From: an uncultured Pseudomonadales bacterium
Lineage (GTDB): Bacteria; Patescibacteriota; Microgenomatia; UBA1400; CG1-02-47-37
Direction of reading: 5' to 3'
DNA: 48,295 nt
Assembly: GCA_964361885.1 (NCBI GenBank)
Contig: CAYICL010000003.1
Location: 1-48,295 of the forward strand
Part shown: piece after piece, positions 1-48,295 of the stretch
Numbering within the stretch: position 1 is the stretch's first letter
How the letters are laid out: each line of letters begins with the position of its first letter
Made by a program: the position numbers and the translations under genes
The notes under the pieces: model-generated
The model's database searches: none
Told to the model about the DNA's origin: nothing
What the model saw: only the letters and a program-made list of their open reading frames with translations

Positions 1-1002
1 GAAAACGTCCTTTACATCCTCGATCTTTATGACAGCGTTGCCCGGATCGAACAGCGCTTTTTAAGCCCGACCGTGGACACCGAAAAACTGACCACCAACT
101 TTATCTCGCCTTTAGCCGCTGACGGCCAAATTACCATCAACGGTTCTGTTGAAATTCACGGTGACGCCAGTATTTCCGGAACTTTAACTGCCAATGAAAT
201 CAAATCTTCTACCACTGACAGCTTAAAAGAAAAAATCGCTGATATTATTGCCAGTCTGGATCAGCCTAAGGCCACACCGCCAAAGTCAGCCTCAATGTCA
301 GCCACTCCCGAGGTGTTTGCAGATTTCACCTCGGGAGTGAGTTCACCTTCTGCCTACTTGGATATTGACAGTCTTAATGCTGACTCCGGCTTTTTCTCCG
401 AATACTTGGCTGTCTTAGGTTCAGCCGCCATTACCAGCTTAAATGTTACCAATAGTTTAACCATTAATAACCAGTTGTTACTGACTGCCAACTCGCTTTC
501 AGGTCTGGATAATCAACTTTTCCTCCAACCTTCAGGCACCGGCTCGATCAACTTTCTGGCAGGCTTAATGACTTTGTCTGACGCCGGTCTGGTTACCATC
601 ACCGGTAACTTAACTGTCACCGGCACTTTAACCGCTACTTATATCGCTCCTCCATTAGAGCAAGATCTGCAAATTAACATTGCCAGCCAATCGGCTGTGG
701 CAATCTATAATCAAATATCCGGCTCTCAAATAGCTTCAATTGATGCTTCCGGTTCAGCCTCTTTTAACCGATTAAATCTAAAAGCCTCAGGCTCAACCTC
801 GATTCTGGCCGGCGAAAATCACGTGATGATTAACTCCGATGCTCTCACTCAAACTTCCCAAATTATCGTTACCTTTACTTCCGACTACAAACCGGCCTCA
901 AAATACTGGGTGGTTAAAGAACCTGCCAACCAACACTTTACTCTCTTTGTCAACTACCCGGTCAACTCCGACACTTTTCTCGACTGGTTGATTATTAACT
1001 AG
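1..1002 (+). CDS. Secreted/surface repeat protein, 5'-partial (frame 1 is open from the window edge; the listed GTG at 73 is probably internal)
   Basis: Frame 1 has no stop from nt 1. The protein is Thr/Ser/Gly/Asn-rich with repeats such as SGTLTANEI and TGNLTVTGTLTAT, which look beta-helix or fibre-like. It carries an in-frame 37-nt palindromic cassette at 303-339. Confidence 0.5.
   Translation, partial: ENVLYILDLYDSVARIEQRFLSPTVDTEKLTTNFISPLAADGQITINGSVEIHGDASISGTLTANEIKSSTTDSLKEKIADIIASLDQPKATPPKSASMSATPEVFADFTSGVSSPSAYLDIDSLNADSGFFSEYLAVLGSAAITSLNVTNSLTINNQLLLTANSLSGLDNQLFLQPSGTGSINFLAGLMTLSDAGLVTITGNLTVTGTLTATYIAPPLEQDLQINIASQSAVAIYNQISGSQIASIDASGSASFNRLNLKASGSTSILAGENHVMINSDALTQTSQIIVTFTSDYKPASKYWVVKEPANQHFTLFVNYPVNSDTFLDWLIIN
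303..339. repeat. Family-2 palindromic doublet CACTCCCGAGGTG-N11-CACCTCGGGAGTG (37 nt) in the surface-protein gene
   Basis: Read directly. Encodes TPEVFADFTSGV. Confidence 0.9.
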
Positions 1003-1145
1003 TCAGTTTAAAAATATTAATTTTAATCATATAATAACTTTAAAGTTCGCATATTAGCTAGTTAGATATAATTCCGAACCCCACCCCTAAGACAAAAATT
1101 TTCAAGGGAAGGAATTATTTTAGACTGAGGGTAGATTAAAGTATT

Positions 1146-1550
1146 ATGGGAGAAAAGAAGAACAATAAAAAGGAAAACCCTGAGGAGTTAAATGCTTATG
1201 ATATAAAAATAAGCCAAATCAATCATAGCGTTTCCAAACTCACAGAGTTCACTTATGAATTGAAAGAATCTATCAACCAATTTAATAAGGCATCTTTGTC
1301 ACATTCTAACGTCTTGAAGAGACTAACTTGGGCCTTGATTGGACTAACAATCATTCTCGTAGTATTGGCTGGTATACAGGTTTATCTGCTAACAGCGGAT
1401 AAAAGGGAAATTAAAGATTTTCCCAAATTGCCTTCGGCAACTTCATCCGCGGACGTTATATCCTTACCTCCCCTAACACCTGTTCCACCTGAATATCTAT
1501 TAACTCCACTCTGTCTTTTTCCTCCCAGACTCCATTACCCTTTAAACTAA
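1146..1550 (+). CDS. Small hypothetical membrane protein (one TM helix)
   Basis: AT-rich ORF with a Lys-rich N-terminus and the TM segment LTWALIGLTIILVVLAGIQVYLL. Its last 95 nt overlap the convergent gene 1456-3024, so the real extent is uncertain. Confidence 0.35.
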   Translation: MGEKKNNKKENPEELNAYDIKISQINHSVSKLTEFTYELKESINQFNKASLSHSNVLKRLTWALIGLTIILVVLAGIQVYLLTADKREIKDFPKLPSATSSADVISLPPLTPVPPEYLLTPLCLFPPRLHYPLN

Positions 1551-3024
1551 TTCTGATTATCTCACCACAATCTCCGTCTGGCTGGCACGGCTTAGCTTGA
1601 TTCACCAACACCTCATCACCGCTGATTGCTATTTGCCCGGAAAAAGGCAAAAGGTAATGTTTCTCCACTCTGCTTGCCTCTACTGCCGGATAATCCACGA
1701 TTATCTGCCGACCGTTAACCTTGGCTAAGATATACTTATTATCTGCTGATATCTGCACTTTAGCCTTACTCCCTAAAGCCTCATACTTTAGCCCTGACTC
1801 ACCCTTGATATTGTAAAAATAGCTGCCGGACGAGTCTGAATAAAAAATGGTCTGGTCTGTCAGCCAGCCGAAACTGCTTGGTTCTGTCTCCAATTTTAAT
1901 TGCTTCACCCCCATCTCTTTATCCTCACCACACTCGGCCGCATACAAGCCCCAGGACGTCTCTTTAGCTTTGCCAAAAAATATGAGCTGCCTGTCTCCCC
2001 AAAAATCTGCCATCGGTCGATTATCCGTTTCTTTTACTTCCAGCCTTTCTCCGTCATAAAATATCGCTCCTTCTCCGCAAACTGCCTCATTACTGATATA
2101 TCTAATCTGCTTGTCTTCAATATATACCAGCATCAAACCATTGTCGGATAACCTAAACTTGTCCGTATCTACCTCATAAACCGGTTCAATCACTGCTGTG
2201 GCTGCTTTATCCTTGACTGAATATCTCTCCAAAGCTTTTTTCTCCGGCTTTAAGTAAAAAATATTGCCTTGGTTAATCACAAACTGACGCTTCTTCTCTG
2301 TTGATAGATTACTTTTGACTACCAGTTTAAACCTTTCCGGATCATATAAACTTAAGCCTGTTGCTGTCTGTAAAACTAACATTGACTCCGGCTGATATAA
2401 CCTGACGCCCACCTTGGCTTCAAAACCTTGATTGTTTAAGCTGATCTTCTGCCATTGGCTGGGTAAAAACTCGTCTCTTTCCTCTCCCGTTTTTACTAAT
2501 TGGTAATAGTTTAGCCAGGAAAAATCATCGGTGGCTGCCTGATCTTCCAGCTCATAATTTACAAACCGGACTTCATAATCACCTTCAGCCAAATCAGTAA
2601 TTGTCACCAACCCCTGGACATCACTGGGAACTGTTCTTAAACTGGTTTTATCCCCTGTTCTTCTGATCGTAACGGAAATATCTTTAAACACTGTTTCTTG
2701 ATAATCAAACACCCCGTTGCTGTTCTTATCATCAAAAAACAACCACATCATCTGGCCCGGCTTTGGCTCAATCTTTATCGGTATATAAGCTTCGTTAACC
2801 GGTTGGCTGCCTGACTTTTTCGGCCACACTTGTTCCAGAACAGTCACCGTAATCGCTAACAATATTAAGCTGCCAAAACTTACCAGCGCTACCAGTTTAA
2901 ACTTAGCCTTTTCTTTAACTCCCACCCTTAACCGCGTGAGCCAGCCGGCCTTTTGACTGGCTTCCGTCTCTAATCTCTTCTTATCACTGTCTTCAAAAAA
3001 CTGTTGTTCTAAATCCTCCTCCAT
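1456..3024 (-). CDS. Membrane-anchored hypothetical protein with a beta-rich extracytoplasmic domain
   Basis: 522-aa ORF with an N-terminal TM segment (LVALVSFGSLILLAITVTVL). No catalytic motif recognised. Confidence 0.6.
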   Translation of the reverse strand: MEEDLEQQFFEDSDKKRLETEASQKAGWLTRLRVGVKEKAKFKLVALVSFGSLILLAITVTVLEQVWPKKSGSQPVNEAYIPIKIEPKPGQMMWLFFDDKNSNGVFDYQETVFKDISVTIRRTGDKTSLRTVPSDVQGLVTITDLAEGDYEVRFVNYELEDQAATDDFSWLNYYQLVKTGEERDEFLPSQWQKISLNNQGFEAKVGVRLYQPESMLVLQTATGLSLYDPERFKLVVKSNLSTEKKRQFVINQGNIFYLKPEKKALERYSVKDKAATAVIEPVYEVDTDKFRLSDNGLMLVYIEDKQIRYISNEAVCGEGAIFYDGERLEVKETDNRPMADFWGDRQLIFFGKAKETSWGLYAAECGEDKEMGVKQLKLETEPSSFGWLTDQTIFYSDSSGSYFYNIKGESGLKYEALGSKAKVQISADNKYILAKVNGRQIIVDYPAVEASRVEKHYLLPFSGQIAISGDEVLVNQAKPCQPDGDCGEIIRISLKGNGVWEEKDRVELIDIQVEQVLGEVRI

Positions 3025-3058
3025 ATTTTAATTGTAGTATAATATCACTAACTAATCT

Positions 3059-4342
3059 ATGCGCCGCACTCCGCGTTTACTTATTGCCATTATCTTTATT
3101 ATCGTCTTGGCCGCCGGGATTACTCTGGCGATCAAAATTGCCAAAGGCTACCGGCCTTCTTTAAAAAACAAGTCCTTAGAAGGCACCGGCTTACTCTCCG
3201 CCAACTCCACTCCCCGGGGCGCCAGTGTCTTTATTAACGATAAACTTACCACCGCTACTGACGACACCTTGAACTTACCTCCCGGCGAATACCGGGTCAA
3301 AATCGCTCAGGATGGCTACATTTCCTGGGAAAAAACCCTGGTTTTGGTGCCTGAACTGGTGACTCAAACCAACGCCCGCCTCTTTCCTTCTGTACCCGAT
3401 TTAAAACCCTTAACCTTTTCCGGGGCTTTAAACGCCATCCCTTCGCCGGATGGTCAAAAATTAGTCTTTGGTGTTGACAATGCTACTACTGATACCAAAA
3501 ATGGTCTGTATGTTGTTGACCTCCAAGATCGGCCCTTTTCTCTCAACTCTGATCCCCGCCAAATCACCCGTAACTCGCAAAAATATGACTTTATTCATGC
3601 TCCGCTCACCTGGTCTCCTGACTCTTCCCAAATTTTGGCCACTTTAAATTCCGGCCAGTTGGACGAAACCAATGTTTTAATCAGCAGCTCATCCTTTAAC
3701 GATATTGCTGATTTAAAAGATGTCACTGCCCGTTTGCCGGTCATTATTAAAGAATGGCAGGATCTTTTAGATAAAAAAGATCATGAAAGAATGATCGTCT
3801 TACCGGAATTCATCCAAAAACTGGCCACTCAGTCAGCCAAATTAGCTTACTTTTCTCCGGACGAAGATAAGTTGATGTATACTGCCACTGCTGAAATTAC
3901 TATCCCGGAAAAACTCATCACTCCTCTACCCTCCAACTCCACTCAAACTGAAACCAGAAACTTAAAACCGGGCAAAATCTATATCTATGATATTGAAGAA
4001 GACAAAAACTTTCTTATTGCCGACGCTCCCCAGCCGCCAACTAAACCGGCTCCTGCTAAACCGGCTCCTGTTGATCAATTAAAACAAATTGCCAACCGTT
4101 ATTCGGCTATTTTTACCCAACCGATCCAGTGGTATCCTGACTCCCGCCACGTTATTATTGTCGAAGCTGACAAAATCATTATCAGTGAATATGACGGCAC
4201 CAACCGCCAAACTGTTTATGCCGGCCCTTTTGCTCAAAACTTCGCCTTCCCTTGGCCCAACGGCAGCCGCCTGGTTATTCTGGCTTCTCTAAACGGCGGC
4301 ACTAACCTATCTCCTAATCTCTACTCGATCAACCTGAAGTAA
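3059..4342 (+). CDS. PEGA-domain protein with TolB-like beta-propeller repeats
   Basis: N-terminal TM helix; PEGA-like segment STPRGASVFINDK...LPPGEYRVKIAQDGYISWEKTLVL; repeated WSPDSSQ and WYPDSRH propeller-type motifs; KPAPA/KPAPV tandem duplication at 4043-4072. Confidence 0.65.
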   Translation: MRRTPRLLIAIIFIIVLAAGITLAIKIAKGYRPSLKNKSLEGTGLLSANSTPRGASVFINDKLTTATDDTLNLPPGEYRVKIAQDGYISWEKTLVLVPELVTQTNARLFPSVPDLKPLTFSGALNAIPSPDGQKLVFGVDNATTDTKNGLYVVDLQDRPFSLNSDPRQITRNSQKYDFIHAPLTWSPDSSQILATLNSGQLDETNVLISSSSFNDIADLKDVTARLPVIIKEWQDLLDKKDHERMIVLPEFIQKLATQSAKLAYFSPDEDKLMYTATAEITIPEKLITPLPSNSTQTETRNLKPGKIYIYDIEEDKNFLIADAPQPPTKPAPAKPAPVDQLKQIANRYSAIFTQPIQWYPDSRHVIIVEADKIIISEYDGTNRQTVYAGPFAQNFAFPWPNGSRLVILASLNGGTNLSPNLYSINLK

Positions 4343-4358
4343 TTAACTTAGGTTACTT

Positions 4359-4907
4359 ATGCCGCAAAGTTATACAAAACTCTTTACTTACTGGTTTAGT
4401 TTAATAATTTACGATTTAACTGTGGAGTTTTGCCAACGTTGGATAAAAAGCTACAAACTTTCCGAACAAATGACCGGCGCCGCTCGCTCCGGAAAACAAA
4501 ATATCGTTGAAGGTTCTGAAGACATGTCAACTTCTTTAAAAACCGCCATTAAACTAACTAATATCGCTAAAGGCTCATTAGAAGAGTTACTCTCTGACTA
4601 CGAGGATTTTTTACGTCAAAGAAATCTGCTAATATGGACTAAAACCGACTCGCGCGTTCTTTTTTGGCGGGCAAAATTCGCCCGTCTCGTAAGAAACTTA
4701 AGTAACTTAAGAACCTTAGGTGGCTTACGAGGGCAGCTAACGCTGCCCAAAAATCCTGAAGAAGCCGCCAACCTACTTCTAACCCTTTGCCATCAAGCTT
4801 CATTTTTACTTAACAAACAAGTACAATCACTTATCAAAAAACACACCCAAGAAGGCGGATTTACTGAAAAACTTTATCATGCCAGAAAAACATATGCGCA
4901 TCATTAA
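4359..4907 (+). CDS. Four-helix-bundle protein (23S rRNA intervening-sequence protein family) with suffix domain
   Basis: AARSGKQNIVEGSE...IAKGSLEELLSDYEDFLRQRNL...PEEAANLLLTLCHQASFLLNKQ...EGGFTEKLYHARK matches my memory of this family. Confidence 0.65.
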   Translation: MPQSYTKLFTYWFSLIIYDLTVEFCQRWIKSYKLSEQMTGAARSGKQNIVEGSEDMSTSLKTAIKLTNIAKGSLEELLSDYEDFLRQRNLLIWTKTDSRVLFWRAKFARLVRNLSNLRTLGGLRGQLTLPKNPEEAANLLLTLCHQASFLLNKQVQSLIKKHTQEGGFTEKLYHARKTYAHH

Positions 4908-5991
4908 AACGACTCAAAAAAATGTCATTAGTGAGACCGTTCAAGTCTTAAAACTTGGCGGTCTGGTCATCTATCCTACCGAAACCTGCTATGGCGCCGG
5001 CGTTGACCCCACCAATCAGCCGGCAGTTAATAAACTTTTAGCCTACAAACATAAGCGCGAAGGCCGGCCGATATCTGTGGCCGTGGCTGATGAACCAATG
5101 GCCAGCAAATACGTTAAATTAAATCCCACGGCTAAAAATTTATATCAAAAATTCCTGCCCGGACCATTGACCGTTGTTTCCGCCGGCCGTCATCAACTCG
5201 CCTCTGGCATCGAGTCAGAACTCGGCACTCTTGGTATCCGGATTCCTGACCACCTGCTGGCTTTGGCAATTGTCAAAAAATTCGGTAAACCAATCACTGC
5301 CACCTCTGCCAATGTTTCTTATAAACCCCGGCCTTACTCGATCAAACAACTCTTAAAAAATACTTCCAAAAAACAGCAAAGCTTAATTGATTTAATTATT
5401 GACGCCGGCCAGTTACCCAAACGGCCGGTGTCCACCATTGTCGATACCACTCTTGACGACCCGCTAATCATCCGCCAAGGCAAAATTACTCTATCACCCC
5501 TATCACACCTCGGGAGTGTGATCAGGGTGATCAGTAAATCGCCGCAGCAAACCATTAAGTTGGCTCAAACCCTTTGTCTTAAATACTGGAAAGACCTGCA
5601 GACCAAACCGATTATTTTTCTTCTCATCGGCGAGTTAGGCACTGGCAAAACCCAGTTTTGCAAAGGCATCGGAAAATTCTTACAAATCAAGGCCAATATC
5701 AATTCCCCCACGTATACTATTGAAAAAGAATACGACTTTAACCGTTATCAAGTTAAAGGCAGGTTTTTGCACTTAGACACCTGGCGTTTACAAAACATCG
5801 AGGAATTTGATCAACTAAACCTTAAAGCCCGCTTCCTGCCTAAAACCGTCATCGCTGTTGAATGGGCTTCAAGAACCTTAAAACCCCTTTTAGATCTGGC
5901 TCGTCAAACCCAGACTAAAGTCATTATGGTTAAACTGCAAACCGTTTCCGGATCTTCTGCATCTCTTCGGCAGATAACCGTCTGCTGCTAG
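4879..5991 (+). CDS. tsaC: Fusion protein: L-threonylcarbamoyladenylate synthase (TsaC/YrdC/Sua5 domain) plus t6A ATPase TsaE
   Basis: N-terminal half has LKLGGLVIYPTETCYGAGVD (YrdC motif). C-terminal half has the P-loop GELGTGKTQFCKGIG, SPTYTIEKEY and HLDTWRL (TsaE motifs). An alternative start ATG at 4894 (MRIIKT) is plausible. Confidence 0.8.
   Translation: MPEKHMRIIKTTQKNVISETVQVLKLGGLVIYPTETCYGAGVDPTNQPAVNKLLAYKHKREGRPISVAVADEPMASKYVKLNPTAKNLYQKFLPGPLTVVSAGRHQLASGIESELGTLGIRIPDHLLALAIVKKFGKPITATSANVSYKPRPYSIKQLLKNTSKKQQSLIDLIIDAGQLPKRPVSTIVDTTLDDPLIIRQGKITLSPLSHLGSVIRVISKSPQQTIKLAQTLCLKYWKDLQTKPIIFLLIGELGTGKTQFCKGIGKFLQIKANINSPTYTIEKEYDFNRYQVKGRFLHLDTWRLQNIEEFDQLNLKARFLPKTVIAVEWASRTLKPLLDLARQTQTKVIMVKLQTVSGSSASLRQITVCC
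5493..5533. repeat. 41-nt imperfect palindrome centred on CACCTCGGGAGTG, forming the TsaC-TsaE inter-domain linker
   Basis: ATCACCCCTATCACAC-CTCGGGAG-TGTGATCAGGGTGATCA. The arms match at 14 of 16 positions. Confidence 0.75.
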
Positions 5992-6331
5992 CCGCTTTCC
6001 GCCAACCTTCCCAGATTTTATCCCAGCTTCCTTTTGTATCCGGCATTAAATGTAAATGGGCATGGGCTACTTCATTGCCGATAGTCACGCTCACCACCAT
6101 TTCTTTGCCGGAAACAGTTTGCATTTTTTTAACGATTTTCTGGGCCACTTTGTATAAGTCACCAATACCTTCAAGCTCCCAAACCCAACGATAATGTTTT
6201 TTAGGAATTACTAAAGTATGGCCATCCACTATCTGGGAAATATCCAAAAAAGCCAACCAATCCTTATCCTCGTAAATTTTATAGCAGGGAATCTCTCCTT
6301 TAACAATCTTGCAAAAAATGCAACTGGTCAT
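5930..6331 (-). CDS. HIT (histidine triad) family nucleotide hydrolase
   Basis: CIFCKIVKGEIP...DGHTLVIPKKH...HAHLHLMP histidine-triad motif. Confidence 0.85.
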   Translation of the reverse strand: MTSCIFCKIVKGEIPCYKIYEDKDWLAFLDISQIVDGHTLVIPKKHYRWVWELEGIGDLYKVAQKIVKKMQTVSGKEMVVSVTIGNEVAHAHLHLMPDTKGSWDKIWEGWRKAASSRRLSAEEMQKIRKRFAV

Positions 6332-6339
6332 ATATAAAG

Positions 6340-6345
6340 TATAAT
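6340..6345 (+). promoter_or_regulatory. -10 box (TATAAT) 7 nt upstream of ATG 6353 (tsaD), suggesting a leaderless start
   Basis: Read directly in the 21-nt HIT/tsaD divergent spacer. Confidence 0.35.
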
Positions 6346-6352
6346 ACCATAT

Positions 6353-7473
6353 ATGAAATCGCCATTAATTTAGCCATCGACACTTCCTGCGACGAAACCT
6401 GCGCCAGTGTTTCTTTTGGCCGCCGGATTTTATCCAATGTCATCTCTTCCCAAATCAACATTCACCAAAAATATGGCGGCGTTGTCCCGCACCTGGCCAA
6501 ACGGGCCCATCAGGAAAAAATCGAGCCTGTCGTTAAAGAGGCAATAAAAAGGTCTGTCCTTAAAGGACTCAAGTTGCGTCAGCAACCTGAAAAGAATTCA
6601 AAAAGGACAGACCTTTCTGGAATAAGCGCCATCGCCGTCACCGTCGGTCCGGGCTTGGCTCCGGCCCTTGAAGTTGGTATTAACTTTGCCAAAAATCTTG
6701 CCCGCCGGCTCAAACTCCCGTTAATTGCTGTCAATCATATGGAAGGCCACCTCTTATCCTGCCTTGCCTTGCCTCACACTCCCGGAGTGAAATCTTCAAA
6801 CACTCCGGGAGTGAAATTCCCCGCTCTCGGCCTGCTCGTCTCCGGTGGTCACACCCAGTTGGTTTTAGTCAAATCCATTGGTCTATACCAACTTTTGGGT
6901 GAAACTTTGGATGATGCAGCCGGTGAAGCTTTGGATAAGCTTAGTAAAATGTTAAAACTCGGCTATCCCGGCGGCCCGATTATCGAACAACTAGCTAAAC
7001 AATCCGCCGGCTGGCGGACCAGCACCATCCCCTTACCCGTCCCTTTGCAACATTCCCAAGACTTAAACTTCTCTTTTTCCGGTTTAAAAACCGCGGCTCT
7101 TTATACCATTCAAAAAGTTTACAAAGGACGGACCTTTGTAAAAAAACAATTCACTTACGACTTATGCGCTGCTTTCCAAACTGCCATTGCTAAAAGCTTA
7201 ACTGTCAAACTCCAAAAAGCGATTGAGCAATACCAACCAAAAAGCATTTTGTTAGGCGGCGGGGTGTTTTCCAATTTATATTTCCGTCGCCAAATCCGCT
7301 CGGCTGTTAAACCATTTCAACTACCTCTTTATCTTCCCTATTCCAAAAAACTTTTTACTGACAATGCTGCCATGATTGCCGTTCCCGCTTACTTTAAATT
7401 TCTTAAAAAAGACTTTGTCAAAAACATTAAGACCCTGGACCGCCAACCAAACCTTAACTTTGATACAATATAG
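6353..7473 (+). CDS. tsaD: tRNA N6-adenosine threonylcarbamoyltransferase TsaD (Kae1/Gcp family), with apparent 1-nt frame problem at codon 2-3
   Basis: The conserved N-terminus LAIDTSCDETCASV...GGVVPHLAKRAH...AVTVGPGL lies in frame 1 upstream of the listed TTG at 6574. HMEGH metal site and SGGHTQL are present. The only nearby ATG (6353) is one base out of frame. Confidence 0.8.
6548..6616. repeat. 69-nt palindromic cassette inside tsaD (14-bp perfect inverted repeat AAAGGTCTGTCCTT / AAGGACAGACCTTT), REP-core variant
   Basis: Read directly. Inner hairpin GTTGC-GTCA-GCAAC at 6573-6586. Encodes KRSVLKGLKLRQQPEKNSKRTDL. Confidence 0.85.
6777..6813. repeat. Family-2 doublet variant CACTCCCGGAGTG-N11-CACTCCGGGAGTG in tsaD
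   Basis: Read directly. Encodes TPGVKSSNTPGV. The spacer is the reverse complement, 10 of 11 nt, of the 303-339 spacer. Confidence 0.85.
7117..7143. repeat. REP copy (GTTTACAAAGGACGGACCTTTGTAAA) inside tsaD, in frame (VYKGRTFVK)
   Basis: Direct reading. 10-bp stem TTTACAAAGG/CCTTTGTAAA around ACGGA. Confidence 0.9.
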
Positions 7474-7477
7474 GCAA

Positions 7478-7552
7478 GTCCCTATAGCTCAACGGATAGA
7501 GCCCAGGTTTCCTAAACCTGTAATGAAGGTTCAATTCCTTCTGGGGACACCA
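7478..7552 (+). tRNA. tRNA-Arg (anticodon CCT), CCA encoded
   Basis: Manual cloverleaf: acceptor GTCCCTA/TGGGGAC, D arm GCTC-AACGGATA-GAGC, anticodon arm CAGGT-TTCCTAA-ACCTG, T arm GAAGG-TTCAATT-CCTTC, discriminator A plus CCA. Confidence 0.85.
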
Positions 7553-7553
7553 C

Positions 7554-8048
7554 TTATCGCTTCACTACCTTGCCAGCTGAGTTTAAGCATTCCGGCACCA
7601 TATCTTTAGGAAAATCATAACCTTCAATTTTGGCACACTCCGGCTGAGCTTGACCAGCATAAACAGCCACCCAACCAGAAGTAGTTTTCGCCGCCAGCCA
7701 GTAAGCACCGCCGACCGCCTCATACTCTTTGATATTACCGGTAGCGTGATTAGCCACGCGCCGGTTAATCGTAACTTCTGCCATGGCTTCGTTCAGATGG
7801 GTAAAGCGATAAACTGCTTGTTTAATTAACTCTGTTTCGTCAACAATAACCGCTGGAACCAATGAAGGACTGGGACTGGATCTCGGTACCAACGAAGGCT
7901 CAACTGACGATTCCGGGGAAACGCTGGCTAAAGGACTGGGTGAAACAGTCGGCTGCTGCTGCTTCCCAAAATAAAAAGCACCCATTCCCACCAAACTCAA
8001 AAGTCCCAAGCAAATAATAATTACCAAAACTTTGGTTTTTTTATCCAT
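7554..8048 (-). CDS. Membrane-anchored hypothetical protein with Ser/Pro-rich linker
   Basis: N-terminal TM helix (VLVIIICLGLLSLVGMGAFYF), then an SPSP-rich low-complexity linker and a small globular C-terminal domain. Confidence 0.55.
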   Translation of the reverse strand: MDKKTKVLVIIICLGLLSLVGMGAFYFGKQQQPTVSPSPLASVSPESSVEPSLVPRSSPSPSLVPAVIVDETELIKQAVYRFTHLNEAMAEVTINRRVANHATGNIKEYEAVGGAYWLAAKTTSGWVAVYAGQAQPECAKIEGYDFPKDMVPECLNSAGKVVKR

Positions 8049-8091
8049 CTAGTTTGGGATTATGATACAGTATAATAATAAAGTCAAACAG

Positions 8092-8167
8092 CGGGGTGTA
8101 GCGCAGTTGGTAGCGCGCTACGTTCGGGACGTAGAGGCCGGCGGTTCGAATCCGCCCACCCCGACCA
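8092..8167 (+). tRNA. tRNA-Pro (anticodon CGG), CCA encoded
   Basis: Manual cloverleaf: acceptor CGGGGTG/CACCCCG, D arm GCGC-AGTTGGTA-GCGC, anticodon arm CTACG-TTCGGGA-CGTAG, T arm GGCGG-TTCGAAT-CCGCC, then A plus CCA. Confidence 0.85.
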
Positions 8168-8173
8168 GAAATA

Positions 8174-8788
8174 ATGAAAGAAACCGATTTTATTGTCCAA
8201 CGAATACCATTAGATAAACCCGGACTATGTGCGCACGCTTTGGTTGTGTCTACCGCTCAGGCATTTGGGATAGATCTTGCTTGTCAGAAAGACATGCATG
8301 TTCATGTGGCGGATCCGATATGGGGTACCGAACCGTCCGAAATCACAAAAATGGCCCAAACGATTCTTCCCGATTCACACATTTGCGTCAAAGAAGGTTG
8401 GACATTTAGAGAACTGACCGAACTATTCGATAAAGGAAGAATCGTCGTAATACTTGATGTTACGGATATGTTAAGTAGGTTCGATAAAGTCTTGCAAGAG
8501 GAAGTTGGAAAAGATAAGGTTGATGGGCATTATGTTATCCTGGCAGGAATACACAACAGAATGGCCGTAATAATCGACCCTTCGGCAGATGAGATTGTTC
8601 ATGAAGATAATTCGGACGAACAAAATTTTGGTGTAAAAACAACAGATTGCGATAATATTTATCTTCTGCCACCGGCATCATTAGAGAAAATGTGGTGGGA
8701 TACCAATAAAAACGGAACGATAAATGACCATTGGGCTCTTGTGATGCTTCATCCCGATGATGACCCCAAAAATATCAAATTTAAATAA
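8174..8788 (+). CDS. Papain-fold (peptidase C39-like) cysteine peptidase domain protein
   Basis: Candidate catalytic Cys in PGLCAHALVVSTAQAFG and His in DGHYVILAGIHNRMAVIIDP, in the order and spacing typical of C39-like domains. No ABC transporter is attached. Confidence 0.45.
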   Translation: MKETDFIVQRIPLDKPGLCAHALVVSTAQAFGIDLACQKDMHVHVADPIWGTEPSEITKMAQTILPDSHICVKEGWTFRELTELFDKGRIVVILDVTDMLSRFDKVLQEEVGKDKVDGHYVILAGIHNRMAVIIDPSADEIVHEDNSDEQNFGVKTTDCDNIYLLPPASLEKMWWDTNKNGTINDHWALVMLHPDDDPKNIKFK

Positions 8789-8832
8789 CAATTAATTTGA
8801 GCGGGATAAGCATAGCTTGTCCGCGACCAAAA

Positions 8833-9306
8833 CTATCCTTCCAACTCTTCCTTTGAGTAAAGCAAACACTCGCTGGCACTGGTCCACTCAATCACTTCTT
8901 CATCTGCGAAAAGTAAGCCCTTTTCCTTATTAGCTGTCTCCTCTGAATCTGAAGCATGAATCAAGTTCAACTGTTGGCTAATGGAAAAATCACCCCTGAT
9001 ACTGCCAGCTTCTGCTTCTCTGCCTGATGTCGTCCCCACTAATTTTCTTGCTACTGCTACCGCATCAATCCCCTGCCATAACATGGCGATAATCGGCGCT
9101 GACTTCATAAACTTCTTTAAATCAGTAAAAAAACTCTTGTCTTTATGATGTGAATACCATTCATCCAGGATTTCATCTGTTAATCGCATCATCTTCAACC
9201 CCGCCAACTTTAAACCTTTGTGCTCAAACCTCTGGACTATCTCACCCAATAGACCCCTTTGTAATCCGTCCGGTTTTACTAACACCACTGACTGTTTCAC
9301 TGTCAT
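8833..9306 (-). CDS. ndk: Nucleoside diphosphate kinase
   Basis: VLVKPDGLQRGLLGEIVQRFEHKGLKL, GSIRGDF and NLIHASDS (active-site His). Confidence 0.85.
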   Translation of the reverse strand: MTVKQSVVLVKPDGLQRGLLGEIVQRFEHKGLKLAGLKMMRLTDEILDEWYSHHKDKSFFTDLKKFMKSAPIIAMLWQGIDAVAVARKLVGTTSGREAEAGSIRGDFSISQQLNLIHASDSEETANKEKGLLFADEEVIEWTSASECLLYSKEELEG

Positions 9307-10586
9307 ACTAATAGTTTAGCAAATTGATTTTGATTTTTAAAGGGGCCAACAATAGTTAAATTTAATTGCCGTTCTTGGAAAATTTTTCCTCCCACTCTCT
9401 GAATATCATCTATTTCCACCTTGTCAACTCCTTCAAGCATCTCTTGAATCGTCCTCACTTTGCCTTCTAAAAGCAAATCTTCCCCAAACTGCTCGGCCAC
9501 ATCCTGACTATCCTCCAAAGCCAGCGCCAATCTGCCTTTTAAATACTCCTTGGCCAACTTTAACTCTTTATCTTCAACCGGTTTCTGCCCTATTTTTTCA
9601 TATTCATTTAAAGTTAATTTAATCGACTCGTTAAGTTTTTTAACATCGCAGCCTGCTTGCGTTACCAAATAACCGGTTTCAAAAAAGCTGTCTATGCTGG
9701 ACCGGACATAATAAGCCAAACCCCTGTTTTCCCTGATCTCGTTCCACAGTCTCGAGCTGGTATTGCCGCCCAGAATCGTGTTTAAAAGCGCCAGAACATA
9801 CCGGTCTTTATTAGTCCTCTCAAACGTTCTGACTCCTAAGCAAAAGTGCGCCTGTTCGATTTTTTTCTCTATTACTTGTATTTGCGGTTTGTCTTGTTTA
9901 AAGCTTAATTTTCCCGGCTGGTCGCTGAATTTAACTTCTCCACTTTTTTCTGACTGAAATATCTTTTCAACTAGACCGGCTGTGCCGGCCGTAGCCGCAG
10001 ACGAAGGACCGGCTACTGCCAAAACCATGTTTTTCGGTTGATACCATTTATTTAAATGTTTGATAAACTTTGTTCTTGGTATTGATTTAATATTCTCCGC
10101 TGTGCCAATTACTGCTTGCCCTAAACAGGTCAGACTATAAACTTGTGATACAAAGGCCTCACTCACCTTGATCATCGGCTCATCCTGACGCATCTTAATT
10201 TCTTCTAAAATCACTCCCCGCTCGCGTTCCAGTTCCAACTCAGGCAGCCTGGGTTTAAAAATCAGTTGCTCTAAAAACTCCAAACCTAAGTTTAAATGTT
10301 TTTTGGCTACTTTAACCCAAAAACCAGTATTCTCCCATGAAGTAAAAGCATTAAATGCCCCACCCACGCTGTCAATCACTTTATTTACTGCTTGAGCCGT
10401 CGGCCACTTTTGAGTCCCTTTAAACACCATGTGTTCCACAAAATGTGACAAACCATTAATTTTCTTTTCTTCGTCCCTGCTTCCCACTCTGACTAATAAA
10501 ACCGCTGTCACCGACTCAGTTTCCATCGGCACCGTCACCAACGTCAAGCCATTAGCTAATTGATTAACCTTCTGCTTATACTTCAT
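9303..10586 (-). CDS. M16 (pitrilysin/insulinase) family zinc peptidase
   Basis: HxxEH zinc motif in GLSHFVEHMVFKGT. Two-domain length of 427 aa. Overlaps the ndk start by 4 nt. Confidence 0.8.
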   Translation of the reverse strand: MKYKQKVNQLANGLTLVTVPMETESVTAVLLVRVGSRDEEKKINGLSHFVEHMVFKGTQKWPTAQAVNKVIDSVGGAFNAFTSWENTGFWVKVAKKHLNLGLEFLEQLIFKPRLPELELERERGVILEEIKMRQDEPMIKVSEAFVSQVYSLTCLGQAVIGTAENIKSIPRTKFIKHLNKWYQPKNMVLAVAGPSSAATAGTAGLVEKIFQSEKSGEVKFSDQPGKLSFKQDKPQIQVIEKKIEQAHFCLGVRTFERTNKDRYVLALLNTILGGNTSSRLWNEIRENRGLAYYVRSSIDSFFETGYLVTQAGCDVKKLNESIKLTLNEYEKIGQKPVEDKELKLAKEYLKGRLALALEDSQDVAEQFGEDLLLEGKVRTIQEMLEGVDKVEIDDIQRVGGKIFQERQLNLTIVGPFKNQNQFAKLLV

Positions 10587-10601
10587 AGCCGTTATTGTAG
10601 C

Positions 10602-11717
10602 TTAATTCCCCAAAACTTTCTTTAATGTTTCCATCCCATTAACCAAAGATATTTTTGCTTGAACAAAATTATTTTCTTTGACTTTTCCTTGACAATCTGC
10701 CAAAGCTGTTCTGGCACTAATAGCGGCAATAAGATACGGCCTGACTCTGGGTATAGCTAAATATTCTGCGCTAATCTCCATCAGGATCATCTGCAGAATC
10801 TGCCTCTGTAATTCAGTCTGATTTTTAGACGTTCGGAATCCGGTGTGACCACCCACTTTTTGTTCCAATTCATCTACGGCACTTTGTAAAGCCCATCTGG
10901 TTATCCCTCTTTCATATTCCAACTGGATCCGGTTATCCGAAAATTTTTCCGCCACCAACCCAACCATTACCTTCCGTCTGACTGCAGCTAAATAGGCTGA
11001 ACGAATCCTAACTCTTTGCACTAACGGATTCTTTCTGCCTAAAGAATCTTTTTGCGACGCATTAGTTAACATCTCGGCAATCTTTACTTTATGAAATGCC
11101 GTGGACTGATCTAGACCGATTTGCCTTAAAAAAGCTTCTGTCTGGATTTCTAAATCCTGTAAACTAATCCTTTGGTTTAACACCGCTCCGACTGCACCTT
11201 CGGCAAAATTAATCACTTGATCCGCCTGGAAAGTTTCCGGCGCTGACCCGGAATCGCTAAACTTTTTCAACACTCTAGTTTGTAGTCTTATGGCGGCCTC
11301 AATAGTTGCCGATCTCTTCGGCTCTAAAGCGCAGGCGCTTTCACGACGACAAGGAATATTAGCCATATAACCAATCTCAACTCGATCAGGGATAAGCGGA
11401 TAAAGCAATCGGTAGTTAACTTGTTTAGGGTTATGCAAAGTCCGAATGCCGTTATGTTTGTCAATAGTTTTTGGCTTCCACACAAGCGTACGTAAATAAC
11501 CTAATTCGTCAATTCTGACACCTAATTTCCTTTCAGTAATTGACGGTAAATCCAGAATCCATAAATCTTTCGAGTTCATAACTAGAACTACCTTGCTTAA
11601 ATCCCCGCCCTGCCGCCTAAAATATTCTTTCGCCCACTGCCTGCCAGCCTCCTCAACAGTTAATCCACGGATCCCGCCTTTATCTGGAGCAGATAATACT
11701 TCTCGTTCTAATTCCAT
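10602..11717 (-). CDS. Hypothetical protein (no recognisable domain)
   Basis: Long intact ORF placed directly between the M16 peptidase gene and 11719-12852, with 1-nt spacing to the upstream gene. Predicted largely helical C-terminal half. Confidence 0.5.
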   Translation of the reverse strand: MELEREVLSAPDKGGIRGLTVEEAGRQWAKEYFRRQGGDLSKVVLVMNSKDLWILDLPSITERKLGVRIDELGYLRTLVWKPKTIDKHNGIRTLHNPKQVNYRLLYPLIPDRVEIGYMANIPCRRESACALEPKRSATIEAAIRLQTRVLKKFSDSGSAPETFQADQVINFAEGAVGAVLNQRISLQDLEIQTEAFLRQIGLDQSTAFHKVKIAEMLTNASQKDSLGRKNPLVQRVRIRSAYLAAVRRKVMVGLVAEKFSDNRIQLEYERGITRWALQSAVDELEQKVGGHTGFRTSKNQTELQRQILQMILMEISAEYLAIPRVRPYLIAAISARTALADCQGKVKENNFVQAKISLVNGMETLKKVLGN

Positions 11718-11718
11718 T

Positions 11719-12852
11719 TTATCGATACACCCAACCTCTCACTATCTCACCGGTTTCTAGTTTCCGCTTATGCGGCTTGACCCTAACTTTATATGGCTCA
11801 CCCAAAATCCCACAGTGCGGACAATGGTCAGTCACTTCTATCTCCTGCTTTCTTTTACCAAAATCACATAAAACGCAATCCCTTAATATATATACCCCAT
11901 CACCATCTGGATGATTGTGCACTCTAAAACAAAACTCTTTTAACTCTGTTGTCCCGGGAATCAATAACTCCTTTTGGCTATCTATCATTTCCTCAAAAAC
12001 TGCTCTTTCTATCTTCATCGCCAGCCTCCTGACCGGTTCTGGATATTCACTTAAATCAACCGCTGACTCATAACTTATTTGCTTCAATAATTCTTCACTA
12101 GTCACTTCCCCTACCTGACTGGAAAGGGTTGAACGCCAATCCTTTTTGACTATCAATAATCCCCCATCTAAAGATTCAAATATGGTTATCCCCATCTTCT
12201 CAGCTTCCTGTCTTCTTAGCCAAAAAATCTTCATCGCTTCTTTAAAAGTTAGATTTTCTTTCTTTCTTCTGGCTGACCACAATAAATAGTCTCTCTGTTT
12301 TCCGCCTTCATTAACTGCCACTGCCGCTTGAACTAAATCGACTCCAGAGTCTCTAAAACACCTTTCTCTCCAGCTTTTATCCAATAACTGATTCTGTTCC
12401 TGCTTCACTTCCACAACAAAGATGCTGCCTTTATGCTCCGGCAGTTTTTGACCAATGGCTTTAATATCTGCTTTTAACCATGACGCGTCCAATTCTGTCA
12501 ATCTAGGAGCTACTAAAACTGCGCCAGCCAGCTTAATCGGTTCCAGTATCCGTCTAAACTCTCCTTTTTCATATATCTGCCAATCTTTAGCAGATATATC
12601 CATCCACTCCATCTTGCCTAAACCTCTTCTCCCTTCGGTTAACGAAGGATAGGTAACCAGCAATACCATCCCAGCCGGCATTAACCCCCATGCTTTATGA
12701 AGGATTAAATCATTCTGCACTTTCAAGCCGTCCTTGACCCCGACTGATTCTATTACCTTGGCAAACGAATTCATCTCCAACCGATTCTCTTTACTACTAA
12801 TCGTAAAGCTTGTTTGCCAAGCTCTTTCAAGCGAACCAACATTTGATACCAT
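11719..12852 (-). CDS. Hypothetical protein with C-terminal C4 zinc ribbon
   Basis: CVLCDFGKRKQEIEVTDHCPHC (CxxC-N16-CxxC) near the C-terminus. Otherwise no recognised motif. Confidence 0.5.
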   Translation of the reverse strand: MVSNVGSLERAWQTSFTISSKENRLEMNSFAKVIESVGVKDGLKVQNDLILHKAWGLMPAGMVLLVTYPSLTEGRRGLGKMEWMDISAKDWQIYEKGEFRRILEPIKLAGAVLVAPRLTELDASWLKADIKAIGQKLPEHKGSIFVVEVKQEQNQLLDKSWRERCFRDSGVDLVQAAVAVNEGGKQRDYLLWSARRKKENLTFKEAMKIFWLRRQEAEKMGITIFESLDGGLLIVKKDWRSTLSSQVGEVTSEELLKQISYESAVDLSEYPEPVRRLAMKIERAVFEEMIDSQKELLIPGTTELKEFCFRVHNHPDGDGVYILRDCVLCDFGKRKQEIEVTDHCPHCGILGEPYKVRVKPHKRKLETGEIVRGWVYR

Positions 12853-12916
12853 ATCTTATAGTCCTAGTATATCACACTGCTTTTTTGTGTTATATTATTC
12901 CTACTGCCCCTAACTT

Positions 12917-14182
12917 ATGAGCTCAATCCTGACTCGCTGGCAGCTTTATCTCTTCTACCTGATTGTCTTTCTTACTCCTGCCAATCTGGCCAAACACTTT
13001 ATTCTCCCTGCCTCTTATGTTTCCGGCCAGCTGGTTGACTATCTGATTCCCTCTCTTTACCTGACTGATATTCTGATTATTATTCTCTTGTCTGCCTGGC
13101 TGCTGGAAATTCTTCAAGGCCGGCCAAAACAACTGGTTTTGATCAAACCAAAGTTTCTGCCTCAACCTTGGTTAATCTTTCTCATCTGCCTCCTTCCCTC
13201 TGTCTTTTTCGCCTCATCGCCTTTACCGGCGGTTTACAAATTTCTCAAACTTTTAGAATTGTCCCTTTTCTGCTTCTGGTTTAAATCTCATCTTGATTTA
13301 ACCAAACATCGCCTGCCGATAATTAATCTTTTGACTGCTTCTGTCCTCTTCCAATCCGCCCTGGCTCTGGCCCAATGGTTCAAACAAGCCTCTGTCTTTG
13401 GCTATTGGTTTTTGGGCGAACAGCCTTTTAAAACCTCCACTTTTGGCATTGACAAAATCGTTTGGTTTGACGGTTCTTTAAAAATCCCCCCGCTCGGAAC
13501 CTTTCCCCATCCTAATGTCTTAGCCGGATTTTTAGTCATATCTTTACTATTTATCCTTCAAGGTCTCTCCCTGAAGGTGTTTTGGAAAACACTGGCAATA
13601 GTTTTCGGGATAACCGCCCTGTTTCTGACTTTCTCCCTTTCCGCCTGGCTGGCTTTTTTACTTATTGGCTTGCCTTTAACTATCAACTCGATAATTAAAA
13701 TTAACCGGACAAAATTCCTGCTGATTTATACCGGAGCCTTATTAATTCTTTTTTCCTTAAGTCTTAACTTTTCCTTTTTAGCTCCGGAGTCTTCCTTCAC
13801 TCGCCGCTCCCTACTGGCTCAAATGGCTGTCACCATGCTCAAAGTTAACCCTTTAACCGGAGTCGGTTTAAACAACTTTACCGTTACCATGGATAGTTTC
13901 GGCTACATCCCGGCCACTACCCGTTTTCTCCAGCCGGTCCATAATATCTTTTTACTTGTCCTGGCCGAAACCGGCCTGATCGGTTTTCTTGGTTTTATCT
14001 GGCTGTTGATTACTCCTTATCTTAAATACTTCAAAACCTATCCTAATCAGTCGTCATCCTCCACCCTTTTCCTGCTCTGCCTGTCCAGCTTGCTTTTCTT
14101 AGGTCTGTTTGACCATTATCCTTTAACTCTTCAGCCTGGCTTACTCTTGCTTTTTCTTTTCCTTGGTCTCCTGTCTTCCTAA
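12917..14182 (+). CDS. O-antigen ligase/polymerase-like (Wzy_C family) polytopic membrane protein
   Basis: About 10 TM segments and the characteristic loop ...FLQPVHNIFLLVLAETGLIGFLGF. Confidence 0.65.
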   Translation: MSSILTRWQLYLFYLIVFLTPANLAKHFILPASYVSGQLVDYLIPSLYLTDILIIILLSAWLLEILQGRPKQLVLIKPKFLPQPWLIFLICLLPSVFFASSPLPAVYKFLKLLELSLFCFWFKSHLDLTKHRLPIINLLTASVLFQSALALAQWFKQASVFGYWFLGEQPFKTSTFGIDKIVWFDGSLKIPPLGTFPHPNVLAGFLVISLLFILQGLSLKVFWKTLAIVFGITALFLTFSLSAWLAFLLIGLPLTINSIIKINRTKFLLIYTGALLILFSLSLNFSFLAPESSFTRRSLLAQMAVTMLKVNPLTGVGLNNFTVTMDSFGYIPATTRFLQPVHNIFLLVLAETGLIGFLGFIWLLITPYLKYFKTYPNQSSSSTLFLLCLSSLLFLGLFDHYPLTLQPGLLLLFLFLGLLSS

Positions 14183-14189
14183 CATCCGC

Positions 14190-15968
14190 CTACATCCGCT
14201 CCGGCGTGGCAATCCCCAGTAAACCCAAACCTTTTTTAATTATCTCGGCCGTTGCCTGAGTCAGCCACAGCCTGAACTCTTTTACCTCTTTTTCCGCCTT
14301 TAAAATCCGGTGCCGGTTGTAAAACCCATTATACTTTTGAGCCAAATCATATAAGAAATTGGCTACCAGATTTGGCGCCAACTCCGCCGCCGCCTGGCTG
14401 ACCACCTCTTCATACCGATACAACGTCCGCAGTAATAGGTCTTCCTCTTTTGAATAAGGTCCGACCTTGAGCGCCTTTGGCGCGTCCCGACGAATGTCGG
14501 GACTCAAGGTCGGACCTTTACTCAGCACGCTCTTGGCTCTGGCGTATGTATACTGCAGATACGGCCCTGAGTTACCCTCTAAACTAATCGATTCGTCAAA
14601 ATCAAAAGCCATGTCTTTGGTCCTGCCCACTTTTAAAATACTGTATTTAACTGCTCCCACTCCGATTTTTTCCGCTACTTCGTCAATGGAGGCTGTTTCC
14701 ACTTCGCTCTCACCTGACCGTTTCATAATTTCTTTAGTTTTTCCCACTGCTTGATCCAGCAAATCATCAATATATACCACCATACCTGTTCTTGAACTCA
14801 TCCTGCCCTTACCCTTAAGACTCATCCAGCCATAACTCACATGCTGACACTCTTTGATCTTCACTATCCCTAGCTGTTCGCAGACCGCAAACATCTGTTT
14901 TAAAGCTAATGACTGCTCCGGTCCGATCACCCAAAAAAGCTTATCCGGTTTAAAGGTCTCCTTTTTTAATTTGGTCAAAGCTAAATCCTGAGTAATATAC
15001 AAAGCCGTACCGTCTGCTTTAATCACCACCGTGTCCGGAATGCCGTACTTGGTTAAATCCGTGACGATTGCCCCTTCTTTTCCTTTTCTAAACACGCCTT
15101 TCTTCAAACCTAGCTCCACCAAGTCCTTCCCTTGCTGATAATGCTCATGCTCATGCCAAACCCTGTCCCATTTATTTCCCAGTCTCTTCAGCGTCAACTC
15201 CTGCCCCTGGTAGGAATATTCCAGTACCTTTGCCCATAAAGCCCGGTTCTTCTTGTCTCCGGCTTCCCAATCTATCACCATTTGCCTGACCGCCTTTTCT
15301 GTATCAGCTGTTTTACAATCCTCACTGGCCTTAACATATAACTCGTCTACAAATCTATCCGGCCTCATCTTGGCATTTTCCGGAGTCTGCCATTCATCCT
15401 GATGGTCATACCAATAATTAAGATCAATCATTTGCTTCTTTTCTTTGTGGCCAAACCTTAAATATCCCCACATTAATTTGGCAATGGCAATTCCCCGGTT
15501 ATTATCAACACAATCTCTGACCACCTGGCAACCTAAGGCTTCGAAAATATTCGCCAAGGCCATACCGATAATATTGTTGGTTAAATGTCCTAAATGCATG
15601 GCTTTATTAGGATTAGGTGACGTGTGTTCCACTAAATATTTTTTCCCCTGATAAGGTTTCTTCTCATCACCAATTAGCACTTGATTAATTTGATTGATAA
15701 GAACGTCACTTTTGATTGATATATTAATAAAACCTGCTCCGGCAACACTGATTTTTGAAGCTATTTTTTTCATGCTATCTTCGGCTTTTAACTTAGCTGC
15801 AATTGCTTCAGCTGTTTCTCGGGGTGACTGGCTTTTTAACGCCACATTGCAGCTATAATCCCCAAACGCCATGTTCTCCGGATGCTCCACAATAAACTTG
15901 GCTTTTTCTAATTTGAGTTCTTTTAAAATCTTCTCTATATTCTTATAAATCTGATGTGATAATTCCAT
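14190..15968 (-). CDS. argS: Arginine--tRNA ligase
   Basis: HTSPNPNKAMHLGHL (HIGH region), MSSRTG (KMSKS-like) and a C-terminal anticodon-binding domain ending ...ERM. Carries a 63-nt in-frame palindromic cassette at 14456-14518. Confidence 0.9.
   Translation of the reverse strand: MELSHQIYKNIEKILKELKLEKAKFIVEHPENMAFGDYSCNVALKSQSPRETAEAIAAKLKAEDSMKKIASKISVAGAGFINISIKSDVLINQINQVLIGDEKKPYQGKKYLVEHTSPNPNKAMHLGHLTNNIIGMALANIFEALGCQVVRDCVDNNRGIAIAKLMWGYLRFGHKEKKQMIDLNYWYDHQDEWQTPENAKMRPDRFVDELYVKASEDCKTADTEKAVRQMVIDWEAGDKKNRALWAKVLEYSYQGQELTLKRLGNKWDRVWHEHEHYQQGKDLVELGLKKGVFRKGKEGAIVTDLTKYGIPDTVVIKADGTALYITQDLALTKLKKETFKPDKLFWVIGPEQSLALKQMFAVCEQLGIVKIKECQHVSYGWMSLKGKGRMSSRTGMVVYIDDLLDQAVGKTKEIMKRSGESEVETASIDEVAEKIGVGAVKYSILKVGRTKDMAFDFDESISLEGNSGPYLQYTYARAKSVLSKGPTLSPDIRRDAPKALKVGPYSKEEDLLLRTLYRYEEVVSQAAAELAPNLVANFLYDLAQKYNGFYNRHRILKAEKEVKEFRLWLTQATAEIIKKGLGLLGIATPERM
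14456..14518. repeat. 63-nt nested palindromic cassette inside argS (15-bp perfect inverted repeat AAGGTCCGACCTTGA / TCAAGGTCGGACCTT enclosing two hairpins)
   Basis: Read directly. Inner hairpins GCGCC-TTT-GGCGC (14471-14483) and GTCCCGAC-GAAT-GTCGGGAC (14484-14503). Confidence 0.9.
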
Positions 15969-15981
15969 ATTCTTATTTATT

Positions 15982-16725
15982 TTACTCCTTCACCACTCCG
16001 GCTCTTAATAAATACTTCTTGGCTTTTTCTATCGGCCAGTCTGCCGGTAATAAATCAGGCGGCAGCATCGGATCTAAAATCAAGGTTTCCAAATAATCCC
16101 GATAAACCTTTTTTAAAAACTCCTCCCGTTTCACCGACTCTTTGATCCCAAATCTGGTTACCAACCGGTCAATCACCTGGTTGTACCTGTTGGCAATCGC
16201 TTCTATGCCCCAAACCTTTTCCGCTAACTTCTTGGCCTCAACCAGATACTTCTGTTTTGATTCCAGTAAATACACCTTAGAACCCAAATCTTTAAGATCC
16301 AAATAGCTTAAAAACTCCTTGCTGTAATCATAAGGGGAAATATAGGTGCTGTTTTGCAAACAGCCAAAATCCATCTTAATTAACTGGCGTCTTAATAAAT
16401 CCCTTAACCGTCTTTGTTTTTCAGCCACATCAAAAATCACCACCCGCCAAAATCCGTCCCATGCCTGACCTACCTGTTTTAACACCGGTTTTAACATCAT
16501 CAAATGTTTTCTGCCGGCTCCGGTTAACCGGAAGTTTGGCCGGCCTTCAACCAACACTTGCTGCACATAACCCTCCCGCACCATTCTGGCTACCAAACCC
16601 CGGTACTTTTTTCTCGAATAACCCGGCGGTGTCCATAAAAACAGCTTATCTGTCTGATAAGCTCTGGCAAAGTCGCCGCCGATAGCCAACCCCCAAAGTA
16701 ACCGGTCACGCATCAATATTTTCAT
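15982..16725 (-). CDS. PaaX-like transcriptional regulator (winged helix plus PaaX-type domain)
   Basis: GYVQQVLVEGRPNFRLTGAGRKHL (wHTH-like), followed by WDGFWRVVIFDVAEKQRRLRDLLRRQLIKMDFGCLQNSTYISP. Confidence 0.5.
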   Translation of the reverse strand: MKILMRDRLLWGLAIGGDFARAYQTDKLFLWTPPGYSRKKYRGLVARMVREGYVQQVLVEGRPNFRLTGAGRKHLMMLKPVLKQVGQAWDGFWRVVIFDVAEKQRRLRDLLRRQLIKMDFGCLQNSTYISPYDYSKEFLSYLDLKDLGSKVYLLESKQKYLVEAKKLAEKVWGIEAIANRYNQVIDRLVTRFGIKESVKREEFLKKVYRDYLETLILDPMLPPDLLPADWPIEKAKKYLLRAGVVKE

Positions 16726-16753
16726 ATCGTCTAAATTATACTATAGTTAATCT

Positions 16754-18157
16754 ATGAAAATCGTTATTGGCTACCCGCCGATTAAATCTTCAAAAGGCGT
16801 TCCGCTTTTATCCCAAAACCGCCAGTTCCAGTGGTTTTCTTCCCCTACTTACGTCTACCCGGTTATTCCTGCCTCAGCCGCCACTTTATTAAAAACCAAT
16901 GGTTATCAAGTCAGCTGGCTGGACGGTATTGCCGAAAACTGGAGCTATAACCAATGGTTTAACCAATTACAAGCCGAGTCGCCAGACTTGCTCTTTATCG
17001 AAACCAAAACTCCGGTGATCAAACAACACTGGCAGATCATCAAACATCTAAAATCTAAAATCCCTGATCTAAAAATCTGTTTGGCCGGTGACCACGTCAC
17101 TGCCTTACCCAAAGAATCGTCTAAAAACTGCCCGGTTGATTATATTGTTGTTGGCGGCAACTATGATTTATCTTTACTTTCTATAGCAAACAGTATCAAC
17201 AAAACTAAACAAAAAGTTTACCAAGGACGGACCTTTGTAAATTTACCATTCATCGATCGGCAGTTAACCAAATGGCGTCTCTATGCTTACAAAAACGGCA
17301 ACTTTAAATTTACCCCGGCTGCTTACACCATGGCCGGCCGCGACTGCTGGTGGCGTCAAAACGGCGGCTGTACTTTTTGCTCCTGGACCACCCTTTTCCC
17401 CAAATTTATGGTCCGCACTCCAAAAAATCTTTTAGACGAAATCGACCAGCTCATCAAATTAGGCATTAAAGAAGTCTTTGACGATACCGGAACTTTCATG
17501 ACCGGTAACTGGTTAAAACAGTTCTGCCAAGGCATGATCAAGCGTGGCTATAATAAAAAAATCGTTTTTGGCTGCAACATGCGCTTTGGAGTTTTAACTC
17601 AAAAAGACTATTACTTAATGGCCAAAGCCAATTTTAGATTCCTTCTTTTTGGTTTAGAATCAGCCAGTCAAACCACCCTCGACCGCCTAAACAAAGGCAT
17701 TAAAATCAATCAAGTTGAACCAGAATTAAAAATTATTAAATCTGCCGGCGGCCGACTTGAACCTCATGTTACTTGTATGGTCGGCTATCCCTGGGAAAGT
17801 TTAGCCGACGCTCAAAATACCGTTAACTTTACCAAAAATCTCTTTAAAAAAGGCTTAATCAGCTCACTCCAAGCCACCATTGTCATCCCCTATCCCGGCA
17901 CCAAACTCTTTGCCCAAGCCAAGAAAAACCATTGGCTCAAAACTTTGGACTGGAATAAATATGACATGCGCCAACCAATCCTTAAATCCCCTATCCCCGA
18001 TAAAAAACTGATGCAGCTCACCCGGAATATTTACCTTAGCTGTTTCACTCCTCAATTTATTTTCAAAAAATTGCTCTCGATCCGCTCTTTGGCTGACATT
18101 AAATTTTTATTTAGATCGGTCCGAAAATTCGTCGGCCAGCTGCTGGATTTTTCATGA
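16754..18157 (+). CDS. B12-binding-domain radical SAM protein
   Basis: N-terminal Rossmann-like B12-binding region; Cys cluster GRDCWWRQNGGCTFCSW; radical-SAM core (FGLESASQTTLDRLNKG). REP copy in frame at 17216-17241, in the inter-domain linker. Confidence 0.7.
   Translation: MKIVIGYPPIKSSKGVPLLSQNRQFQWFSSPTYVYPVIPASAATLLKTNGYQVSWLDGIAENWSYNQWFNQLQAESPDLLFIETKTPVIKQHWQIIKHLKSKIPDLKICLAGDHVTALPKESSKNCPVDYIVVGGNYDLSLLSIANSINKTKQKVYQGRTFVNLPFIDRQLTKWRLYAYKNGNFKFTPAAYTMAGRDCWWRQNGGCTFCSWTTLFPKFMVRTPKNLLDEIDQLIKLGIKEVFDDTGTFMTGNWLKQFCQGMIKRGYNKKIVFGCNMRFGVLTQKDYYLMAKANFRFLLFGLESASQTTLDRLNKGIKINQVEPELKIIKSAGGRLEPHVTCMVGYPWESLADAQNTVNFTKNLFKKGLISSLQATIVIPYPGTKLFAQAKKNHWLKTLDWNKYDMRQPILKSPIPDKKLMQLTRNIYLSCFTPQFIFKKLLSIRSLADIKFLFRSVRKFVGQLLDFS
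17216..17241. repeat. REP copy (GTTTACCAAGGACGGACCTTTGTAAA) inside the radical SAM gene, in frame (VYQGRTFVN)
   Basis: Direct reading. One mismatch to consensus. Confidence 0.9.
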
Positions 18158-18975
18158 ACCACTCAATCGCCACGATCATTAACTACTGCTCTAATGATTA
18201 CCGCTTTCTGCGTTTTAATATCCTGCAGATTAAAAAGTTCAGCCAGCAAATCATTGTTCCCTATTGTGACCATTTTTACGACGGCTCCCCGGAAAATAAG
18301 GCCGTCATTCAAACCACAATTAAGGTCAATCCCCAAGCACGATTTATTGAATTTCCCTACAACCCCCAAGCCACTCGCAGTCTTTGGCGCGGTTGGCAAT
18401 TTCTCCTCCGCTATCTTGGCCGCGGCCGCGTCTTTGGCCCGCAGTACTGGATCTGCTTCGCCCGTCAACTTGGTTATCAGACAATTAAACCGCCGGTTGA
18501 ATATGTTTTGTTTTTGGATGCTGATGAAATTATCAACGGCCGAAAATTTCTAGACTGGCTTAACACCAACCAATATAAAAAATTTAACGCTCTTAAACCA
18601 GCTAATTATTGGTACTGGCGCTCCCCTCGTTATCAAGCCACGGTTTGGGAGGATTCGCCTTTGCTGGCTAAATATTCCTGCCTGAAAAAGGCTGTTTTTA
18701 TGGACCATGATGAAAGAAATGCCACTTATCACTCCCTGCCTTTCCCGAAAACCAGAATGGTTTTAGGTCTGGACCAAAAACCGATGATTCATCACTACGC
18801 TTGGGCCAAACCGAAAGCTAATTTATTAAAAAAAGTGGCCTGCTGGGGCCACACCAAAGATAGAAACTGGACTAAACTTATCCAAACAGAGTTTTCCCAT
18901 CCCTTTAATGACACTGACTTTATCTACAAGAGACAGTATAAAATCGTTAAGCCTTTCTTAAAACCAGCCGCTTAA
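18154..18975 (+). CDS. Putative glycosyltransferase-like protein (DxD motif)
   Basis: VLFLDADEIING DxD-type motif. Overlaps the radical SAM stop by 4 nt and sits in the glycan island. Confidence 0.4.
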   Translation: MNHSIATIINYCSNDYRFLRFNILQIKKFSQQIIVPYCDHFYDGSPENKAVIQTTIKVNPQARFIEFPYNPQATRSLWRGWQFLLRYLGRGRVFGPQYWICFARQLGYQTIKPPVEYVLFLDADEIINGRKFLDWLNTNQYKKFNALKPANYWYWRSPRYQATVWEDSPLLAKYSCLKKAVFMDHDERNATYHSLPFPKTRMVLGLDQKPMIHHYAWAKPKANLLKKVACWGHTKDRNWTKLIQTEFSHPFNDTDFIYKRQYKIVKPFLKPAA

Positions 18976-19882
18976 AATCCTCGCCGATTTGGGCCTGTAA
19001 ATACAGTTTTTGGATCCACCAAGGGGCAACGTGTCTGTTTTTAATAAAACCCGGCGCCGTTAAAATTCCTGTCAAGTAGCCAAGGCTAGCATAAATTAAT
19101 GCCCGCCAATTTTTTCTTCTGAACGGCTGCAATAAAATCCAGATCATGTCCCGAATAAAAATTAATGGCATGATCAACCAGGAAAAATGTTTAACATTCA
19201 GCCAGACTTTATTTCTGGTAATTAAAAAAACCTGTTCTTTGCGGAAATGATGGCTCTTGTAATAATGATCGAGAAGCAGTTCTTTCTTGCTGGCAAAATA
19301 TTGCTGCCAGCCGGCTTGTAAAAACCTAATGGTAAAGTCTTCTTCGAAGTTCCAGCAAAAAAATTTGTCTTCAAAATAACCAACCATGGCAAAGACTTTC
19401 CGTTTAAATATCCCCGAGCCGGAAAACGACCGAAAAGTTTTGCTTAAATCAACCCCGCTGTTATCGGTGTAACGCTTTAAAACCCGGTCGTAAACCGCCG
19501 CTGATACAACCCCGACCGATTTAGGCAACTGATTAAATAATTTAATCACCTTAGCCAAAGTCTCTCGGTAAACCGCACTATCATCATCAATAATCATGAT
19601 GTATTTGCCTTTTGTATTCACAATCCCGACGTTAAAACCCAACAACCCGGAATTAAAAGGCATCTTAATTACCTTAATTCGTTTATCCGGAAACGCCTTG
19701 GTTATCTTTTGGTCAAAACCTGGCTCACCGCTGTTATCCACCACGACTGTTTCCCAGTTCCGGCAATCAGAATTAAGAATCGACCGCAAACACCGCCATA
19801 AATCCCGCTGCCGCCCGGGTGCAGTTACCACGACCAAACTGATTAACGGCTGATTAACCATAACCCTCCTAATCTTAACCAT
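18947..19882 (-). CDS. Family 2 glycosyltransferase
   Basis: ISLVVVTAPGRQRDLWRCLRSILNS...VVVDNSG...IIDDDS. An alternative start at 19861 (MVNQPL) is likely. Confidence 0.7.
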   Translation of the reverse strand: MVKIRRVMVNQPLISLVVVTAPGRQRDLWRCLRSILNSDCRNWETVVVDNSGEPGFDQKITKAFPDKRIKVIKMPFNSGLLGFNVGIVNTKGKYIMIIDDDSAVYRETLAKVIKLFNQLPKSVGVVSAAVYDRVLKRYTDNSGVDLSKTFRSFSGSGIFKRKVFAMVGYFEDKFFCWNFEEDFTIRFLQAGWQQYFASKKELLLDHYYKSHHFRKEQVFLITRNKVWLNVKHFSWLIMPLIFIRDMIWILLQPFRRKNWRALIYASLGYLTGILTAPGFIKNRHVAPWWIQKLYLQAQIGEDFKRLVLRKA

Positions 19883-20619
19883 CGATTAATACTGGTAAAA
19901 TTTTTCATTACCGTCAACCGCCGGTTTCTTTGGTAATAAAATCGGACTGTTTTGGAAGCCACATTTTGCTTAAAACTTAAACTCCCTTTGTGAAAAATTA
20001 CCGCACTCATCACCCCAATTGCCCGACCGCCATGCTTTTTCGCCCTAAGCTGTAAATCCACATCTTCATAAAAAAACTTAAACCTTTCGTCAAATCCGCC
20101 TAAGTGAAAAAACCACTTTCTGTTTACCATTAAACAGGTCCCGTTGGCATAATCGCCTTTGATTAATCCTTGGTAATTATCTTGCCTCCCCCGGCCGATA
20201 GCCATCCCCAGTCCGGGCCAGATATATTTGCCGATCACGCAGTCTATCTTATCCGTGGAATAAATTTTTATCTTTGGCTGCAGGGTTAGTTTTCTATTAT
20301 TCCCGGCCGCTTTCACTAATTCTGTCAACCATTTTTTTTCCACCACCGTATCCGCGTTTAAAAAAACCAACCACTCACCCTTAGCTTTTCTCGCCCCCAA
20401 ATTACTGCCGCCGGTAAAAAACAGGTTAGTTCTTGACCGGACTAAATTCACCCGCTTATCTTGCCGATAGCGTTGTAAAAATTGCCAGCTATCATCATTA
20501 GAACCGTTTTCCACCACCACCACTTCCAAATCCTTAAAATTTGACTGCAAAACCGAATCCAGACAAGCGCCCAGATACTGCCTGCCGTTATAATTAACAA
20601 TCACGACGGATACTTTCAT
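19843..20619 (-). CDS. Family 2 glycosyltransferase
   Basis: MKVSVVIVNYNGRQYLGACLDSVLQS...VVVENGSNDDS...FLNADT...YEDVDL. Confidence 0.8.
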   Translation of the reverse strand: MKVSVVIVNYNGRQYLGACLDSVLQSNFKDLEVVVVENGSNDDSWQFLQRYRQDKRVNLVRSRTNLFFTGGSNLGARKAKGEWLVFLNADTVVEKKWLTELVKAAGNNRKLTLQPKIKIYSTDKIDCVIGKYIWPGLGMAIGRGRQDNYQGLIKGDYANGTCLMVNRKWFFHLGGFDERFKFFYEDVDLQLRAKKHGGRAIGVMSAVIFHKGSLSFKQNVASKTVRFYYQRNRRLTVMKNFTSINRWLRLGGLWLISR

Positions 20620-21275
20620 AATTTTTTGCCTAAAATAGCCAACCCTGCGCCGACGGCGAGAAACTCTGCCTTGGCCGGCCGAGCGGAAAACTTAATTCTC
20701 AATTTATTTAAGTATAAATATCGATGCCACTGCTTGATAGTTTTTTTGTCCAAATAATAATACCCCTCCACTAACTGCAGCTGATGCTGTTGCAACCGCT
20801 TTTTCCAACCGGTTAGATTCAGCAAATTATAGTGATTGTATTTATGATTAAACCATTGAGCGTATAACTTACCCCAACCTAAGTATTCTCCCAATTTATG
20901 GCTGGGCATGGTCGCCATCAATAACCCGGCCGGTTTTAACACCCTCCTGACTTCACTTAAAACCCTGTCAATATCTTTAATATGTTCCAGCACCGAGTTG
21001 GCAAACACCAAATCCACTGTCTTACTTTTTAAAGGTATCTTGGCCGCATCCCCTAAAATTACTTGGCGGTACATCCCGCTCTGCTCCGCTTTTTTAACCA
21101 TTTCCCGGTCATTATCCAAACCCCATTCCAGCTGTTTGCCAAACACTTCTTGAGCAATCTCACCCTCACCGCAGCCTAAATCCAAAATTTTTCCTTTCAA
21201 GAATTTACTCCATCTTTGCTTTAATAAACTCACTTCTATTCCCCGCCATAAATTAGTCGCCTGATCAAATTTCAT
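20616..21275 (-). CDS. Class I SAM-dependent methyltransferase
   Basis: ILDLGCGEGE motif I and ANSVLEHI (methyltransf_11-like). Confidence 0.75.
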   Translation of the reverse strand: MKFDQATNLWRGIEVSLLKQRWSKFLKGKILDLGCGEGEIAQEVFGKQLEWGLDNDREMVKKAEQSGMYRQVILGDAAKIPLKSKTVDLVFANSVLEHIKDIDRVLSEVRRVLKPAGLLMATMPSHKLGEYLGWGKLYAQWFNHKYNHYNLLNLTGWKKRLQQHQLQLVEGYYYLDKKTIKQWHRYLYLNKLRIKFSARPAKAEFLAVGAGLAILGKKL

Positions 21276-22180
21276 TAAAACGGCCTCCCTGAAATATATG
21301 CTAACCCCTTACCAACATACCAACTTAAACGCTTCTTGACTAAAACCTGATTTATCCAGCCTTCGTCTCCTTTTGGTTGGCGTTTCGGCCAATACCGCAC
21401 CAACCAAAACCACGCCCGCTCGATTGCCCATGCCTGCCGGAAGCGACCGGTGAATAAAAATAAAATCTCTAAACCTAGCCAACTTAAACTAACCCAAAAC
21501 AACATCCGTAAGCGCCGGCTTTGCGCATTTTTAATTATCGTCATCAATTGATTGCGGCAAGCTAAATAAACCTGTCCTGCTGCCGGAACCTTGGGGATTG
21601 GTTTGGCTTTGGTGCCGTAGGCATGATAAGCCTGACCCATCCACAAAAACCGTACCTCGTACCCGGCCTGCCAAATCCGCCAAAATAAATCCGGTTCTTC
21701 CCAGTAATAGACATAGTCTTCGTCAAAGCCGCCGACTTTTTCAAAAACATTTTTTCTCACGATCATCGCGGCGCCTTTGCCGGAAAAAATCTTATCAGCT
21801 TTGTCAAATTGCCCTCGGTCTTCTGCTTCCCTGGCTCGCTCCGCTAAAAATCCATTACCGGTTATCAAATCTCCGGCACTATCAAACTTATTTGTCCCCA
21901 TTCTTAATAACTTCAACTGTCCGGCGCCGACTTTCGGATGTTTGTCCATAAATTTGACTGCTTGATCCAGCCAGCCTTTGGTTACAGTAACGTCATTATC
22001 TAAAAATACTAAGTATTTACCCTTGGCTTTCCTGGCCCCATAATTACGCGCCCAACAGGGATTGCCCGGCTCATTAATACCGTTATCCACTCTAATAATC
22101 TCCATCCATTCTTCTTTGGCTGCCGCTGGAAACAACCAACCCGGCCGGTTATTGGCTACAATCACTGATGCTTTTATCAT
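21275..22180 (-). CDS. Family 2 glycosyltransferase
   Basis: ARNYGARKAKGKYLVFLDNDV...YWEEPDLFWR, with C-terminal TM segments. Confidence 0.7.
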   Translation of the reverse strand: MIKASVIVANNRPGWLFPAAAKEEWMEIIRVDNGINEPGNPCWARNYGARKAKGKYLVFLDNDVTVTKGWLDQAVKFMDKHPKVGAGQLKLLRMGTNKFDSAGDLITGNGFLAERAREAEDRGQFDKADKIFSGKGAAMIVRKNVFEKVGGFDEDYVYYWEEPDLFWRIWQAGYEVRFLWMGQAYHAYGTKAKPIPKVPAAGQVYLACRNQLMTIIKNAQSRRLRMLFWVSLSWLGLEILFLFTGRFRQAWAIERAWFWLVRYWPKRQPKGDEGWINQVLVKKRLSWYVGKGLAYISGRPF

Positions 22181-23583
22181 ATTTTTCTATAAACCACTCC
22201 ATAATTAATCGCTAAACTTTTAGTTTTAATGAATCTGTCTAACCCAACTGCGATTAAATTTATTATCATAATCACCGGCGAAAACACGATGATATACAGC
22301 CAGTAACTCCATAACCATTTTTCTAATCCAATCCGTAAAGGCAAAGTAATTAAAAGATAAGCCAATGCCTGGAAAATGCCTCCCTGAACTGCTAATTTTT
22401 CGACTTTAAACCCAACCGACTCGCCCAAATACTTCAACCCATACTCGGTAAACCGCCAATAATCATCCGGTGCCATGTGAATTTGGTAGATAAAATTTGT
22501 GGTTAAAAATACCTTGCCCCTAGGCTTTAACAACCGTTTAAACTCCCTAAACGCCGCTTCCGGCTGTTTTAAATGCTCCAGCACCTGAATACAAAGAATA
22601 TAGTCAAACTTAGCCGGAACTTTGGTTATTTCTCCCACATAGTCAATCGTCTTATTGGTATTTTGTTTTATATCCTGGCTTTGGTAATTCAACTGCTGCC
22701 AATACTGTTTGTACCGACATTCGCCTGCCCCTACATCCAACAGTTTTTTCCCTTTTTTGTCATACTGTTTAGCCAGTTTAATCACCCACCAATCAATTTG
22801 GAAATAAAAATTCATCAATAAAAACTTTAATATTAGGGGGCTTGTCCGCCTTTGGCGAAACCATTTCTTTCTGAATTTTAAATAATTCTTTATTCTCTCC
22901 CCCCAGTTTTTCCGCTTGATAAACGCCCCGCTTCTGGACACATGATGTTCTACTTTCACTTGACTACTCCACACCAACCTGTATCCCAATTGTTTCACTT
23001 TCATGGCTAAGTCTAACTCACACCACTCGCTCGTCCCTTTATATCCCAAATCAAATCCCCCGACTCTTTCCACCAACTTCCGCCTTAAACTCATGTTGCA
23101 GGCCTCAAGATAATCGACGTTATGCAATCCTTTTAACTTCAAACACTCCTTAAAATTGGAACCTGGCGACCACCAGCCGATTTTGGTGATTTTGCCAATT
23201 GCCAACGGTTGACTATCCAGTATTAATTTCACCCATAACTTCGCCGCTAAATTTTTCTTACCATACCACCAAAACACCAACCGATTTTTTAGTAAATTTT
23301 CCGGCACCAACGTTGGCCCGCTAACTCCACCCACATCCGAATTATCAGTAAAAATCTTAACTAAATTCTCGGCCCAATTTTTATCCGCCACCACGTCATC
23401 ATCAATCCAGGCTACTATCTCGCCTTTGGCTCTGCGCCAACCCAAATCTCTGGCTTTGACTAACGGTGATTCTTTAACAATAACTATCTCCAAATCCTTA
23501 AAACTCTGCTGCTGTAAACTTGTCCGGACTTGTTTTAAACTTTCCGGCCGGCCGCTGGTGCAAATAATTACTGATAGTTTCAT
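22177..23583 (-). CDS. Bifunctional GT2 glycosyltransferase / SAM-dependent methyltransferase fusion
   Basis: N-terminus MKLSVIICTSGRPESL...IDDDV (GT2). C-terminus LLDVGAGECRY...CIQVLEHL (methyltransferase), followed by TM helices. Confidence 0.7.
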   Translation of the reverse strand: MKLSVIICTSGRPESLKQVRTSLQQQSFKDLEIVIVKESPLVKARDLGWRRAKGEIVAWIDDDVVADKNWAENLVKIFTDNSDVGGVSGPTLVPENLLKNRLVFWWYGKKNLAAKLWVKLILDSQPLAIGKITKIGWWSPGSNFKECLKLKGLHNVDYLEACNMSLRRKLVERVGGFDLGYKGTSEWCELDLAMKVKQLGYRLVWSSQVKVEHHVSRSGAFIKRKNWGERIKNYLKFRKKWFRQRRTSPLILKFLLMNFYFQIDWWVIKLAKQYDKKGKKLLDVGAGECRYKQYWQQLNYQSQDIKQNTNKTIDYVGEITKVPAKFDYILCIQVLEHLKQPEAAFREFKRLLKPRGKVFLTTNFIYQIHMAPDDYWRFTEYGLKYLGESVGFKVEKLAVQGGIFQALAYLLITLPLRIGLEKWLWSYWLYIIVFSPVIMIINLIAVGLDRFIKTKSLAINYGVVYRKI

Positions 23584-23605
23584 CTCTTTAGTATACTATA
23601 GAGGT

Positions 23606-23998
23606 ATGATTCAAATTAAAGTCGGCGGTAAACTGATTGCTTTAATTATCAAAGCTAAAACTCAACCCAAGATAAATCAGTTTATAACTGATCCTCACAA
23701 TCCTCTCCAGCTGGGCTTTCTCCGATTTTCTAAAAATCGCCAAGTAAAGCCCCACCAACACCGCGCTCTTGATAAAACCACTCACCAAAATCAGGAATTT
23801 ATTTATGTTGTCTCCGGCCAAATTCTGGCTGAATTTTTTTACAAAGGACGGACCTTTGTAAAACATCTGCTTAATCCCGGAGATTGCTTATTGCAACTAC
23901 AAGGCGGCCATGGGTTTACCATGCTTAAACCCACCAAGCTCATTACCATTAAGCAAGGTCCTTACTCCAGCCGCCAGCGCGAAAAAATCGAAATATAG
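23606..23998 (+). CDS. Cupin-fold protein (WbuC/sugar-modifying cupin-like)
   Basis: I place the start at ATG 23606 (MIQIKVGG) rather than the listed 23426, which would run through the divergent gene's start. HQH...QEFIYVVSG...GDCLL...GGHGF is a cupin pattern. REP copy in frame at 23838-23863. Confidence 0.5.
   Translation: MIQIKVGGKLIALIIKAKTQPKINQFITDPHNPLQLGFLRFSKNRQVKPHQHRALDKTTHQNQEFIYVVSGQILAEFFYKGRTFVKHLLNPGDCLLQLQGGHGFTMLKPTKLITIKQGPYSSRQREKIEI
23838..23863. repeat. REP copy inside the cupin gene, in frame (FYKGRTFVK)
   Basis: TTTACAAAGGACGGACCTTTGTAAAA read directly. Confidence 0.9.
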
Positions 23999-24966
23999 TC
24001 TTCGGCTATCTTATCCCAGCTAAACTGTTTGAGCCACTGCTCTGGTCGATACCGCTTTTTTGATAAAGCTAATTTTAATTTTTCCACGTACTCTTCTCCC
24101 CAAACATCTTTGACATAAATCCCATAATCACCCAATATTTCTCTTCTTAACTCATCATCCGTCGCTACTACCGGCAAACCTGAAGCCAGCGCCTCTAAAT
24201 AGACAATGCCAAACGCTTCGGTCGAATCGCTGACTAAAGTAAACACATCCGCTGCTCGATAGACCGCCGGCATCGCTTCATGTTTAAATTTTTTCCCTCC
24301 TCCGGCCCACAACAAATTTACCGCTCCGAAGCCCTGCCTTGCCGGCAGGCAGGCTTGGCGAAGGGCGGCTACCGCCCTTCTAGTCGCTTCCACCCGTTTA
24401 TATTTATCTTCCGAAGCAACGCATAAAATTATTGGCCCCTTCAATTTTAGGTCCAATTTCCCACCCTCAGGCTTAAACCGTTGTAAATTTACTCCGTTAG
24501 GAATCACTTCAATCCTGACTCCCCGGCCGTAAAACTTTTTCGCCCAGCGCCGATTTCTTTCGCTTAAAGCCACAAACACATCCGGCCGCATCAGTAAATT
24601 CCACCCGTCGCACCAACCTAAACCCGCCTGTCCGCTAATCACCAGTTTGGCACCGGTTTGCCAGCAAAACAAACGGCATAATAAACTCTGCCAGCCGCCG
24701 TTAAATGGCATGATTATATCCGGTCGCCACGGCTTTAATTTTTCCAGCGCCTGCCGCGTTTCCCACCGCATTGTCCGGTGATACTTGTCAATCATCAAAG
24801 TCTTTAACCAAGGACGGACCTTTGTAAAAGATTGCCAGTCGACTGAATTGACACTAATTACTTTTACCTGGTGCTGCTTTTGCCAGCGCCGACTCAGTTC
24901 TTTCACTACCGTCTCTACCCCCCGATCAATTCGGCCACTGGTAAACGATAAAACCGCAATTTTCAT
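23962..24966 (-). CDS. GT4 (GT-B fold) glycosyltransferase
   Basis: MKIAVLSFTSGRIDRGVETVV...SDSTEAFGIVYLEALASGLPVVATDD (E-x7-E type motif). Confidence 0.8.
   Translation of the reverse strand: MKIAVLSFTSGRIDRGVETVVKELSRRWQKQHQVKVISVNSVDWQSFTKVRPWLKTLMIDKYHRTMRWETRQALEKLKPWRPDIIMPFNGGWQSLLCRLFCWQTGAKLVISGQAGLGWCDGWNLLMRPDVFVALSERNRRWAKKFYGRGVRIEVIPNGVNLQRFKPEGGKLDLKLKGPIILCVASEDKYKRVEATRRAVAALRQACLPARQGFGAVNLLWAGGGKKFKHEAMPAVYRAADVFTLVSDSTEAFGIVYLEALASGLPVVATDDELRREILGDYGIYVKDVWGEEYVEKLKLALSKKRYRPEQWLKQFSWDKIAEDYISIFSRWRLE
24803..24829. repeat. Degenerate REP copy inside the GT4 gene (minus strand reads FTKVRPWLK)
   Basis: TTTAACCAAGGACGGACCTTTGTAAAA. The left arm is altered relative to consensus. 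Confidence 0.8.
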
Positions 24967-24973
24967 AAAAATT

Positions 24974-26260
24974 TTAATAAATAGTTTTTATAATTAAGTT
25001 TTGTAACCAATAGACCTTACGCAAAAGTTTAAATATTTGATTAACTCCCTGGCTGATAATTTTAGCCACCGGTTTCGGAACCAGCCGATAGCAATAAAAA
25101 AGTCTAATCAGCGCGTTTCGACAGCTATATTTTTTAGCCAACTCAATTTCTTCCTGCCATAATTCCGGCCGATTATCCTCAAAATATCTGGCAATCGCTA
25201 AAGCCGCATGCTGATAACTTAAACGCAAATTCCTTTTTTTTATCATTAATTGGTTCATCAGCTCTCTTTTTAGCTTGATTCTTGGCAATTTACCTGATTC
25301 AATCGCTTTAAAAATCCGTAAAAACATGGCTTCCAGCGTATAGTGCTTGATGGCTTTCAAGTAACCCGCTTGGGCGACTGCCTGCCTCTTTTTTTCATGA
25401 TGTAAATAATATTTTATCTTGGCCATGGCTTCGGGAATGGTCTTAAAGACTTCAATTTCCCGGCCGATTTTAAACAACTTCTCCAAACCGAAAGCCGGTT
25501 GGGTTAATAAAAAACCGCCGGACAAACACACCTCAAACATTCTGGTTCTTAGCTGCCTGCTATCATTAGTAAAGTTTAGGTTTATCTTGCTGGAATTGTA
25601 AATATTAACCATCTCATCGGTGCTGATATAGCCTTGTTTATTCCAACCTGAACCAAAAGTGGCCACTTCAATACCTGATTTAGCCAACTCTTGGACCAGT
25701 TGCTGTCTTGGGCCGTAACTCGTACCGACAAACGAAACCGGATATTTAAACAATAAATTTTTCCTTTGATAAATTTGCCTGGAAGCACAACAAGGTTCAA
25801 ATAACGCCGGAATCCCTAAGGCTTGATACTGTTTTAACGACTGATAACTGTCAACAGTCACCGCATAATCCAAATATGCTAGCCAATATCTTGGATAATA
25901 ATCAAACATCGTTAAATCGTCAAAAAAAATCCCGATTCGCTTAACTCCCAACTCTGCCGCCTGAATTAATACTGCTTCGCTGATTTCGAAATCGCTATCC
26001 GCTGTCCAAATTAAATATTTTGGTCGATAGCAATACATTTTTTCTATTATCAATTGATTAGTCTTCTGATAACCCACTTTTAAATAACTGGCCCGTAAAT
26101 CCAGCTTAATCACCGGCGAACAAACTGTTTTTAAGGCCTGTCCCCATCTTTCTCCTAACGGAAAACGGCAGGCTAAATGAACATTGGGATATAGATTTAA
26201 TCTATTTTGCTGATGGTCGCCGACGGTTAGAAAAAGCGCCGAACGATTATTTTTTTTCAT
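24974..26260 (-). CDS. CgeB-like glycosyltransferase family protein (Glyco_trans_1_2 type C-terminal domain)
   Basis: KINLNFTN...RTRMFEVCLSGGFLLTQP...IEVFKTIPEAMAKIKYYLHHEKKRQAVAQAGY. Confidence 0.6.
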   Translation of the reverse strand: MKKNNRSALFLTVGDHQQNRLNLYPNVHLACRFPLGERWGQALKTVCSPVIKLDLRASYLKVGYQKTNQLIIEKMYCYRPKYLIWTADSDFEISEAVLIQAAELGVKRIGIFFDDLTMFDYYPRYWLAYLDYAVTVDSYQSLKQYQALGIPALFEPCCASRQIYQRKNLLFKYPVSFVGTSYGPRQQLVQELAKSGIEVATFGSGWNKQGYISTDEMVNIYNSSKINLNFTNDSRQLRTRMFEVCLSGGFLLTQPAFGLEKLFKIGREIEVFKTIPEAMAKIKYYLHHEKKRQAVAQAGYLKAIKHYTLEAMFLRIFKAIESGKLPRIKLKRELMNQLMIKKRNLRLSYQHAALAIARYFEDNRPELWQEEIELAKKYSCRNALIRLFYCYRLVPKPVAKIISQGVNQIFKLLRKVYWLQNLIIKTIY

Positions 26261-27233
26261 AAAACATATTTCTTATTAGGCTTAAACCATAAACCCACAC
26301 CAAACTAAAACACATTACCGGATGCCAAAACCAGGCCCAATCCGGTTTTTTAAAAAACCCTCGTAAGGCCGTCCACACCGGCCCTGCCAAACTCAAGCTG
26401 TAAATTACCAAAAATCCCAGCCTCAATCCGTCCTGATAATTTCTCACCCATTTGTACCGCCTCATCTTCATCTGCCGTAAATACAGCTGATTCATATAAT
26501 GAAACCGTTTCTTAATAAAAGGCCAAAACTTCTCGCCGGTATCATGAATAATTTTATTTTTAACTACAACAAACTGGTTCATTCCTAAACTTACCAGATC
26601 ATAAAATACGTCAATATGGGAAAAATATTTTCCCCCCACTTGCGCTTTTACCAGCTTTTTCCGCCACACCAGCACGCCGTTATCCCCTAATGTCGGCATA
26701 TTATTGAGATTAAATTTCACTAAAAAATACTTATTTCTGTCTATCGCTTCACCGCTTAATTGCCACCGACTGGAACCGTAACCTTGCCTATCGGCTTTTC
26801 CTAGCCACCAAGCGACCGGATCATTCACCCCCATTAAGCTAAAATACCGGTTTAAACTCGTATCCTCTTGGCTGTAAGCATATTGCCAGGGATAAGCAGC
26901 AATGGCTGACGGCTCTTTCAACAAACTGTTCACCATGGTTTTTAACCATTGCTTATCGGGTAAAATATTGTCACTGGCCATTAACAACACTAATTCACCC
27001 TTAGCTTGCTTCAAAGCTATGGCTTTGGCTGTTTCCGGACTGCCTGATCTTTCCGGAATTACTTTACCTTTATATTGGCTGATTACCTGTCTGGTGCCGT
27101 CAATTGAGCCACCGTCAGCTGCCAATATTTCTATCTTTCCCTGGTCATAATCCTGATCCCGGATGCTTTGTAAACAGGCCCTGATCGTCCTGAAACTGTT
27201 AAAGGTAGGCATGACTATACTGATAGATTTCAT
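26247..27233 (-). CDS. Family 2 glycosyltransferase
   Basis: ISIVMPTFNSFRTIRACLQSIRDQDY...AADGGSIDGT...LMASDN. Confidence 0.8.
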   Translation of the reverse strand: MKSISIVMPTFNSFRTIRACLQSIRDQDYDQGKIEILAADGGSIDGTRQVISQYKGKVIPERSGSPETAKAIALKQAKGELVLLMASDNILPDKQWLKTMVNSLLKEPSAIAAYPWQYAYSQEDTSLNRYFSLMGVNDPVAWWLGKADRQGYGSSRWQLSGEAIDRNKYFLVKFNLNNMPTLGDNGVLVWRKKLVKAQVGGKYFSHIDVFYDLVSLGMNQFVVVKNKIIHDTGEKFWPFIKKRFHYMNQLYLRQMKMRRYKWVRNYQDGLRLGFLVIYSLSLAGPVWTALRGFFKKPDWAWFWHPVMCFSLVWVYGLSLIRNMFYEKK

Positions 27234-27239
27234 ATTGTT

Positions 27240-28148
27240 TTATTTTGGCGACCAGACGATTACCGAGTAACCGTCGATAAATAAACTGCCGATATAAGTT
27301 CTTTGCGCCCGGTGAATAATAATTTTACCCTGTTTCTCCAGTTGTTTTAAATAAATCAGGTAACCAGCTACATAATTTCTTTTTTTAGCATACTCTATCG
27401 ATAAATAATCCAATAAATTATCTTTGTCCAGCAACTCATTAATCGGCTCAATATTCACGCAAAGTTTAATTTTATTTTTCAGCCAATATTGGACTATTGG
27501 TTTAAACCTTTTTCCCAATTGTTCCACAGCAGCCACGGTTAAAACATTGCTGTTGGGCCTTAATTTAAACTGTTTATTTGGTTTAAATAAATCAAATCCT
27601 GCTACTTTAAAACCCAGCTTTCTAATAATTTTTTGCGAACTCCTGGCCCAGTCCAATCCCCAAATTTCGGCCCCCTGATTAACCTCCCGAGCCCGTAACA
27701 AATTATGGCCGGTGCCGCAGCCGAATTCATAAATTATCGCGGCTGATTTAAAATATTTTTCCAACAGCCAATAGGTAATCAAAGCCAAACTGTGATATTC
27801 AAAGTTTTTACTTAAAGGTTTAATAAAATCTTGTTTGAAACGAATCATCGGATGCTTGCCGAAATAATGCGGGATCACTGCTTCAACCGGTTTTTTTGTC
27901 CTTAAATCAACTAAATTTTCTTTCCAGCCTTTCTCCCATCTTTTCAATCTCTGTGGTCCGGCTCGAGGTAAATCTGTTTCTAATATCTCTCTAATAACAG
28001 CCAATAAATATTGTTCTTTTTCTGTCTCACTTATCGGTCGGTAAATTAAACCCAGCTGATAAATTTTTCTTTGCAACCACAGACTTAACTTTTCCTGAAA
28101 CACTTCAGTAAAATCTTTAGTTTTTAACCTCATAACTGTTTTCGCCAA
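27240..28148 (-). CDS. Class I SAM-dependent methyltransferase
   Basis: IIYEFGCGTGHNLL motif I and IWGLDW. Confidence 0.65.
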   Translation of the reverse strand: MAKTVMRLKTKDFTEVFQEKLSLWLQRKIYQLGLIYRPISETEKEQYLLAVIREILETDLPRAGPQRLKRWEKGWKENLVDLRTKKPVEAVIPHYFGKHPMIRFKQDFIKPLSKNFEYHSLALITYWLLEKYFKSAAIIYEFGCGTGHNLLRAREVNQGAEIWGLDWARSSQKIIRKLGFKVAGFDLFKPNKQFKLRPNSNVLTVAAVEQLGKRFKPIVQYWLKNKIKLCVNIEPINELLDKDNLLDYLSIEYAKKRNYVAGYLIYLKQLEKQGKIIIHRAQRTYIGSLFIDGYSVIVWSPK

Positions 28149-29113
28149 TTAATTGTCCGCTTCAAACCTTCATCAAGAGAAACAAACTTGGTTTTTGAAA
28201 ACTCCTTTTTAATTTTAGTTAAATCCATCCTTACCTCCTGAGGCGCTCCTGACACTGCCGCCGACTTTTTAGGCATTACCACCTCTGCTTTTAACTCTTT
28301 GCCAATCTTTTTAGCCAAACCAGCTATGCTGATCCGCGACTCGCCGCCGACATTATAAATCATCTCTCTGCCCCTTAATAAAATCTGCCACATTGCTTCT
28401 ATGGCATCAGTCACATAACCATAGGTTCTTTTAGCCCTGCCTTGATCCAATAAACGAATTTCTCCTTTTAAACCTTTGGCAATCAATTGATTCAAAACCC
28501 GTTTGTCATTTCTTCTTGTTCCCGGACCATAAACCAGCGATAATCTGACTATTTTTGCCTTTATCCCTTTTTGGTTAAAAGCATAACAAATAGCTTCACC
28601 GCCCCGCTTAGCCTCAATATAGCAAGCCCGAATATGGTCAGTATTAGTCGTCCCGATTTGATTCTCTTTAAATGGCGGATGGGTTAAACCGCTATACACC
28701 TCACTGGAGCTAATAAATAAAAACTTGCCTTTAGGTTTAAGTTTGTCAAACAATAAAAAAGTGGTTAAAGTATTCAGTTTCAGGGTTTTCACCGGCTCAG
28801 CCAAAAACCGTCCCGGCTGGCCATAGCCGGCCGCATGAATAATAAAATCTGCCTTAGGCAATGATTGGCAAAAATTTATTTTAGTCAAATCTCCCCTCAT
28901 TATTTTAACGCCTTCAAAATCAGCCAGTTTTAACCAATAGGCCTTGGGCCTAGACTGAATTATCGCGACTACCTTCACGCCTTTTATTTGTCTTAAACAC
29001 GCCAGAAAATATGTTCCTATCAATCCGGAAGCGCCGGCGATCATCACTGTCTTGCCTCTTAATCGGCTTAAATTAACTTGGCTTACAATTTGTTTCGAAT
29101 CCTGTTCAATCAT
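28130..29113 (-). CDS. NAD-dependent sugar epimerase/dehydratase (extended SDR)
   Basis: VMIAGASGLIGTY (GxxGxxG), SSSEVYS and YIEAKRGGE (YxxxK). Confidence 0.8.
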   Translation of the reverse strand: MIEQDSKQIVSQVNLSRLRGKTVMIAGASGLIGTYFLACLRQIKGVKVVAIIQSRPKAYWLKLADFEGVKIMRGDLTKINFCQSLPKADFIIHAAGYGQPGRFLAEPVKTLKLNTLTTFLLFDKLKPKGKFLFISSSEVYSGLTHPPFKENQIGTTNTDHIRACYIEAKRGGEAICYAFNQKGIKAKIVRLSLVYGPGTRRNDKRVLNQLIAKGLKGEIRLLDQGRAKRTYGYVTDAIEAMWQILLRGREMIYNVGGESRISIAGLAKKIGKELKAEVVMPKKSAAVSGAPQEVRMDLTKIKKEFSKTKFVSLDEGLKRTINWRKQL

Positions 29114-29987
29114 TAATTAATCTCCTCAATCGTCGATTAATATTTTCCGCTGTCAAACCCAATTTTTTATCCTGTTGATCTCTGGTTCCGTAATCAGTGA
29201 TAAACTGACGGGGCACTCCCAGATCGTCAATGCTAATCGGTTTGGGGAAAAACGTCCTGGTTATTTCTGCTGTCAACCCGCCTTCATAATAAGGTTCACA
29301 TATCATAATCTTATTAGATAAAGTCTGCTGCTTCAAAGTCTTGGCATCAAAGGGCGCCACTGTCGTGTAATAAAGAACCGATACATCTAGCCCCTGACTG
29401 GCTTCCAACACCCAATCCAACATTGGACCTACCGCCAACACAGTGGCTTTTTTACCCTTCTTAATTACTTTAGCTTTGCCAAAATTAACCTCAACATTTT
29501 TCCGATTACTTCTTTCACTTAAACGAAAATAGCTTGGCCGGCCGTCAGCATAGCCTTGTTTAAACAGCCTATCAAACTCCAGGGGGGTTCCCGGAATCAC
29601 GATTTCCATTCCCGGAATCTGTTTAAGTATGCCGATATCTGCCGGGCAATGATGAGTACAGCCTAAACCCATGTAATCGTAAGAACCGCCGACCGAGATA
29701 AAATTACCTCCTAATTTTTGATAGCCAAAATCAATCTTTAACTGCTCCAAGGCCCGCTCCGCTATAAACGGGGCAATCGTATAAAACACCGGAATTAAAC
29801 CGGTTTTAGCCAAACCGGCGGCCAAACTGACGGTGGCCTGCTCTAAGATGCCGATGTTAAAAACCCTGTCCGGATAATCTTTAAATGCCTGCCTGAACCC
29901 CCAGACTCCGATATCTCCCAAAAGCAGCACCAAGCGCTTGTCTTTGGCTAAAATTTTTTCAATTGTCGTGACTAACTGTTGCCTCAT
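29106..29987 (-). CDS. Transketolase, C-terminal (pyrimidine-binding) subunit
   Basis: LLLGDIGVWGF...GILEQATVSLAAGLAKTG...THHCPADIGILKQIPGMEIV. Confidence 0.75.
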   Translation of the reverse strand: MRQQLVTTIEKILAKDKRLVLLLGDIGVWGFRQAFKDYPDRVFNIGILEQATVSLAAGLAKTGLIPVFYTIAPFIAERALEQLKIDFGYQKLGGNFISVGGSYDYMGLGCTHHCPADIGILKQIPGMEIVIPGTPLEFDRLFKQGYADGRPSYFRLSERSNRKNVEVNFGKAKVIKKGKKATVLAVGPMLDWVLEASQGLDVSVLYYTTVAPFDAKTLKQQTLSNKIMICEPYYEGGLTAEITRTFFPKPISIDDLGVPRQFITDYGTRDQQDKKLGLTAENINRRLRRLIND

Positions 29988-29988
29988 G

Positions 29989-31023
29989 TTAAAAAATTTT
30001 CGTCTTTAATCTATCTCCATAATAACAAATTAAGGTAAAATATTTATTAGCATAAAACCGATCCATCGCTTTTAACCGCCCCTGGGGCAATTCCCGGAAA
30101 TTAATTATTGTTTGCGGCTTTCTTTCTCCCTTAATCATGGCTAAAACCAACTGCCAGAACCTTTTGGCCGAATAGTCATGACTGCATGTCTGCCAGCCGT
30201 TTCTGGCAACTGCTTCTCTTTCCCTATCATGAACCAAATAGTATCTGATTTTTTCCAGCAAATCTTTTTTAGAAAAAAATGGCACATAATCAACTCCGGG
30301 AATAAATAACTTCGCCGTCTCCGGGCCGGCCTCTTCCAGTAGCATTGCCCCACAACCGGTAATCTCAAAACTCCTGGCTGGCATCACCGGCAACCAACCG
30401 GACCGGCTAAAATTTAAGCTTATTTTTGATCTTTGTAAAATCCCGGCATACTGCTTTACCGTTAAATGATCAGCCCTTTCCCCGCCTCCGGTGAACACTT
30501 TAACTCCCTTAGCTTTTAGATAGTTAATCATTTTGACTCTCTCCGGCTTTAATGAGCCGACAAAACTCACCTTTATGTCTCTTTTAATCTTTGGGTTAAA
30601 AAAAACTGCTCTATCCTTAGGTACCCAAAAATAAACATAAGGTTTATTGGTTTTAATCCCGTGTAAGGCAACGCTGGTAGCAGTATAAATATAAAAATCC
30701 ATTATGGAGACGAATTTTTGAGATAGTTTCACCTGTTCCGGTGATTGCAAATCTCCCCAAATCGAAAAAATCGACAACTTGAATTGCTGTTTCAAACTGG
30801 TTAAAGTCTGCCATTTAGGCAAGTGATCACTGCTTCCCGGCAATCCGTCCAGCACCAAACAAACAGCATTTGGTCTAAATTTTTGACACACTCGCAATAA
30901 TCCCTGATCCGCTCCCTGTCCGTAGCACCTAACATAATCATCAAAATGAAACGTATCTACTTGAGCTAAATTGGTTGTTTTTAATGACTGCCATAAATTG
31001 GTTTCCCACTCGGAAATCCCCAA
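29989..31023 (-). CDS. CgeB-like glycosyltransferase family protein
   Basis: ISLNFSRS...PARSFEITGCGAMLLEE...VPFFSKKDLLEKIRYYLVHDREREAVARNG. It is a paralogue-like match to 24974-26260. Confidence 0.6.
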   Translation of the reverse strand: MGISEWETNLWQSLKTTNLAQVDTFHFDDYVRCYGQGADQGLLRVCQKFRPNAVCLVLDGLPGSSDHLPKWQTLTSLKQQFKLSIFSIWGDLQSPEQVKLSQKFVSIMDFYIYTATSVALHGIKTNKPYVYFWVPKDRAVFFNPKIKRDIKVSFVGSLKPERVKMINYLKAKGVKVFTGGGERADHLTVKQYAGILQRSKISLNFSRSGWLPVMPARSFEITGCGAMLLEEAGPETAKLFIPGVDYVPFFSKKDLLEKIRYYLVHDREREAVARNGWQTCSHDYSAKRFWQLVLAMIKGERKPQTIINFRELPQGRLKAMDRFYANKYFTLICYYGDRLKTKIF

Positions 31024-31067
31024 TGCCGGATTAGCTTCGCACCATTTATTTAAGACAAATAATATTT

Positions 31068-31808
31068 TCAGCTTAACTCCTTTAACATTAACTTCATTTC
31101 TTGCCGGTTTGGTGCCCGATGATGCCAGGCAGGATTGTTTTCCATCTCTTTGACTCCATAACCTTTAATGGTTTCTGCTATTATCGCCAATGGTTTATTA
31201 GACTGCTTTTTCAATGCTTTATATATCTCCTGATGATTATGACCATTAATTTTTTTTACTTCCCAACCGAAACTTTTGAATTTTTTCCCTAAATTCCCTA
31301 AAGCTAAAGCTCGGTCAGTGGAATGATTATAGTCCACCACGCAAACCAAATTATTTAAGCGGTGATGCGCTCCCAGCATTACCGCCTCCCAGATTGAACC
31401 TTCGTTAGCTTCGCCGTCGCCAATCAAGCAATAAACTTTATTTGGCTTTTTCTGAATCTTTAAACCCAAAGCCATGCCCACAGCCATGGGTAAGCCATGC
31501 CCCAGTGACCCTGTCGAAGCTTCCACTCCGGGGATTTGATTGCAATCAGGGTGACCGCCTAAATGACTTTTAAACGAGGCAAAATCATGAAGCCAGGTTT
31601 TAGGAAAAAGTCCTTTTTCCGCCAATACTGCATATAATCCTAAACTGGCATGACCTTTGCTTAAAACAAAATAATCTTTTTTTAACACCCGATCGTATAA
31701 CACCCACAAAATATCTAAAACAGAAAAAGCGCTGGCCACATGCCCTTCCTGTGCTTGGTAAGCCGCCCGGATAATCTCTTTTTTTAACCGATTAATAATT
31801 TTTGTCAT
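31068..31808 (-). CDS. Transketolase, N-terminal (thiamine-diphosphate-binding) subunit
   Basis: GHVASAFS...SKGHASLGLYAVLAEKG...GSLGHGLP...IGDGEANEGSIWEA. Confidence 0.8.
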   Translation of the reverse strand: MTKIINRLKKEIIRAAYQAQEGHVASAFSVLDILWVLYDRVLKKDYFVLSKGHASLGLYAVLAEKGLFPKTWLHDFASFKSHLGGHPDCNQIPGVEASTGSLGHGLPMAVGMALGLKIQKKPNKVYCLIGDGEANEGSIWEAVMLGAHHRLNNLVCVVDYNHSTDRALALGNLGKKFKSFGWEVKKINGHNHQEIYKALKKQSNKPLAIIAETIKGYGVKEMENNPAWHHRAPNRQEMKLMLKELS

Positions 31809-32359
31809 AACTTAGTTATCATACACTGGGATCCGGGCATTTTAATTAATGTTTCCTGTTTATTCTGAAAATATTCATCAAAAGCCTTAGCCACTCCTTT
31901 AGCAGGACCAAAATAATCATGAGAAACAATCACTCCTCCGCGATTCATTCGCGGGTAAAAAAATTCTAAACAGTCTTTAGTGCTTTTGTATGTATCAGCA
32001 TCTAAATGAACCAAAGAAAATTTTCTATTTTTTACACAATCGGCAGTCTTTGGAAACACCCCTTTATAATAATAAACGTTTTTATATTTTTTTAAATATT
32101 CCTTCACTTCAAAAAAAGATGCCGAATATAATCCTTTATATAAAAAACCCGGGTCTATCCGGTGATCAACTGACGGCAACCCTTTAAAAGTGTCAAACAA
32201 GTGAAGCGGCCTTGCGCCTTTTGCTAAACAAATTATTTTTGCCGACCTTCCTTTATATACACCGACTTCTGCTAAATCGCCTTTGATTTTCCCAATTGCT
32301 TTTACCAATAAAAACAAACGACAGGCTTCGCCAAATCCTAATAAACAATTTTTTCTCAT
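31805..32359 (-). CDS. TylF/MycF-like SAM-dependent O-methyltransferase
   Basis: GDLAEVGVYKGRSAK...VHLDADTYKSTKDCLEFFYPRMNRGGVIVSHDY. Confidence 0.65.
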   Translation of the reverse strand: MRKNCLLGFGEACRLFLLVKAIGKIKGDLAEVGVYKGRSAKIICLAKGARPLHLFDTFKGLPSVDHRIDPGFLYKGLYSASFFEVKEYLKKYKNVYYYKGVFPKTADCVKNRKFSLVHLDADTYKSTKDCLEFFYPRMNRGGVIVSHDYFGPAKGVAKAFDEYFQNKQETLIKMPGSQCMITKL

Positions 32360-33126
32360 GACCTTTTCTCTTTATACTTTTTTATAATAGTCCCTGCATT
32401 CCCAACAGCTTTTATCCTGCCTTTTTCCAATACCATCACTCTCTGGCAGTATTTTTTGATTAAATTTAAGTTATGGCTCACGATTATAATCGTCTTCCCT
32501 TGTAATCTCATCTGTCTCAATAATTCAAACACCTGCTCCTGAAACTGTCTGTCCACCACTGATAAAACTTCATCAATCACTAAAATATCAAAATCCACCT
32601 GCAGGGCCACTGCCAACCCTAAACGGATAAACATGCCGCTGGAATAATACTTGGCCGGAGTGTCGATAAACTGGCTAATCCCGGAAAACTCCACCATCTG
32701 ATTAAACTTCTGCCTGATTTCCCTGCGTTTCATTCCCAAAATCACTCCGTTTAAAAAAATATTTTCCCTGCCGGTTAATTCCGAATTAAAACCCGCCCCC
32801 AGCTCCAACAATGAACTTAATTTTCCCCGGATTAAAATTTCTCCACTGGTTGGATCGGTAATCCGGGACAACAGTTTTAAGATCGTGGACTTGCCGGCAC
32901 CGTTCGGGCCGATAATGCCGAAAATCTCCCCTTTTTTAACCTGAAAATTTATCCCCTTAAGCGCCCAAAAACTTTTCTTCAGCCGGCTGTTAAATATTAA
33001 ATTAACTATCGAATCGCGCAAAGTCAGATAAGACTCTTTTTCGCCGATTTTGTATCGCTTGCCTAAATTGGTTACTTTAATCGCTAAATTCCGATTCATC
33101 TTAATCATATTAAAGTTTATCGGCAA
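32356..33126 (-). CDS. ABC transporter ATP-binding protein, polysaccharide/teichoic-acid export type (Wzt/TagH-like)
   Basis: Walker A GIIGPNGAGKST, signature-like YSSGMFIRL, Walker B ILVIDEV. Confidence 0.85.
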   Translation of the reverse strand: MPINFNMIKMNRNLAIKVTNLGKRYKIGEKESYLTLRDSIVNLIFNSRLKKSFWALKGINFQVKKGEIFGIIGPNGAGKSTILKLLSRITDPTSGEILIRGKLSSLLELGAGFNSELTGRENIFLNGVILGMKRREIRQKFNQMVEFSGISQFIDTPAKYYSSGMFIRLGLAVALQVDFDILVIDEVLSVVDRQFQEQVFELLRQMRLQGKTIIIVSHNLNLIKKYCQRVMVLEKGRIKAVGNAGTIIKKYKEKRS

Positions 33127-33925
33127 AATACCGCTCCACTGATTTAAAATAAATTAAGCCGGTCCCAAATATCAGGCAGCTCGCGCCCACACTATAAACC
33201 ACTAATCCCCAATCAATCGCTGACCCTAAAATCAGATTTCTGTGTAACTCAATCAAACCACTCATCGGGTTAAGTTTTAATATAAATCTATATTTCCCGA
33301 CCGTGCTTAACGGATAAATTACCGGTGTTATAAAAATCATCAGCTGGATAAAAAACGGCAAAGCGTAGCGGATATCCCGGTACTTAATATTCAAACTGGA
33401 CAGCCACAAACCAATGCCAGAAGCCAAAATCCAGGTCAAACCCCACACCAACGGCAGCAATATCCAAGTTAATCTTATCGCTAGCTGATAATAAATTGCC
33501 AGTCCGAAAATTACCAAGCCGGCAATTAAATAATCCAAACCCGGCGTTAATGTGCTGGTGAGTGGAATAAATACCCGTGGCAGATAAATCTTGCTGATCA
33601 GATAAACATTATCAATCATGCTGGTGCTGGCACCGCTGATGGCAGACGTAAAATAGGTCCACAAAATTAAACCTGAATAAGCAAAGACAGGGTAAGGCGT
33701 GTCTCCGGCCAAAACCCCGCTTATGCGGCTGAAAAAAATTGTAAACACAATCATGGTGAAAAGCGGCTGGATTATTGCCCATAATCCGCCGATTACCGTC
33801 TGCTTATACCTCACCTTAATATCCCGCTCAATCAATATCCATAGCAACTCTCGATACTCCCACAACTCTTTAAAATTAACTACTCCTAAACCTTTCGTTG
33901 GTTTAATTCGGGTAATCTTATCCAT
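33110..33925 (-). CDS. ABC-2 type transporter permease (Wzm/TagG-like)
   Basis: Six predicted TM segments and the N-terminal ELWEYRELLWILIERDIKVRYKQTVIGGLWAI motif typical of ABC-2 polysaccharide exporters. Confidence 0.8.
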   Translation of the reverse strand: MDKITRIKPTKGLGVVNFKELWEYRELLWILIERDIKVRYKQTVIGGLWAIIQPLFTMIVFTIFFSRISGVLAGDTPYPVFAYSGLILWTYFTSAISGASTSMIDNVYLISKIYLPRVFIPLTSTLTPGLDYLIAGLVIFGLAIYYQLAIRLTWILLPLVWGLTWILASGIGLWLSSLNIKYRDIRYALPFFIQLMIFITPVIYPLSTVGKYRFILKLNPMSGLIELHRNLILGSAIDWGLVVYSVGASCLIFGTGLIYFKSVERYFADKL

Positions 33926-33948
33926 AATAGTATATTATTATACTTTAG

Positions 33949-34683
33949 ATGTCTCAAAATAAACTAATCTCTGTTATTATTCCTTGTTTCCAGCAGGCAG
34001 CTACGATTGTCAAAGACCTGAAACGGATTCAATCGGTCTTAAGCCGGATTCGTTACCCTTTTGAAATGATCGTCGTGGTTGACGGCCGGCTCGATCGAAC
34101 TTTTCAAAAAGCCAAAACCCTTAGTTCTCCTCAACTCAAAGTCTATCTTATCAAAACTCACCAGGGTAAAGGTTATACTGTTCGCTTTGGTATGAGCAAA
34201 GCCAAAGGCGATTACATTGCTTTTTTAGATGCCGGCATGGAAATCGACCCTAACGGCATTTCCATGCTGCTTGAACATTTGGAGTGGTATAACGCCGATA
34301 TTATTGTCGGCTCTAAACGCCACCTGGCTTCAGTAGTCCGATATCCTTGGGACAGAAAAATTTTAAGCCTCGGCTATTATTGGCTTGTCCGGCTGCTTTT
34401 TGGCGTAAAAATCAAAGACACCCAACCGGGCATTAAAATCTTTAAGCGCCGGGTCTTGGAAAAAATCCTGCCTAAACTGGTGGTGAAAAACTATGCCTTT
34501 GATATTGAAATGCTGTCCGTGGCCCGCCGGAAAGGCTTCAAGCGCATTTACGAAGCCCCGATCAAACTTAAATACCGGTTCGGCTCAGTCACTAATGCCG
34601 CAACGTTAAACACCATCTGGCACATGCTTTATGACACCATCGCCGTCTTCTACCGCCTTAAAATTCTTAAATATTACGATTAA
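33949..34683 (+). CDS. Family 2 glycosyltransferase (polyprenol-phosphate glycosyltransferase-like)
   Basis: ISVIIPCFQQAATIVKDL...VVVDGRLDRT...FLDAGMEID...FDIEML. Confidence 0.75.
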   Translation: MSQNKLISVIIPCFQQAATIVKDLKRIQSVLSRIRYPFEMIVVVDGRLDRTFQKAKTLSSPQLKVYLIKTHQGKGYTVRFGMSKAKGDYIAFLDAGMEIDPNGISMLLEHLEWYNADIIVGSKRHLASVVRYPWDRKILSLGYYWLVRLLFGVKIKDTQPGIKIFKRRVLEKILPKLVVKNYAFDIEMLSVARRKGFKRIYEAPIKLKYRFGSVTNAATLNTIWHMLYDTIAVFYRLKILKYYD

Positions 34684-35546
34684 TGAAGTTCTCCGTTATC
34701 ATCCCTTGTAAAACTAAGGCCGACCTCTGCCCCGAACTGATTCCGGCTTTAAAATCTCAAACTTTCAAAGACTTTGAAACTATCATTGTTATTGACCGTC
34801 TTTGCGCAGGCTTGCCGGCTGCAAAACGCGATTGGGGGGCAAACCGCAGTCATGGCCAAATTTTGGCTTTTATTGACTCTGATGCCTACCCTGACCAACA
34901 CTGGCTGGAAAACGCCAATGCTCACTTTAAATCTCCTGTTACCGCGGCTGTTTGCGGTCCTGGCCTAACTCCTCCCACTGACTCTCAAACCCAACAGCTT
35001 TCCGGTTTAGTTTGGTCGACCTGGCTCGGTGCCGGCGGCGCCGGTACTTTTAGAAACCTAAAAGCTAAACCCCGTCTGGTTGATGACTATCCCAGTTTTA
35101 ACCTTCTGGTTTTAAAAAAAGACTTTAACCAAGTTAACGGTTTTAACACCCGTTACTGGCCCGGCGAAGACACCAAGCTCTGCCATGACTTAGTCTATAT
35201 CTTAAAAAAACAAATTCTTTATCATCCCCAAATCATGGTTTATCACCACCGCCGGCCGGTTTTTATCTCTCATCTTAAACAAATCTCCGCTTACGGTCTT
35301 CACCGCGGGTTTTTTGTTAAAATCCTACCCAAAACTTCTTTAAAACCCGGCTATTTTATTCCCCTGCTTTTTCTCTTTGGTTTAATCATCTTGCCTTCTT
35401 TAACTCTTCCTCCTTACCTGCTTCTCCTTATCATTACCGGCCTGATTCACCGCTCTTTACTTTTAATCCCGGCTATCTTTCTGACTCACCTGACTTACGC
35501 CGTGATGTTTTTAAAAGGCTTACTCACTCCCTACCTCAAAAACTAA
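34683..35546 (+). CDS. Family 2 glycosyltransferase with C-terminal TM segments
   Basis: MKFSVIIPCKTKADLCPELIPALKSQTF...FIDSDAYP...GEDTKLC. Its stop codon abuts the left REP copy. Confidence 0.7.
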   Translation: MKFSVIIPCKTKADLCPELIPALKSQTFKDFETIIVIDRLCAGLPAAKRDWGANRSHGQILAFIDSDAYPDQHWLENANAHFKSPVTAAVCGPGLTPPTDSQTQQLSGLVWSTWLGAGGAGTFRNLKAKPRLVDDYPSFNLLVLKKDFNQVNGFNTRYWPGEDTKLCHDLVYILKKQILYHPQIMVYHHRRPVFISHLKQISAYGLHRGFFVKILPKTSLKPGYFIPLLFLFGLIILPSLTLPPYLLLLIITGLIHRSLLLIPAIFLTHLTYAVMFLKGLLTPYLKN

Positions 35547-36291
35547 GTTTACAAAGGACGGACCCTTGTAAACTATGTATAATACAAATATGCCTGCCAA
35601 AAATATTATCAAAACCTATATTCAAAACGGTTATTATCACCTTTATAATCGCGGAGTCAACAAACGAAACATCTTTAAAAATCAGCAAGATTACGGTGTT
35701 TTTCTTGGCTACTTGAAACAATATCTCTCCCCAAATGATAAAAATCCTTGTTTAAGAAACATCACTGTTAAAAACAAAGTTTATAAAATTCTGACTCCCC
35801 CATGTAAAAACTATCATCATGATATCAAACTCCTGGCTTACTGTTTAATGCCTAATCATTTTCATTTATTAATTAAACAATTTTCCGAAAGAGGCATTGC
35901 CTCACTGATGAAATCTCTCGGCACCCGCTACACCATGTACTTTAACAAACGTTACCAACGCACCGGTCCTTTATTCCAAAGCCGTTATAAGGCCGTTTTA
36001 ATTGATAACGAAAACCAGCTGCTTCATCTCTCCCGCTATATTCATCTTAATCCCCTACCCAAAAACCCAACTCAACCCTCTAGTTATCCTAATTATCTTG
36101 GTCTAAACCATGCCACTTGGATTCAGCCCCAAGAAATCCTTACTTTCTTTAAAACCGCCCGCAAAACCAATCTGAATGATATTAGTTCATATCAAAGTTT
36201 TATTGAAGACTATTCTGAACCGCCTAAAACATTTTTAGAAAACCTTACCCTTGATTAGATTGTTTACAAAGGACGGACCCTTGTAAACTAT
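35547..36291 (+). mobile_element. REP/RAYT unit: IS200-like Y1 (HUH) transposase gene bracketed by two identical 27-nt (30-nt with flank) palindromic REP copies
   Basis: GTTTACAAAGGACGGACCCTTGTAAACTAT occurs at 35547-35576 and 36262-36291 in direct orientation. The unit fills the gap between two convergent gene ends exactly. Confidence 0.8.
35575..36258 (+). CDS. REP-associated tyrosine transposase (RAYT; IS200/IS605 TnpA-like Y1 HUH enzyme)
   Basis: YHLYNRGVNKRNIF, HUH motif in LMPNHFHLLIK, FQSRYKAVLI and the catalytic-Tyr region LSRYIHLNP. The start may be ATG 35590 (MPAKN), which lies 6 nt after a TATAAT. Confidence 0.8.
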   Translation: MYNTNMPAKNIIKTYIQNGYYHLYNRGVNKRNIFKNQQDYGVFLGYLKQYLSPNDKNPCLRNITVKNKVYKILTPPCKNYHHDIKLLAYCLMPNHFHLLIKQFSERGIASLMKSLGTRYTMYFNKRYQRTGPLFQSRYKAVLIDNENQLLHLSRYIHLNPLPKNPTQPSSYPNYLGLNHATWIQPQEILTFFKTARKTNLNDISSYQSFIEDYSEPPKTFLENLTLD

Positions 36292-37856
36292 AACTCCTGC
36301 TCGACCCGCTTCACCGCCTCGATTAACTTTTGATCCTCGGGGACAATTCCTAATGCCTTTTTAAACTCCGCCAATGCCGTTTGTTTATCACCTTTTTGAT
36401 AATAAATTGATCCTAACTGCTGATGTGACTGCCATAAACTCGGCTTAAACTTTAAAGCTTTCGTGTACCACTCTATTGCTTCGTCTAATTTTCCTTCCTG
36501 AAAATAAGTATTGGCTAAATTATGCATGGCATCCGCATAATTCTGGTTCAAACTAATTGCCTGCATAAAATGCCACTCTGCCTGCTTTAAATCCCCTCTT
36601 CTGCCATACAAATCCCCCAGATTGTTATGGTTTTGAGGGCTGGTTGGCGATGTCCGTTCTGCCGACAGCCATAAAACATCCTGATTTTGCCAATTACTAT
36701 TCCTCACCAAAGTCCTGATTATTAACAAACATACCAATAAAGTAATTACCGCCCAGCCAGCTTCTGTCTGCTTTGGTCTTTGGCTGAAACTAACCAACCC
36801 CCAAGCTGTCAAAACAAAAACGCCGATCGCCCCAAAATACACATACCTCTCTGCCACAATCCAGGCCACACCCAAAGGGAGTAATGTCGGGCTTAAACCG
36901 ATCACCAGCCAGGCTAAGAAAAACCCGGCTATGCCAAACTTGGCCTTACCTTTAAACCCCAGCCATAACAGCCCAGCGCTGACCAGAAAATAGATTATTG
37001 TTATTCCGGCCATCAGCCAGAATATTTCTTGAGTAATATTTAACTCCGAGTGGTACAAAGTCAACTTATCCGGCCAAAAAATTAATGAAAGATAATTAGC
37101 GATGGCTACCGGAATCTGAATCAATGGGTTAATCTTGGATCCGCCGCCGCCGGTGAACTCGGCTTCTAAATAACTTAATCTCGCTCCCACTTTTAAAAGA
37201 TTAATCGCCAGCCATAAGCCGCTTAAGCCAATGTATGGAACCAGATCTCCCCACCGTCCCCGTTTCTTCTCAATTACCAACCGGTAAACGAGTAAAATTC
37301 CCGGCAGTATTACCGCTTTTTCCGAATACTGTAAGGCTCCTAAGAAAAGTAAAATAGATGTTCCGTACTTCCACCAGCTGTCTTTGGCTTTAATGTAGAA
37401 AATTAAGCTCCAGATTAACAAAGCCGTATACCAGCTGTAACCTCCGCCCGATATCCAGGTAACTGACTCAATCATGATCGGATGCACTGCCACCAATACC
37501 GCTGCCACAGTCCCCACTGTCCGGTTAATTAGCCACCCCCCTAAAATCATTACTCCCACCGCCGTCATCAAATGCACCAAGATATTCACCAGTCTGAATG
37601 GCCAGGGTACAATCCCAAACCCATTGGCAATAATAAAATATATCAGTCTGTTTAAAACAATCGTCGGGTTTTTCACTACCCAGTCAAACTTAACAATCTC
37701 CGGATTATTGACAATCCCGTAAATGTCATCGGATACAAACGCATTGTCCAAAGTCCCTAAGTAGGCTATCCCTACTAAACCTGCCAATAAGCCTAATCTC
37801 CATTTATTTTGCTTAATCCAATCCATATTTTTTATTTTACACCATTCAGCCACCAA
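36288..37856 (-). CDS. Polytopic GT-C-like membrane protein with C-terminal TPR repeats
   Basis: About 11 TM segments, then TPR repeats (NNLGDLYGRRGDLKQAEWHFMQAISLNQNYADAMHNLANTYFQEGKLDEAIEWYTKALKFKP). A start at 37826 (MDWIKQ) would remove the overlap with the upstream gene. Confidence 0.6.
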   Translation of the reverse strand: MVAEWCKIKNMDWIKQNKWRLGLLAGLVGIAYLGTLDNAFVSDDIYGIVNNPEIVKFDWVVKNPTIVLNRLIYFIIANGFGIVPWPFRLVNILVHLMTAVGVMILGGWLINRTVGTVAAVLVAVHPIMIESVTWISGGGYSWYTALLIWSLIFYIKAKDSWWKYGTSILLFLGALQYSEKAVILPGILLVYRLVIEKKRGRWGDLVPYIGLSGLWLAINLLKVGARLSYLEAEFTGGGGSKINPLIQIPVAIANYLSLIFWPDKLTLYHSELNITQEIFWLMAGITIIYFLVSAGLLWLGFKGKAKFGIAGFFLAWLVIGLSPTLLPLGVAWIVAERYVYFGAIGVFVLTAWGLVSFSQRPKQTEAGWAVITLLVCLLIIRTLVRNSNWQNQDVLWLSAERTSPTSPQNHNNLGDLYGRRGDLKQAEWHFMQAISLNQNYADAMHNLANTYFQEGKLDEAIEWYTKALKFKPSLWQSHQQLGSIYYQKGDKQTALAEFKKALGIVPEDQKLIEAVKRVEQEL

Positions 37857-38668
37857 CTTTTACCGTCACTTTCTATTTGAATCGTTCCTTTTTCATCTGT
37901 CCTTAACACTTCTGCGCCAATTGCTTCCAGTCTCTTTAAAACCTCCGGTGTCGGATGTCCAAATTGATTCTTCCCCACCGAAATCACTGCCGCTTTTGGT
38001 CTGATTGTCTTTAAAAAACTTTCGCCGGAGCTGTATTTGCTGCCATGATGCCCGACCTTTAAAATTTCTACCGGTTCCCACTTGTTCCTCATTAAACTCT
38101 CTTCTTTTTCTCCGCTGTCACTGGTTAACAACCATTTAAAATTATTAAACCTGCCTTTTAGCACGGTGGCGATCTTATTAGTGTCTTTGATAAAACTGGC
38201 TGCTCCTAGAACTTGAGTTTCCGGCCAAATTGCTTCCAGCTCCACCGGCCCAAACCTCAATTTGTCTCCGCTGGTCAACTCTTTTGTCTTAATGCCCTGA
38301 CTTGCCACCAACTCCTTCAACTGCCAATATTCCGGAGTGTCATTAACTATATTGCTGGCCAAAAACTTTTCCACCCTGTATCTTCGAAATACCTCAATCA
38401 ACCCGGTCATATGATCGGCCTGCGGATGCGTCAACACCACTACCTCCAGCTTTCTGTCCCAAAAAGCCAGGTTTTTACCTAAACAATACAAGACTGAATT
38501 GTCCGGCCCGCCATCGATTAAAACTTGATAAGTTTTATAACTAACAATAATTGCATCTCCTTGCCCGACATTGCAAAATGTTAATCTTAAATTATTGTCC
38601 GGCCACTGGCCCATTAAAAAAATTACTAAACCGATAGTCAAACTCAAAACCAAATTAATTTTTTTCAT
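37832..38668 (-). CDS. comEC: ComEC C-terminal metallo-beta-lactamase domain protein, encoded as a separate ORF
   Basis: NVGQGDAII...VLTHPQADHMTGL...KVGHHGSKYS. ATGA overlap with the upstream ComEC channel ORF. Confidence 0.75.
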   Translation of the reverse strand: MKKINLVLSLTIGLVIFLMGQWPDNNLRLTFCNVGQGDAIIVSYKTYQVLIDGGPDNSVLYCLGKNLAFWDRKLEVVVLTHPQADHMTGLIEVFRRYRVEKFLASNIVNDTPEYWQLKELVASQGIKTKELTSGDKLRFGPVELEAIWPETQVLGAASFIKDTNKIATVLKGRFNNFKWLLTSDSGEKEESLMRNKWEPVEILKVGHHGSKYSSGESFLKTIRPKAAVISVGKNQFGHPTPEVLKRLEAIGAEVLRTDEKGTIQIESDGKSWWLNGVK

Positions 38669-39798
38669 AATCTGGAAAACTCTTCAATCACTCTGACCAT
38701 CACTGTCAAAGGCACATAGGTAAGCCAGCCAACCCACTGGCCCAAACCAGCACTAACCAATCCTACCCCCGCCAAAATCGCTCCCAATCCCATAATTATT
38801 GGCACCATCCACAGTATCAAACTATTAACTAATATGCTAAACCAACTCACCTGGCCAAAATTAATAAAAATAACCGGCCAAACCATCAACTGGGCTGCTG
38901 TTGTTTGACTAATATCTTTCCCAATCAACCACACCCTGCCAAACACTTTCTCCAGCCTCGGCGCTACTATTAATAGTCCTAAAGTTGCCAAAAACGACAG
39001 CTGAAAACCAATATCAAAAATAAACATCGGTTCTACTATTAACATCACTGCTACCGCTGCTGTTAAAAGCCTGACTCCGTCCGCTTTCCTGCCAAGCATT
39101 TGACCCAAATATCCTAAGCTGCCCATAATGGCTGCCCGGACTATGGCCGGTTCGGCTCCGGCCATGACCGTATAACCAATCACAAATAAAATTCCCAAGC
39201 TAATAGCGGTTCTTCGTTTAAATATCCCGGCTAAATAGGCCACCGTTGTCCCAATCACCACTGTTACGTTGTAGCCTGAAGCCACCACAATATGCAAAGT
39301 GCCGGTTCTTTGCAAAGCTTGCCAAAACTTGCTTGGTAGGTTTCTTTTGACTCCCAACACTATTCCCGCCAGTAAGCTGGCCTCCGGTTCAGGCAAACTA
39401 GTGTTATAAACCAACTCAATCCGTTGCTTTAACCTTAAAACTGCCTCTTTCCAATCAAAGCCTATAAACTGCCACCTATCGGCCTCCATTAAACTAATGT
39501 CCGGATACATCAAACTAAATTGACTATACCATCTGTTTACTACTTTCCTCTGGAGAGTGCCAGAAATAGTCAATTTTTGACCATATTCATACTCCGGATA
39601 CTGTTTGGCTATGACCCGAATCCGACCCATATTCAGTCTTTGTGACCTACCCTGTAGTAAAGGTTCTGAAGATACTCTTCCCACCAGCTTAATTTCCCTA
39701 CCTTCTAATTGTCCAAGTTTTGCCTCAGCCTGAAATGAATTAAAAAATCTAGCAACAAATATTATTAACCATATCAAGAGCACTATGACCGGCTTCAT
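38665..39798 (-). CDS. comEC: ComEC/Rec2 DNA-uptake channel (OB-like N-domain plus Competence membrane domain)
   Basis: LLAGIVLGVKRNLPSKFWQALQRTGTLHIVVASGYNV...AGAEPAIVRAAIMG, with multiple TM helices. Confidence 0.75.
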   Translation of the reverse strand: MKPVIVLLIWLIIFVARFFNSFQAEAKLGQLEGREIKLVGRVSSEPLLQGRSQRLNMGRIRVIAKQYPEYEYGQKLTISGTLQRKVVNRWYSQFSLMYPDISLMEADRWQFIGFDWKEAVLRLKQRIELVYNTSLPEPEASLLAGIVLGVKRNLPSKFWQALQRTGTLHIVVASGYNVTVVIGTTVAYLAGIFKRRTAISLGILFVIGYTVMAGAEPAIVRAAIMGSLGYLGQMLGRKADGVRLLTAAVAVMLIVEPMFIFDIGFQLSFLATLGLLIVAPRLEKVFGRVWLIGKDISQTTAAQLMVWPVIFINFGQVSWFSILVNSLILWMVPIIMGLGAILAGVGLVSAGLGQWVGWLTYVPLTVMVRVIEEFSRL

Positions 39799-39814
39799 TT
39801 GTTATAAGATCATA

Positions 39815-40390
39815 TTAATAAACCGCTACCTTTTCCTTAATCGCTTCATACACATTACTTTTCACCGCTTTTTTTGTCAGCAACTCCTCCACTGACCCAT
39901 ACGGCCGGTTTGAAATAATCTTTTCTGCCGTGGCCGGCCCCACTCCCCAAAGCGTATCCAGCTCGGCGCTTGACGCGGTATTGATGTTTACAAAGGACGG
40001 ACCTTTGTAAACATTTTGAGAAGGTCCGTCCTTATTGGATTCTTCTTGACTCGGAATATATACCTTCTGGCCGTCAACAATTTTGGCAGCCAAATTTAAG
40101 TTTTTATTCAACCATTCCCTGTCTGCTTTTTCTCCTAAGCCGCCGGCGACGACTAAGGCATCATTCATTCTGGCTCCAAGGCTTAACTTATACAATCCGG
40201 GCTTCATCACTGCTCCGGCTACATCCACATACACATACACCTCTTTTTCCTGCTCTACGATCTCTACCCCTCTATCAGTCGCTTTATTGCTGATCAATAT
40301 TGCTGAAAACACTCCGACAATCAATAACAGTATTCCCGCCAATCCCACGGTCAACCAATATGGTTTGGCTTTCAATTCCTTTATCCTCAT
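39815..40390 (-). CDS. comEA: ComEA DNA receptor (SLBB domain plus helix-hairpin-helix)
   Basis: VAGAVMKPGLYKLSLGARMNDALVVAGG (SLBB) and INTASSAELDTLWGVGPATAEKIISNRPYGSVEEL (HhH). The REP doublet sits in the inter-domain linker. Confidence 0.8.
   Translation of the reverse strand: MRIKELKAKPYWLTVGLAGILLLIVGVFSAILISNKATDRGVEIVEQEKEVYVYVDVAGAVMKPGLYKLSLGARMNDALVVAGGLGEKADREWLNKNLNLAAKIVDGQKVYIPSQEESNKDGPSQNVYKGPSFVNINTASSAELDTLWGVGPATAEKIISNRPYGSVEELLTKKAVKSNVYEAIKEKVAVY
39986..40033. repeat. REP doublet (full REP 39986-40012 plus inverted core AAGGTCCGTCCTT at 40021-40033) inside comEA
   Basis: Read directly. Encodes NKDGPSQNVYKGPSFVN on the minus strand. Confidence 0.9.
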
Positions 40391-42786
40391 ACCACCAGAT
40401 TCACCAGTTTTCCCGGCACAAACACCTCTTTGACTACTTTTTTCCCTGCCAAATAAACCTTCACCTTTTCGCTTAACTTAGCCATTGCCAGGACTTTTTC
40501 CTTATCACCGGCTTGTTCCCGATCCAACACCAGCCTGTCTCTAAGCTTAGCATTCACTTGAATTACCACTGTTACCGTCTCGCCCTTGGCAAACTCTTTA
40601 TCATATTCCGGCCAAGCTTGCTGATGCACCGAAAACTTACCTCCAAGCTTCTGCCACAACTCCTCGCTTATATACGGTGCCATCGGCGCCAATAGCAAAA
40701 TCAAAGTCTTAACTGCCTCTGAAAACACCTCCGAGGTGTGAACTTCTTTCACCTCGGAGGTGAATAATCTCTCCAACTCATTAACATACTCCATTAAAGC
40801 CGCAATCCCCACATTAAACCTAAACTCTTTCATTGCCTGAGTGACTCGCTTAACTGTCTGGTGTTGCAACCGACGCAAGCCTTCAAGGTCCGTCCTTGTA
40901 GGCTTATTGTTTACAAAGGACGGACCTTTGTAAACCAACTTCCACACCCGGTTTAGAAACCGCCTCATTCCTTTCATGCCTGTGTCTTGAAAATCACCGC
41001 CCTGATCATACGGCCCGATAAACATTAGATACATCCGCAAAGCATCCACTCCGTACTTATCTATATACTCATCCGGATTGACAATATTGCCTTTACTCTT
41101 ACTCATCTTGGCTCCGTCTTTAATAATCAAGCCGTGCCCATACAAAAACGGAAACGGCTCATCTCCCAAACTCTTAGGAATATAGCCAAAATCCTGCAAA
41201 GCCATCCAGATAAATCGGGAATACATCAGGTGCAGCACAGCATGTTCTGCTCCGCCGATATAAGCGTCAACCGGCAGCCACTTCTTGGTAACTTCCGGAT
41301 CAAAAGGCAAATTAGACACTCCCGAGGTGGCAGATTTTTTCACCTCGGGAGTGTGATTGACCGACGGATAGCGCAGGAAATACCACGAACTGTCCAAAAA
41401 TGTGTCGCTCACATCTGTTTCCCGTTTCGCTTTGCCTTTGCATGAAGGGCATTTGGTATATAACCAATCATCTCCGGCCTTCTGAAGCGGCGACTTGCCG
41501 TCTCCAGTCGGTTTAAAATCTTTGACGTACGGCAGTTTCACCGGCAGATTCTTTTCTTTTTCTGCTTGCCATTTACATTTCTCGCAATAAATCATCGGAA
41601 TCGGCGGCCCCCAGTACCGCTGCCGGCTGATACACCAATCCCTTAACCGGTAATTTATCTTTTTCCTCACTCCGCCTAATTTTGCCAACTGTTTAAAAAC
41701 TTCATCTTGATTTTTCAAAACATCTACTACCAATAACTTATGTTTCTTGGCAAAAGCCATATCTCTCTCGTCATGAGCCGGCACCCCCATCACCGCTCCG
41801 GTACCATAATCTTTCAGCACAAAATCGGCTATCCAAATCGGCATTAACTTGCCTGTTAATGGATGAGTCACTTTGTAACCAGTATCCACTCCCGTTTTAC
41901 TTTTCTCTCCTTCTTTTCTCTGTTGCTCAGTTTTATCTAAAGCTTTTTTTACATAATTCATCACTGCTTTATTTGTGGTCAAACTGCTCACCAAAGGATG
42001 TTCCGGGGCTAAACATAAAAAAGTGGCTCCAAAAATCGTGTCCAGTCTGGTAGTAAAGGTGGTAACTTTTTTATCCATGCCTTTAACTTGCCAGTCAACT
42101 TCGACTCCCTTGCTCCGGCCGATCCAGTTTCTCTGAACCGTCTTGATCTTCTCCGGCCAATCAATCTTGTCAATATTGTCTAAAAGTCTTTGAGCATACT
42201 TAGTTATCTTAAAAAACCACTGGAAAGTTTCTTTTTTTTCCGTCACGGTTTTACACCGCTCGCATAATCCGGCTTCTACCTGTTCATCGGCCAGCACCGT
42301 TTTGCATGACGGACACCAGTTAACCAAAGATTTCTTCCTATAAGCCAATCCTTTCTCAAACATCTTAATAAACAACCACTGGGTCCATTTATAGTATTCC
42401 GGATCATAAGTTTCTAACCGGTTCTCCCAGGAAAACCGGTTGCCGATCCGTGATAATTGTTCGTAAAAATGTTTCTCGCTAATCTTGGCTTGATCTGCCG
42501 GATGCTTAGCGATCTGAATCGCATAGTTTTCCGAGTGAATCCCAAACCCGTCCAACCCGATCGGCTCAAACACCTGATAGCCATTCATCGCCTTGTACCT
42601 GCCGTAAAAGTCTGCCCCGGTAAAAGCATACATATTGCCCACATGTAAACCCTCTGCCGACGGATACGGAAACATCATCAGGTTGTAAAATTTCTTCTTG
42701 GGGTTTTTCAAATCCACTTGATATATCTTGGCTTTCTGCCACTTTTTTTCCCACTTGGTCTCAATAGTTTTGGAATTATAATCCAT
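40387..42786 (-). CDS. leuS: Leucine--tRNA ligase
   Basis: PYPSAEGLHVGNMYAF (HIGH), CxxC zinc motifs, KMSKSKGN and RFLNRVWKLV. Three in-frame palindromic cassettes. Confidence 0.9.
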   Translation of the reverse strand: MDYNSKTIETKWEKKWQKAKIYQVDLKNPKKKFYNLMMFPYPSAEGLHVGNMYAFTGADFYGRYKAMNGYQVFEPIGLDGFGIHSENYAIQIAKHPADQAKISEKHFYEQLSRIGNRFSWENRLETYDPEYYKWTQWLFIKMFEKGLAYRKKSLVNWCPSCKTVLADEQVEAGLCERCKTVTEKKETFQWFFKITKYAQRLLDNIDKIDWPEKIKTVQRNWIGRSKGVEVDWQVKGMDKKVTTFTTRLDTIFGATFLCLAPEHPLVSSLTTNKAVMNYVKKALDKTEQQRKEGEKSKTGVDTGYKVTHPLTGKLMPIWIADFVLKDYGTGAVMGVPAHDERDMAFAKKHKLLVVDVLKNQDEVFKQLAKLGGVRKKINYRLRDWCISRQRYWGPPIPMIYCEKCKWQAEKEKNLPVKLPYVKDFKPTGDGKSPLQKAGDDWLYTKCPSCKGKAKRETDVSDTFLDSSWYFLRYPSVNHTPEVKKSATSGVSNLPFDPEVTKKWLPVDAYIGGAEHAVLHLMYSRFIWMALQDFGYIPKSLGDEPFPFLYGHGLIIKDGAKMSKSKGNIVNPDEYIDKYGVDALRMYLMFIGPYDQGGDFQDTGMKGMRRFLNRVWKLVYKGPSFVNNKPTRTDLEGLRRLQHQTVKRVTQAMKEFRFNVGIAALMEYVNELERLFTSEVKEVHTSEVFSEAVKTLILLLAPMAPYISEELWQKLGGKFSVHQQAWPEYDKEFAKGETVTVVIQVNAKLRDRLVLDREQAGDKEKVLAMAKLSEKVKVYLAGKKVVKEVFVPGKLVNLVV
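40726..40762. repeat. Family-2 doublet CACCTCCGAGGTG-N11-CACCTCGGAGGTG in leuS
   Basis: Read directly. Encodes TSEVKEVHTSEV on the minus strand. Confidence 0.85.
40885..40935. repeat. REP doublet (inverted core AAGGTCCGTCCTT at 40885-40897 plus full REP 40909-40935) inside leuS
   Basis: Read directly. Encodes VYKGPSFVNNKPTRTDL on the minus strand. Confidence 0.9.
41317..41353. repeat. Family-2 doublet CACTCCCGAGGTG-N11-CACCTCGGGAGTG in leuS
   Basis: Read directly. The arms are identical to the 303-339 copy. Encodes TPEVKKSATSGV on the minus strand. Confidence 0.9.
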
Positions 42787-42818
42787 AATCAGTTATCATA
42801 TCAAAAAAAATCACCTTC

Positions 42819-42827
42819 TGCTATAAT
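42819..42827 (+). promoter_or_regulatory. Extended -10 element (TGCTATAAT) 6 nt upstream of ATG 42834, suggesting a leaderless transcript
   Basis: Read directly. No Shine-Dalgarno sequence fits between the -10 and the ATG. Confidence 0.4.
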
Positions 42828-42833
42828 ATTTTT

Positions 42834-43583
42834 ATGTCACTGCCCGTTTTGCTTCACTCCATCTTGCTTATCCTAACCGCTATCTTTCCTTTCTTTTGGA
42901 CCAGCAATCCTGACCTGTCCAACTATTCTCTCCAACTCTCGGCTCTGTTGCTGGCTGTCTTTCTTTTTCACAACCTGATCGCTAAAAGAAAACCACTTAC
43001 CAATCTATTCATAAAGTATCAATATATAACAAACAGTATCATTATTACTTTACTGGTTTTACTCCTTATCTTGGATACAGGCGGACTTAACTCACCTTTG
43101 TTCTTTATAGCCGACTTTCTCCTGTTCGGTTTAAGCCTTTTCTTCCATCCCATGCAGGGTTTTGTCCTTGGCTTAGCACTCTCCTTCCTATTTCTGCTAA
43201 ACTCTAATCTTACCAGCATCAATACTCTTACCAACGTTATTTCCCTCTTATTAATGACTCCTTTAGCTCGCTTTTTTGGCACTCAATATGCTAAACTGCT
43301 TGAAGCTCAAGACCAAATAAAAATCTTAAGTTATCAATCTAAACACTTACGATCCACTGTCTCCAAAGAAGAAACTACTACCCTTCTATGGCTTTCTCTA
43401 GAATTCCGTAACAAAATGTATCAAGCTCTTGACCTGGTTTCTCAACTCTCTTCTAATCTGTCTTTTCTCCCTTATCACCAAAAAGAGCAGTTAATAAAAC
43501 TCTATCAAGACCTCAAGGCTTTATTCCAGTCCGGCCAAGAACTCGAGAAAAGAATTGACCGGTTAACCGAAAATGAACTATAA
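42834..43583 (+). CDS. Polytopic membrane protein with C-terminal coiled-coil / degenerate DHp-like segment
   Basis: About five TM helices including DTGGLNSPLFF. The C-terminal helical region LLWLSLEFRNKMYQAL resembles a HisKA H-box but has Leu in place of His. No ATPase domain. Confidence 0.45.
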   Translation: MSLPVLLHSILLILTAIFPFFWTSNPDLSNYSLQLSALLLAVFLFHNLIAKRKPLTNLFIKYQYITNSIIITLLVLLLILDTGGLNSPLFFIADFLLFGLSLFFHPMQGFVLGLALSFLFLLNSNLTSINTLTNVISLLLMTPLARFFGTQYAKLLEAQDQIKILSYQSKHLRSTVSKEETTTLLWLSLEFRNKMYQALDLVSQLSSNLSFLPYHQKEQLIKLYQDLKALFQSGQELEKRIDRLTENEL

Positions 43584-44292
43584 ATTTCTAATTGTTCTAA
43601 TTACCCTAATTATTCTAATACCCTTTTCGCCTGCTCTGGCCGTTAACATGAACTCAGACGCTTACAAGCTTCAATTTACCAATCTAAACATGACTTCCGG
43701 CTCTAAATCATCTGAAAACTTTCAGATCCTGGACACTTTGGGCCAATTCGCCCCGGGCGAATACGCTTCTTCCGGCTTTTATGTCAAAGCCGGTTTCCCT
43801 TACATCAAAACCATTATTCCTTTTTCTTTTTCCATTTCCGATTTATCCATTGATTTTGGCACCCTTTCTCCTTCCGCCTTTGCCACATTAACCAACACCC
43901 TGACTGTCTCTTTTGGCGCCGCCGGCGGTTACTCGGTTGTGGCTCACGAAGACCATCCGCTTAAACTTCAAACCGGTTCCATCACTATTCCTGACACTAC
44001 CTGCGACACCGCTTGCGATGAAACCACGGCCGCGGTCTGGATCAATACCACTAACTACGGCTTTGGCTACAATATGTCCGGCCATGACGTCCCCGCCGCC
44101 TTTGTTAACAACACTTACTTTAAACAGTTCGCTAATAACTCTATTGAAGAACCCGATCAAATCGTCATGTCTTCTGCCAACGTCGGCATCGGCCGTACCG
44201 CCACTGTCACTTACAAAATTAACATCAGCACTACCCAAGCTGCCGGCGATTACGAAAACTCGATTGTTTTCATCGCCACCCCCACTTATTAA
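43573..44292 (+). CDS. Secreted surface protein, WxL-domain-like
   Basis: Signal peptide (ILIPFSPALA). The C-terminus TVTYKINISTTQAAGDYENSIVFIATPTY resembles the terminal aG.Y...l.W.L...P motif of WxL proteins, with W replaced by F. Confidence 0.5.
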   Translation: MNYKFLIVLITLIILIPFSPALAVNMNSDAYKLQFTNLNMTSGSKSSENFQILDTLGQFAPGEYASSGFYVKAGFPYIKTIIPFSFSISDLSIDFGTLSPSAFATLTNTLTVSFGAAGGYSVVAHEDHPLKLQTGSITIPDTTCDTACDETTAAVWINTTNYGFGYNMSGHDVPAAFVNNTYFKQFANNSIEEPDQIVMSSANVGIGRTATVTYKINISTTQAAGDYENSIVFIATPTY

Positions 44293-44295
44293 ACT

Positions 44296-45222
44296 ATGAT
44301 TAACAGATGTAAATTACTCACCACTATCGTATGTATATCTTTATATCTGTCATTTTACACGCCGGTTCAAGCTCAAACCGTTTCTCTTTCCATTTGGCCG
44401 CCCATCCTGGACGTTATTATTAAACCCGGAAAAGCCGTTACCCAAGTTTTTCGTTTCACCAACAACGGCGACAATACCACCATCACTGCTTCAATTGTCC
44501 CTTTTGAACCAGCCGATAATTTCGGCCATGTTAAACTCTCCTCCACTCCTTCTCCTGCTACCGCTTACTTTTCCTTGCAAAATGCCGACCTGAATCTACC
44601 GGCTACTTTTGCCTTAAAAGCCGGTGAAAGCCAGGAGTTGGTTTTAAAAATCCGGGTGCCGGATACTGCTCCGGAAGCCGACCACTATCTAACCTTTCTG
44701 TTCGATTCCTCAAACTTGGGGCTTATCGCCGGCACCGGCACCAAAACTCAAGGCTCTATCGGCGCCAATGTCTTGCTGACTGTTTCTAAAACCGGTCAAC
44801 CCGTCAGGCTGGCCAAAATTGACTCTTTCACTCTTTCTCCTTGCCTGTTCAATCTCTCTCCTTGTTTGCTTGACTCATTTGACCAGCCTCAATTTAAGTT
44901 TCTGGTTAAAAACACCGGCCGCAACCGCTTTAAAGCAGTCGGTCAAATTGATATTCGCAACACCTTTAATAAAAAAATTGCCACCCTTGGCTTTCGTCAA
45001 GACAATGTTTTAGCCAACTCCAGCCGATACCTCACCTCCGACACCACCTGGAACCCGGTTTTTCCCGTGGGCCGCTATCAAGCCACTGCCGCTATCACCC
45101 CGGAAGATTCCACCAACACCGTCTCCCAAACACTCACTTTTCTAATTCTGCCTTACAAAGCCCTGCTGATTTTAGGCTTATTCTGGTTTTTTTTCTATCT
45201 TATAAAAAAACTTAAAAACTAA
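44296..45222 (+). CDS. Cell-surface protein, DUF916/DUF3324-like (CscA-like) with C-terminal TM anchor
   Basis: Signal peptide, two beta-rich domains (SIWPPILDVIIKPGKAVTQVFRFTNNGDN...), and a C-terminal TM helix followed by basic residues (LILGLFWFFFYLIKKLKN). Confidence 0.5.
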   Translation: MINRCKLLTTIVCISLYLSFYTPVQAQTVSLSIWPPILDVIIKPGKAVTQVFRFTNNGDNTTITASIVPFEPADNFGHVKLSSTPSPATAYFSLQNADLNLPATFALKAGESQELVLKIRVPDTAPEADHYLTFLFDSSNLGLIAGTGTKTQGSIGANVLLTVSKTGQPVRLAKIDSFTLSPCLFNLSPCLLDSFDQPQFKFLVKNTGRNRFKAVGQIDIRNTFNKKIATLGFRQDNVLANSSRYLTSDTTWNPVFPVGRYQATAAITPEDSTNTVSQTLTFLILPYKALLILGLFWFFFYLIKKLKN

Positions 45223-45226
45223 CCCA

Positions 45227-45256
45227 TTGACAAGTTTAATCATTTAAAGATACTAT
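45227..45256 (+). promoter_or_regulatory. Sigma70-like promoter candidate upstream of the 45277 surface-protein gene
   Basis: TTGACA (45227-45232), an 18-nt spacer, then TACTAT (45251-45256), about 20 nt before the ATG. Confidence 0.4.
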
Positions 45257-45276
45257 GTATAAATAATATATCTTTC

Positions 45277-46737
45277 ATGTTTAGATTAAAAAAGTTGGTT
45301 GCCAAAATAGCTCTGGCTTCTATCCTGGCTTTTTCCGGCCAAACTCTTTTTCTAATACACCCCCAAGAATTAGACTCCGCCAACCTAACCGCTGTGGCTG
45401 ACACTCTTTCCACATCCAGACTTTCCTATTACGGTAGTTTGGGAGTCGGTCACACTGCCGGGGTTACCTTGATAAAAATATCCACCTCTGGCATGCCCTC
45501 AACCTCTACCGCTAATTTATTCACCGGCGAATCGGTTTTAATCGGTGACACTACCACTGCCAGCACCTATACGGTTGATGATATTTACGATACTGATGAA
45601 TTCACTATTACTGCCGGTCTTGGCGCCGGTGATAATGATTCCGGCGACTTGGTGATTGCCACCCGCTCTGCCACCCACACTGTCACTTTTACTACTGCTT
45701 CGGCTATTGCTAATGGCGCTATCCGGATCCTAATTCCTTCCGGCACCAATGGCAACAATGACGGTATTCCTAACCATGACGGTTTTGACTTTGGCTTCAC
45801 TACTCCCAGTTTAACCGGCCCCAGCGGCGGCGGGGTCACCTCTTGGGAAACCGCCACTGCCACCGCTTCCGCCGGCACTTGGTGTACGGCCGGCAACCAC
45901 TGTTTTGAGGCCCGCTACAACGGCACTAATAACGTTAATGCCGCTTTGACTTTCACTATCGGCGGGGCTAACAAACTGATTAACCCTGCCCCTGGTGCCG
46001 GCCATACTGCCGGTACGGCCGATACTTACACCGTCACTATCCAGCAGTTGGGCCCGATGACCAGCCAATATCCGGTGATTGATTCCACGACGGTAAAAAT
46101 CGCCGTGATCGAATCGGTCCGGGTCACGGCCACGGTTGACCCCACCATTACCTTTACCGTTGCCAGCGTCGGCGTCGGCGTTACCGCCTGCCTACAGACG
46201 CTGGATATCACTTCCACTGCCACCACGATACCTTACGGCACACTGGATTTAGCTTCTTTTAACGACGCTGCCCAACAATTAAGCGCTGTTACCAATGCCG
46301 CCGGCGGCTACGCGGTCACTATCATCTCCGATGACCAACTCTCTGTTGGCGGTGATCATGCGGTCGAGATCGAAAATACTGACTGCGACAATGAAAACTG
46401 TACTGATACTGTCAGCGGTAGATGGTCTTCCGAAAACGATATCTCCGGCTTTGGTTTTTCTCTTCACAATATCGATGCCAATACTGCTCCTTTCTGGTAT
46501 AGCACCACCACCGGCAACTGCAGCGGCGGCTCTTTCTGTGCCAGAATGATTCCTTCTACCGCTACCGCCAGCGAAACGCCGGATGACAGCGACACTGCTT
46601 TGCAAATCATGTCCCGCTCCACCATCCCCTCGACTACTGAAGATCTGTATGTTTGTTATCGCCTGGTAGCTGATACCACTCAAACCGCCGGCGACTATGA
46701 AAATAACGTTACCTATACGGCTACGGCTACTTTTTAA
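45277..46737 (+). CDS. Large secreted Thr/Ala/Gly-rich surface protein, WxL-domain-like C-terminus
   Basis: Signal peptide. The C-terminal approximately 190 aa align by eye with 43573-44292 (ITFTV...GTLDL...NAAGGYAVTI...GFGFS...QTAGDYENNVTYTATATF). Confidence 0.5.
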   Translation: MFRLKKLVAKIALASILAFSGQTLFLIHPQELDSANLTAVADTLSTSRLSYYGSLGVGHTAGVTLIKISTSGMPSTSTANLFTGESVLIGDTTTASTYTVDDIYDTDEFTITAGLGAGDNDSGDLVIATRSATHTVTFTTASAIANGAIRILIPSGTNGNNDGIPNHDGFDFGFTTPSLTGPSGGGVTSWETATATASAGTWCTAGNHCFEARYNGTNNVNAALTFTIGGANKLINPAPGAGHTAGTADTYTVTIQQLGPMTSQYPVIDSTTVKIAVIESVRVTATVDPTITFTVASVGVGVTACLQTLDITSTATTIPYGTLDLASFNDAAQQLSAVTNAAGGYAVTIISDDQLSVGGDHAVEIENTDCDNENCTDTVSGRWSSENDISGFGFSLHNIDANTAPFWYSTTTGNCSGGSFCARMIPSTATASETPDDSDTALQIMSRSTIPSTTEDLYVCYRLVADTTQTAGDYENNVTYTATATF

Positions 46738-46740
46738 CTT

Positions 46741-47706
46741 ATGAAATCCCTCCTGCCCATCATCGTCCTCGCTCTAGCTTCCACTCTACCATCTGCTCCG
46801 CCGGCCGCTGGCCCGGACATTGTCTCCACCACCGCTTCGCCGCCCCGGCTGGAACTGGAAGCTTTACCCGGTACTACCCTTCAGGAAACCTTAAAAATCA
46901 CTAATGCCTCACCCACCGAACAAGCTTATCAGGTTAAATTTACCGACTTTATCGTCAAAGATAATCAGGGCACTCCGGTAGCCGTGACTGAAAAAGTTTC
47001 CGGCCGCTGGAGTTTAGCCTCCTGGCTGACGGTTAAACCCGACAAACTGCTTTTAACCCCTAGCCAAACCGCCACTGTTAATCTGCTTATCTCTGTCCCC
47101 AAGGACGCGCTCCCCGGCGGCCATTATGCTATCGTCACCTACTCACCCTTAGCCGGCGGCACTTTGGGCCAAGCCAAGCAAGGTGTTGGCGGCGGTTCAG
47201 CGGTTGAACCCAAAGTCGGTACTTTAATCTACTTTAATGTTATCGGCGATGTTACCGAAGCCGCCAACCTGAAAGAATTCAAAGTTGATAAAAAATTTGC
47301 TTATTACGGCCCGATTAATTTATTTGCCGAAATCGAAAACTTGGGCGATGTCCATATCCGGCCCCAAGGCACCGTTAGTGTTGCCAACCTGCTGGGTGAT
47401 GTCATCTTCTCCCAAAGCCTGGAAGAAAAAAACATCTTCCCTTTTGCTTCCCGCACCTATGATTTAACCGTTCCCGGTAAATGGCGCTTAGGCCGCTATG
47501 CTGCCAAGCTTGAAGCTACTGCCGGCTCTTCCCAACTGCCCCTTCATGGCTTAATCTACTTCTGGATCGTCCCGGTTAAAGAATTAAGCCTGATCGCCGG
47601 AGCCTTAATCATCATCATCCTGATAATTATCCTGAAAAAAAGACAGCCCAAGCCACCGACAGAATTACCCCAGGAAACCCCTACCTTAACTCCGCCAACT
47701 GCTTAA
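46741..47706 (+). CDS. Cell-surface protein, DUF916/DUF3324-like with C-terminal TM anchor
   Basis: Signal peptide, PRLELEALPGTTLQETLKITNAS...PGGHYAIVTY, a second domain (IENLGDVHIRPQGTVSV...GRYAAKLEA), and the TM anchor LIAGALIIIILIIILKKRQ. Confidence 0.5.
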   Translation: MKSLLPIIVLALASTLPSAPPAAGPDIVSTTASPPRLELEALPGTTLQETLKITNASPTEQAYQVKFTDFIVKDNQGTPVAVTEKVSGRWSLASWLTVKPDKLLLTPSQTATVNLLISVPKDALPGGHYAIVTYSPLAGGTLGQAKQGVGGGSAVEPKVGTLIYFNVIGDVTEAANLKEFKVDKKFAYYGPINLFAEIENLGDVHIRPQGTVSVANLLGDVIFSQSLEEKNIFPFASRTYDLTVPGKWRLGRYAAKLEATAGSSQLPLHGLIYFWIVPVKELSLIAGALIIIILIIILKKRQPKPPTELPQETPTLTPPTA

Positions 47707-47848
47707 AACAGCCCCCACTCTTTGGCTAACTGCTTGAGATGACTTAAAAACTGCAATATTTCCCTAGGTGTTATCCTATCTCCACCTCCCAGGTGAATCT
47801 ACTTAACCAAACCTGAAGTGGAAGTTACCAAGAATGAAAGTCTTTCGG

Positions 47849-48295
47849 TCACGGCATTTGAAAAGCTGACTTACTCACACCATCATCTGTACCTAAATAA
47901 ACTTTCGTTCCTCTTTGATCGGTATTTCGACGGAAAACTCCTGGTAAACTAAACACATCTGTTCCTTCTGGCAATACTACTTCCTGGCCAAAAGGGTTAA
48001 AAATAGTCAACGGTCGCATATCATCAATTACTTTATCAACTGCCCTTTGGCGTTTCGGATCATCATTTGATAACTCATCTAAAAGTAGAGGAAAACCCAA
48101 TCCCCATAAATATCGGGTTTGGTCTAAATTCAAATTTACTGTTAACAATTTTTCAGAAAAGATATCAGTTATAGCAGATGTGTCTGATCTATTTAGAGCA
48201 AAATACAACCATTGACGCGTTCCTGGATATTGCAGATGCAGTGATTCAAAACTGAAATAATAACAATTTGTTCTCGATATATGTCCATGCCCGCC
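47849..48295 (-). CDS. Hypothetical protein, 5'-partial (frame open to the window edge)
   Basis: The minus-strand frame stays open upstream of the listed TTG at 48208, through nt 48295 (...GGHGHISRTNCYYFSFESLHLQYPGTRQW-LYFALN...). No domain recognised. Confidence 0.4.
   Translation of the reverse strand, partial: GGHGHISRTNCYYFSFESLHLQYPGTRQWLYFALNRSDTSAITDIFSEKLLTVNLNLDQTRYLWGLGFPLLLDELSNDDPKRQRAVDKVIDDMRPLTIFNPFGQEVVLPEGTDVFSLPGVFRRNTDQRGTKVYLGTDDGVSKSAFQMP

Follow-up and report, generated by a model that had tools for sequence, protein, structure and literature searches.

A probable REPIN-like family of 37-nt palindromic doublets, most copies of which lie inside genes of Patescibacteria

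The doublets of the window and their relatives

The stretch of DNA analyzed here (48,295 nt, positions 1-48295; hereafter the window) contains four inverted doublets of a short palindrome that lie in frame inside genes, and this raises the question of what kind of element they are and how they came to be there. A preliminary description had placed the doublets, each of 13 + 11 + 13 nt, at positions 303, 6777, 40726, and 41317, and all four positions were exact when the window was reread (Table 1). The peptides of the four copies were also recovered as it had written them, in one common relative frame. The spacers were related as proposed, with GCAGATTT common to the 303 and 41317 copies and the tsaD spacer matching the reverse-complemented 303 spacer at 10 of its 11 positions, and the single hairpin at 5493-5533 proved to be real, with one CAC arm enclosed in a longer outer palindrome. 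Against dinucleotide-preserving shuffles of the window, the exact doublet pattern was matched twice (0.00 expected) and a degenerate 13-mer gave 13 strand-hits (0.26 expected); thus, chance does not account for the doublets. Nine CAC arms were found in the 48-kb window, and the density was approximately 1 per 10 kb. As single-stranded DNA, each doublet folded into a stem of 13 or 14 bp with an 11-nt loop, at folding energies between -15.7 and -16.7 kcal/mol (z-scores, -6.5 to -8.8). An Rfam search of the window matched two tRNAs, and no family covered the doublets. A role as terminator was considered and dropped because the terminator scan gave only a weak signal, for a single arm and on the strand antisense to leuS.

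Table 1. Coordinates of the doublets and of other features in the window
Feature	Position	Strand	Sequence	Peptide or context	Folding energy or match
CAC-family doublet in partial ORF 1-1002	303-339 (arms 303-315 and 327-339, spacer 316-326)	+	CACTCCCGAGGTG-TTTGCAGATTT-CACCTCGGGAGTG (arm-spacer-arm)	In frame; TPEVFADFTSGV	DNA hairpin, -15.7 kcal/mol, z = -7.5
CAC-family doublet in tsaD	6777-6813	+	CACTCCCGGAGTG-AAATCTTCAAA-CACTCCGGGAGTG	TPGVKSSNTPGV; loop after TsaD HMEGH metal-binding motif	Hairpin, -16.1 kcal/mol
CAC-family doublet in leuS	40726-40762	-	CACCTCCGAGGTG-TGAACTTCTTT-CACCTCGGAGGTG	TSEVKEVHTSEV; loop after YVNELE(R) motif	Hairpin, -16.0 kcal/mol
CAC-family doublet in leuS	41317-41353	-	CACTCCCGAGGTG-GCAGATTTTTT-CACCTCGGGAGTG	TPEVKKSATSGV; loop after RYPSV motif	Hairpin, -16.7 kcal/mol
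leuS gene hosting doublets 40726 and 41317	40387-42786	-			
Single CAC arm	5506-5518, nested in outer palindrome 5493-5533	+	TATCACAC...GTGTGATCA		-11.8 kcal/mol
RAYT-like Y1 (IS200-like) transposase gene	35575-36258	+			Pfam PF01797, E = 2.6e-13
Other palindrome family at the RAYT gene	35546-35574 and 36262-36289		GTTTACAAAGGACGGACCCTTGTAAACT	Both sides of window RAYT	
First palindrome family, sites	6548-6616, 7117-7143, 14456-14518, 17223, 23837-23863, 24810, 35546-35574, 36262-36289, 39984-40033, 40885-40935				
ORF with fused Sua5/TsaC (aa 23-201) and TsaE (aa 220-337)	4879-5991				
ComEC, Competence domain ORF	38665-39798	-			
ComEC, metallo-beta-lactamase domain ORF	37832-38668	-			
comEA	39815-40390				

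The family extends well beyond the window. In a genome scan using one genome per species, the same architecture was found at no fewer than 117 loci in related genomes, so the further copies anticipated by the preliminary description do exist. These loci belonged mostly to Microgenomates MAGs (Curtiss-, Levy-, Beckwith-, Woese-, Shapiro-, Davies-, and Gottesmanbacteria), and the window organism is itself a relative of Beckwithbacteria, with its closest non-self LeuRS 70% identical. Several carrier MAGs with a G+C content of 39-51% are labeled Gammaproteobacteria or Pseudomonadales; they fall among loci L006-L074 (CAZDQA01, CAYMGH01, CAZUWK01, CAYGFS01, and others). Because L014 and L039 show ~82% nucleotide identity to Curtiss- or Levybacteria loci, the labels "uncultured Gammaproteobacteria/Pseudomonadales" of at least these two are probably wrong. 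The few matches in Streptomyces, Plantactinospora, Microvirga, and Bacteroides had noncomplementary arms and are probably due to chance. Among 2.9 million viral contigs there was a single match, a near-absence that fits a chromosomal, vertically kept element. One locus, L114, was tried as a transposon, since two copies with inverted flanks lie 6 kb apart, and was rejected, as they stand 88 nt from both ends of a 6,227-nt contig. The ends of this contig (1-125 and 6103-6227) are mutual reverse complements through the CAC doublet, and the symmetry is probably an assembly artifact caused by the palindrome.

The window and the genome loci together yielded 129 nonredundant copies, in which the anatomy of the element was examined. 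Each arm is a near-palindrome, X-C-Y', and its partner arm is Y-G-X', where the X and Y half-sites are CACTCC, CACCTC, or CACCCC; CACACC was also found elsewhere, and we assign the CAC doublets to a large REP family whose core is CACC...GGTG. The two arms were perfectly complementary in 118 copies despite variation at five positions of each arm, for which the chance is 1/32 per copy, and the complementarity was perfect at synonymous positions too. The arms were self-palindromic in 103/129 copies, and the center bases were ordered C then G in 111/129. The spacer loosely follows AAA-nnnn-C-nn-A or the reverse complement of this consensus, and a few spacers, such as AAATCTGCAGA, AAAGAAGTTCA, and AAGGGCTCCCA, were found in more than one genome. 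The flank logo showed a near-absence of G at position -1 and of C at position +1, with no other signal. Neither the logo nor the RAYT-proximal copies had a GTAG or CGTC tag at the hairpin foot, and the stem showed no signal of extension beyond the arms of 3 nt or more.

The flanks also bear on whether the doublet might be a MITE with 13-bp terminal inverted repeats that is moved by a DDE transposase, its adjacency to RAYT genes being secondary. Such an element would be small, dispersed, and bounded by inverted repeats, as the doublets are. However, target-site duplications of 3 nt or more were not found among the copies: direct repeats of k = 3 were observed 3 times versus 2.3 in shuffled pairings, and those of k = 4 were observed once versus 0.6. 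The absence of such duplications is the expectation for Y1 transposases. Each supposed terminal repeat is, moreover, itself palindromic, and single arms occur; in ~0.9 Mb of loci no DDE transposase was bounded by the arms, which instead flank Y1 genes. We therefore consider a MITE very improbable.

Coding context and insertion status

Most copies lie in predicted coding sequence. Inside ORFs of at least 100 aa lay 105 of the 129 copies (~80%), with 24 outside such ORFs, which bears out the earlier statement that a second palindrome family colonizes coding regions. Frame 1 accounted for 70 copies, read as T[PS][EG]V-x4-T[PS][EG]V, and frame 0 for 32 copies, read as H[LPS]R[GS]E..H[LPS]G[GS], i.e., HLRGEKFSHLGG; only 3 copies were in frame 2, and the doublets were used in both orientations. 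The dominant combination, frame 1 with the AAA-first spacer in the sense orientation, comprised 56 of 95 ORF copies. The T orientation in frame 2 was stop-free in 107/113 elements and was used only twice. Because this combination is open yet rarely used, a filter beyond stop-codon avoidance must operate, and this filter is most simply explained as peptide tolerance. The use of several frames and both orientations, together with the copies outside ORFs, indicates that the unit is DNA: the doublet is clearly not a peptide motif but a DNA unit, translated in those copies that fall inside a gene.

The strong preference for one frame and orientation (56/95) could also be read as selection on the peptide TPEV-x4-TSGV, as a linker or modification site, with the palindromy being a by-product of codon choice. 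This reading does not agree with the 32 copies in which the same DNA is read as HLRGEKFSHLGG, with the copies outside ORFs and beside RAYT genes, or with arms that remain perfectly complementary even at synonymous positions. In addition, orthologues without the DNA palindrome also lacked the peptide; a peptide kept without its palindrome, which would have spoken against the preliminary description, was not seen. A selected peptide is thus scarcely credible. The data on frame and location, the complementarity of the arms, and the lack of duplications contradict both the peptide and the MITE readings by direct tests.

We then compared the genes that carry doublets with their orthologues. In LeuRS, the motif was present in either frame in 10/120 orthologues, at several different loop positions, and the closest LeuRS relatives of each carrier were without it. 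The two sites in the window leuS are hypervariable loops, one after RYPS[VI] and one after YVNGLEK (YVNELER in the window), and the doublet at 40726-40762 is missing at that site in the closest LeuRS relatives. In the RYPSV loop, the orthologue P0026 has a copy in another frame, HSRSERSSHSGS. In different lineages, these same loops hold CAC doublets of different subtypes, and elsewhere they hold peptides from other palindrome families (KVRPC...RTDL, RSARSGQ, and VYKGPSFV). LeuRS loops with a doublet differed from orthologues by a net 9-19 residues. In TsaD, the doublet forms an 11-residue insertion relative to PDB 8IEY, just after the HMEGH motif. A clean comparison of filled and empty sites was available at CxxC|GW, where L198 and L199 carry 57 extra nt (11+37+9) and L200 and L201 carry none. 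The LeuRS and TsaD doublets are therefore sporadic, lineage-specific additions in variable loops.

As a side observation, the LeuRS orthologues P0002-P0045 ranged in length from 725 to 1045 aa and had recurrent peptides (KVRPCH, PTRTDL, RSA[RH]SGQ, GLPTSGQ, SPRR...) in the loops after RYPS[VI], RVWKL/RVEKL, and YVNGLEK. These peptides resemble the translation products of several further families of palindromic repeats.

The size of the insertions was not uniform. At empty or variant sites, the net length differences were 12, 27-33, 30, and 57 nt, with others of approximately 9-12 codons. This inconsistency arises from the host loops, which are themselves hypervariable and in many cases contain leftovers of other palindrome families. 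The earlier statement that each copy contributes 12 codons thus holds for the span of the element, since 37 nt covers 12 codons plus one base, but not for the net gain over orthologues, which is not constant. As 37 nt is not a multiple of three, the unit alone cannot keep the reading frame, a point that counts against the REPIN reading set out below. At some sites, indels of -1 and +7 in the flanks are required as well, so that simple cut- or copy-and-paste of a fixed unit is at most a candidate mechanism.

Orthologous sites that have kept an element showed how its parts change with time. In an Ogt-like gene (L001/L014), the element was identical at 37/37 positions, and its surroundings were ~87% identical. 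In a RecF-like gene (L004/L039), the arms were identical at 26/26 positions and the spacers were unrelated or inverted; the element was read in different frames there, as permitted by flanking indels of -1 and +7. At one site (L041/L116/L030), the arms differed only by two mutually compensating substitutions (arm 1, T to C; arm 2, A to G), and at another (L064/L111/L053), CACCTC had given way to CACCCC in all four half-sites in concert. At both of the latter sites, spacers and flanks had diverged freely. Thus, the lasting complementarity of the arms appears to reflect selection, gene conversion from other copies, or reinsertion.

RAYT genes bordered by CAC palindromes

The window contains one RAYT gene, whose protein had REP_Tyr_transpos as its sole NCBIfam match. 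The palindromes on its two sides belong to the other family, GTTTACAAAGGACGGACCCTTGTAAAC, and no CAC-flanked RAYT gene is present in the window, which counts against the REPIN reading; the window RAYT is treated here as context and, at most, as a candidate enzyme for the CAC family. The preliminary description had set the CAC doublets apart from the REP of this RAYT. That separation stands insofar as a different family flanks the window gene, but the CAC family is not unrelated to RAYTs, because CAC 13-mers flank RAYT genes of the same clade elsewhere. Accordingly, we take the CAC family to be the REP/REPIN that belongs to another RAYT lineage.

Homologues of the window RAYT protein were found in eight of the genome loci that had been selected for CAC doublets. 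In L073 (Shapirobacteria), the RAYT gene lies between CAC doublets; the L057 gene lies between single CAC arms in inverted orientation; and the L101 gene is followed by a hairpin, TATCACACTCCCGGTGTGTGATA, that resembles the window hairpin at 5493-5533. A metagenome scan with a RAYT alignment then provided 80 loci, ~220 kb in total, out of at least 564 relatives. CAC arms were present in 10/80 of these loci, and 22/22 arms adjoined the ends of the RAYT ORF. Arms stood on both sides of the gene in L123, L129, L138, L139, L146, and L181, and those of L139 were CAC doublets on both sides. Nearly all other RAYTs of the clade were flanked by short palindromes, many of which were near-variants of the CACC...GGTG type. 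In both genomes compared, JAQVIV01 (L016, L073) and CAZQEC01 (L057), the half-site subtype at the RAYT gene was that of the dispersed doublets.

The CAC-flanked RAYTs formed no single tight clade, with a mean identity of 44% within the group versus 39% to others, and were interspersed with RAYTs having near-variant palindromes. This interspersion in sequence space suggests that enzyme and repeat have co-diverged. The conserved motifs of the RAYTs include the HUH motif PNHFHL and the catalytic tyrosine in LSRYIHLNP. Their sole NCBIfam match was NF047646, REP-associated tyrosine transposase, at 34-50 bits versus an equivalog cutoff of 80. A single-sequence PDB search with the L073 RAYT gave no match, and a profile of 25 RAYT sequences matched E. 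coli TnpA-REP best (4ER8, E = 2.3e-5), ahead of ISDra2 TnpA.

A further feature was seen upstream of some of these genes. In L123, L125, L129, L130, and L146, a conserved TTGACACCTCGGTA-like motif occupies the interval between the upstream REP and the RAYT gene, ~35-45 nt before the start codon, and consists of a -35-like TTGACA plus half a CAC arm. It could be a putative promoter that overlaps a RAYT binding half-site, which would allow autoregulation.

The position of the arms at RAYT genes and their behavior at orthologous sites both bear on a further explanation, namely, that the hairpin is not mobile but a structural signal selected by the host, and that the RAYT is a domesticated partner or coincidentally adjacent. 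Candidates for such a signal are a nucleoid or repair protein site, a ComEA/ComEC DNA-uptake signal, and an mRNA structure. At orthologous sites, the arms are indeed conserved beyond their flanks and undergo compensatory changes; viral contigs are almost free of the element; the ComEA and ComEC genes adjoin leuS in the window; and RAYT/REPIN systems have been argued to behave as host-beneficial, vertically inherited genes (PMC5581495). However, a 37-nt palindrome cannot be created de novo by point mutation, lineage-specific gains at different loop positions of one protein need a copying mechanism, and tight flanking of RAYT genes on both sides is the signature of REP/RAYT systems. As for uptake, the density of ~1 per 10 kb is far below that of known DNA uptake sequences (DUS/USS), which occur about once per kb and arise by point mutation, not as insertions; the CAC copies are indels relative to orthologues. 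A nonmobile host signal is thus unlikely.

Proposed mechanism and relation to known repeats

We consider it likely, at a probability of approximately 0.75, that the doublets are a REPIN-like family of a Patescibacteria RAYT clade, that they are mobilized or maintained by the RAYT, and that they persist mainly as tolerated in-frame loop insertions. The repeat and its hairpin, its dispersal and insertion status, its position at RAYT ends, the lack of target-site duplications, and the conservation of the arms are all observed. In the proposed mechanism, two inverted 13-nt REP-type palindromes, 11 nt apart, would fold on single-stranded DNA into a 13-bp hairpin, which the RAYT may recognize. As has been suggested for REPINs, the RAYT would act in trans to copy or maintain the elements. 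In gene-dense genomes of ~1 Mb, copies would last mainly where they are in frame, stop-free, and located in surface loops, and the outcome would be tolerated T[PS][EG]V-K-x3-T[PS][EG]V or H[LPS]R[GS]E...H[LPS]G[GS] peptides. To our knowledge, RAYT-driven mobility of REPINs has been directly shown in no organism.

A more specific and doubtful proposal is that a Microgenomates RAYT-REPIN system has been domesticated inside coding sequence. In such a case, the arms would be selected over the long term at orthologous codons through compensatory or concerted half-site changes, the spacer would drift or flip, nearby indels would reset the frame, and the elements, more than tolerated parasites, would serve as maintained nucleic-acid signals or as generators of surface-loop variation in essential genes.

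REP/REPIN elements and RAYTs are already well known from E. coli (REP/BIME and TnpA-REP) and Pseudomonas fluorescens (REPINs) (Bertels & Rainey 2011, PMC3116915; Bertels 2017, PMC5581495). The CAC family resembles them in having palindromic units that occur singly or as inverted doublets forming a long hairpin, in its many dispersed copies, and in the same sequence at both ends of a single Y1/HUH transposase gene. Both are also chromosomal, without target-site duplications, near-absent from viral contigs, and long conserved in their arms. In contrast to classical REPs and REPINs, the CAC family has arms of just 13 nt in a doublet of 37 nt and lacks an evident GTAG or CGTC tag, ~80% of the copies are inside ORFs whereas the classical ones are predominantly extragenic, the host belongs to Patescibacteria (Microgenomates), and the RAYT scores below the NCBIfam equivalog cutoff. 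The short arm, the lack of an evident tag, and the mostly intragenic position, which is the opposite of classical REPs, count against the REPIN reading.

Intragenic REPs have also been described. Monomers and dimers of GTAG/CGTC REPs occur inside genes in Opitutus terrae, Thauera, and Rickettsia conorii (RPE-4, RPE-6) (Di Nocera et al. 2013, PMC3733652). Like the CAC doublets, they are inserted in frame in genes for known proteins, among them replication and repair genes, add short peptides, and leave the gene intact; there, however, only a minority is intragenic and the tag is GTAG or CGTC. The CAC copies are intragenic as a rule, have no tag that could be seen, and add a segment of only 12 residues. 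The RPE-1 palindromic elements, reportedly described in Rickettsia by Ogata et al. in 2000 and mentioned in PMC3733652, are similar in being palindromic selfish DNA that lies in frame in essential genes of a reduced genome and encodes surface-exposed segments. They are 100-150 bp long, have a fixed frame, and have no associated transposase, whereas the CAC element is 37 nt, uses two frames, and is linked to RAYT; size and description set the two apart. Our literature searches found no prior description of such elements in CPR/Patescibacteria, and most of the REP work known to us concerns Proteobacteria. The REP/REPIN type itself is therefore known, and what is new is the CAC family, whose mostly in-gene habit is unusual.

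On the preferred REPIN reading, the range of REP/REPIN-RAYT systems now reaches Patescibacteria, where, with near-zero intergenic space, repeats would persist as short in-frame loop peptides in essential enzymes. The affected proteins include LeuRS, TsaD, and RecF-like, topoisomerase-like, and Ogt-like proteins, and the repeats would account for many odd lineage-specific insertions and much length variation in CPR proteins. Annotators and structure predictors should be aware that peptides of the kind TPGVKxxxTPGV and HLRGExxSHLGG derive from the repeat. The conservation of the arms with compensatory change also offers a natural data set on whether REPINs are parasites or maintained partners.

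Several other features of the window were recorded. The first palindrome family, GTTTACAAAGG-ACGGA-CCTTTGTAAAC, which also forms doublets (AAGGTCCGTCCTT...AAGGACGGACCTT), has the same X-C-Y'/Y-G-X' architecture; it flanks the window RAYT and is also found in frame within tsaD, argS, comEA, and leuS, where it encodes peptides such as VYKGPSFV and K(V/D)xP...RTDL. The palindrome at 5493-5533 encodes the linker between the Sua5/TsaC and TsaE parts of the fused ORF, and a once-intergenic repeat may have helped to join the two genes. The TsaD frame is open upstream to ~6306, and the N terminus (..INLAIDTSCDET..) is encoded at ~6370-6400; no in-frame ATG, GTG, or TTG precedes 6574, which suggests a noncanonical start (ATT or ATA) or a sequence error. 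The GC skew is strongly negative and one-directional over the whole window, at -0.20 to -0.32, and matches the chromosome-wide G/C strand disparity known from UBA1400 lineages (Beckwith- and Collierbacteria) (PMC7143001). Finally, ComEC appears to be split into two overlapping minus-strand ORFs that adjoin comEA and leuS, and the same gene order was found in L200 and L201.

What the first reader, a model, noticed from the sequence alone, without database searches (positions are those of the whole stretch)
7117..40935. REP palindromes are embedded in frame inside protein-coding genes, including essential ones
Apart from the two RAYT-flanking copies, all six other copies of the 27-nt palindrome lie inside CDSs:
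- tsaD, 7117: VYKGRTFVK
- radical SAM, 17216: VYQGRTFVN
- cupin, 23838: FYKGRTFVK
- GT4, 24803
- comEA, 39986: VYKGPSFVN
- leuS, 40909: VYKGPSFVN

The element is 27 nt, exactly 9 codons. Four of its six frames are open. All five intact intragenic copies use the same relative frame (GTT TAC AAA GG...), so either orientation gives V-Y-K-G-x-x-F-V-N.

Compared by eye with E. coli LeuRS and TsaD, the insertions fall in variable loops or inter-domain linkers: after RVWKLV in LeuRS, after LKTAALYTIQ in TsaD, and in the SLBB-HhH linker of ComEA. REPs are classically intergenic. In-frame intragenic palindromes are best known from Rickettsia palindromic elements, which have no linked RAYT. This may therefore be an undescribed mode of REP/REPIN colonisation.
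Basis: partly seen in the sequence, partly recalled or inferred. Interest (0 to 1): 0.9.

Follow-up and report, generated by a model that had tools for sequence, protein, structure and literature searches.

The report
In-frame REP palindromes inside CPR genes
A tiny-genome groundwater bacterium (Candidatus Beckwithbacteria) carries a 27-base hairpin repeat, linked to its own transposase-like gene, that sits mostly inside protein-coding genes and is read through as extra loop peptides; the behaviour is known from Rickettsia and a few other bacteria but apparently not yet reported in this phylum.

Summary
Eight copies of GTTTACAAAGGACGGACCTTTGTAAAC lie in the window, where chance predicts none. 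Two abut a Y1/HUH transposase gene of RAYT type. Six lie inside genes: tsaD, a radical SAM gene, a WbuC-like cupin, GT4, comEA and leuS. All five intact intragenic copies use the same frame. The frame that carries a TAA stop is never used.

Orthologue alignments place the copies in hypervariable loops or linkers, and most relatives lack them. A syntenic relative keeps the RAYT, its flanking REPs and the comEA and cupin copies. Another syntenic relative has no RAYT at that site and no REP in 22 kb. REP DNA is 93-100% identical between orthologues whose genes are 65-76% identical. Its outer stem changes in step with each genome's own REP type, so the copies are actively maintained.

At least three other palindrome families behave the same way and often occupy the same loops.

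"Undescribed" is overstated. Intragenic GTAG and CGTC REPs, some in tRNA synthetase genes, were reported in 2013 (PMC3733652), and Rickettsia palindromic elements earlier. New here are the host phylum, an untagged REP class, intragenic dominance at about 96% coding density, and repeated reuse of the same loops. Verdict: a new variant of a known kind.

The parts
35575..36258 (+). RAYT-type Y1/HUH transposase gene (227 aa). It carries the motifs NHFHLL and SRYIHLNP.
   Evidence: Pfam Y1_Tnp scores 50.6 bits, above its cut-off. The best NCBIfam family is REP_Tyr_transpos at 49.8 bits, below its cut-off of 80. It is 80% identical to the syntenic gene in L016, 63% to L003 and 49% to L001, and all four are flanked by the same REP.
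35547..35573 (+). REP copy directly upstream of the RAYT gene, starting one base after the stop codon of the GT2 gene
36262..36288 (+). REP copy directly downstream of the RAYT gene. Its last base overlaps the stop codon of the TPR gene on the - strand.
7117..7143 (+). REP in tsaD, phase 0, peptide VYKGRTFVK
   Evidence: In orthologues the same loop holds a REP, a different palindrome, PAL2 or only a short loop. In the AF2 model it is the end of a helix plus the loop between two helices.
17216..17242 (+). REP in the B12-binding/radical SAM gene, phase 0, peptide VYQGRTFVN
   Evidence: It lies in the hypervariable linker between the two domains. The 81%-identical orthologue P0257 has the REP at the same site with the loop flipped.
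23837..23863 (+). REP in the WbuC-like cupin gene (about 23603-23998), phase 0, peptide FYKGRTFVK
   Evidence: The L016 orthologue has the identical 27 of 27 nt, while the rest of the gene is 69% identical.
24803..24829 (+). Degenerate REP in the GT4 gene (- strand). It is read in the phase that normally contains TAA, and the stop has been lost by mutation (FTKVRPWLK).
39986..40034 (+). REP (39986-40012) plus a truncated inverted partner (40020-40034) in the SLBB-HhH linker of comEA (- strand gene), peptide NKDGPSQNVYKGPSFVN
   Evidence: The same doublet is present in L016 with 25 of 27 and 15 of 15 nt identical, against 65% for the rest of the gene. The RAYT-less relative L022 has an unrelated linker there.
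40877..40935 (+). Inverted REP doublet in leuS (- strand gene): a diverged partner at 40877-40905 and a canonical REP at 40909-40935. Peptide VYKGPSFVNNKPTRTDLEG.
   Evidence: It lies in a variable segment at the start of the anticodon-binding domain. Orthologues carry other palindromes or short loops there. Thermus LeuRS has an unrelated segment of similar length.
6545..6619 (+). 75-nt element of REPIN/MITE type in tsaD with 14-bp terminal inverted repeats (AAAGGTCTGTCCTT / AAGGACAGACCTTT). Peptide KRSVLKGLKLRQQPEKNSKRTDLSG.
   Evidence: It is 73 of 75 nt identical in L019 and L020, against about 75% for the gene, and is absent from L021. It falls in a loop with pLDDT below 50.
6777..6813 (+). 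PAL2 palindrome (13-bp arms, 11-nt loop) in tsaD, peptide HTPGVKSSNTPGVK
40726..40762 (-). PAL2 palindrome in leuS, peptide TSEVKEVHTSEV
41316..41354 (-). PAL2 palindrome in leuS, peptide HTPEVKKSATSGV, 12 aa longer than Thermus LeuRS at this point
303..339 (+). PAL2 palindrome in an uncharacterised ORF (1-1002), peptide TPEVFADFTSGV
14456..14518 (-). 63-nt hairpin element with 15-bp terminal inverted repeats, in frame inside argS
   Evidence: folding energy -32.6 kcal/mol, z = -9.2.
5494..5530 (+). Hairpin containing one PAL2 arm, in the Sua5-TsaE inter-domain linker. Relatives carry the REP in phase 2 at this site.

Best explanation
The window comes from a Candidatus Beckwithbacteria genome (Patescibacteria/CPR) with about 96% coding density. 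It hosts a REP-RAYT system.

**The element.** The REP is a hairpin with an 11-bp stem and a 5-nt loop. Its conserved core is TTACAAAGG-ACGGA-CCTTTGTAA. One RAYT-type Y1/HUH transposase gene is flanked by it.

**How copies arise (inferred).** The RAYT protein binds the folded REP in single-stranded DNA and cuts and joins it, as shown for the E. coli enzyme and for IS200/IS605 transposases. New copies or doublets therefore appear around the chromosome.

**Which copies survive (inferred from the pattern).** Almost no intergenic DNA is available. Survivors therefore share three properties:
- Their length is a multiple of three: 27 nt, or a doublet.
- They sit in one of the two stop-free phases. 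Most are in the phase that gives V-Y-K-G-(R-T/P-S)-F-V-N.
- They lie in flexible surface loops or domain linkers.

They are then translated through as part of the protein.

**Copies are maintained, not relics (shown).**
- Their DNA stays nearly identical between species whose host genes have diverged by 25-35%.
- The stem changes by compensatory pairs.
- Orthologous copies carry their own genome's REP variant. That implies ongoing re-insertion or gene conversion.

**The same habitat is shared (shown).** Several other palindrome families use the same loops, so the same protein loops are occupied by different elements in different lineages.

**Shown:** repeat identity, the RAYT linkage in four genomes, frames, lineage specificity, loop location, DNA-level conservation, covariation and a relative with no RAYT at the syntenic site and no REP.
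**Inferred:** RAYT-driven mobility, translation of the peptides and near-neutrality.
For: - **Repeat.** 8 copies against 0 expected. As single-stranded DNA the hairpin folds at -9.5 kcal/mol, z = -6.7.
- **RAYT linkage.** The RAYT gene has REPs at both ends in the window, L016, L003 and L001, although the RAYT proteins are only 49-80% identical. The family is large: 366 clusters at 50% identity reach E <= 1e-30.
- **Vertical inheritance.** L016 keeps the gene order leuS-comEA-comEC-...-TPR-RAYT-GT2.
- **Natural control.** L022 is syntenic but has no RAYT between the TPR and GT2 genes. It has 0 REP and 0 PAL2 in 22.4 kb, against 0.21-0.22 REP cores per kb in the window and L016.
- **Frames.** The window gives 5 of 5 in phase 0. 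Across all loci I count about 11 independent events in phase 0, 3 in phase 2, and 1 in phase 1 that has lost its stop.
- **Lineage-specific loop location.**
- **DNA-level conservation.**
  - Cupin REP: 27/27 nt identical against 0.69 for the rest of the gene.
  - comEA: 25/27 plus 15/15 against 0.65.
  - The 75-nt tsaD element: 73/75 against 0.74-0.76.
- **Covariation.** 6 of 10 stem pairs show compensatory changes, and 0 of 500 shuffles reach this. The outer pair is T-A in every window copy and G-C in every L019-L021 copy, including the orthologous tsaD copy.
- **Coding density.** About 96%.
Against: - No mobility has been observed. No polymorphic filled and empty site was found within one population.
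- The REP lacks the GTAG or CGTC tag of described REP classes. The RAYT protein scores below NCBIfam's RAYT cut-off.
- Many copies substitute for a native loop of similar length rather than adding 27 nt. Simple insertion does not predict this.
- The 75-nt tsaD element is hyper-conserved, spacer included, but is single-copy in all DNA held. That fits a functional nucleic-acid element better than a mobile one.
- The uniform orientation in the window (8 of 8) is not reproduced elsewhere. Across genomes the count is 17 concordant with GC skew and 9 discordant.
- Only 48 kb of this genome was seen.
- There is no evidence that the peptides are translated.
Confidence: 0.72

Rival explanations
1. The intragenic palindromes are host-functional nucleic-acid signals kept by selection. 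Examples would be mRNA or DNA hairpins that pause ribosomes or polymerases at domain boundaries, protein-binding sites, or uptake or recombination signals. On this view the RAYT gene is a domesticated caretaker or a bystander, and the copies are not selfish insertions that merely survive.
For: - REP DNA and the 75-nt tsaD element are 93-100% identical between species whose genes are 65-76% identical, and this includes synonymous sites and the spacer.
- The stem evolves by compensatory change.
- Hairpins recur at the same loop or linker positions in many orthologues, although their sequences differ.
- The RAYT gene is more conserved than LeuRS (80% against 69%) and keeps its syntenic position.
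Against: - Many close orthologues have no hairpin at these sites and are otherwise intact: P0245, P0253 and P0262 for radical SAM, P0168 for TsaD, and all of L022.
- The host genes are functionally unrelated.
- The orientation at one site flips between relatives.
- Concerted change of all copies in a genome is what REPIN populations show, and it needs no host function.
- No function was tested.
Confidence: 0.17
2. The palindromes spread mainly by replacing sequence at existing hairpins or microhomologous sites. The route would be gene conversion, template switching or annealing of excised single-stranded REP DNA at replication forks, not classical insertion. This would explain why the same loops are reused and why loop length is often unchanged.
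For: - REP-coded residues align to native residues with little net length change in four cases:
  - Wzy: +1 aa.
  - TsaD in L020 and L021: shorter than in neighbouring orthologues.
  - The ComEA linker.
  - The cupin: about the same length as the WbuC profile.
- The C-terminal TsaD hairpin is REP-like in L019 and L020 and canonical in L021.
- Different families occupy exactly the same site.
- The REP sits at the same radical SAM boundary in both orientations.
Against: - Tolerance alone could concentrate independent insertions in the few permissive loops, and later deletions could restore loop length.
- No donor or recipient intermediates were seen.
- Alignments in hypervariable loops are unreliable.
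Confidence: 0.25
3. VYKG(RT/PS)FVN is a native, selected protein motif, and the DNA palindrome is incidental.
For: The peptide is compatible with a beta-hairpin. A similar native segment (FKFLKKDFVKN) exists at the TsaD C-terminus.
Against: - The same DNA occurs outside genes at both ends of the RAYT gene in four genomes.
- It is read as three different peptides according to orientation and phase.
- It is absent from over 97% of orthologues.
- Its synonymous positions are invariant.
Confidence: 0.02

Closest known systems
Intragenic GTAG and CGTC REPs (Di Nocera, De Gregorio & Rocco 2013, BMC Genomics 14:522; PMC3733652)
   Same: - Short REP hairpins lie entirely inside ORFs of known function, including tRNA synthetase genes.
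- They occur as singles or dimers, and dimers encode 20-30 aa.
- The GTAG class is associated with RAYT genes.
- The authors argue that the insertions are tolerated in modular proteins.
   Different: - Those REPs are mostly intergenic, and intragenic copies are a minority.
- They carry a terminal GTAG or CGTC tag, which this REP lacks.
- Their hosts are Proteobacteria, Verrucomicrobia and others with ordinary coding density.
- That paper does not report frame bias, reuse of the same loop by different families, or nucleotide conservation across orthologues.
Rickettsia palindromic elements (RPE-1 to RPE-8; Ogata et al. 2000 and 2002, cited from my own knowledge and through PMC3733652)
   Same: - Palindromic repeats are inserted in frame in many unrelated genes, including essential ones, in a small and gene-dense genome.
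- They are located in surface regions.
- Several families coexist.
   Different: - Most RPEs are longer, about 100-150 nt for RPE-1.
- No dedicated transposase is known for them.
- The host is an alphaproteobacterial intracellular parasite.
- No sequence relationship to RPEs was tested here.
REPIN-RAYT systems of Pseudomonas and Enterobacteria (Bertels & Rainey 2011, PMC3116915; Nunvar et al. 2010)
   Same: - A single RAYT gene is flanked by its REPs.
- There are inverted REP doublets.
- The system is inherited vertically at a syntenic locus.
- Each genome has its own REP master sequence.
   Different: - Those REPINs are defined and analysed in extragenic space.
- Here only the two RAYT-flanking copies of the 8 are extragenic.
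- The doublet spacers are 6-9 nt, not about 70-110 bp.
IS200/IS605 single-strand transposition (IS608 and ISDra2; from my own knowledge)
   Same: - The enzyme is a Y1/HUH protein that recognises a DNA hairpin.
- The conserved core begins with TTAC, which is the IS608 target tetranucleotide. This is a lead, not a test.
- All 8 window copies share one orientation on a strand with strong GC skew.
   Different: - No TnpB gene is present, and no multi-copy full-length IS.
- The mobile unit would be the hairpin alone.
- The strand bias is not reproduced in related genomes.

Membership tests
REP-RAYT system | Y1/HUH transposase fold with an HUH motif and a catalytic tyrosine | tested here: met
   Pfam Y1_Tnp scores 50.6 bits against a cut-off of 23. 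The motifs NHFHLL and SRYIHLNP are visible in the sequence.
REP-RAYT system | Scores as an equivalog of NCBIfam REP_Tyr_transpos (NF047646) | tested here: inconclusive
   It is the best-scoring family, but at 49.8 bits against a cut-off of 80. L001 scores 45.1 and L016 43.5. There is no sequence match to any solved structure.
REP-RAYT system | The RAYT gene is immediately flanked by copies of the dispersed REP | tested here: met
   Seen in the window (35547 and 36262), L016, L003 and L001. The two flanks are direct in the window and inverted in L016.
REP-RAYT system | A 20-40 nt imperfect palindrome dispersed in many copies | tested here: met
   8 copies plus 2 partner cores in 48 kb, against 0 expected. 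There are 40 non-redundant copies across the loci held.
REP-RAYT system | Copies lie in extragenic space | tested here: not met
   6 of 8 window copies are inside ORFs that have Pfam or NCBIfam support.
REP-RAYT system | Terminal GTAG or CGTC tag (Di Nocera classes) | tested here: not met
   The consensus of 40 copies is TTACAAAGGACGGACCTTTGTAA with variable flanks and no terminal GTAG or CGTC.
REP-RAYT system | Single-copy RAYT gene, vertically inherited | tested here: inconclusive
   The RAYT gene is syntenic and 80% identical in L016. Copy number per genome cannot be tested from 48 kb.
REP-RAYT system | The RAYT protein binds and cleaves its REP as single-stranded DNA | not testable with these tools
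   This needs biochemistry.
REPIN | Two REPs in inverted orientation that form one long hairpin and act as the replicative unit | tested here: inconclusive
   Inverted doublets occur in leuS, comEA, L005 and L010 with 6-9 nt spacers. They fold as two adjacent hairpins. Most window copies are singlets.
Rickettsia palindromic elements | In-frame palindromic insertion in surface loops of unrelated proteins | tested here: met
   This is a behavioural resemblance only.
Rickettsia palindromic elements | Sequence membership of RPE-1 to RPE-8 | not tested
   No RPE library was on hand. Rfam gave only two tRNAs in the window.
IS200/IS605 insertion sequence | Multi-copy element carrying tnpA, with or without tnpB, between subterminal hairpins | tested here: not met
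   There is one tnpA-like gene, no tnpB, and no second copy in 48 kb.

The most novel reading that the evidence does not exclude
In these ultra-compact CPR genomes, protein loops of housekeeping genes are the main habitat of a RAYT-maintained hairpin population. Elements do not insert at random. They home to existing hairpins or microhomologous 'landing pads' and replace them. Fixed loops in aminoacyl-tRNA synthetases, TsaD and other proteins are therefore repeatedly overwritten by successive palindrome families. On this reading, selfish single-stranded-DNA elements act as a standing generator of loop sequence in essential proteins, and homogenisation continues inside coding sequence.
Probability: 0.25. 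Interest if true: 0.8.

Novelty: new variant of a known kind. Interest (0 to 1): 0.6.

Why it matters
- **A REP-RAYT system in Patescibacteria.** Within the literature I could search, no paper connected REPs or RAYTs with this phylum. Here, with almost no intergenic DNA, the repeat lives inside genes.
- **A natural experiment.** It shows which protein loops tolerate 9-25 extra or replaced residues.
- **A practical warning.** These hypervariable, repeat-derived segments sit in marker genes such as leuS, argS and tsaD that are used for CPR phylogenomics and annotation.
- **A tractable case for a wider question.** One can ask whether RAYT-type enzymes maintain hairpin populations by re-insertion or by conversion. 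Orthologous intragenic copies can be aligned codon by codon against a diverging host gene, which intergenic REPs do not allow.

Tried and rejected
- **Genome-wide census.** The source genome is not in the GTDB representative set. The metagenome scan gave 14 short contigs. The census is therefore limited to about 250 kb of window and related loci.
- **Strand bias as evidence for lagging-strand insertion.** The window gives 8 of 8 in one orientation. Across genomes the count is 17 concordant and 9 discordant with GC skew. The loop also flips at one orthologous site, so I dropped this as evidence.
- **Phage origin.** Neither the REP nor the 75-nt tsaD element has an exact match in viral contigs.
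- **Solved-structure relatives.** None was found by sequence for the RAYT protein or the cupin.
- **REP peptides inside other RAYT proteins.** None occurs in the 150 best representatives. Only L001 shows this.
- **The 75-nt tsaD element as a multi-copy REPIN.** It is single-copy in everything held.
- **Exact insertion boundaries and target site.** No filled/empty pair was close enough. The 'empty' orthologous sites usually hold another palindrome.
- **AF2 model of TsaD.** Confidence was only moderate (mean pLDDT 67), so I used it only to say that the three insert sites fall in loops.
- **Alternative genetic code or pseudogenes as an explanation.** Rejected. The ORFs are long and intact under table 11, and catalytic motifs are conserved.

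Full report
**1. The observation**

- The palindrome GTTTACAAAGGACGGACCTTTGTAAAC matches at 7117, 17216, 23837, 35547, 36262, 39986 and 40909 with at most 2 mismatches. 100 dinucleotide-preserving shuffles gave none.
- A looser pattern and the repeat finder add the degenerate copy at 24803.
- All eight copies have the asymmetric loop ACGGA on the + strand.
- As single-stranded DNA the unit folds into an 11-bp stem with a 5-nt loop (-9.5 kcal/mol, z = -6.7).

| Gene | Coordinates |
|---|---|
| TsaD | ORF open from about 6304 to 7473 |
| B12-binding/radical SAM | 16754-18157 |
| GT4 | 23962-24966, - strand |
| ComEA (SLBB + HHH_3) | 39815-40390, - strand |
| LeuRS | 40387-42786, - strand |
| Y1_Tnp protein | 35575-36258 |

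- The 'cupin' (about 23603-23998) gets only a weak WbuC-cupin match, below its cut-off.
- The stated peptides are right. All five intact intragenic copies are in phase 0 of their gene, on either strand.
- Phase 1 contains TAA in both orientations, so four of six frames are open.
- The GT4 copy is read in that third phase and has lost the stop by mutation.
- The RAYT-type gene starts 1 nt after one copy and ends 3 nt before the other. This 742-nt unit exactly fills the space between a GT2 gene and a TPR gene.

**2. Organism and context**

- The best LeuRS, TsaD and radical SAM relatives are named Candidatus Beckwithbacteria or Patescibacteria.
- Identical or nearly identical fragments occur in Hainich groundwater assemblies: L002, L006, L012 and L018.
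- Coding density in the window is about 96%.
- GC skew is strongly negative throughout.
- Intergenic DNA amounts to only 1.5-2 kb in 48 kb.

**3. The REP is tied to the RAYT-type gene**

- The same core flanks RAYT homologues in four genomes: the window, L016 (NCBI GCA_026397255.1), L003 and L001 (a different Patescibacteria MAG). The RAYT proteins are 80%, 63% and 49% identical to the window's.
- L016 is syntenic with the window (leuS-comEA-comEC-...-TPR-RAYT-GT2), so the gene was inherited vertically.
- L022 is a further syntenic relative (LeuRS 65% identical). It has the TPR and GT2 genes adjacent with no RAYT between them, and no REP or PAL2 core in 22.4 kb. The window and L016 have 0.21-0.22 REP cores per kb.
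- The RAYT protein passes Pfam Y1_Tnp and has HUH and YIHxNP motifs. It scores below the cut-off of NCBIfam's RAYT model and matches no solved structure by sequence.
- Its family is large: 366 clusters at 50% identity reach E <= 1e-30.

**4. The intragenic copies are lineage-specific and lie in variable loops**

- *LeuRS.* The REP doublet VYKGPSFVNNKPTRTDLEG lies in a segment where orthologues carry other palindrome-derived peptides or short loops. Examples are TPGVK..TPGV in P0003 and P0012, KVRS..RTDL in P0015 and KVGPC in P0018. Thermus LeuRS has an unrelated segment of similar length there.
- *TsaD.* The loop after LKTAALYxIQ holds one of the following:
  - the REP (window, L020, L021);
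  - a different palindrome, CAGTAAGTTCGGTTCTTACTG, in L019 and many others;
  - PAL2 (P0126, P0134);
  - only a few residues (P0168).
- *Radical SAM.* The REP is in the hypervariable linker between the B12-binding and radical SAM domains.
  - Some orthologues have nothing there (P0245, P0253, P0262).
  - One has the REP in the other open phase (P0251, which is L004).
  - Others have further palindrome families.
- *ComEA and cupin.* These copies are shared with L016. L022 has an unrelated ComEA linker.
- *Frequency among the best 120 orthologues of each protein.* REP peptides occur in 1 LeuRS, 3 TsaD and about 3 radical SAM proteins.
- *AF2 model of TsaD.* Confidence is moderate (mean pLDDT 67). 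The REP peptide falls at the end of a helix and in the loop before the next helix. The other two tsaD inserts fall in loops with pLDDT below 50.

**5. This is a DNA element, not a peptide motif**

- The same DNA is read as KGRTF, KGPSF or LQRTDLC/LQRSVLC, depending on orientation and phase.
- It also lies outside genes, next to the RAYT gene.
- The table compares orthologues:

| Comparison | REP or element | Rest of gene |
|---|---|---|
| Cupin REP | 27/27 nt identical | 69% |
| comEA REP + partner | 25/27 + 15/15 | 65% |
| 75-nt tsaD element | 73/75 | 74-76% |

- Across 40 non-redundant copies the invariant core is TTACAAAGGACGGACCTTTGTAA.
- The next stem pair out is T-A in every window copy and G-C in every L019-L021 copy. 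This includes the orthologous tsaD copy.
- 6 of 10 stem pairs show compensatory changes, and 0 of 500 shuffles reach that number.
- Copies therefore evolve in concert within a genome. This implies ongoing re-insertion or conversion rather than passive decay.

**6. Frame use**

- I counted independent intragenic events across everything held.

| Phase | Events | Where |
|---|---|---|
| 0 | about 11 | two tsaD sites, radical SAM, cupin, comEA, leuS, two inside the RAYT gene of L001, a GT1 gene (L010), ArgRS (L013), Wzy (L019) |
| 2 | 3 | radical SAM of L004, Dus of L005/L014, Sua5-TsaE of L020/L021 |
| 1 | 1 | GT4, stop lost by mutation |

- Sources.
- The stop-containing phase is avoided. This is the main argument that the elements are translated rather than bypassed.
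- The preference for phase 0 over phase 2 is suggestive only (one-sided binomial, about 0.03).

**7. Other families behave the same way**

- PAL2 (CACTCCCGAGGTG-N11-CACCTCGGGAGTG) occurs four times, all inside ORFs and all in one relative phase: 303, 6777 in tsaD, and 40726 and 41316 in leuS. PAL2 peptides occur in 11 of 120 LeuRS and 12 of 120 TsaD orthologues.
- tsaD also carries a 75-nt element with 14-bp terminal inverted repeats (6545-6619).
- argS carries a 63-nt hairpin with 15-bp terminal inverted repeats (14456-14518; -32.6 kcal/mol).
- The Sua5-TsaE linker holds another hairpin exactly where relatives hold the REP.
- At least 9 of about 48 genes in the window contain such an element.

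**8. What does not fit simple insertion**

- Several copies replace native residues with little or no change in loop length:
  - Wzy gains 1 aa.
  - TsaD of L020 and L021 is shorter than in neighbouring orthologues.
  - The ComEA linker keeps its length.
  - The cupin matches the WbuC profile end to end.
- The same site can hold the REP in either orientation.
- 'Empty' orthologous sites usually hold another palindrome.
- These facts are compatible with strong selection for a few permissive loops followed by length restoration.
- They also allow a replacement or conversion mechanism, which I list as a rival and as the novel case.

**9. Comparison with what is known**

- REPINs and RAYTs are described and analysed in extragenic space (PMC3116915).
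- Intragenic REPs are nevertheless on record.
- Di Nocera et al. 2013 (PMC3733652) list GTAG and CGTC REPs lying entirely within ORFs in several species.
  - Opitutus terrae has the most GTAG copies.
  - The host genes include tRNA synthetases and DNA-repair genes.
  - Dimers encode 20-30 aa.
  - Rickettsia RPE-4 and RPE-6 are equated with CGTC REPs.
- Searches combining REP or RAYT terms with Patescibacteria/CPR terms returned no paper that connects them.
- The kind of element is therefore known. The following appear to be new:
  - the host phylum;
  - a REP class without a terminal tag;
  - dominance of intragenic copies;
  - recurrent use of the same loops by several families;
  - a codon-level demonstration of concerted evolution.

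**10. Verdict**

The elements are real, RAYT-linked, in frame and lineage-specific, but this is not an undescribed mode.
- Novelty: a new variant of a known kind.
- Interest: 0.6.

Noticed in passing
window 6340-6420: tsaD has no canonical start codon in frame. The ATG that is homologous to the orthologues' start (about 6353) is followed by a 1-nt shorter T-run (TTAA-TTTAGCC against TTAATTTTAGCC) and so runs into a stop. This is either an assembly error in a homopolymer or a real frameshift with a non-canonical start further on.
   Followed up: partly
window 6545-6619: A 75-nt inverted-repeat element in tsaD is 97% identical in three genomes whose tsaD genes are about 75% identical, and the 40-nt spacer is conserved too. 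It is single-copy in all DNA held and absent from L021. Its conservation is unexplained. It may be a functional RNA or DNA element, or a recent transfer.
   Followed up: partly
window 303-339, 6777-6813, 40726-40762, 41316-41354 (single arm at 5506-5518): A second palindrome family, PAL2, lies entirely inside ORFs and always in one relative phase (T-P/S-E/G-V ... T-P/S-E/G-V). No transposase gene is linked to it in the window. It is more widespread among orthologues than the REP.
   Followed up: partly
window 14456-14518: A 63-nt hairpin with 15-bp terminal inverted repeats (-32.6 kcal/mol) lies in frame inside the arginyl-tRNA synthetase gene. Its core, AAGGTCGGACCTT, resembles the REP core. 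The related peptides KGPTLKV..RSDLN occur in radical SAM orthologues.
   Followed up: partly
L001 1729-2400 (- strand): In another Patescibacteria MAG, the RAYT gene itself contains two in-frame copies of its own REP (NYKGRTFVRRS and NNKGPSFVIRE), in addition to the flanking copies.
   Followed up: partly
window 1-48295: GC skew is strongly negative across the whole window (-0.14 to -0.32), and 31 of 48 genes are on the - strand. An unusual strand disparity has been reported for a Microgenomates genome (PMC7143001; title and abstract only).
   Followed up: no
P0257 (radical SAM orthologue) against window 17216-17242: The REP sits at exactly the same boundary, just before LPFIDR, but with the 5-nt loop inverted (KGPSF instead of QGRTF). 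This is either an independent insertion in the opposite orientation or a hairpin-loop inversion.
   Followed up: no
L016 11236-11270; P0018: Another palindrome, CACTCCGGAGAGTAAAAATATTCCACTCCGGAGTG, encodes PESKNIPLRS. It appears at different positions in two LeuRS orthologues (P0003 and P0018). This suggests yet another mobile in-frame family.
   Followed up: no
L022 1033-1068, 7726-7747, 14628-14647: The RAYT-less relative has its own palindromes, built on GAGCTACACGTGTAGCTC at two sites, with a related one at 1033-1068. The copy at 14628-14647 lies between genes. This is the classical extragenic pattern, in contrast with the window.
   Followed up: no
L021 3960-3990; L019 and L020, same tsaD site; window about 7390-7425: The C-terminal TsaD segment FKFLKKDFVKN (window) is REP-like palindromic DNA in L019 and L020 (TTTAACAAAGG-N5-CCTTTGTTAAA) and a canonical REP in L021. 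Either an old REP is decaying and being renewed, or a native hairpin is being converted.
   Followed up: partly

Follow-up and report, generated by a model that had tools for sequence, protein, structure and literature searches.

What are three different palindromic cassettes doing inside an essential gene of tRNA modification? The question is raised by tsaD of an ultra-small groundwater member of the Patescibacteria, located in a stretch of DNA of 48,295 nucleotides that we analysed as a whole (the window). A first-pass annotation, made from the sequence alone, had placed the cassettes in this gene. All three are present where it had put them (Table 1), far above chance expectation. In our view they are likely to be copies of two families of dispersed hairpins of the REP/REPIN type, one of which, the REP family, would be cognate to a RAYT-like transposase. 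Cassette 3 belongs to this REP family as a singlet, and cassette 1 as a REPIN-like pair of inverted copies of a variant differing by one base.

Table 1. Location of tsaD, of the hairpin elements and of the transposase gene in the window
Feature	Position	Strand	Remarks
Family-2 hairpin in ORF 73-1002	303..339	+	
tsaD CDS, host of three cassettes	6353..7473	+	TIGR03723, PDB TsaD matches
Cassette 1, REPIN-like pair of REP-core variants in inverted orientation	6548..6616	+	69 nt, 23 codons; arms 6548-6561, 6603-6616
Cassette 2, family-2 hairpin	6777..6813	+	13-nt arms CACTCCCGGAGTG / CACTCCGGGAGTG, 11-nt loop
Small extra palindrome GCTGG-CGGA-CCAGC	7010..7023	+	Sequence; at lineage-specific SAGWRTS insertion
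Cassette 3, canonical REP singlet GTTTACAAAGGACGGACCTTTGTAAAA	7117..7143	+	27 nt, 9 codons; encodes VYKGRTFVK
REPIN-like doublet AAGGTCCGACCTTGAG...CTCAAGGTCGGACCTT in ArgRS gene (- strand)	14456..14518		In frame
REP singlet in radical SAM gene	17216..17242	+	Encodes VYQGRTFVN
REP singlet in 378-nt gap (23584-23961)	23837..23863	+	Gap separates two - strand genes
REP singlet in GT4 glycosyltransferase gene (- strand)	24803..24829	+	
REP copy GTTTACAAAGGACGGACCCTTGTAAAC	35547..35573	+	Fills 28-nt gap 5' of transposase gene
RAYT-like Y1/HUH tyrosine transposase gene, 222 aa	35590..36258	+	Pfam Y1_Tnp; alternative ATG 35575
Second REP, identical to 35547-35573 copy	36262..36288	+	3 nt past transposase stop codon
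REP doublet in ComEA-like gene (- strand)	39984..40040		
Family-2 hairpin in LeuRS, variant CACCTCCGAGGTG	40726..40762		Encodes TSEVKEVHTSEV
REP doublet in LeuRS (- strand)	40880..40935		
Family-2 hairpin in LeuRS	41316..41354		Encodes TPEVKKSATSGV

Hairpins presumably translated within an essential protein

The window protein passes the TsaD equivalog TIGR03723 (331.3 bits for a cut-off of 296.1) and matches the TsaD proteins of the PDB over its full length, with E-values down to 4e-61 and all conserved motifs present. Its predicted model superposes on TsaD structures with a TM score of about 0.7, and the adjoining gene is a TsaC-TsaE fusion. The catalytic HMEGH and GPG motifs had been described as intact. 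NHMEGH and GPGL are indeed unbroken and they are invariant across 32 orthologues; in the orthologue alignment H127, H131, GPGL, SGGHT and the remaining invariant columns are all retained. Compared with characterized members of the family (YgjD/Gcp; E. coli 4YDU, Aquifex 8IEY, Thermotoga 6N9A), the protein adds three loop segments encoded by repeats. Cassettes 1, 2 and 3, all in frame and devoid of stop codons, coincide, when the protein is aligned with the solved structures, with gaps of about 16, 10-11 and 3-7 residues, respectively, which agrees with the early proposal that they are in-frame copies of dispersed repeats lengthening variable loops.

The anatomy of the cassettes is also as first described. 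In cassette 1 the arms AAAGGTCTGTCCTT and AAGGACAGACCTTT form a perfect 14-bp inverted repeat, 41 nt apart, enclosing an inner hairpin at 6573-6586 (GTTGC-GTCA-GCAAC); its core AAAGGACAGACCTTT differs by one base from the REP core AAAGGACGGACCTTT, and it encodes the peptide KRSVLKGLKLRQQPEKNSKRTDL. The arms of cassette 2, CACTCCCGGAGTG and CACTCCGGGAGTG, are 100% complementary, the encoded peptide being TPGVKSSNTPGV. Cassette 3 reads TTTACAAAGG-ACGGA-CCTTTGTAAA, with a 10-bp stem and a 5-nt loop. Folded as single-stranded DNA, the three elements reach -17.9 kcal/mol (z -5.5), -16.1 kcal/mol (z -6.7) and -8.6 kcal/mol (z -5.75), respectively.

A chimeric assembly had been named as a possible source of error. 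Mis-assembly is excluded as the source of the cassettes: an independent contig (L089), 99.93% identical to positions 4067-7013 of the window, has both cassettes 1 and 2. One assembly-type error does affect this gene, at its very start. The ATG at 6353 lies directly 3' of a TATAAT box, and the window, as assembled, then reads ATG AAA TCG CCA TTA ATT TAG. The T run at 6369-6371 has suffered a 1-nt deletion, with TTT in place of the TTTT seen in the starts of orthologues and in L089, where the unbroken start is MKSPLILAIDTS. Because of this upstream error the gene caller placed the start of tsaD at a TTG within cassette 1, a practical warning for annotation. A programmed frameshift at this site was considered and rejected, since the independent contig just has one T more.

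This deletion is the kind of flaw that would be invoked if the extra segments were metagenome assembly artefacts. The cassettes, however, are found in independent assemblies and in five other sources. Alternatively the segments could be ordinary lineage-specific loops, selected as protein: the cassette 1 peptide is basic and might in principle contact tRNA, admittedly a speculation. Against this, unrelated genes contain the same DNA words, whose orientation and frame vary from copy to copy, intergenic DNA contains them as well, and third codon positions are conserved. Loops selected as protein and artefacts alike are scarcely credible, and the present data in effect refute them.

Repeats in the window and a transposase gene flanked by them

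The REP core is present in 13 copies at two mismatches or fewer, where 0.20 would be expected, and none of 100 shuffles reaches 13; the family-2 arm occurs 7 times for 0.33 expected. The same REP 27-mer is found at ten unrelated loci. ORFs occupy about 97% of the window, with about one repeat element per 3 kb. Twelve of its 15 elements lie within ORFs, and all twelve are in frame and free of stops. In the GT4 glycosyltransferase gene a canonical REP would read TAA in the frame used, and an altered arm avoids this stop. In cassette 1 and in the ArgRS, ComEA and LeuRS genes the element is an inverted doublet, folding into one long hairpin. In single-stranded DNA, hairpins of the repeat families are stable: their z-scores lie between -4.2 and -10.3, the latter for the ArgRS doublet (-32.5 kcal/mol). 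The ACGGA loop is on the + strand in 6/6 REP singlets and in both copies flanking the transposase gene. A claim relating this orientation to the replication strand was dropped: L001-L003 have both orientations within a few kb, and the flanking REPs of L090 are mutually inverted.

The transposase gene lies about 28 kb from tsaD and the REP flanking it belongs to the same hairpin family as in tsaD. The ORF (35575-36258) matches Pfam Y1_Tnp with an E-value of 2.6e-13; its HUH motif is in LMPNHFHLL and a candidate catalytic tyrosine in SRYIHLNP, with HUH and YIH invariant in 21-38 homologues. REP_Tyr_transpos (NF047646) is the sole NCBIfam match, at 49.8 bits, under the cut-off of 80. For the AlphaFold2 (AF2) model (pLDDT 82) the best Foldseek match is 4er8_A (E 3e-5), in which the REP-associated transposase (RAYT) of E. 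coli is in complex with a REP hairpin; the TnpA proteins of ISDra2 and IS608 rank lower. As a sequence profile, the protein is marginally closer to ISDra2 TnpA (E 0.0024) than to 4ER8 (E 0.84); a phmmer search of the PDB returned nothing, and a 21-sequence profile weak matches only. A related contig, L090, has at the syntenic position an orthologue 81% identical, also flanked by REPs, the flanking pair being in direct orientation in the window and inverted in L090.

This arrangement is widespread. There are at least 7,979 related transposases and, among homologous loci of Patescibacteria metagenome-assembled genomes (MAGs), an identical run of 13 nt or more recurs in both flanks in 63 of 80, against 1 of 326 control positions taken elsewhere in the same loci. 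Most of these runs are hairpins specific to a lineage and built as (T)GACAAGG-n-CCTTGTC(A), and transposase paralogues inside one MAG, 50-68% identical, have differing hairpins. The orientation of the transposase relative to GC skew is without bias (32 to 35 over 67 loci). As for family 2, no enzyme mobilising it was found within the window. In L080 an F2-like palindrome precedes a RAYT homologue; this lead was set aside, the second copy of that palindrome not being beside a transposase.

Palindromes may also be made on the spot. Template-switch errors of replication, which create quasi-palindromes, and gene conversion between copies might have produced and spread the elements, mostly in permissive loops. 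The REP-like FNKGESFVK at the C-terminal site replaces a native KFLKKDFVK, for a net gain of one codon, and the native sequence already has TTTGTnAAA. Furthermore, differing palindromes swap at the same loops of TsaD and of the TsaC-TsaE linker, and family-2 variants, such as CACACCCGGTGTG in L004 and L007, display compensated changes across both arms. Yet template switching copies neighbouring sequence in inverted form: it accounts neither for the presence of one 27-mer at ten unrelated loci, nor for the tight tie of repeats to both flanks of Y1 transposases (63/80). We find such a local origin improbable.

Selection or molecular drive could also maintain the repeats as genome-wide recognition signals, either DNA uptake sequences or sites for a chromosome-organising protein. 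Homologues of ComEC and ComEA are encoded in the window, competence genes adjoin that of LeuRS, and such bacteria rely on imported nucleotides. Uptake sequences of Pasteurellaceae and Neisseria are dense and intragenic, at weakly constrained positions. Here too the density is high, the elements sit within genes at positions of weak constraint, and REP arms are kept at orthologous sites. All the same, uptake sequences come from point substitution, not from the addition of 9-23 codons, several unrelated families coexist here and change among close lineages, and the linkage to Y1 transposases is both strong and specific. A role as recognition signals is thus very improbable.

Known counterparts and a possible route of spread

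The closest counterparts of a likely REP-RAYT origin are the REP/REPIN-RAYT systems known from E. coli (TnpA-REP, 4ER8) and from P. fluorescens SBW25 (REPINs). Both those systems and the present one have over-represented palindromes, occurring as singlets and inverted hairpin doublets (13 copies in 48 kb for 0.2 expected here), a gene for a Y1/HUH transposase with the repeats in its flanks, synteny of this gene in a relative, and divergent paralogues, each with its own repeat; in addition, the predicted model of the enzyme is structurally nearest to 4ER8. There are noteworthy differences. Classical REPs are mainly extragenic, whereas 12 of the 15 copies here are intragenic and in frame. The GTAG/CGTC tag at the foot of the hairpin, defined in a study that also described intragenic GTAG/CGTC REPs (Di Nocera et al., 2013, PMC3733652), is absent, the consensus GTTTACAAAGGACGGACCTTTGTAAAC having neither; the stem, GTTTACAAAGG / CCTTTGTAAAC, encloses a loop of 5 nt. 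The enzyme, with its 222 residues, has extra N- and C-terminal parts and falls under the NCBIfam cut-off for RAYTs.

Repeats within coding sequences are not new in themselves: intragenic REPs are already known, and so are Rickettsia palindromic elements (RPEs), which are palindromic repeats lying in frame in protein genes (PMC10969869). As in the window, these in-frame palindromes are found in many unrelated housekeeping genes, where they add peptides to proteins otherwise functional, and several insertions per gene are possible, as in tsaD. Size and host set them apart, RPE-1-type elements of Rickettsia being about 100-150 bp long, for 27, 37 and 69 nt in the Patescibacteria. The host lineage also differs, as presumably do the sequences, and, unlike in those cases, a cognate RAYT-like gene adjoins the REPs here. 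The IS200/IS605 family (IS608, ISDra2, IS200) shares the Y1/HUH fold and motifs of the enzyme and has hairpins at both ends of the gene; the unit here, 742 nt, is near the size of IS200. However, the ends of these insertion sequences are distinct left and right hairpins, in contrast with two identical and near-perfect palindromes here. Moreover, solo hairpins far outnumber the transposase gene, which is syntenic in a relative, and paralogues 50-68% identical are not recent copies. We found no paper in the literature linking RAYTs or REPINs to Patescibacteria.

Taking E. coli TnpA-REP and the IS200/IS605 family as guides, we infer a route through single-stranded DNA. The RAYT-like protein would recognise the folded REP hairpin in single-stranded DNA, and cleavage and rejoining beside the hairpin would seed new copies in trans. 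Selection would then purge the copies that shift the frame, add a stop or strike structured parts of a protein. The survivors would be stop-free inserts of 9 to 23 codons, placed in linkers between domains and in loops at the protein surface, also in the essential TsaD, LeuRS and ArgRS, and they would be translated as additional loop residues, presumably with TsaD activity retained. Because an ORF coverage of about 97% leaves almost no extragenic space, surviving copies would mostly be intragenic, at tolerant loops. Family 2, with cassette 2, would behave likewise. This would extend REP-RAYT biology to ultra-small, gene-dense genomes that offer repeats no extragenic refuge.

Variable loops and an unusually conserved cassette

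Depending on the orthologue, four loops of TsaD are empty or hold a singlet, a doublet or another palindrome, and elements hop between sites: in Beckwithbacteria-like TsaD proteins the cassette-derived peptides are present, absent or located in another loop. Of 120 TsaD orthologues, 13 have the family-2 peptide signature, which occupies loop site 1, 2 or 3, and in P0079 an identical insert of 18 residues is present twice. L001 and L002 carry the same REP at the loop of cassette 3. Among the set, the length of TsaD varies from 324 to 442 residues. No clean pair of empty and filled sites was found among the TsaD orthologues, the closest being 77-79% identical. Outside tsaD, the loop that hosts the ArgRS doublet has another REP-like peptide in L003 and none in L007.

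Cassette 1 follows a different course. It is carried only by the six closest TsaD proteins, those of the window and P0002-P0006; more distant Patescibacteria orthologues (P0016, P0041, P0054, P0067 and P0069) are without it and other distant ones have different palindromes at that site. Neither of the two objections foreseen by the first-pass annotation, extra segments shared with unrelated lineages or a chimeric assembly, is thus borne out. Its variant core and spacer have no further copy in about 77 kb of related DNA, a metagenome scan with the spacer retrieved a single contig, bearing tsaD of the same organism, and the peptide has 0 matches at E <= 0.001 in 1.84 billion representative proteins. 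Cassette 1 thus looks single-copy and confined to tsaD. In the window, L001, L003 and L004, its DNA is 94-99% identical, with third codon positions at 96-100%, for 72-83% in the flanking codons and 44-64% at their third positions. This difference in DNA identity implies, as far as sequence comparison goes, a constraint at the nucleotide level, and passive selfish DNA does not seem to explain it. Fixed in an essential gene, this REPIN-like element far outconserves the surrounding codons, a case that bears on the open debate as to whether REPINs and RAYTs act selfishly or benefit their host.

Cassette 1, and perhaps REP arms generally, might then have been domesticated, its nucleotide sequence or its hairpin now functioning in cis, either as a DNA site for the RAYT-like or a nucleoid protein, or as an mRNA structure governing the translation or decay of tsaD. 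Such a role, which we hold to be possible on the unlikely side, adds to a REPIN origin and does not replace it. It fits the conservation of DNA and third positions in the four sequences, with few differences, just past the left arm or outside the arms, and the A-variant core, which could not be maintained by conversion from canonical G-core REPs. The arms of the ComEA REP, too, are identical in the window and at the orthologous site of L090, while spacer and flanks differ. Read in antisense, cassette 3 resembles a terminator made of a hairpin and a T run, as does the right arm of cassette 1. On the other hand, an Rfam scan of positions 6300-7600 recovered the downstream tRNA alone and no family for any cassette, and P0016, P0041, P0054, P0067 and P0069 lack cassette 1 yet have an otherwise intact TsaD. 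The comparison involves four sequences from one clade, and some of the conservation could arise if the peptide and the pairing of the hairpin are constrained together. A promoter scan gave nothing within tsaD.

Beyond the likely REP-RAYT origin of the cassettes, a bolder and rather doubtful proposition is that the Patescibacteria harbour an extensive branch of REP-RAYT systems, hitherto undescribed, with hairpins mainly in essential genes, where some copies, such as cassette 1, would be functional cis-elements under purifying selection at the nucleotide level. If true, the system writes new heritable loops into core proteins while keeping some of them for a role at the DNA or RNA level. Much of the length variation of core proteins in these organisms may stem from repeat DNA, not from innovation at the protein level, and this bears on the annotation, alignment and phylogeny of Patescibacteria lineages. 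A last trace of the same kind may persist in tsaD itself. The small palindrome at 7010-7023, which also came out as a hairpin in the terminator scan, coincides with the extra residues SAGWRTS, specific to the window in the TsaD alignment, and it may be a decayed REP-like remnant.

Palindromic insertions in tsaD

The tsaD gene of this 48-kb Patescibacteria window, whose protein has its best-named relatives in Candidatus Beckwithbacteria, contains three palindromes, lying exactly where the first-pass annotation had placed them (see the table). This is a real gene. Its product passes the NCBIfam TsaD equivalog (331 bits for a cut-off of 296), matches solved TsaD structures with E ~1e-60 and, in an AlphaFold model that is a rough guide (mean pLDDT 65.7), adopts the TsaD fold (TM ~0.7 to 4YDU, 8IEY and 6Z81). 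HMEGH and GPGL, already described as intact, are invariant in 32 orthologues, as is SGGHT. The cassettes are insertions: gaps of ~16, 10-11 and 3-7 residues in the alignment with solved structures coincide with them, and in the same low-confidence model cassette 1 extends a helix and then runs into a loop of low confidence, and cassette 2 lies within another such loop. They are also members of dispersed repeat families. The REP core AAAGGACGGACCTTT, with full consensus the 27-mer GTTTACAAAGGACGGACCTTTGTAAAC, occurs 13 times in the window (at most 2 mismatches) when 0.2 copies are expected, and the arm of family 2, to which cassette 2 belongs, 7 times for 0.33 expected.

Features of the window
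Feature	Position	Strand	Description	ssDNA fold
tsaD	6353-7473	+	host gene of the three cassettes	
Cassette 1	6548-6616		perfect 14-bp inverted repeat, arms 41 nt apart, inner hairpin 6573-6586	-17.9 kcal/mol, z -5.5
Cassette 2	6777-6813		two 13-nt arms, 100% complementary, 11 nt apart	-16.1 kcal/mol, z -6.7
Cassette 3	7117-7143		10-bp stem, 5-nt loop	-8.6 kcal/mol, z -5.75
tRNA-Arg(CCT)	7478-7552		starts 5 nt past the tsaD stop codon	
tRNA-Pro(CGG)	8092-8167		farther downstream of tsaD	
ArgRS doublet	14456-14518	- (gene)	63 nt, two inner hairpins	-32.5 kcal/mol, z -10.3
GT4 REP copy	24803-24829	- (gene)		
REP upstream of transposase	35547-35573		occupies the 28-nt gap before the gene	
Transposase ORF	35575/35590-36258		Y1_Tnp match	
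REP downstream of transposase	36262-36288		begins 3 nt past the stop codon	
LeuRS gene	40387-42786	-	three cassettes	
LeuRS family-2 hairpin	40726-40762			
LeuRS REP doublet	40880-40935			
LeuRS family-2 hairpin	41316-41354			

Occupancy of the four TsaD loops that take inserts was followed in a protein alignment of 31 orthologues (65-79% identity) and in codon alignments of six tsaD loci. At site 1, cassette 1 is present in the window protein and its five closest orthologues (P0002-P0006), the related locus L006 has no insert, L002 has one short palindrome (TTGACAAGGTTCGACCTTGTCAA) and L007 has GACAAGGTCGCACCTTGTC. Site 2 holds family-2 hairpins in the window and in L007, the latter with compensated changes in its arms (CACACCCGGTGTG), and an unrelated palindrome, GGAAGGTTCCGAACCTTCC, in L001. 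Site 3 accommodates a REP in the window, L001 and L002, a family-2 hairpin in L004 and another palindrome in L003 and L006; the C-terminal site 4, unoccupied in the window, is filled by a REP in L002 and by a REP-like palindrome in both L001 and L003. Of 120 orthologues, 13 have a family-2 peptide (TPGV..TPGV or TSEV..TSEV) at site 1, 2 or 3, and the orthologue P0079 carries two copies of an identical 18-residue insert. Mobile DNA trying out a small number of permissive loops would be expected to give such a pattern, and an inherited feature of the protein would not; with the structural gaps, this variable occupancy supports the earlier view of the cassettes as in-frame copies of dispersed repeats. 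A further palindrome, GCTGG-CGGA-CCAGC (7010-7023), falls at a SAGWRTS insertion that is specific to the TsaD of the window and may be a fourth, decayed element.

Misassembly is ruled out by an independent contig, L089, retrieved from a different sample of the Hainich groundwater series by scanning metagenomes with the cassette-1 spacer. It is 99.93% identical to window 4067-7013, cassettes 1 and 2 included. The sole gap falls in a T run near the tsaD start (6369-6371, six codons in), where L089 reads ATGAAATCGCCATTAATTTTAGCC (TTTT), giving MKSPLILAIDTS as in the orthologues, and the window has one T fewer, a 1-nt deletion that brings a stop after six codons. Since L089 and all orthologues have the extra T, the frameshift is either a strain variant or an error of the assembly; it accounts for the start of the public gene model P0001 (299 aa), which is placed within cassette 1, at TTG 6574.

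Upstream, tsaD diverges from a HIT-family gene (5930-6331). A TATAAT box lies 6-8 nt 5' of the ATG in five of the six loci compared (window 6341-6355, L001-L006), that of L004 being placed differently; this position suggests a leaderless or near-leaderless mRNA. TsaC (Sua5/YrdC) and TsaE form a single fused protein of 370 aa (4879-5991), as in L001 and L002. The linker between the two domains contains a family-2-like palindrome in the window (~5502-5520) and a REP (peptide LQRSVLCN) in L001 and L002.

Repeats within reading frames

Open reading frames take up ~97% of the window, and the gaps between genes are mostly shorter than 50 nt, so that the repeats sit inside genes for want of room elsewhere. 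Twelve of the 15 elements are inside ORFs, all twelve in frame and stop-free, in TsaD, the TsaC-TsaE linker, ArgRS, a radical SAM protein, a GT4 transferase, ComEA, LeuRS (three copies) and ORF 73-1002. Read from its sequence, the canonical 27-mer has four of its six frames open and TAA in the other two; the frames in use are the open ones, with peptides VYKGRTFV and VYKGPSFV both used in the window and LQRSVLC in L001 and L002. The GT4 copy is read in a TAA frame, and one arm is altered to CCTTGGTTAAAG exactly there, removing the stop. These in-frame, stop-free copies and the repaired one fit a process in which copies would be seeded at random and selection would then filter them, leaving in-frame loop insertions.

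The occupied loops of the aminoacyl-tRNA synthetases vary too. The ArgRS doublet, the most stable fold of all, is replaced in L003 by a REP-like peptide of different sequence, LRGRTLQAGKDGP, and L007 has nothing at this loop; the LeuRS orthologue of L090, a locus discussed below, has two family-2 hairpins instead of three cassettes. GC skew is extreme and uniform, from -0.17 to -0.31 throughout the + strand regardless of gene orientation, with ~64% of coding bases on the G-rich strand; in the relatives L079 and L090 it is -0.29 and -0.30, and in an Amesbacteria locus +0.38.

A transposase bracketed by the repeats

Two identical REPs bracket a transposase gene whose only NCBIfam match, scoring below the cut-off, is REP-associated tyrosine transposase (RAYT). 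Its homologues keep the motifs YHxYNRG, LMPNHFH (HUH), RxGxLFQ and YIH, and the top PDB match of its model (pLDDT 82) is 4er8_A, the complex of E. coli TnpA-REP with a REP hairpin, followed by the ISDra2, IS608 and IS200 transposases. With 589 relatives among candidates from GTDB species genomes and at least 7,979 related proteins at E <= 1e-10, annotated at source only as 'transposase' or 'hypothetical', the family is large in Patescibacteria.

In 63 of 80 homologous loci an identical segment of 13 nt or longer is present in both 200-nt flanks of the transposase gene, against 1 of 326 control placements in the same loci. These segments are mostly lineage-specific hairpins (e.g. TGACAAGGTCTAACCTTGTCA, CTAAGGGTCCGACCCTTAG), some being inverted doublets; the window core AAGGACGGACCC also lies beside homologues in one Curtissbacteria and one Woesebacteria locus. 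Within a single MAG, paralogues share 50-68% identity and their hairpins differ. An 81% identical orthologue (GCA_026397255.1, L090) keeps the neighbourhood GT2 - transposase - TPR ... ComEC - ComEA - LeuRS and is REP-flanked as well (9965-9991 and 10678-10704); its REPs are mutually inverted and those of the window direct, hence their orientation is not fixed. Flank linkage, divergent paralogues with their own hairpins and a syntenic orthologue are properties by which RAYTs are defined (PMC5581495) and differ from those of an IS. In another locus, L080, a 45-nt unit, GTTTCCACCTCGGAGGTGGAATTnTATTGACACCTArGGATAT, which includes a family-2-like palindrome with a TTGACA box after it, occurs twice (8975-9020, 16305-16350), one copy upstream of a RAYT homologue, the other not near any.

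In-frame palindromic repeats in genes are already known in kind. Several species are reported to have intragenic REPs, among them Opitutus terrae and, in the form of RPE-4 and RPE-6, Rickettsia conorii (PMC3733652); RPEs are the classic in-frame palindromic insertions (PMC10969869). For Proteobacteria, REPs and their inverted doublets, REPINs, have been described as extragenic and as mobilised by RAYTs (PMC3116915, PMC5581495). The window system differs from these in its host phylum, Patescibacteria, for which our literature search, covering also the Candidate Phyla Radiation, found no paper on RAYT, REPIN or REP, and in its predominantly intragenic copies. It also differs in that its REP has no GTAG or CGTC tag, its transposase belongs to a distinct branch and its cassette 1 is hyper-conserved. 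The best explanation, and a probable one, is that these are repeats of the REP/REPIN type, linked to a RAYT-like transposase, of which selection has kept those inserted in frame in loops.

Conservation of cassette 1

Across the window, L001, L003 and L004, cassette 1 DNA is 94-99% identical (third codon positions 96-100%), as against 72-83% (third positions 44-64%) in the 50 codons on each side. Gene conversion from other copies fails as a cause: the cassette-1 core is a private variant, and no further copy was found in ~77 kb of related DNA, outside tsaD in metagenome contigs scanned with the spacer, or elsewhere by peptide search. Because conservation exceeds that of the flanks and gene conversion is unable to account for it, some nucleotide-level constraint appears to act on cassette 1. 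The ComEA doublet behaves likewise, its REP arms being conserved in this way between the window and L090.

Follow-up and report, generated by a model that had tools for sequence, protein, structure and literature searches.

A palindromic cassette in frame within argS of a Patescibacteria contig is probably a REPIN-like doublet of a RAYT-associated repeat family

Introduction

What is a GC-rich palindrome of 63 nucleotides in frame within argS, the gene of arginine--tRNA ligase, and how did it come to be there? The gene is located on contig CAYICL010000003.1, of which a stretch of 48,295 nucleotides was analysed; this whole stretch is referred to below as the window. The initial annotation of the locus, made from the letters of the DNA, described a nested inverted repeat and proposed that it belongs to a family related to a shorter repeat of the window, with a larger structured cargo between its arms.

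Most of what is established about the link between REP or REPIN repeats and RAYT transposases comes from Enterobacteria and Pseudomonas. In the present case, RAYT-linked hairpins are located largely inside genes, and the genomes concerned are tiny and densely coding. Two testable questions arise: how a streamlined genome tolerates a replicating repeat, and where many lineage-specific insertions in the housekeeping proteins of CPR originate. Such palindromes also break assemblies, can mislead annotation and distort the alignments of marker proteins, for example, the aminoacyl-tRNA synthetases. A literature search gave no paper on the motif, on in-frame palindromes of CPR/Patescibacteria, or on RAYT or REPIN elements in that group, a result that does not prove that none has been published. 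Translated intragenic palindromes appear to be widespread and undescribed in these ultra-small bacteria.

Results

The features of the locus and the related repeats are presented in Table 1. The arms of the cassette are exact reverse complements of each other, and the inverted repeat, first described as 15 bp, in fact reaches 16 bp. The two further hairpins described between the arms were also found, and the cassette is predicted to fold into a three-way junction with the arms as the outer stem. As single-stranded DNA the cassette has a folding energy of -32.5 kcal/mol, compared with -9.9 +/- 2.2 kcal/mol for 200 shuffled sequences (z -10.4), none of which equals it, while as mRNA-sense RNA it folds at -54.4 kcal/mol, compared with -22.2 +/- 3.0 kcal/mol for the shuffles (z -10.6). 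It is the most stable 70-nt segment of the whole argS gene. The GC content is 0.62 for the cassette and 0.43 for the window, in agreement with the initial annotation, which had described it as richer in GC than its surroundings. The palindrome is confirmed as real.

The complete 63-nt cassette is unique in the window and among the 247 loci fetched; its arms belong to a family with many other members. Each inner hairpin is likewise present only once in this material, and for this reason the cassette is a one-off variant of a doublet and a repeated cargo was rejected. The flanks of the cassette (...GAGTA and ATTCA...) are partly complementary and contain no direct repeat. Two other identities were rejected. 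The cassette has the terminal inverted repeats of a MITE but not the direct target-site duplication, and an intrinsic terminator is excluded because a scan for terminators and promoters on both strands gave no terminator-like or other site at the cassette, with no T-run after the hairpin. A search of the whole window against Rfam 15 at the gathering score gave two tRNAs only, and at a permissive E-value only sub-threshold, miRNA-like hairpin noise was found around the cassette.

Table 1. Positions of the cassette, its host gene, the transposase gene and the related repeats in the window
Feature	Position	Strand	Details
69-nt doublet in tsaD	6548..6616	+	arms AAAGGTCTGTCCTT / AAGGACAGACCTTT; inner hairpin GTTGC-GTCA-GCAAC
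REP-A in tsaD	7118..7142	+	in frame (VYKGRTFVK)
argS, host gene	14190..15968	-	arginine--tRNA ligase, 592 aa; from ORF, orthologue alignment and model
63-nt palindromic cassette, probable REPIN-like doublet	14456..14518	-	ArgRS K484-P504, KGPTLSPDIRRDAPKALKVGP
Left arm	14456..14470		AAGGTCCGACCTTGA; core AAGGT-CCG-ACCTT, itself a small palindrome
Inner hairpin 1	14471..14483		GCGCC-TTT-GGCGC; sole site of its kind in the window
Inner hairpin 2	14484..14503		GTCCCGAC-GAAT-GTCGGGAC; not found among the 247 loci fetched
Right arm	14504..14518		TCAAGGTCGGACCTT; exact reverse complement of left arm
REP-A in radical-SAM gene	17217..17241	+	in frame (VYQGRTFVN); also in locus L001
REP-A, intergenic	23837..23863	+	common to Ca. 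Beckwithbacteria locus L248
REP-A in glycosyltransferase gene (23962..24966, minus strand)	24803..24829	+	in frame
REP-A just upstream of RAYT gene	35546..35574	+	hairpin, AGTTTACAAAGGACGGACCCTTGTAAACT
Y1/HUH transposase gene, RAYT-like	35575..36258	+	HUH motif NHFHLLI; catalytic Tyr in RYIHLNP
REP-A just downstream of RAYT gene	36262..36288	+	hairpin, GTTTACAAAGGACGGACCCTTGTAAAC
REP-A and inverted partner core (doublet) in comEA-like gene	39984..40033	+	in frame; hairpin; common to L248
REP doublet in leuS	40885..40935	+	in frame, VYKGPSFVNNKPTRTDL

The cassette occupies exactly 21 codons of argS and directly follows the helix segment ...YTYARAKSVLS, as had been stated. The reading frame is intact across it, with conserved ArgRS sequence on both sides. 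In the AF2 model of ArgRS, the segment lies in the DALR anticodon-binding domain, between its helices 468-484 and 507-516, and consists of a loop, a short helix and a loop with pLDDT values of 73-86, while the adjoining helices have values of 94-97. The cassette would be read through as a surface loop of 21 residues, of Gly/Pro/charged character. The possibility that these residues are a conserved part of diverse ArgRS proteins, considered in the initial annotation, was not borne out: an alignment of 24 orthologues showed no conservation of the 21 residues, and the linker is hypervariable among them. A linker of similar length is found at the same position in E. coli ArgRS. An exact look-up of the ArgRS sequence of the window in an assembly index gave no record.

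It is important to compare the argS gene with that of the closest relative, locus L001, which has 93% nucleotide identity and is collinear with the window over 4.6 kb except for positions 14427-14535. Over this segment the two linkers differ along their full length (109 nt compared with 88 nt in L001, a net difference of +7 codons), and the L001 linker has no hairpin (-2.5 kcal/mol compared with -54.4 kcal/mol for the cassette). The linker of L001 is replaced and not merely short of the element, which argues against a simple gain of 63 nt at a previously empty site. Palindromes that differ from the cassette occupy this linker in four other close orthologues. In four of seven close orthologues, the linker is the most stable 70-nt segment of the gene, and the palindrome is different in each. 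The orthologue P0004 has the same arms as the cassette in the opposite order around a 10-nt spacer, and its contig carries an identical second copy of this argS palindrome in another gene. The site shows turnover and non-conservation, and the cassette is most likely a neutral passenger in ArgRS.

The arms, AAGGTCCGACCTT and AAGGTCGGACCTT, are a mirrored, one-base variant of a repeat of the window itself, GTTTACAAAGGACGGACCTTTGTAAAC. The difference of one base between their terminal core and the repeat core AAGGTCCGTCCTT had been given correctly. The REP-A unit, GTTTACAAAGG-ACGGA-CCTTTGTAAAC, is an imperfect palindrome able to form a hairpin, of the short kind (about 20-40 nt) that is usual for REP units. 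A search of the window for the core with up to two mismatches gave 28 matches compared with 0.8 expected; core sites number about 13 in 48 kb, or about 0.27 per kb, again compared with 0.8 expected, and the exact core variant of argS occurs in the window only at argS. The window contains eight single REP-A hairpins as well as the doublets, and many of these repeats are in frame within genes. All eight single copies are on the same strand, and the GC skew of the window is uniformly negative; the same-strand bias fits a replication-coupled, single-strand mechanism. The 13-nt core contains no stop codon in any of the six frames. No conserved GTAG or CGTC tag was found next to REP-A, which ends in GTAAAC, or next to the argS arms or the listed pairs. 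Comparison of these sequences supports the assignment of the argS arms and the REP-like hairpins of the window to one repeat family. This part of the initial proposal was therefore retained, while the sub-family with a structured cargo was not.

A RAYT-like gene of the Y1/HUH type is located in the same window, 21 kb from the cassette. The protein scores 50.6 bits against Pfam Y1_Tnp (cut-off 23), and its best NCBIfam match is the REP-associated tyrosine transposase (E 3e-13), with 49.8 bits, below the curated cut-off of 80. The HUH motif and the catalytic Tyr are invariant. A sequence-only search of the PDB gave no match with the single protein and weak matches only (E 0.07-0.16) with a profile of 18 homologues; the top match in a fold search of the PDB with the AF2 model was 4er8 (E 2.7e-5), the structure of E. 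coli TnpA-REP with a bound REP hairpin. REP-A hairpins border the gene at a distance of 9 nt on its upstream side and 14 nt on its downstream side. The locus of the gene is syntenic in Ca. Beckwithbacteria (L248), where the gene again has REP-A on both sides. The core variants beside the RAYT gene are of the A..A form, while those in the argS arms are of the T..A form. It is therefore possible that the RAYT of the window does not act on the argS element, which could have persisted as a relic, arisen by mirrored double mutation or been imported.

Beyond the window, inverted pairs of the 13-nt core were found on at least 120 metagenome contigs and at least 120 genome contigs, and the named records among the matches listed are nearly all Patescibacteria. 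For the metagenome and genome matches listed, 68% and 56% of the pairs, respectively, are located in ORFs of at least 150 codons, compared with 77-78% of random windows. Ten host ORFs were checked and all are bona fide (LeuRS twice, PurL, a UvrD/Rep-type helicase, TopA twice, RecG, LigA, SMC and UvrB). Among loci picked by core pairs alone, amounting to 1.63 Mb, 25 contain RAYT homologues, and in most of these the ends of the gene lie no more than 100 nt from cores of the matching variant. The repeat family is associated with RAYT genes. Every inspected copy of the core forms a hairpin apex, with at least three extra stem pairs in 20% compared with 1.6% by chance, and one-base variants of the core differ between lineages across many Patescibacteria classes. 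Neither the palindrome 'B' family nor the full 25-nt REP-A consensus was found in the fetched loci. The long stems appear to be lineage-specific, with the apex alone shared.

Discussion

We consider it probable that the cassette is a REPIN-like doublet, in which two inverted REP-type cores enclose two small hairpins, that it belongs to a RAYT-associated family with the apex AAGG-WCSGW-CCTT, and that it is translated as a loop. In the mechanism that we propose, RAYT would act at the replication fork, recognising hairpins that form in single-stranded DNA and cutting and rejoining them, so that hairpins and doublets spread round the chromosome. Because the core has no stop in six frames, in-frame copies in tolerant surface loops could survive and be translated. 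In argS the element takes up a hypervariable linker of the anticodon-binding domain, with a helix on either side, and we infer that it was mobilised by RAYT. The stop-free core and the placement in protein loops suggest how the repeat is tolerated.

The doublet could also have formed locally without a transposase, by inverted copying through template switching or hairpin-primed repair, with the palindrome growing in place and the inner hairpins arising in further rounds. Several features agree with this. Private substitutions are mirrored across the arms, T/A in argS and C>T and G>A in the 69-nt doublet of tsaD, and the inner stem GTCCCGAC/GTCGGGAC is similar to the core centre GTCCGAC/GTCGGAC extended by a single base. 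In 224 distinct pairs the flanks beyond the cores are complementary over at least 3 bp in 31% and over 5 bp or more in 19%, where chance alone would give 1.6% and 0.1%, respectively, and these complementary flanks differ between copies, even inside one Lloydbacteria genome, which a fixed cut-and-paste unit leaves unexplained. However, local formation accounts neither for the same 13-nt apex at hundreds of unrelated sites and lineages nor for the cores beside RAYT genes, and as an explanation of its own it is unlikely. Local copying may rather be the way in which doublets form within the RAYT system than an alternative to it.

The hairpin might have been selected as a cis-acting structure of argS that stabilises the mRNA, makes the ribosome pause between domains or serves as an internal attenuator. 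The RNA fold of -54 kcal/mol would be suitable for such a role, and a strong hairpin is present in the same linker in five of seven close orthologues, being the most stable segment of the gene in four. However, it is absent in the 93%-identical L001 and in P0006, and the linker hairpins differ in sequence family and are slightly offset from one another in codon position. Dozens of unrelated genes, and intergenic DNA as well, contain these elements in one orientation or the other, and no T-run, terminator-like site or Rfam match is present at the cassette. A cis-acting role is distinctly improbable.

The uptake sequences of Neisseria and Pasteurellaceae occur in inverted pairs and are placed in variable regions of proteins. 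DNA uptake sequences are linear motifs present at about 1 per kb, for which the hairpin context is irrelevant. The 13-nt core might, in the same manner, be a selected recognition motif of the whole genome, either an uptake signal with lineage 'dialects' or the site of a dimeric protein. It is conserved over many Patescibacteria classes with one-base variants by lineage, its inverted pairs and their placement in variable regions are similar to those of the uptake sequences, and comEC- and comEA-like genes are present in the syntenic region. This explanation is nevertheless very improbable: the inspected copies are all hairpin apices, with extra stem pairs well above the chance level, the density of core sites in the window is modest, and RAYT genes are directly bordered by cores of the matching variant. 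Amplified or misassembled DNA can yield palindromic chimeras, but an origin of the palindrome by chance, assembly or amplification has a practically negligible probability, since none of the 200 shuffles folds as well, the frame is intact between conserved ArgRS segments, and like elements are found in hundreds of independent assemblies.

Returning to the REPIN-like doublet, a wider proposal is possible, and we make it tentatively: the 13-nt apex AAGG-WCSGW-CCTT could mark a phylum-wide REP/REPIN-RAYT system of Patescibacteria (CPR), with hairpins that enter essential genes at nearly the chance rate and are translated as loop insertions, recurring at permissive loops such as the ArgRS linker and the LeuRS site, and even at one conserved spot of the RAYT gene. 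If this is true, RAYT-driven palindromes would be a main source of lineage-specific insertions in CPR proteins, and a REPIN-RAYT system with an intragenic lifestyle would exist outside the proteobacterial groups where such systems were characterised.

The known systems for comparison are the REP/REPIN-RAYT systems, E. coli TnpA-REP and the Pseudomonas REPINs (PMC5581495, PMC8266576). Classical REPs and REPINs are extragenic (PMC5581495). The repeats described here are similar to them in being short hairpins that, as a family, recur in the window, in the combination of two inverted units into one long hairpin, and in the Y1/HUH gene, which lies between repeats at a conserved locus and whose modelled fold matches TnpA-REP. 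However, the core pairs are located in long ORFs nearly as often as random windows, the argS copy is in frame, the GTAG tag is absent, and the hairpin apex is conserved while the stems vary. The protein also differs from a classical RAYT in its greater length (~222-227 aa), its score under the NCBIfam RAYT cut-off and its host clade, Patescibacteria. The REP/REPIN-RAYT systems are also the subject of work by Bertels & Rainey and by Ton-Hoang et al.

Intragenic REPs are in-frame palindromes, often dimers of 20-30 aa, in conserved genes, notably those of replication and repair (Di Nocera et al. 2013, PMC3733652), and orthologous genes can carry different repeats at nearly one and the same position (PMC3733652). 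The different palindromes at the linker of orthologous argS genes follow this pattern. REP doublets inside genes have been described before, and taken by itself the argS cassette is an unremarkable case of a known phenomenon. Its family shares with intragenic REPs and with Rickettsia palindromic elements (RPEs) the in-frame palindromes at variable, surface-exposed sites of conserved proteins. The RPEs are known from Ogata et al. In contrast to the present repeats, intragenic REPs and RPEs are tagged with GTAG or CGTC and belong to Proteobacteria, Verrucomicrobia and Rickettsia; by their descriptions, RPE-1 (100-150 bp) and the CGTC-tagged RPEs are set apart from the cassette by length and by the tag, which is absent here. 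To our knowledge, no dedicated transposase exists for RPEs and CGTC REPs, while the present repeats border a RAYT-like gene and have a far higher intragenic fraction.

In-frame MITEs, of which the cyanobacterial Nezha is one, are also comparable. Others are the QMITEs of Coxiella (PMC5896051). Like the cassette, MITEs are small and non-autonomous, have terminal inverted repeats and may add peptides to proteins; the cassette differs in having no direct target-site duplication, in being far shorter and in having arms that are hairpins themselves. No parent insertion sequence of the DDE type with matching ends was found in the annotated part of the window. The IS200/IS605 elements (IS608, ISDra2) have the same enzyme fold, DNA-hairpin substrates and a strand bias tied to replication, which may be compared with the same-strand orientation of all the single REP-A hairpins. 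In the present system, however, it is the hairpin and not the gene that is repeated, and the gene unit is apparently uncopied, being found at one syntenic locus shared with a related species.

Structure of the argS cassette

The 63-nt cassette at positions 14456-14518 is best read as a translated REP doublet (REPIN-like), placed in a tolerant protein loop and belonging to a hairpin family associated with REP-associated tyrosine transposases (RAYTs). Its plus strand reads AAGGTCCGACCTTGA GCGCCTTTGGCGC GTCCCGACGAATGTCGGGAC TCAAGGTCGGACCTT. Its two 15-nt ends are perfectly reverse-complementary, and the perfect repeat reaches 16 bp. Both strands are predicted to fold as a three-way junction consisting of the outer stem and two hairpins. 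As single-stranded DNA the cassette has a folding energy of -32.5 kcal/mol, compared with -9.9 +/- 2.2 in shuffles (z -10.4), and as mRNA-sense RNA the value is -54.4 kcal/mol compared with -22.2 +/- 3.0 (z -10.6); none of 200 shuffles was as stable in either case. The GC content is 0.62, against 0.43 for the window.

The host is a 592-residue reading frame on the minus strand. It is an arginine--tRNA ligase (ArgRS), with PDB matches to E. coli ArgRS down to E 2e-63 and with the three ArgRS Pfam domains present in thousands of its homologues. The cassette makes up exactly 21 codons, coding K484-P504 (KGPTLSPDIRRDAPKALKVGP). The palindrome described in the initial annotation is confirmed in every detail: arms, inner hairpins, GC content and 21 codons in the argS frame. 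Chance or artefact as its origin is excluded by the shuffles, by the conserved ArgRS flanks and by the presence of similar elements in hundreds of independent assemblies.

Coordinates of the palindromic elements and their host genes, and linker palindromes of ArgRS orthologues
Feature	Positions	Strand	Host or sequence
tsaD	6343-7473		376 aa
argS	14190..15968	-	592 aa
RAYT-like gene	35575..36258	+
Inverted core pair (69 nt)	6548-6616		inside tsaD
Inverted core pair	14456-14518		inside argS
Inverted core pair	39993-40033		comEA-like gene
Inverted core pair	40885-40928 (doublet 40885-40935)		leuS, after FLNRVWKL
Single REP-A sites	7124, 17223, 23844, 24810, 35554, 36269, 39993, 40916	+
Family B	303-339		ORF 73..1002
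Family B	6777-6813		tsaD
Family B	40726-40762		leuS
Family B	41316-41354		leuS
P0004 linker palindrome			AAGGTCGGACCTTGT-TTACTG-ACAAGGTCCGACCTT (window's arms in reversed order)
P0003 linker palindrome			AAGGTCCG[GCCTTGCC-TGAC-GGCAAGAA]CGGACCTT
P0002 linker palindrome			ATAAACAAGGAAC-G-GTTCCTTGTTTAT
P0007 linker palindrome			AACCTGCC..GGCAGGTT

The ArgRS linker as host site

Alignment of 24 orthologues shows conserved flanking helices, ...GPYLQYTYARAKSVL.. and ..EE..LLRTLYR[YF]EEV, while the segment between them has a different length and a different sequence in almost every protein. The 21 residues are not conserved across ArgRS; it was their conservation that the initial annotation had named as contrary to its proposal. 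E. coli ArgRS has a linker of comparable length at this position. The cassette therefore fills a pre-existing linker and adds no new one. In the AlphaFold2 model of the window ArgRS (mean pLDDT 88) residues 485-506 form a loop, a short helix and a loop between helices 468-484 and 507-516. The mean pLDDT in 10-residue blocks is 73-86 over the cassette, compared with 94-97 in the following blocks.

The closest relative found is locus L001, whose ArgRS (P0001) is 90% identical in amino acid sequence. The locus aligns with the window over about 4.6 kb in total, in two collinear blocks, at 91-94% nucleotide identity. The sole break in collinearity is at the linker, where window 14427-14535 (109 nt) faces L001 3090-3177 (88 nt); the two linkers are unrelated, and that of L001 has no hairpin (-2.5 kcal/mol). 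Among seven close orthologues, the window's own included, all but P0001 and P0006 have a strong linker palindrome, and these five palindromes all differ. For four of the seven, no 70-nt window anywhere in the gene is more stable than the linker. The contig encoding P0004 has a second identical copy of its 36-nt element in another gene, coding the same peptide KGRTLFTDKVRPC. The differing palindromes, the absences and this second copy indicate that the ArgRS linker is a permissive hot spot with turnover, neither a conserved protein segment nor a conserved structure. As a separate observation, the ArgRS homologues P0057 and P0101 (861-871 aa) have an additional PF03483 domain.

The repeat family of the window

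The core AAGGTCCGACCTT has 28 matches in the window with at most two mismatches, both strands counted, compared with 0.8 expected. Eight sites are single hairpins, named REP-A, with consensus GTTTACAAAGG-ACGGA-CCTTTGTAAAC, and inverted core pairs are found at three or four more sites. Most of the REP sites are located in frame in reading frames, those of tsaD, radical-SAM, glycosyltransferase and comEA-like genes and of leuS. Relative to the resident core pair AAGGTCCGTCCTT/AAGGACGGACCTT, each argS arm has one base changed, and the changes are mirrored; the tsaD doublet has another mirrored change, AAGGTCTGTCCTT/AAGGACAGACCTT. The proposed relationship of the arms to the REP family of the window holds and is strengthened. 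All eight single REP-A copies have AAGGACGGACCTT and the ACGGA loop on the plus strand, irrespective of the strand of the host gene. The uniform GC skew of the window (-0.2 to -0.3) indicates a single replichore.

The leuS doublet and a different doublet in another LeuRS (L075 876-918, after FLERLWKF) occupy the same protein site, which is a second hot spot resembling the ArgRS linker. The tsaD gene has three in-frame palindromes, a doublet, a family B copy and a REP-A hairpin (7118-7142), all covered by the Pfam TsaD match. Family B is unrelated to the core and has 13-bp arms, CACTCCCGAGGTG / CACCTCGGGAGTG, with an 11-nt loop. All four copies are in reading frames and in frame (peptides e.g. 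HTPGVKSSNTPGV); no copy was found among 247 fetched loci, and no link to an enzyme was seen. In Rfam, two tRNA genes of the window (7478-7549 and 8092-8164) passed the gathering score and nothing else did.

The transposase gene

The product of the RAYT-like gene scores 50.6 bits for Pfam Y1_Tnp (IS200-like), where the cut-off is 23. In NCBIfam it is best matched by 'REP-associated tyrosine transposase' (E 3e-13, under the curated cut-off), with the IS200 model far behind (E 0.02). Aligned homologues show no variation in the HUH motif (NHFHLLI) or in the tyrosine (RYIHLNP). The AlphaFold2 model (pLDDT 80) is closest in the PDB to 4er8, in which the E. coli RAYT is bound to a REP hairpin (E 2.7e-5, probability 1.0), and next to ISDra2 and IS608 TnpA. 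The family is very large, with no fewer than 7979 database proteins (E <= 1e-10), and every named member comes from Microgenomates.

REP-A hairpins flank the gene 9 nt upstream and 14 nt downstream. Locus L248 (Ca. Beckwithbacteria GCA_026397255.1) is syntenic over about 24 kb with window 19.9-43.8 kb at 71-85% nucleotide identity, so that the window probably derives from a Beckwithbacteria-like Microgenomate. At the same locus L248 has an 81%-identical transposase gene, also flanked by REP-A, which in L248 is inverted. Both have the comEA-like doublet and one intergenic REP-A, while the leuS doublet is not present in L248; comEC- and comEA-like genes adjoin leuS in both. One conserved locus, flanking repeats and dispersal of the repeat rather than the gene are the signature of RAYTs (PMC5581495), and the window transposase shows the same combination.

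In many RAYT genes of Patescibacteria the gene's own REP core recurs exactly within the reading frame, at a conserved position, about residues 55-65 (loci L146, L150, L175, L078, L212, L246, L247 and L222; peptides EGRTF, QGRTL, QGPTL, YQGPSL and KGRTFV). The window's own RAYT has no exact core there. This internal core could be a means of autoregulation or an old insertion.

Distribution beyond the window

Metagenomes were scanned for two exact AAGGTCSGACCTT cores 8-38 nt apart, and species-representative genomes for the degenerate core AAGGWCSGWCCTT in the same pair design. Each scan gave at least 120 contigs with core pairs. Among the metagenome matches listed, 117 of 127 pairs are inverted. 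The named records among the genome matches listed are almost all Patescibacteria, with few other labels; the groups include Kaiser-, Lloyd-, Nomura-, Yonath-, Zambryski-, Moran-, Levy-, Beckwith-, Woese-, Adler-, Terry- and Tagabacteria, Paceibacterota, Minisyncoccia and Saccharibacteria. Three palindromic or near-palindromic core forms dominate among the matches listed.

The core is stop-free in all six frames (KVRP, RSDL, GPT; KVGP, RSDL, GRT), and every frame is in use. Pairs among the matches listed were counted when they lay 500 nt or more from contig ends; of these, 68% in metagenomes and 56% in genomes fall within stop-free reading frames of at least 150 codons, compared with 77-78% of same-size random windows from the same loci. 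The ten longest host frames checked code for LeuRS (two), PurL, a UvrD/Rep-type helicase, TopA (two), RecG, LigA, SMC and UvrB.

A tblastn search with the window RAYT of 1.63 Mb of loci, picked solely for core pairs, found homologues in 25 loci. On the assumption that a genome of about 1 Mb has one or a few such genes, chance alone would give no more than a handful. In most of these loci a core of the matching variant lies 100 nt or less from at least one end of the gene; other homologues have different palindromes as flanks. The hairpin family is physically associated with RAYT genes in the window and elsewhere.

Possible origin of the doublets

Given what is established about the biochemistry of TnpA-REP and of IS200/IS605 enzymes, the RAYT may move or copy the hairpins on single-stranded DNA. 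The strand bias of REP-A would then reflect replication, and copies would persist where the frame is kept and the protein unharmed. The arms in argS differ from the core variant flanking the window's RAYT, so this copy may be a relic that no longer moves, or an import.

Three features do not match a simple cut-and-paste unit; they suggest that doublets arise, or are repaired, when one arm is copied in inverted orientation, a rival reading that overlaps in part with the RAYT reading. The first is the mirrored private substitutions in the arms. The second is that flanks outside the cores are complementary yet copy-specific, for example ACCGGTAC/GTACCGGT and CAAAATAT/ATATTTTG; loci of this kind include L129, L147, L171, L174, L186, L194 and L195 (Ca. 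Lloydbacteria RIFCSPLOWO2_02_FULL_54_12). Of 224 pairs, 31% show complementarity over 3 bp or more, compared with 1.6% by chance; the excess is large, and a fixed mobile unit does not account for it. The third is the inner hairpins of the cassette, of which no second copy was found in the window or in 247 fetched loci; an element family with a 'larger structured cargo', as first suggested, is not supported.

It is unlikely that the cassette is a selected RNA or DNA structure specific to argS: it is missing from L001 (93% identical), the hairpins at the linker stem from different families, these elements are also present in many other, unrelated genes and in both directions, and the cassette has no terminator signature or Rfam match. 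A reading of the core as a recognition motif under selection, for example a DNA-uptake signal, has a low probability: every inspected copy is a hairpin apex, the density is modest and cores flank RAYT genes.

Comparison with known intragenic REPs

The kind of event read here as a translated REP doublet is already known. Di Nocera et al. 2013 (PMC3733652) described intragenic REPs, among them dimers coding 20-30 amino acids, with a bias towards replication and repair genes and with orthologous genes that have unlike REPs at one and the same site; their cases are from Opitutus, Xanthomonas, Thioalkalivibrio and Rickettsia (RPEs). The present family differs in its host clade, the Patescibacteria, in having no GTAG or CGTC tag, in conservation of the apex rather than the stem across a phylum-level group, in a genic fraction near random placement, and in its direct link to a RAYT-like gene. 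Our literature search found nothing on the core motif or on REP/RAYT systems in Patescibacteria, which is no proof of absence. The wider pattern exposed by the cassette is of more interest than the single cassette.

Among the fetched loci, L126 2506-5214 is an orthologue of the window's radical-SAM gene. It codes for 902 residues with a faint LAGLIDADG match, possibly an intein.

What the first reader, a model, noticed from the sequence alone, without database searches (positions are those of the whole stretch)
35547..36291. RAYT (IS200-like Y1 transposase) gene bracketed by identical 27-30 nt palindromes: a complete REP/RAYT locus
The 35575-36258 ORF has the HUH motif (NHFHLL) and the catalytic-Tyr region (SRYIHLNP) of IS200/IS605 TnpA and REP-associated tyrosine transposases. 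It is flanked by GTTTACAAAGGACGGACCCTTGTAAACTAT at 35547-35576 and 36262-36291. Both flanking copies carry an ACCCTT variant, which puts one A-C mismatch in the stem. The six dispersed copies lack this change and have ACCTTT. The cassette fills the space between two convergent stop codons exactly: the stop ending at 35546 and the minus-strand stop at 36288-36290. The two flanks are in direct orientation. REP/RAYT systems are described mainly in Proteobacteria, so a compact one in what looks like a streamlined CPR-like genome deserves attention.
Basis: partly seen in the sequence, partly recalled or inferred. Interest (0 to 1): 0.8.

Follow-up and report, generated by a model that had tools for sequence, protein, structure and literature searches.

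The report
REP/RAYT system writing hairpins into genes
A candidate-phyla-radiation bacterium with almost no intergenic DNA carries a domesticated hairpin-cutting transposase flanked by its own 27-base palindrome, and every other copy of that palindrome sits in frame inside working genes such as tRNA synthetases.

Summary

**The protein.** ORF 35575-36258 is a Y1/HUH protein:
- It matches Pfam PF01797 at 50.6 bits.
- Its motifs are NHFH, FQ, YIHLNP and SS.
- Its best structural match is the E. coli RAYT-REP complex 4ER8.

**The flanks.** Identical 30-mers bracket the ORF. The same hairpin recurs in the window, in other contigs and in relatives.

- All six dispersed copies lie in frame inside genes: TsaD, a radical-SAM protein, a cupin-like gene, a glycosyltransferase, ComEA and LeuRS. 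Only 2.4% of the window is intergenic.
- The gene keeps the same GT2/TPR position in three related lineages. A fourth lineage has that position without the gene, holding one solo palindrome.
- All ten loci examined for this Microgenomates Y1 family have hairpins with an AAGG-N5-CCTT core next to the gene.
- The ComEA linker hairpin keeps its pairing through compensatory changes. It is swapped between close relatives yet identical in a distant one.

**Verdict.** This is a new variant of a known kind, a non-canonical REPtron. It has no GTAG foot, its motifs resemble subclass 2.1, and its copies are predominantly intragenic. In-frame REPs are already known. Activity and mechanism are inferred.

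The parts
35547..35576 (+). Left flanking REP-like palindrome. It is a 27-nt hairpin (11-bp stem, loop ACGGA, A-C mismatch variant) plus TAT. It fills the 28-nt gap between the GT2 stop and the Y1 start codon.
35575..36258 (+). Y1/HUH tyrosine transposase-like gene (RAYT-like, 227 aa). Motifs: HUH = N94-H95-F96-H97, F134-Q135, catalytic Y155 in YIHLNP, S169-S170 in the tail.
36262..36291 (+). Right flanking REP-like palindrome, identical to the left 30-mer and in direct orientation. Its last base overlaps the stop codon of the minus-strand TPR gene.
7117..7143 (+). Dispersed copy in frame in the TsaD-like gene, encoding VYKGRTFVK. It lies in a region gapped in alignments to solved TsaD structures.
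17216..17242 (+). Dispersed copy in frame in a B12-binding radical-SAM gene, encoding VYQGRTFVN. It lies between the two Pfam domains.
23837..23863 (+). Dispersed copy in frame in a small cupin-like gene, encoding FYKGRTFVK. The orthologous copy in L003 is identical.
24803..24829 (+). Degenerate dispersed copy in a GT4/GT1 glycosyltransferase gene on the minus strand. It is read in the frame that would normally give TAA. The arm carrying that stop is altered (SFTKVRPWLK).
39986..40012 (+). Dispersed copy in frame in the ComEA linker (minus-strand gene), encoding VYKGPSFVN. It forms a REPIN-like pair with 40021-40033.
40021..40033 (-). 13-nt inverted partner AAGGTCCGTCCTT (KDGP). It is the left arm of the ComEA linker long hairpin.
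40885..40897 (-). 13-nt inverted partner in LeuRS (TRTDL). The same RTDL peptide occurs at this site in LeuRS orthologs P0125 and P0135.
40909..40935 (+). Dispersed copy in frame in LeuRS (minus-strand gene), encoding VYKGPSFVN. It is absent from the L003 ortholog and from 22 other orthologs.
6549..6615 (.). Related inverted pair AAGGTCTGTCCTT ... AAGGACAGACCTT in the N-terminal part of the TsaD-like gene (KRSVL ... KRTDL).
14456..14518 (.). Related inverted pair AAGGTCCGACCTT ... AAGGTCGGACCTT with two inner hairpins. It is 63 nt, in frame in ArgRS.

Best explanation
This is a REPtron: a low-copy, vertically kept class-2 Y1/HUH enzyme (RAYT-like) together with its cognate hairpin repeats.

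**Proposed mechanism.**
1. The enzyme recognises a hairpin whose top is AAGG-N5-CCTT. Here that is the 23-27-nt palindrome TTACAAAGG-ACGGA-CCTTTGTAA. Recognition happens on single-stranded DNA, most plausibly at the replication fork.
2. It cuts next to the hairpin using the HUH-bound metal and Tyr155, forming a 5'-phosphotyrosine link.
3. It rejoins strands. Hairpin units, either singlets or inverted REPIN-like pairs, are thereby excised, inserted or exchanged.

**Why the copies are in genes.** 97.6% of this genome segment is coding, so nearly every landing place is a gene. Copies survive only under three conditions:
- their length is a multiple of three (27 nt = 9 codons);
- they are read in one of the two stop-free frames of each orientation (VYKG[RP][TS]FVN or LQR[TS][DV]LCK);
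- they sit in linkers or variable loops.

At gene ends, the third frame's TAA serves as the stop codon.

**Shown versus inferred.**
- Shown: the enzyme family and fold, the flanking and dispersed hairpins, the in-frame insertions, synteny, presence or absence of the gene, and covariation and turnover of the hairpins.
- Inferred: catalysis, single-strand and replication coupling, and that this enzyme is what moves the hairpins.
For: **Enzyme.**
- PF01797 matches at E=2.6e-13. The RAYT model scores 49.8 bits against 15.1 for the IS200 model.
- The AF2 model has pLDDT 85.6. Its best PDB match is 4er8_A, the E. coli RAYT bound to a REP hairpin, at E=8e-6. IS200/IS605 TnpAs score about 1e-3.
- N94, H95, H97, Y155, S169 and S170 are invariant in 36 homologs.
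- The motifs NHFH / FQ / YIHLNP / SS match class 2 (Y---NP) in Table 1 of PMC6006769.

**Cognate repeats.**
- The same hairpin flanks the gene and recurs six more times in 48 kb.
- Homologous Y1 genes in ten loci are bracketed by hairpins sharing the AAGG-N5-CCTT core. The loci are the window, L001, L003, L008, L010, L025, L027, L029, L030 and L031. Loops and lower stems are lineage-specific.

**Low copy number and vertical descent.**
- The gene lies next to the orthologous GT2 gene in the window, L003 (81% identity) and L010. The TPR gene is on its other side in the window and L003.
- L036 has the GT2/TPR junction without the gene, with one solo palindrome.

**Insertions.**
- The LeuRS copy is absent from 23 orthologs.
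- The TsaD copy lies in a gapped region.
- The ComEA and radical-SAM copies lie between domains.
- The Y1 genes of L001 and L025 carry copies in frame in their own coding sequence.
- Across 24 loci, no internal copy is read in the TAA frame.

**Maintenance and turnover.**
- Orthologous copies are 29/29 and 25/25 identical where the flanks are 67-68% identical.
- The ComEA arms keep 4.5 of 5 core pairs against 2.56 cross-lineage. Only 5 of 20000 permutations reach this.
- Close relatives are 90-94% identical outside the cassette but 55-65% identical inside it.
Against: - No biochemical evidence exists. Nothing here shows that this protein cuts or moves these hairpins.
- The protein is below NCBIfam's RAYT cut-off (49.8 against 80 bits).
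- It has no sequence-level hit to 4ER8.
- The hairpins lack the GT[AG]G foot that defines canonical REPs.
- The closest motif class, subclass 2.1, was reported to have no REPs.
- The whole genome is not available, so single-copy status and genome-wide repeat number are extrapolations.
- Orientation against GC skew is 8 of 8 in the window but only 11 against 4 over independent loci. Replication coupling is therefore not established.
- Other hairpin families in the window have no visible enzyme.
Confidence: 0.8

Rival explanations
1. An autonomous IS200/IS605-type insertion sequence. On this reading the 745-bp unit (hairpin, tnpA, hairpin) moves as a whole. The dispersed 27-mers would be solo ends or miniature derivatives of it.
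For: - The two flanks are in direct orientation and 30/30 identical, like left and right end hairpins on one strand.
- The unit is about the size of IS200.
- It is present in some Beckwithbacteria and absent at the same junction in L036.
- The Y1 protein (81%) is more conserved than its neighbours LeuRS (72%) and ComEA (64%) between the window and L003. Recent transfer could explain that.
Against: - The Y motif is Y---NP, not Y---Q, and the protein has 227 aa with a conserved tail.
- The IS200 equivalog scores 15.1 against a cut-off of 55.
- There is one copy in 48 kb, and it lies next to the same GT2 gene in three diverged lineages.
- The flanks are inverted in L003 and L025.
- The empty site keeps one palindrome. 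Repeat-repeat deletion predicts this; precise IS excision does not.
Confidence: 0.08
2. The palindromes are host-selected sequence signals that do not depend on the Y1 enzyme. Candidates are DNA-uptake sequences for the ComEA/ComEC machinery, a binding site for a dimeric protein, or an mRNA structure. On this reading their presence at the Y1 gene is incidental.
For: - Copies are conserved far above their coding flanks, and pairing is kept by covariation.
- The sequence is a near-perfect double-stranded palindrome that a dimer could bind.
- Uptake sequences are also frequent inside genes (own knowledge).
Against: - In ten loci from different lineages, the Y1 gene is bracketed by that lineage's own hairpin variant. 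An unrelated signal does not predict this.
- Copies are lineage-specific insertions at different sites in orthologs.
- Y1 genes themselves are invaded.
- The cassette sequence is swapped between close relatives. That is unlike a fixed recognition signal.
Confidence: 0.07
3. The hairpins arise locally, by template switching or hairpin-templated repair during replication, rather than by transposition. The Y1 gene would be a decayed relic.
For: - Both arms of the ComEA hairpin change in concert at one fixed site.
- Insertion hot spots recur at the same loops of LeuRS.
Against: - Identical 23-27-nt sequences occur in unrelated genes.
- The same peptide insert sits at different positions in two LeuRS orthologs.
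- The Y1 catalytic residues are invariant in 36 homologs, so the gene is not a relic.
Confidence: 0.03

Closest known systems
E. coli REPtron: TnpA-REP (RAYT, YafM) with REP/BIME sequences (PDB 4ER8; Nunvar 2010, Ton-Hoang 2012, Messing 2012)
   Same: - A Y1/HUH enzyme with the Y---NP motif, and the best structural match.
- The gene is bracketed by the hairpin repeat that is dispersed in the genome.
- Low copy number and a conserved position.
- Inverted doublets exist.
   Different: - No GT[AG]G foot.
- The stem is AT-rich with an AAGG/CCTT top.
- The protein is 60 residues longer, with a conserved SS-containing tail.
- It falls below the NCBIfam cut-off.
- The repeats are intragenic, not extragenic.
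- The host is a CPR bacterium.
TnpA-Y1 subclass 2.1 of Quentin et al. 2018 (Bertels group 1; the TIRYTs of Di Nocera 2013)
   Same: The motif signature NH[YF]H / FQ / Y[IV]HLNP / SS tail and a length of about 230-240 aa.
   Different: - That subclass was reported to have no REP-like flanks, or else long unrelated inverted repeats. It was also reported to carry a C-terminal HTH.
- Here every locus examined has cognate hairpins, and no HTH domain is detected.
- Assignment is by motifs only. Their HMMs were not available.
Subclass 2.4 RAYTs (Cyanobacteria, Bacteroidetes) and the intragenic REPs of Di Nocera 2013
   Same: - REPs inserted in frame inside the RAYT gene itself and inside unrelated genes, including tRNA synthetases.
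- REP ends supplying stop codons.
   Different: - There the intragenic copies are a minority of a mostly extragenic family.
- Here all six copies away from the Y1 gene are intragenic, and the motif signature differs (WQ, YIxNNP in 2.4).
Rickettsia palindromic elements (RPE; Ogata et al. 2000)
   Same: Palindromic repeats inserted in frame in functional, often essential genes of a reduced genome, and tolerated as extra peptide segments.
   Different: - RPEs are about 100-150 bp and CGTC-tagged. No cognate transposase gene is known (own knowledge; PMC3733652).
- Here the units are 13-63 nt and a cognate Y1 gene is flanked by them.
REPINs of Pseudomonas fluorescens SBW25 (Bertels and Rainey)
   Same: - Inverted pairs of short palindromes forming a long hairpin.
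- Long persistence together with a single-copy RAYT.
   Different: - The pairs here lie in coding sequence.
- Their arms are 13 nt.
- Their cores are exchanged between close relatives at a fixed site.

Membership tests
RAYT / TnpA-REP REPtron (class 2 TnpA-Y1) | Y1_Tnp (HUH) domain with HUH motif and catalytic tyrosine | tested here: met
   - PF01797 scores 50.6 bits against a cut-off of 23.
- The motifs are NHFH 94-97 and Y155, invariant in 36 homologs.
- The fold matches 4er8_A at E=8e-6.
RAYT / TnpA-REP REPtron (class 2 TnpA-Y1) | Class 2 tyrosine motif Y---NP, as opposed to Y---Q of IS200 | tested here: met
   YIHLNP at 155-160. The criterion comes from PMC6006769 Table 1.
RAYT / TnpA-REP REPtron (class 2 TnpA-Y1) | Gene flanked by hairpin repeats that recur elsewhere in the genome | tested here: met
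   - There are two flanks plus six dispersed copies in the window.
- Further copies lie on other contigs.
- Nine other loci of homologs show the same arrangement.
RAYT / TnpA-REP REPtron (class 2 TnpA-Y1) | Canonical REP: GT[AG]G tetranucleotide at the 5' foot of the hairpin | tested here: not met
   - The conserved unit is TTACAAAGGACGGACCTTTGTAA, with covarying outer pairs and no GTAG or GTGG.
- Subclasses 2.6 and 3 also lack the foot.
RAYT / TnpA-REP REPtron (class 2 TnpA-Y1) | Repeats are extragenic | tested here: not met
   All six copies away from the Y1 gene, and all 12 AAGG-N5-CCTT cores, lie inside ORFs.
RAYT / TnpA-REP REPtron (class 2 TnpA-Y1) | Single or low copy, vertically inherited at a conserved position | tested here: inconclusive
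   - There is one copy in 48 kb.
- It lies next to the same GT2 gene in the window, L003 and L010, with the TPR gene on the other side in the window and L003.
- It is absent at that junction in L036.
- The whole genome was not available. Some Curtissbacteria carry two paralogs.
RAYT / TnpA-REP REPtron (class 2 TnpA-Y1) | NCBIfam NF047646 REP_Tyr_transpos equivalog score at or above cut-off | tested here: not met
   49.8 bits against a cut-off of 80. This is a relative, not an equivalog of the proteobacterial enzymes.
RAYT / TnpA-REP REPtron (class 2 TnpA-Y1) | Sequence-specific binding and cleavage of the cognate hairpin as single-stranded DNA | not testable with these tools
   Needs purified protein and oligonucleotides.
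IS200/IS605 insertion sequence (TnpA-IS200, subclass 1.1) | Y---Q motif, core-only protein of about 150 aa, IS200 equivalog score | tested here: not met
   - The motif is YIHLNP.
- The protein has 227 aa.
- NF033573 scores 15.1 bits against a cut-off of 55.
IS200/IS605 insertion sequence (TnpA-IS200, subclass 1.1) | Several near-identical copies per genome at unrelated positions | tested here: inconclusive
   - Only one copy is seen, and it is syntenic in relatives.
- The whole genome was not available.
TnpA-Y1 subclass 2.1 (Quentin 2018) / Bertels group 1 | Motifs NH[YF]H, FQ, Y[IV]HLNP, SS in the proximal tail; median length 238 aa | tested here: met
   - NHFH, FQ, YIHLNP, SS169-170 and 227 aa.
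- This is a comparison by eye with the published table, not with the authors' HMMs.
TnpA-Y1 subclass 2.1 (Quentin 2018) / Bertels group 1 | C-terminal HTH-like domain (Bac_DnaA_C, HTH_23, HTH_28) and no REP flanks | tested here: not met
   - Only PF01797 is detected at E<=1.
- Hairpin flanks are present in every locus examined.
Rickettsia-type coding palindromes (RPE) | Palindromic repeat inserted in frame in functional ORFs | tested here: met
Rickettsia-type coding palindromes (RPE) | Unit of about 100-150 bp, CGTC-tagged | tested here: not met
   Units are 13-63 nt with an AAGG/CCTT core.

The most novel reading that the evidence does not exclude
The hairpins may be more than tolerated junk. 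On this reading they form a maintained, exchangeable set of single-strand hairpin cassettes that the Y1 enzyme rewrites at fixed sites inside essential genes.

That would explain two observations together. The same cassette is identical in a distant relative, yet it is replaced by a different, still self-complementary cassette in relatives whose host gene is 90-94% identical.

Two consequences would follow. The system would have a host-level role, for example in fork or single-strand DNA processing in a genome replicated with extreme strand asymmetry, or in mRNA-level control. It would also diversify surface loops of housekeeping proteins as a by-product.
Probability: 0.2. Interest if true: 0.8.

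Novelty: new variant of a known kind. Interest (0 to 1): 0.62.

Why it matters
What RAYTs do for their hosts, and how REP and REPIN populations persist, are open questions. So far they have been studied almost only in Proteobacteria, where the repeats sit between genes.

Here the same kind of system operates in a CPR bacterium with 2.4% intergenic DNA. Four things follow.
- Every repeat has a readable cost and context, because it is a peptide inserted in a known protein.
- Orthologous sites can be followed across lineages.
- Presence or absence of the enzyme gene can be compared at one locus.
- Turnover is visible as cassette swaps inside a gene that is otherwise 90-94% identical.

The work also has practical value.
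- It defines a hairpin type (AAGG-N5-CCTT) for a very large Y1 family. More than 8000 database hits are annotated only as 'transposase' or 'hypothetical'.
- The motif class of that family was thought to lack REPs.
- It warns that short in-frame inserts in CPR housekeeping proteins can be mobile DNA rather than lineage-specific protein features.

Tried and rejected
- **Sequence search against PDB.** The single protein gave no hit. A 25-sequence profile gave only weak ISDra2 hits at E=0.018. Classification therefore rests on the fold search and on motifs.
- **Genome-collection scan.** The scan for the palindrome returned only two contigs. The window's own genome is apparently not among the species representatives, so no genome-wide census was possible.
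- **Orientation against GC skew.** The count is 8 of 8 in the window but 11 against 4 over independent loci (one-sided p about 0.06 by my own binomial count). I do not claim replication-strand bias.
- **Active strand from G-T against A-C mismatches.** The window flanks and the L003 left flank give opposite answers. I dropped this.
- **Perfect-hairpin census.** Stems of 8 or more gave 14 against 1-9 in shuffles. Apart from this family there is no general excess. The other families were found only through repeat search.
- **Rfam.** Only two tRNAs were found, and no RNA family matches the hairpins.
- **First structure job.** I repeated it with alignment A8.
- **Literature.** I found no paper linking RAYT or REP with Patescibacteria or CPR. 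The Minerva preprint and the Nanobdellota preprint mention REP or RAYT only in unrelated contexts.
- **GT2 C-terminal tail as a decayed older palindrome.** By my own hand alignment it is 12/30 identical to the L010 tail. This is too weak to claim.
Full report
**Observation.**

- GTTTACAAAGGACGGACCCTTGTAAACTAT occurs at 35547-35576 and at 36262-36291, in direct orientation.
- ORF 35575-36258 (+, 227 aa) lies between the two copies.
- The upstream glycosyltransferase gene stops at 35544-35546.
- The convergent TPR gene has its stop at 36288-36290.
- A degenerate pattern search finds the palindrome at seven sites, against 0.00 expected in shuffles.
- A core search adds an eighth, more degenerate site at 24803.
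- The two flanks alone carry ACCCTT. As single-stranded DNA this leaves one A-C mismatch (-5.5 against -9.5 kcal/mol).
- Contigs assembled independently from a groundwater metagenome (L005, L012, L021) contain the same sequences. The feature is therefore real.

**The protein.**

*Sequence evidence.*
- The ORF matches Pfam Y1_Tnp (PF01797) at 50.6 bits against a cut-off of 23.
- Against NCBIfam it scores 49.8 bits on the REP-associated tyrosine transposase model, below that model's equivalog cut-off of 80. It scores only 15.1 bits on the IS200 model.

*Structural evidence.*
- Sequence searches of the PDB are uninformative.
- An AlphaFold2 model built on 36 homologs has pLDDT 85.6.
- The best Foldseek match of that model is 4er8_A, the E. 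coli RAYT bound to a REP hairpin (E=8e-6). IS200/IS605 transposases come next at about 1e-3.

*Conserved residues and class.*
- In 36 homologs, N94, H95 and H97 (HUH), Y155, S169 and S170 are invariant.
- The signature NHFH / FQ / YIHLNP / SS at 227 aa matches class 2 of the TnpA-Y1 classification of Quentin et al. (Y---NP, against Y---Q in IS200).
- Within class 2 it fits the second variant listed for subclass 2.1, which is Bertels group 1.
- That assignment is by motif only.

**Organism and family size.**
- The protein search returned 7997 hits among 8000 scored candidates.
- The best named hits come from Ca. Beckwithbacteria, Levybacteria, Curtissbacteria, Woesebacteria and Shapirobacteria.
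- The nearest LeuRS and ComEA proteins are also from Beckwithbacteria.

**Where the dispersed copies are.**

| Position | Host gene | Peptide |
|---|---|---|
| 7117 | TsaD-like | VYKGRTFVK |
| 17216 | B12-binding radical-SAM protein | VYQGRTFVN |
| 23837 | small cupin-like protein | FYKGRTFVK |
| 24803 | GT4/GT1 glycosyltransferase | SFTKVRPWLK |
| 39986 | ComEA | VYKGPSFVN |
| 40909 | LeuRS | VYKGPSFVN |

- The host genes are intact. LeuRS aligns end to end with Thermus LeuRS, TsaD aligns with solved TsaD structures, and the others have their full Pfam domains.
- The inserts sit in tolerant places:
  - between the SLBB and HHH domains of ComEA;
  - between the B12 and radical-SAM domains;
  - in a gapped region of the TsaD alignments;
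  - in a variable stretch of LeuRS.
- The LeuRS copy is an insertion. It is absent from the L003 ortholog and from all 23 orthologs aligned.
- The palindrome is open in two of three frames in each orientation. Over the window and 24 other loci, internal copies use only those two frames.
- The copy at 24803 is read in the third frame, and the arm that would give TAA is altered.
- At gene ends, the third frame's TAA is used as the stop codon of the neighbouring glycosyltransferase (L003, L010, L036).
- The reason for this distribution is simple: only 2.4% of the window is intergenic. The two spacers around the Y1 gene, 28 and 29 nt, consist almost entirely of the palindromes.

**Is the enzyme linked to the hairpins?**

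I examined the flanks of homologous Y1 genes in nine other loci. In every one, the gene is bracketed closely by hairpins that share an AAGG-N5-CCTT top. The loops and lower stems are specific to each lineage.

| Locus | Lineage or source | Flanking hairpin |
|---|---|---|
| L001, L003, L008, L010 | relatives of the window | same core as the window |
| L025 | Woesebacteria-like, 864-kb contig | ACAAAGG-ATACT-CCTTTGT |
| L027 | Curtissbacteria | TAAGG-AGACT-CCTT |
| L029 | Shapirobacteria | GTTAAGG-TGGCA-CCTTAAC |
| L030 | unnamed MAG | GTAAGG-TTCAT-CCTTAC |
| L031 | Curtissbacteria | CAAGG-N5-CCTTG |

- The flanks are direct in the window, L001, L008 and L010, and inverted in L003 and L025.
- In L001 and L025 the Y1 gene carries copies of its own hairpin in frame in its coding sequence. 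This feature was published for subclass 2.4 RAYTs.
- In the window, AAGGNNNNNCCTT occurs 12 times against 1.12 expected. All 12 are in ORFs.
- An information profile over 41 distinct copies defines the conserved unit as TTACAAAGGACGGACCTTTGTAA. The outer two or three pairs covary between lineages.
- There is no GT[AG]G foot.

**Domesticated or mobile?**
- The Y1 gene lies next to the orthologous GT2 glycosyltransferase gene in the window, in the Beckwithbacteria MAG L003 (81% protein identity) and in L010. In the window and L003, the TPR gene lies on its other side.
- A fourth Beckwithbacteria MAG, L036, has the same convergent gene pair with no Y1 gene. A single palindrome, TTACAAGGGTTCAACCCTTGTAA, touches both genes and supplies the end of the glycosyltransferase.
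- One palindrome left at the junction is what recombination between two directly repeated flanks would produce. Gain next to a pre-existing palindrome cannot be excluded.
- Together with the class 2 motifs, this favours a low-copy, mostly vertically kept gene over an insertion sequence.
- The 30/30 identity of the two window flanks, including a private variant, and the inverted left flank in L003 show that the flanks themselves turn over.

**Hairpin pairs and their evolution.**

*Pairs in the window.*
- Next to the ComEA and LeuRS copies lie 13-nt partners AAGGTCCGTCCTT in inverted orientation.
- Inverted pairs also occur in TsaD (6549-6615) and ArgRS (14456-14518).
- Full inverted doublets occur in L001, L007, L011 and L023.

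*The ComEA linker across eight orthologs.*
- The linker contains two AAGG-N5-CCTT units that pair with each other.
- All five core positions show compensatory double changes.
- Arms from the same gene pair at 4.5 of 5 core positions, against 2.56 for arms from different lineages. Only 5 of 20000 permutations reach the observed value.
- The sequences are related, so this number is not a strict probability.

*Two facts that point to replacement rather than slow in-place evolution.*
- Between the window and the distant L003, the palindromes are identical over 29 and 25 nt while the surrounding coding DNA is 67-68% identical.
- Between the window and two close relatives (L032, L033), the gene is 90-94% identical outside the cassette and 55-65% inside it. 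The cores differ but remain complementary (Fisher p = 3.6e-8).

Cassette identity is thus decoupled from host-gene relatedness. I take this as evidence for active exchange or homogenisation of hairpin units at fixed sites. The agent is inferred, not shown.

**How it most likely works.**

By analogy with E. coli TnpA-REP and IS608/ISDra2 TnpA (PMC3333891, PMC3479197 and PMC5027513, known to me and listed), I propose this sequence:
1. The enzyme binds the hairpin on single-stranded DNA.
2. It cleaves beside the hairpin using Tyr155 and the HUH-bound metal.
3. It performs strand transfer.

Selection then filters the landing sites, leaving in-frame, stop-free, loop-located copies.

The window has a uniform GC skew of -0.2 to -0.3 regardless of gene strand. 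This trait is published for Beckwithbacteria and Collierbacteria and was interpreted as largely unidirectional replication (PMC7143001). All eight full copies in the window have the same orientation. Over independent loci the count is only 11 against 4, so I leave replication coupling as an inference.

**Comparison with what is known.**
- REPtrons, REPINs and in-frame REPs are all described. Examples are intragenic REPs in tRNA synthetase and repair genes (Di Nocera 2013), REPs inside subclass 2.4 RAYT genes (Quentin 2018) and Rickettsia RPEs.
- Four things are different here:
  - the host is a CPR bacterium;
  - the hairpin type has an AAGG-N5-CCTT top and no GTAG foot;
  - the association is with a Y1 family whose motifs match subclass 2.1, reported as REP-free;
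  - the repeats are essentially all intragenic.
- Eight searches of the paper library found no report of RAYT or REP in Patescibacteria.

I therefore rate it a new variant of a known kind, of moderate to high interest.

**Limits.**
- There is no biochemistry, no complete genome, no test against the published subclass HMMs, and no expression data.
- The other hairpin families in the window have no identified enzyme.
- The link between this Y1 gene and cassette turnover is circumstantial.

Noticed in passing
window 300-339, 6774-6813, 40723-40762, 41314-41353: A second, unrelated hairpin family, CACTCCCGAGGTG-N11-CACCTCGGGAGTG, folds at -14.9 kcal/mol. It is read in frame in a 309-aa ORF (SATPEVFADFTSGV), in TsaD (PHTPGVKSSNTPGV) and twice in LeuRS (TSEVKEVHTSEV, HTPEVKKSATSGV). 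Orthologs carry TPGV...TPGV or nothing at the same sites. No cognate enzyme is seen in the window. A similar element lies just upstream of the Y1 gene in L025.
   Followed up: partly
window 14456-14518: A 63-nt (21-codon) element in frame in ArgRS. Two AAGG-N5-CCTT units enclose two inner hairpins. It is predicted to form a three-way junction of -32.2 kcal/mol (z = -9.4).
   Followed up: partly
window 6301-6574: The TsaD-like gene has no ATG, GTG or TTG between the in-frame stop at 6301-6303 and the conserved N-terminal DTSCDET motif. It probably starts at a non-canonical codon (ATT, ATA or ATC).
   Followed up: no
window 1-48295: GC skew is -0.20 to -0.31 in every 4-kb block, regardless of gene strand (31 genes on the minus strand, 20 on the plus strand). 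This extreme strand asymmetry is published for Beckwithbacteria and Collierbacteria, where it was read as largely unidirectional replication (PMC7143001).
   Followed up: partly
window 73-48208: Only 1171 of 48136 nt (2.4%) are intergenic, and many genes overlap by a few bases. The two spacers around the Y1 gene consist almost entirely of the palindromes.
   Followed up: yes
L036 12540-12650: A Beckwithbacteria MAG (JAZDKF010000016.1) has the same convergent GT2/TPR pair without the Y1 gene. A single palindrome, TTACAAGGGTTCAACCCTTGTAA, touches the TPR stop and encodes the last residues and the stop of GT2 (VTRVEPL*).
   Followed up: yes
L001 1729-2400 and L025 10175-10195: The Y1 genes of other lineages carry their own cognate palindrome in frame (NYKGRTFVR and NNKGPSFVI in L001; VYKGLSFVD in L025). 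One insertion site coincides with a beta-hairpin (residues 60-73) in the model of the window protein, so that hairpin may descend from an old insertion.
   Followed up: partly
proteins P0123 and P0138 (alignment A5, columns 504-521 and 674-686): Two LeuRS orthologs carry the same inserted peptide, TPESKNIPLRS, at two different positions. This points to a further mobile in-frame element family in Beckwithbacteria.
   Followed up: no
L032, L033 against window 39986-40033: ComEA genes that are 90-94% identical to the window's outside the linker carry different hairpin cassettes in the linker. The cores are TCGCA/AGCGA and ACAGA/ACTGT, against ACGGA/TCCGT in the window.
   Followed up: yes
L002 (CAZDQA010000031.1): This contig is labelled 'uncultured Pseudomonadales' but carries the Beckwithbacteria-type palindrome. 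It has the same length (8823 nt) as the contig of LeuRS homolog P0125. It is probably a mis-binned CPR contig.
   Followed up: no
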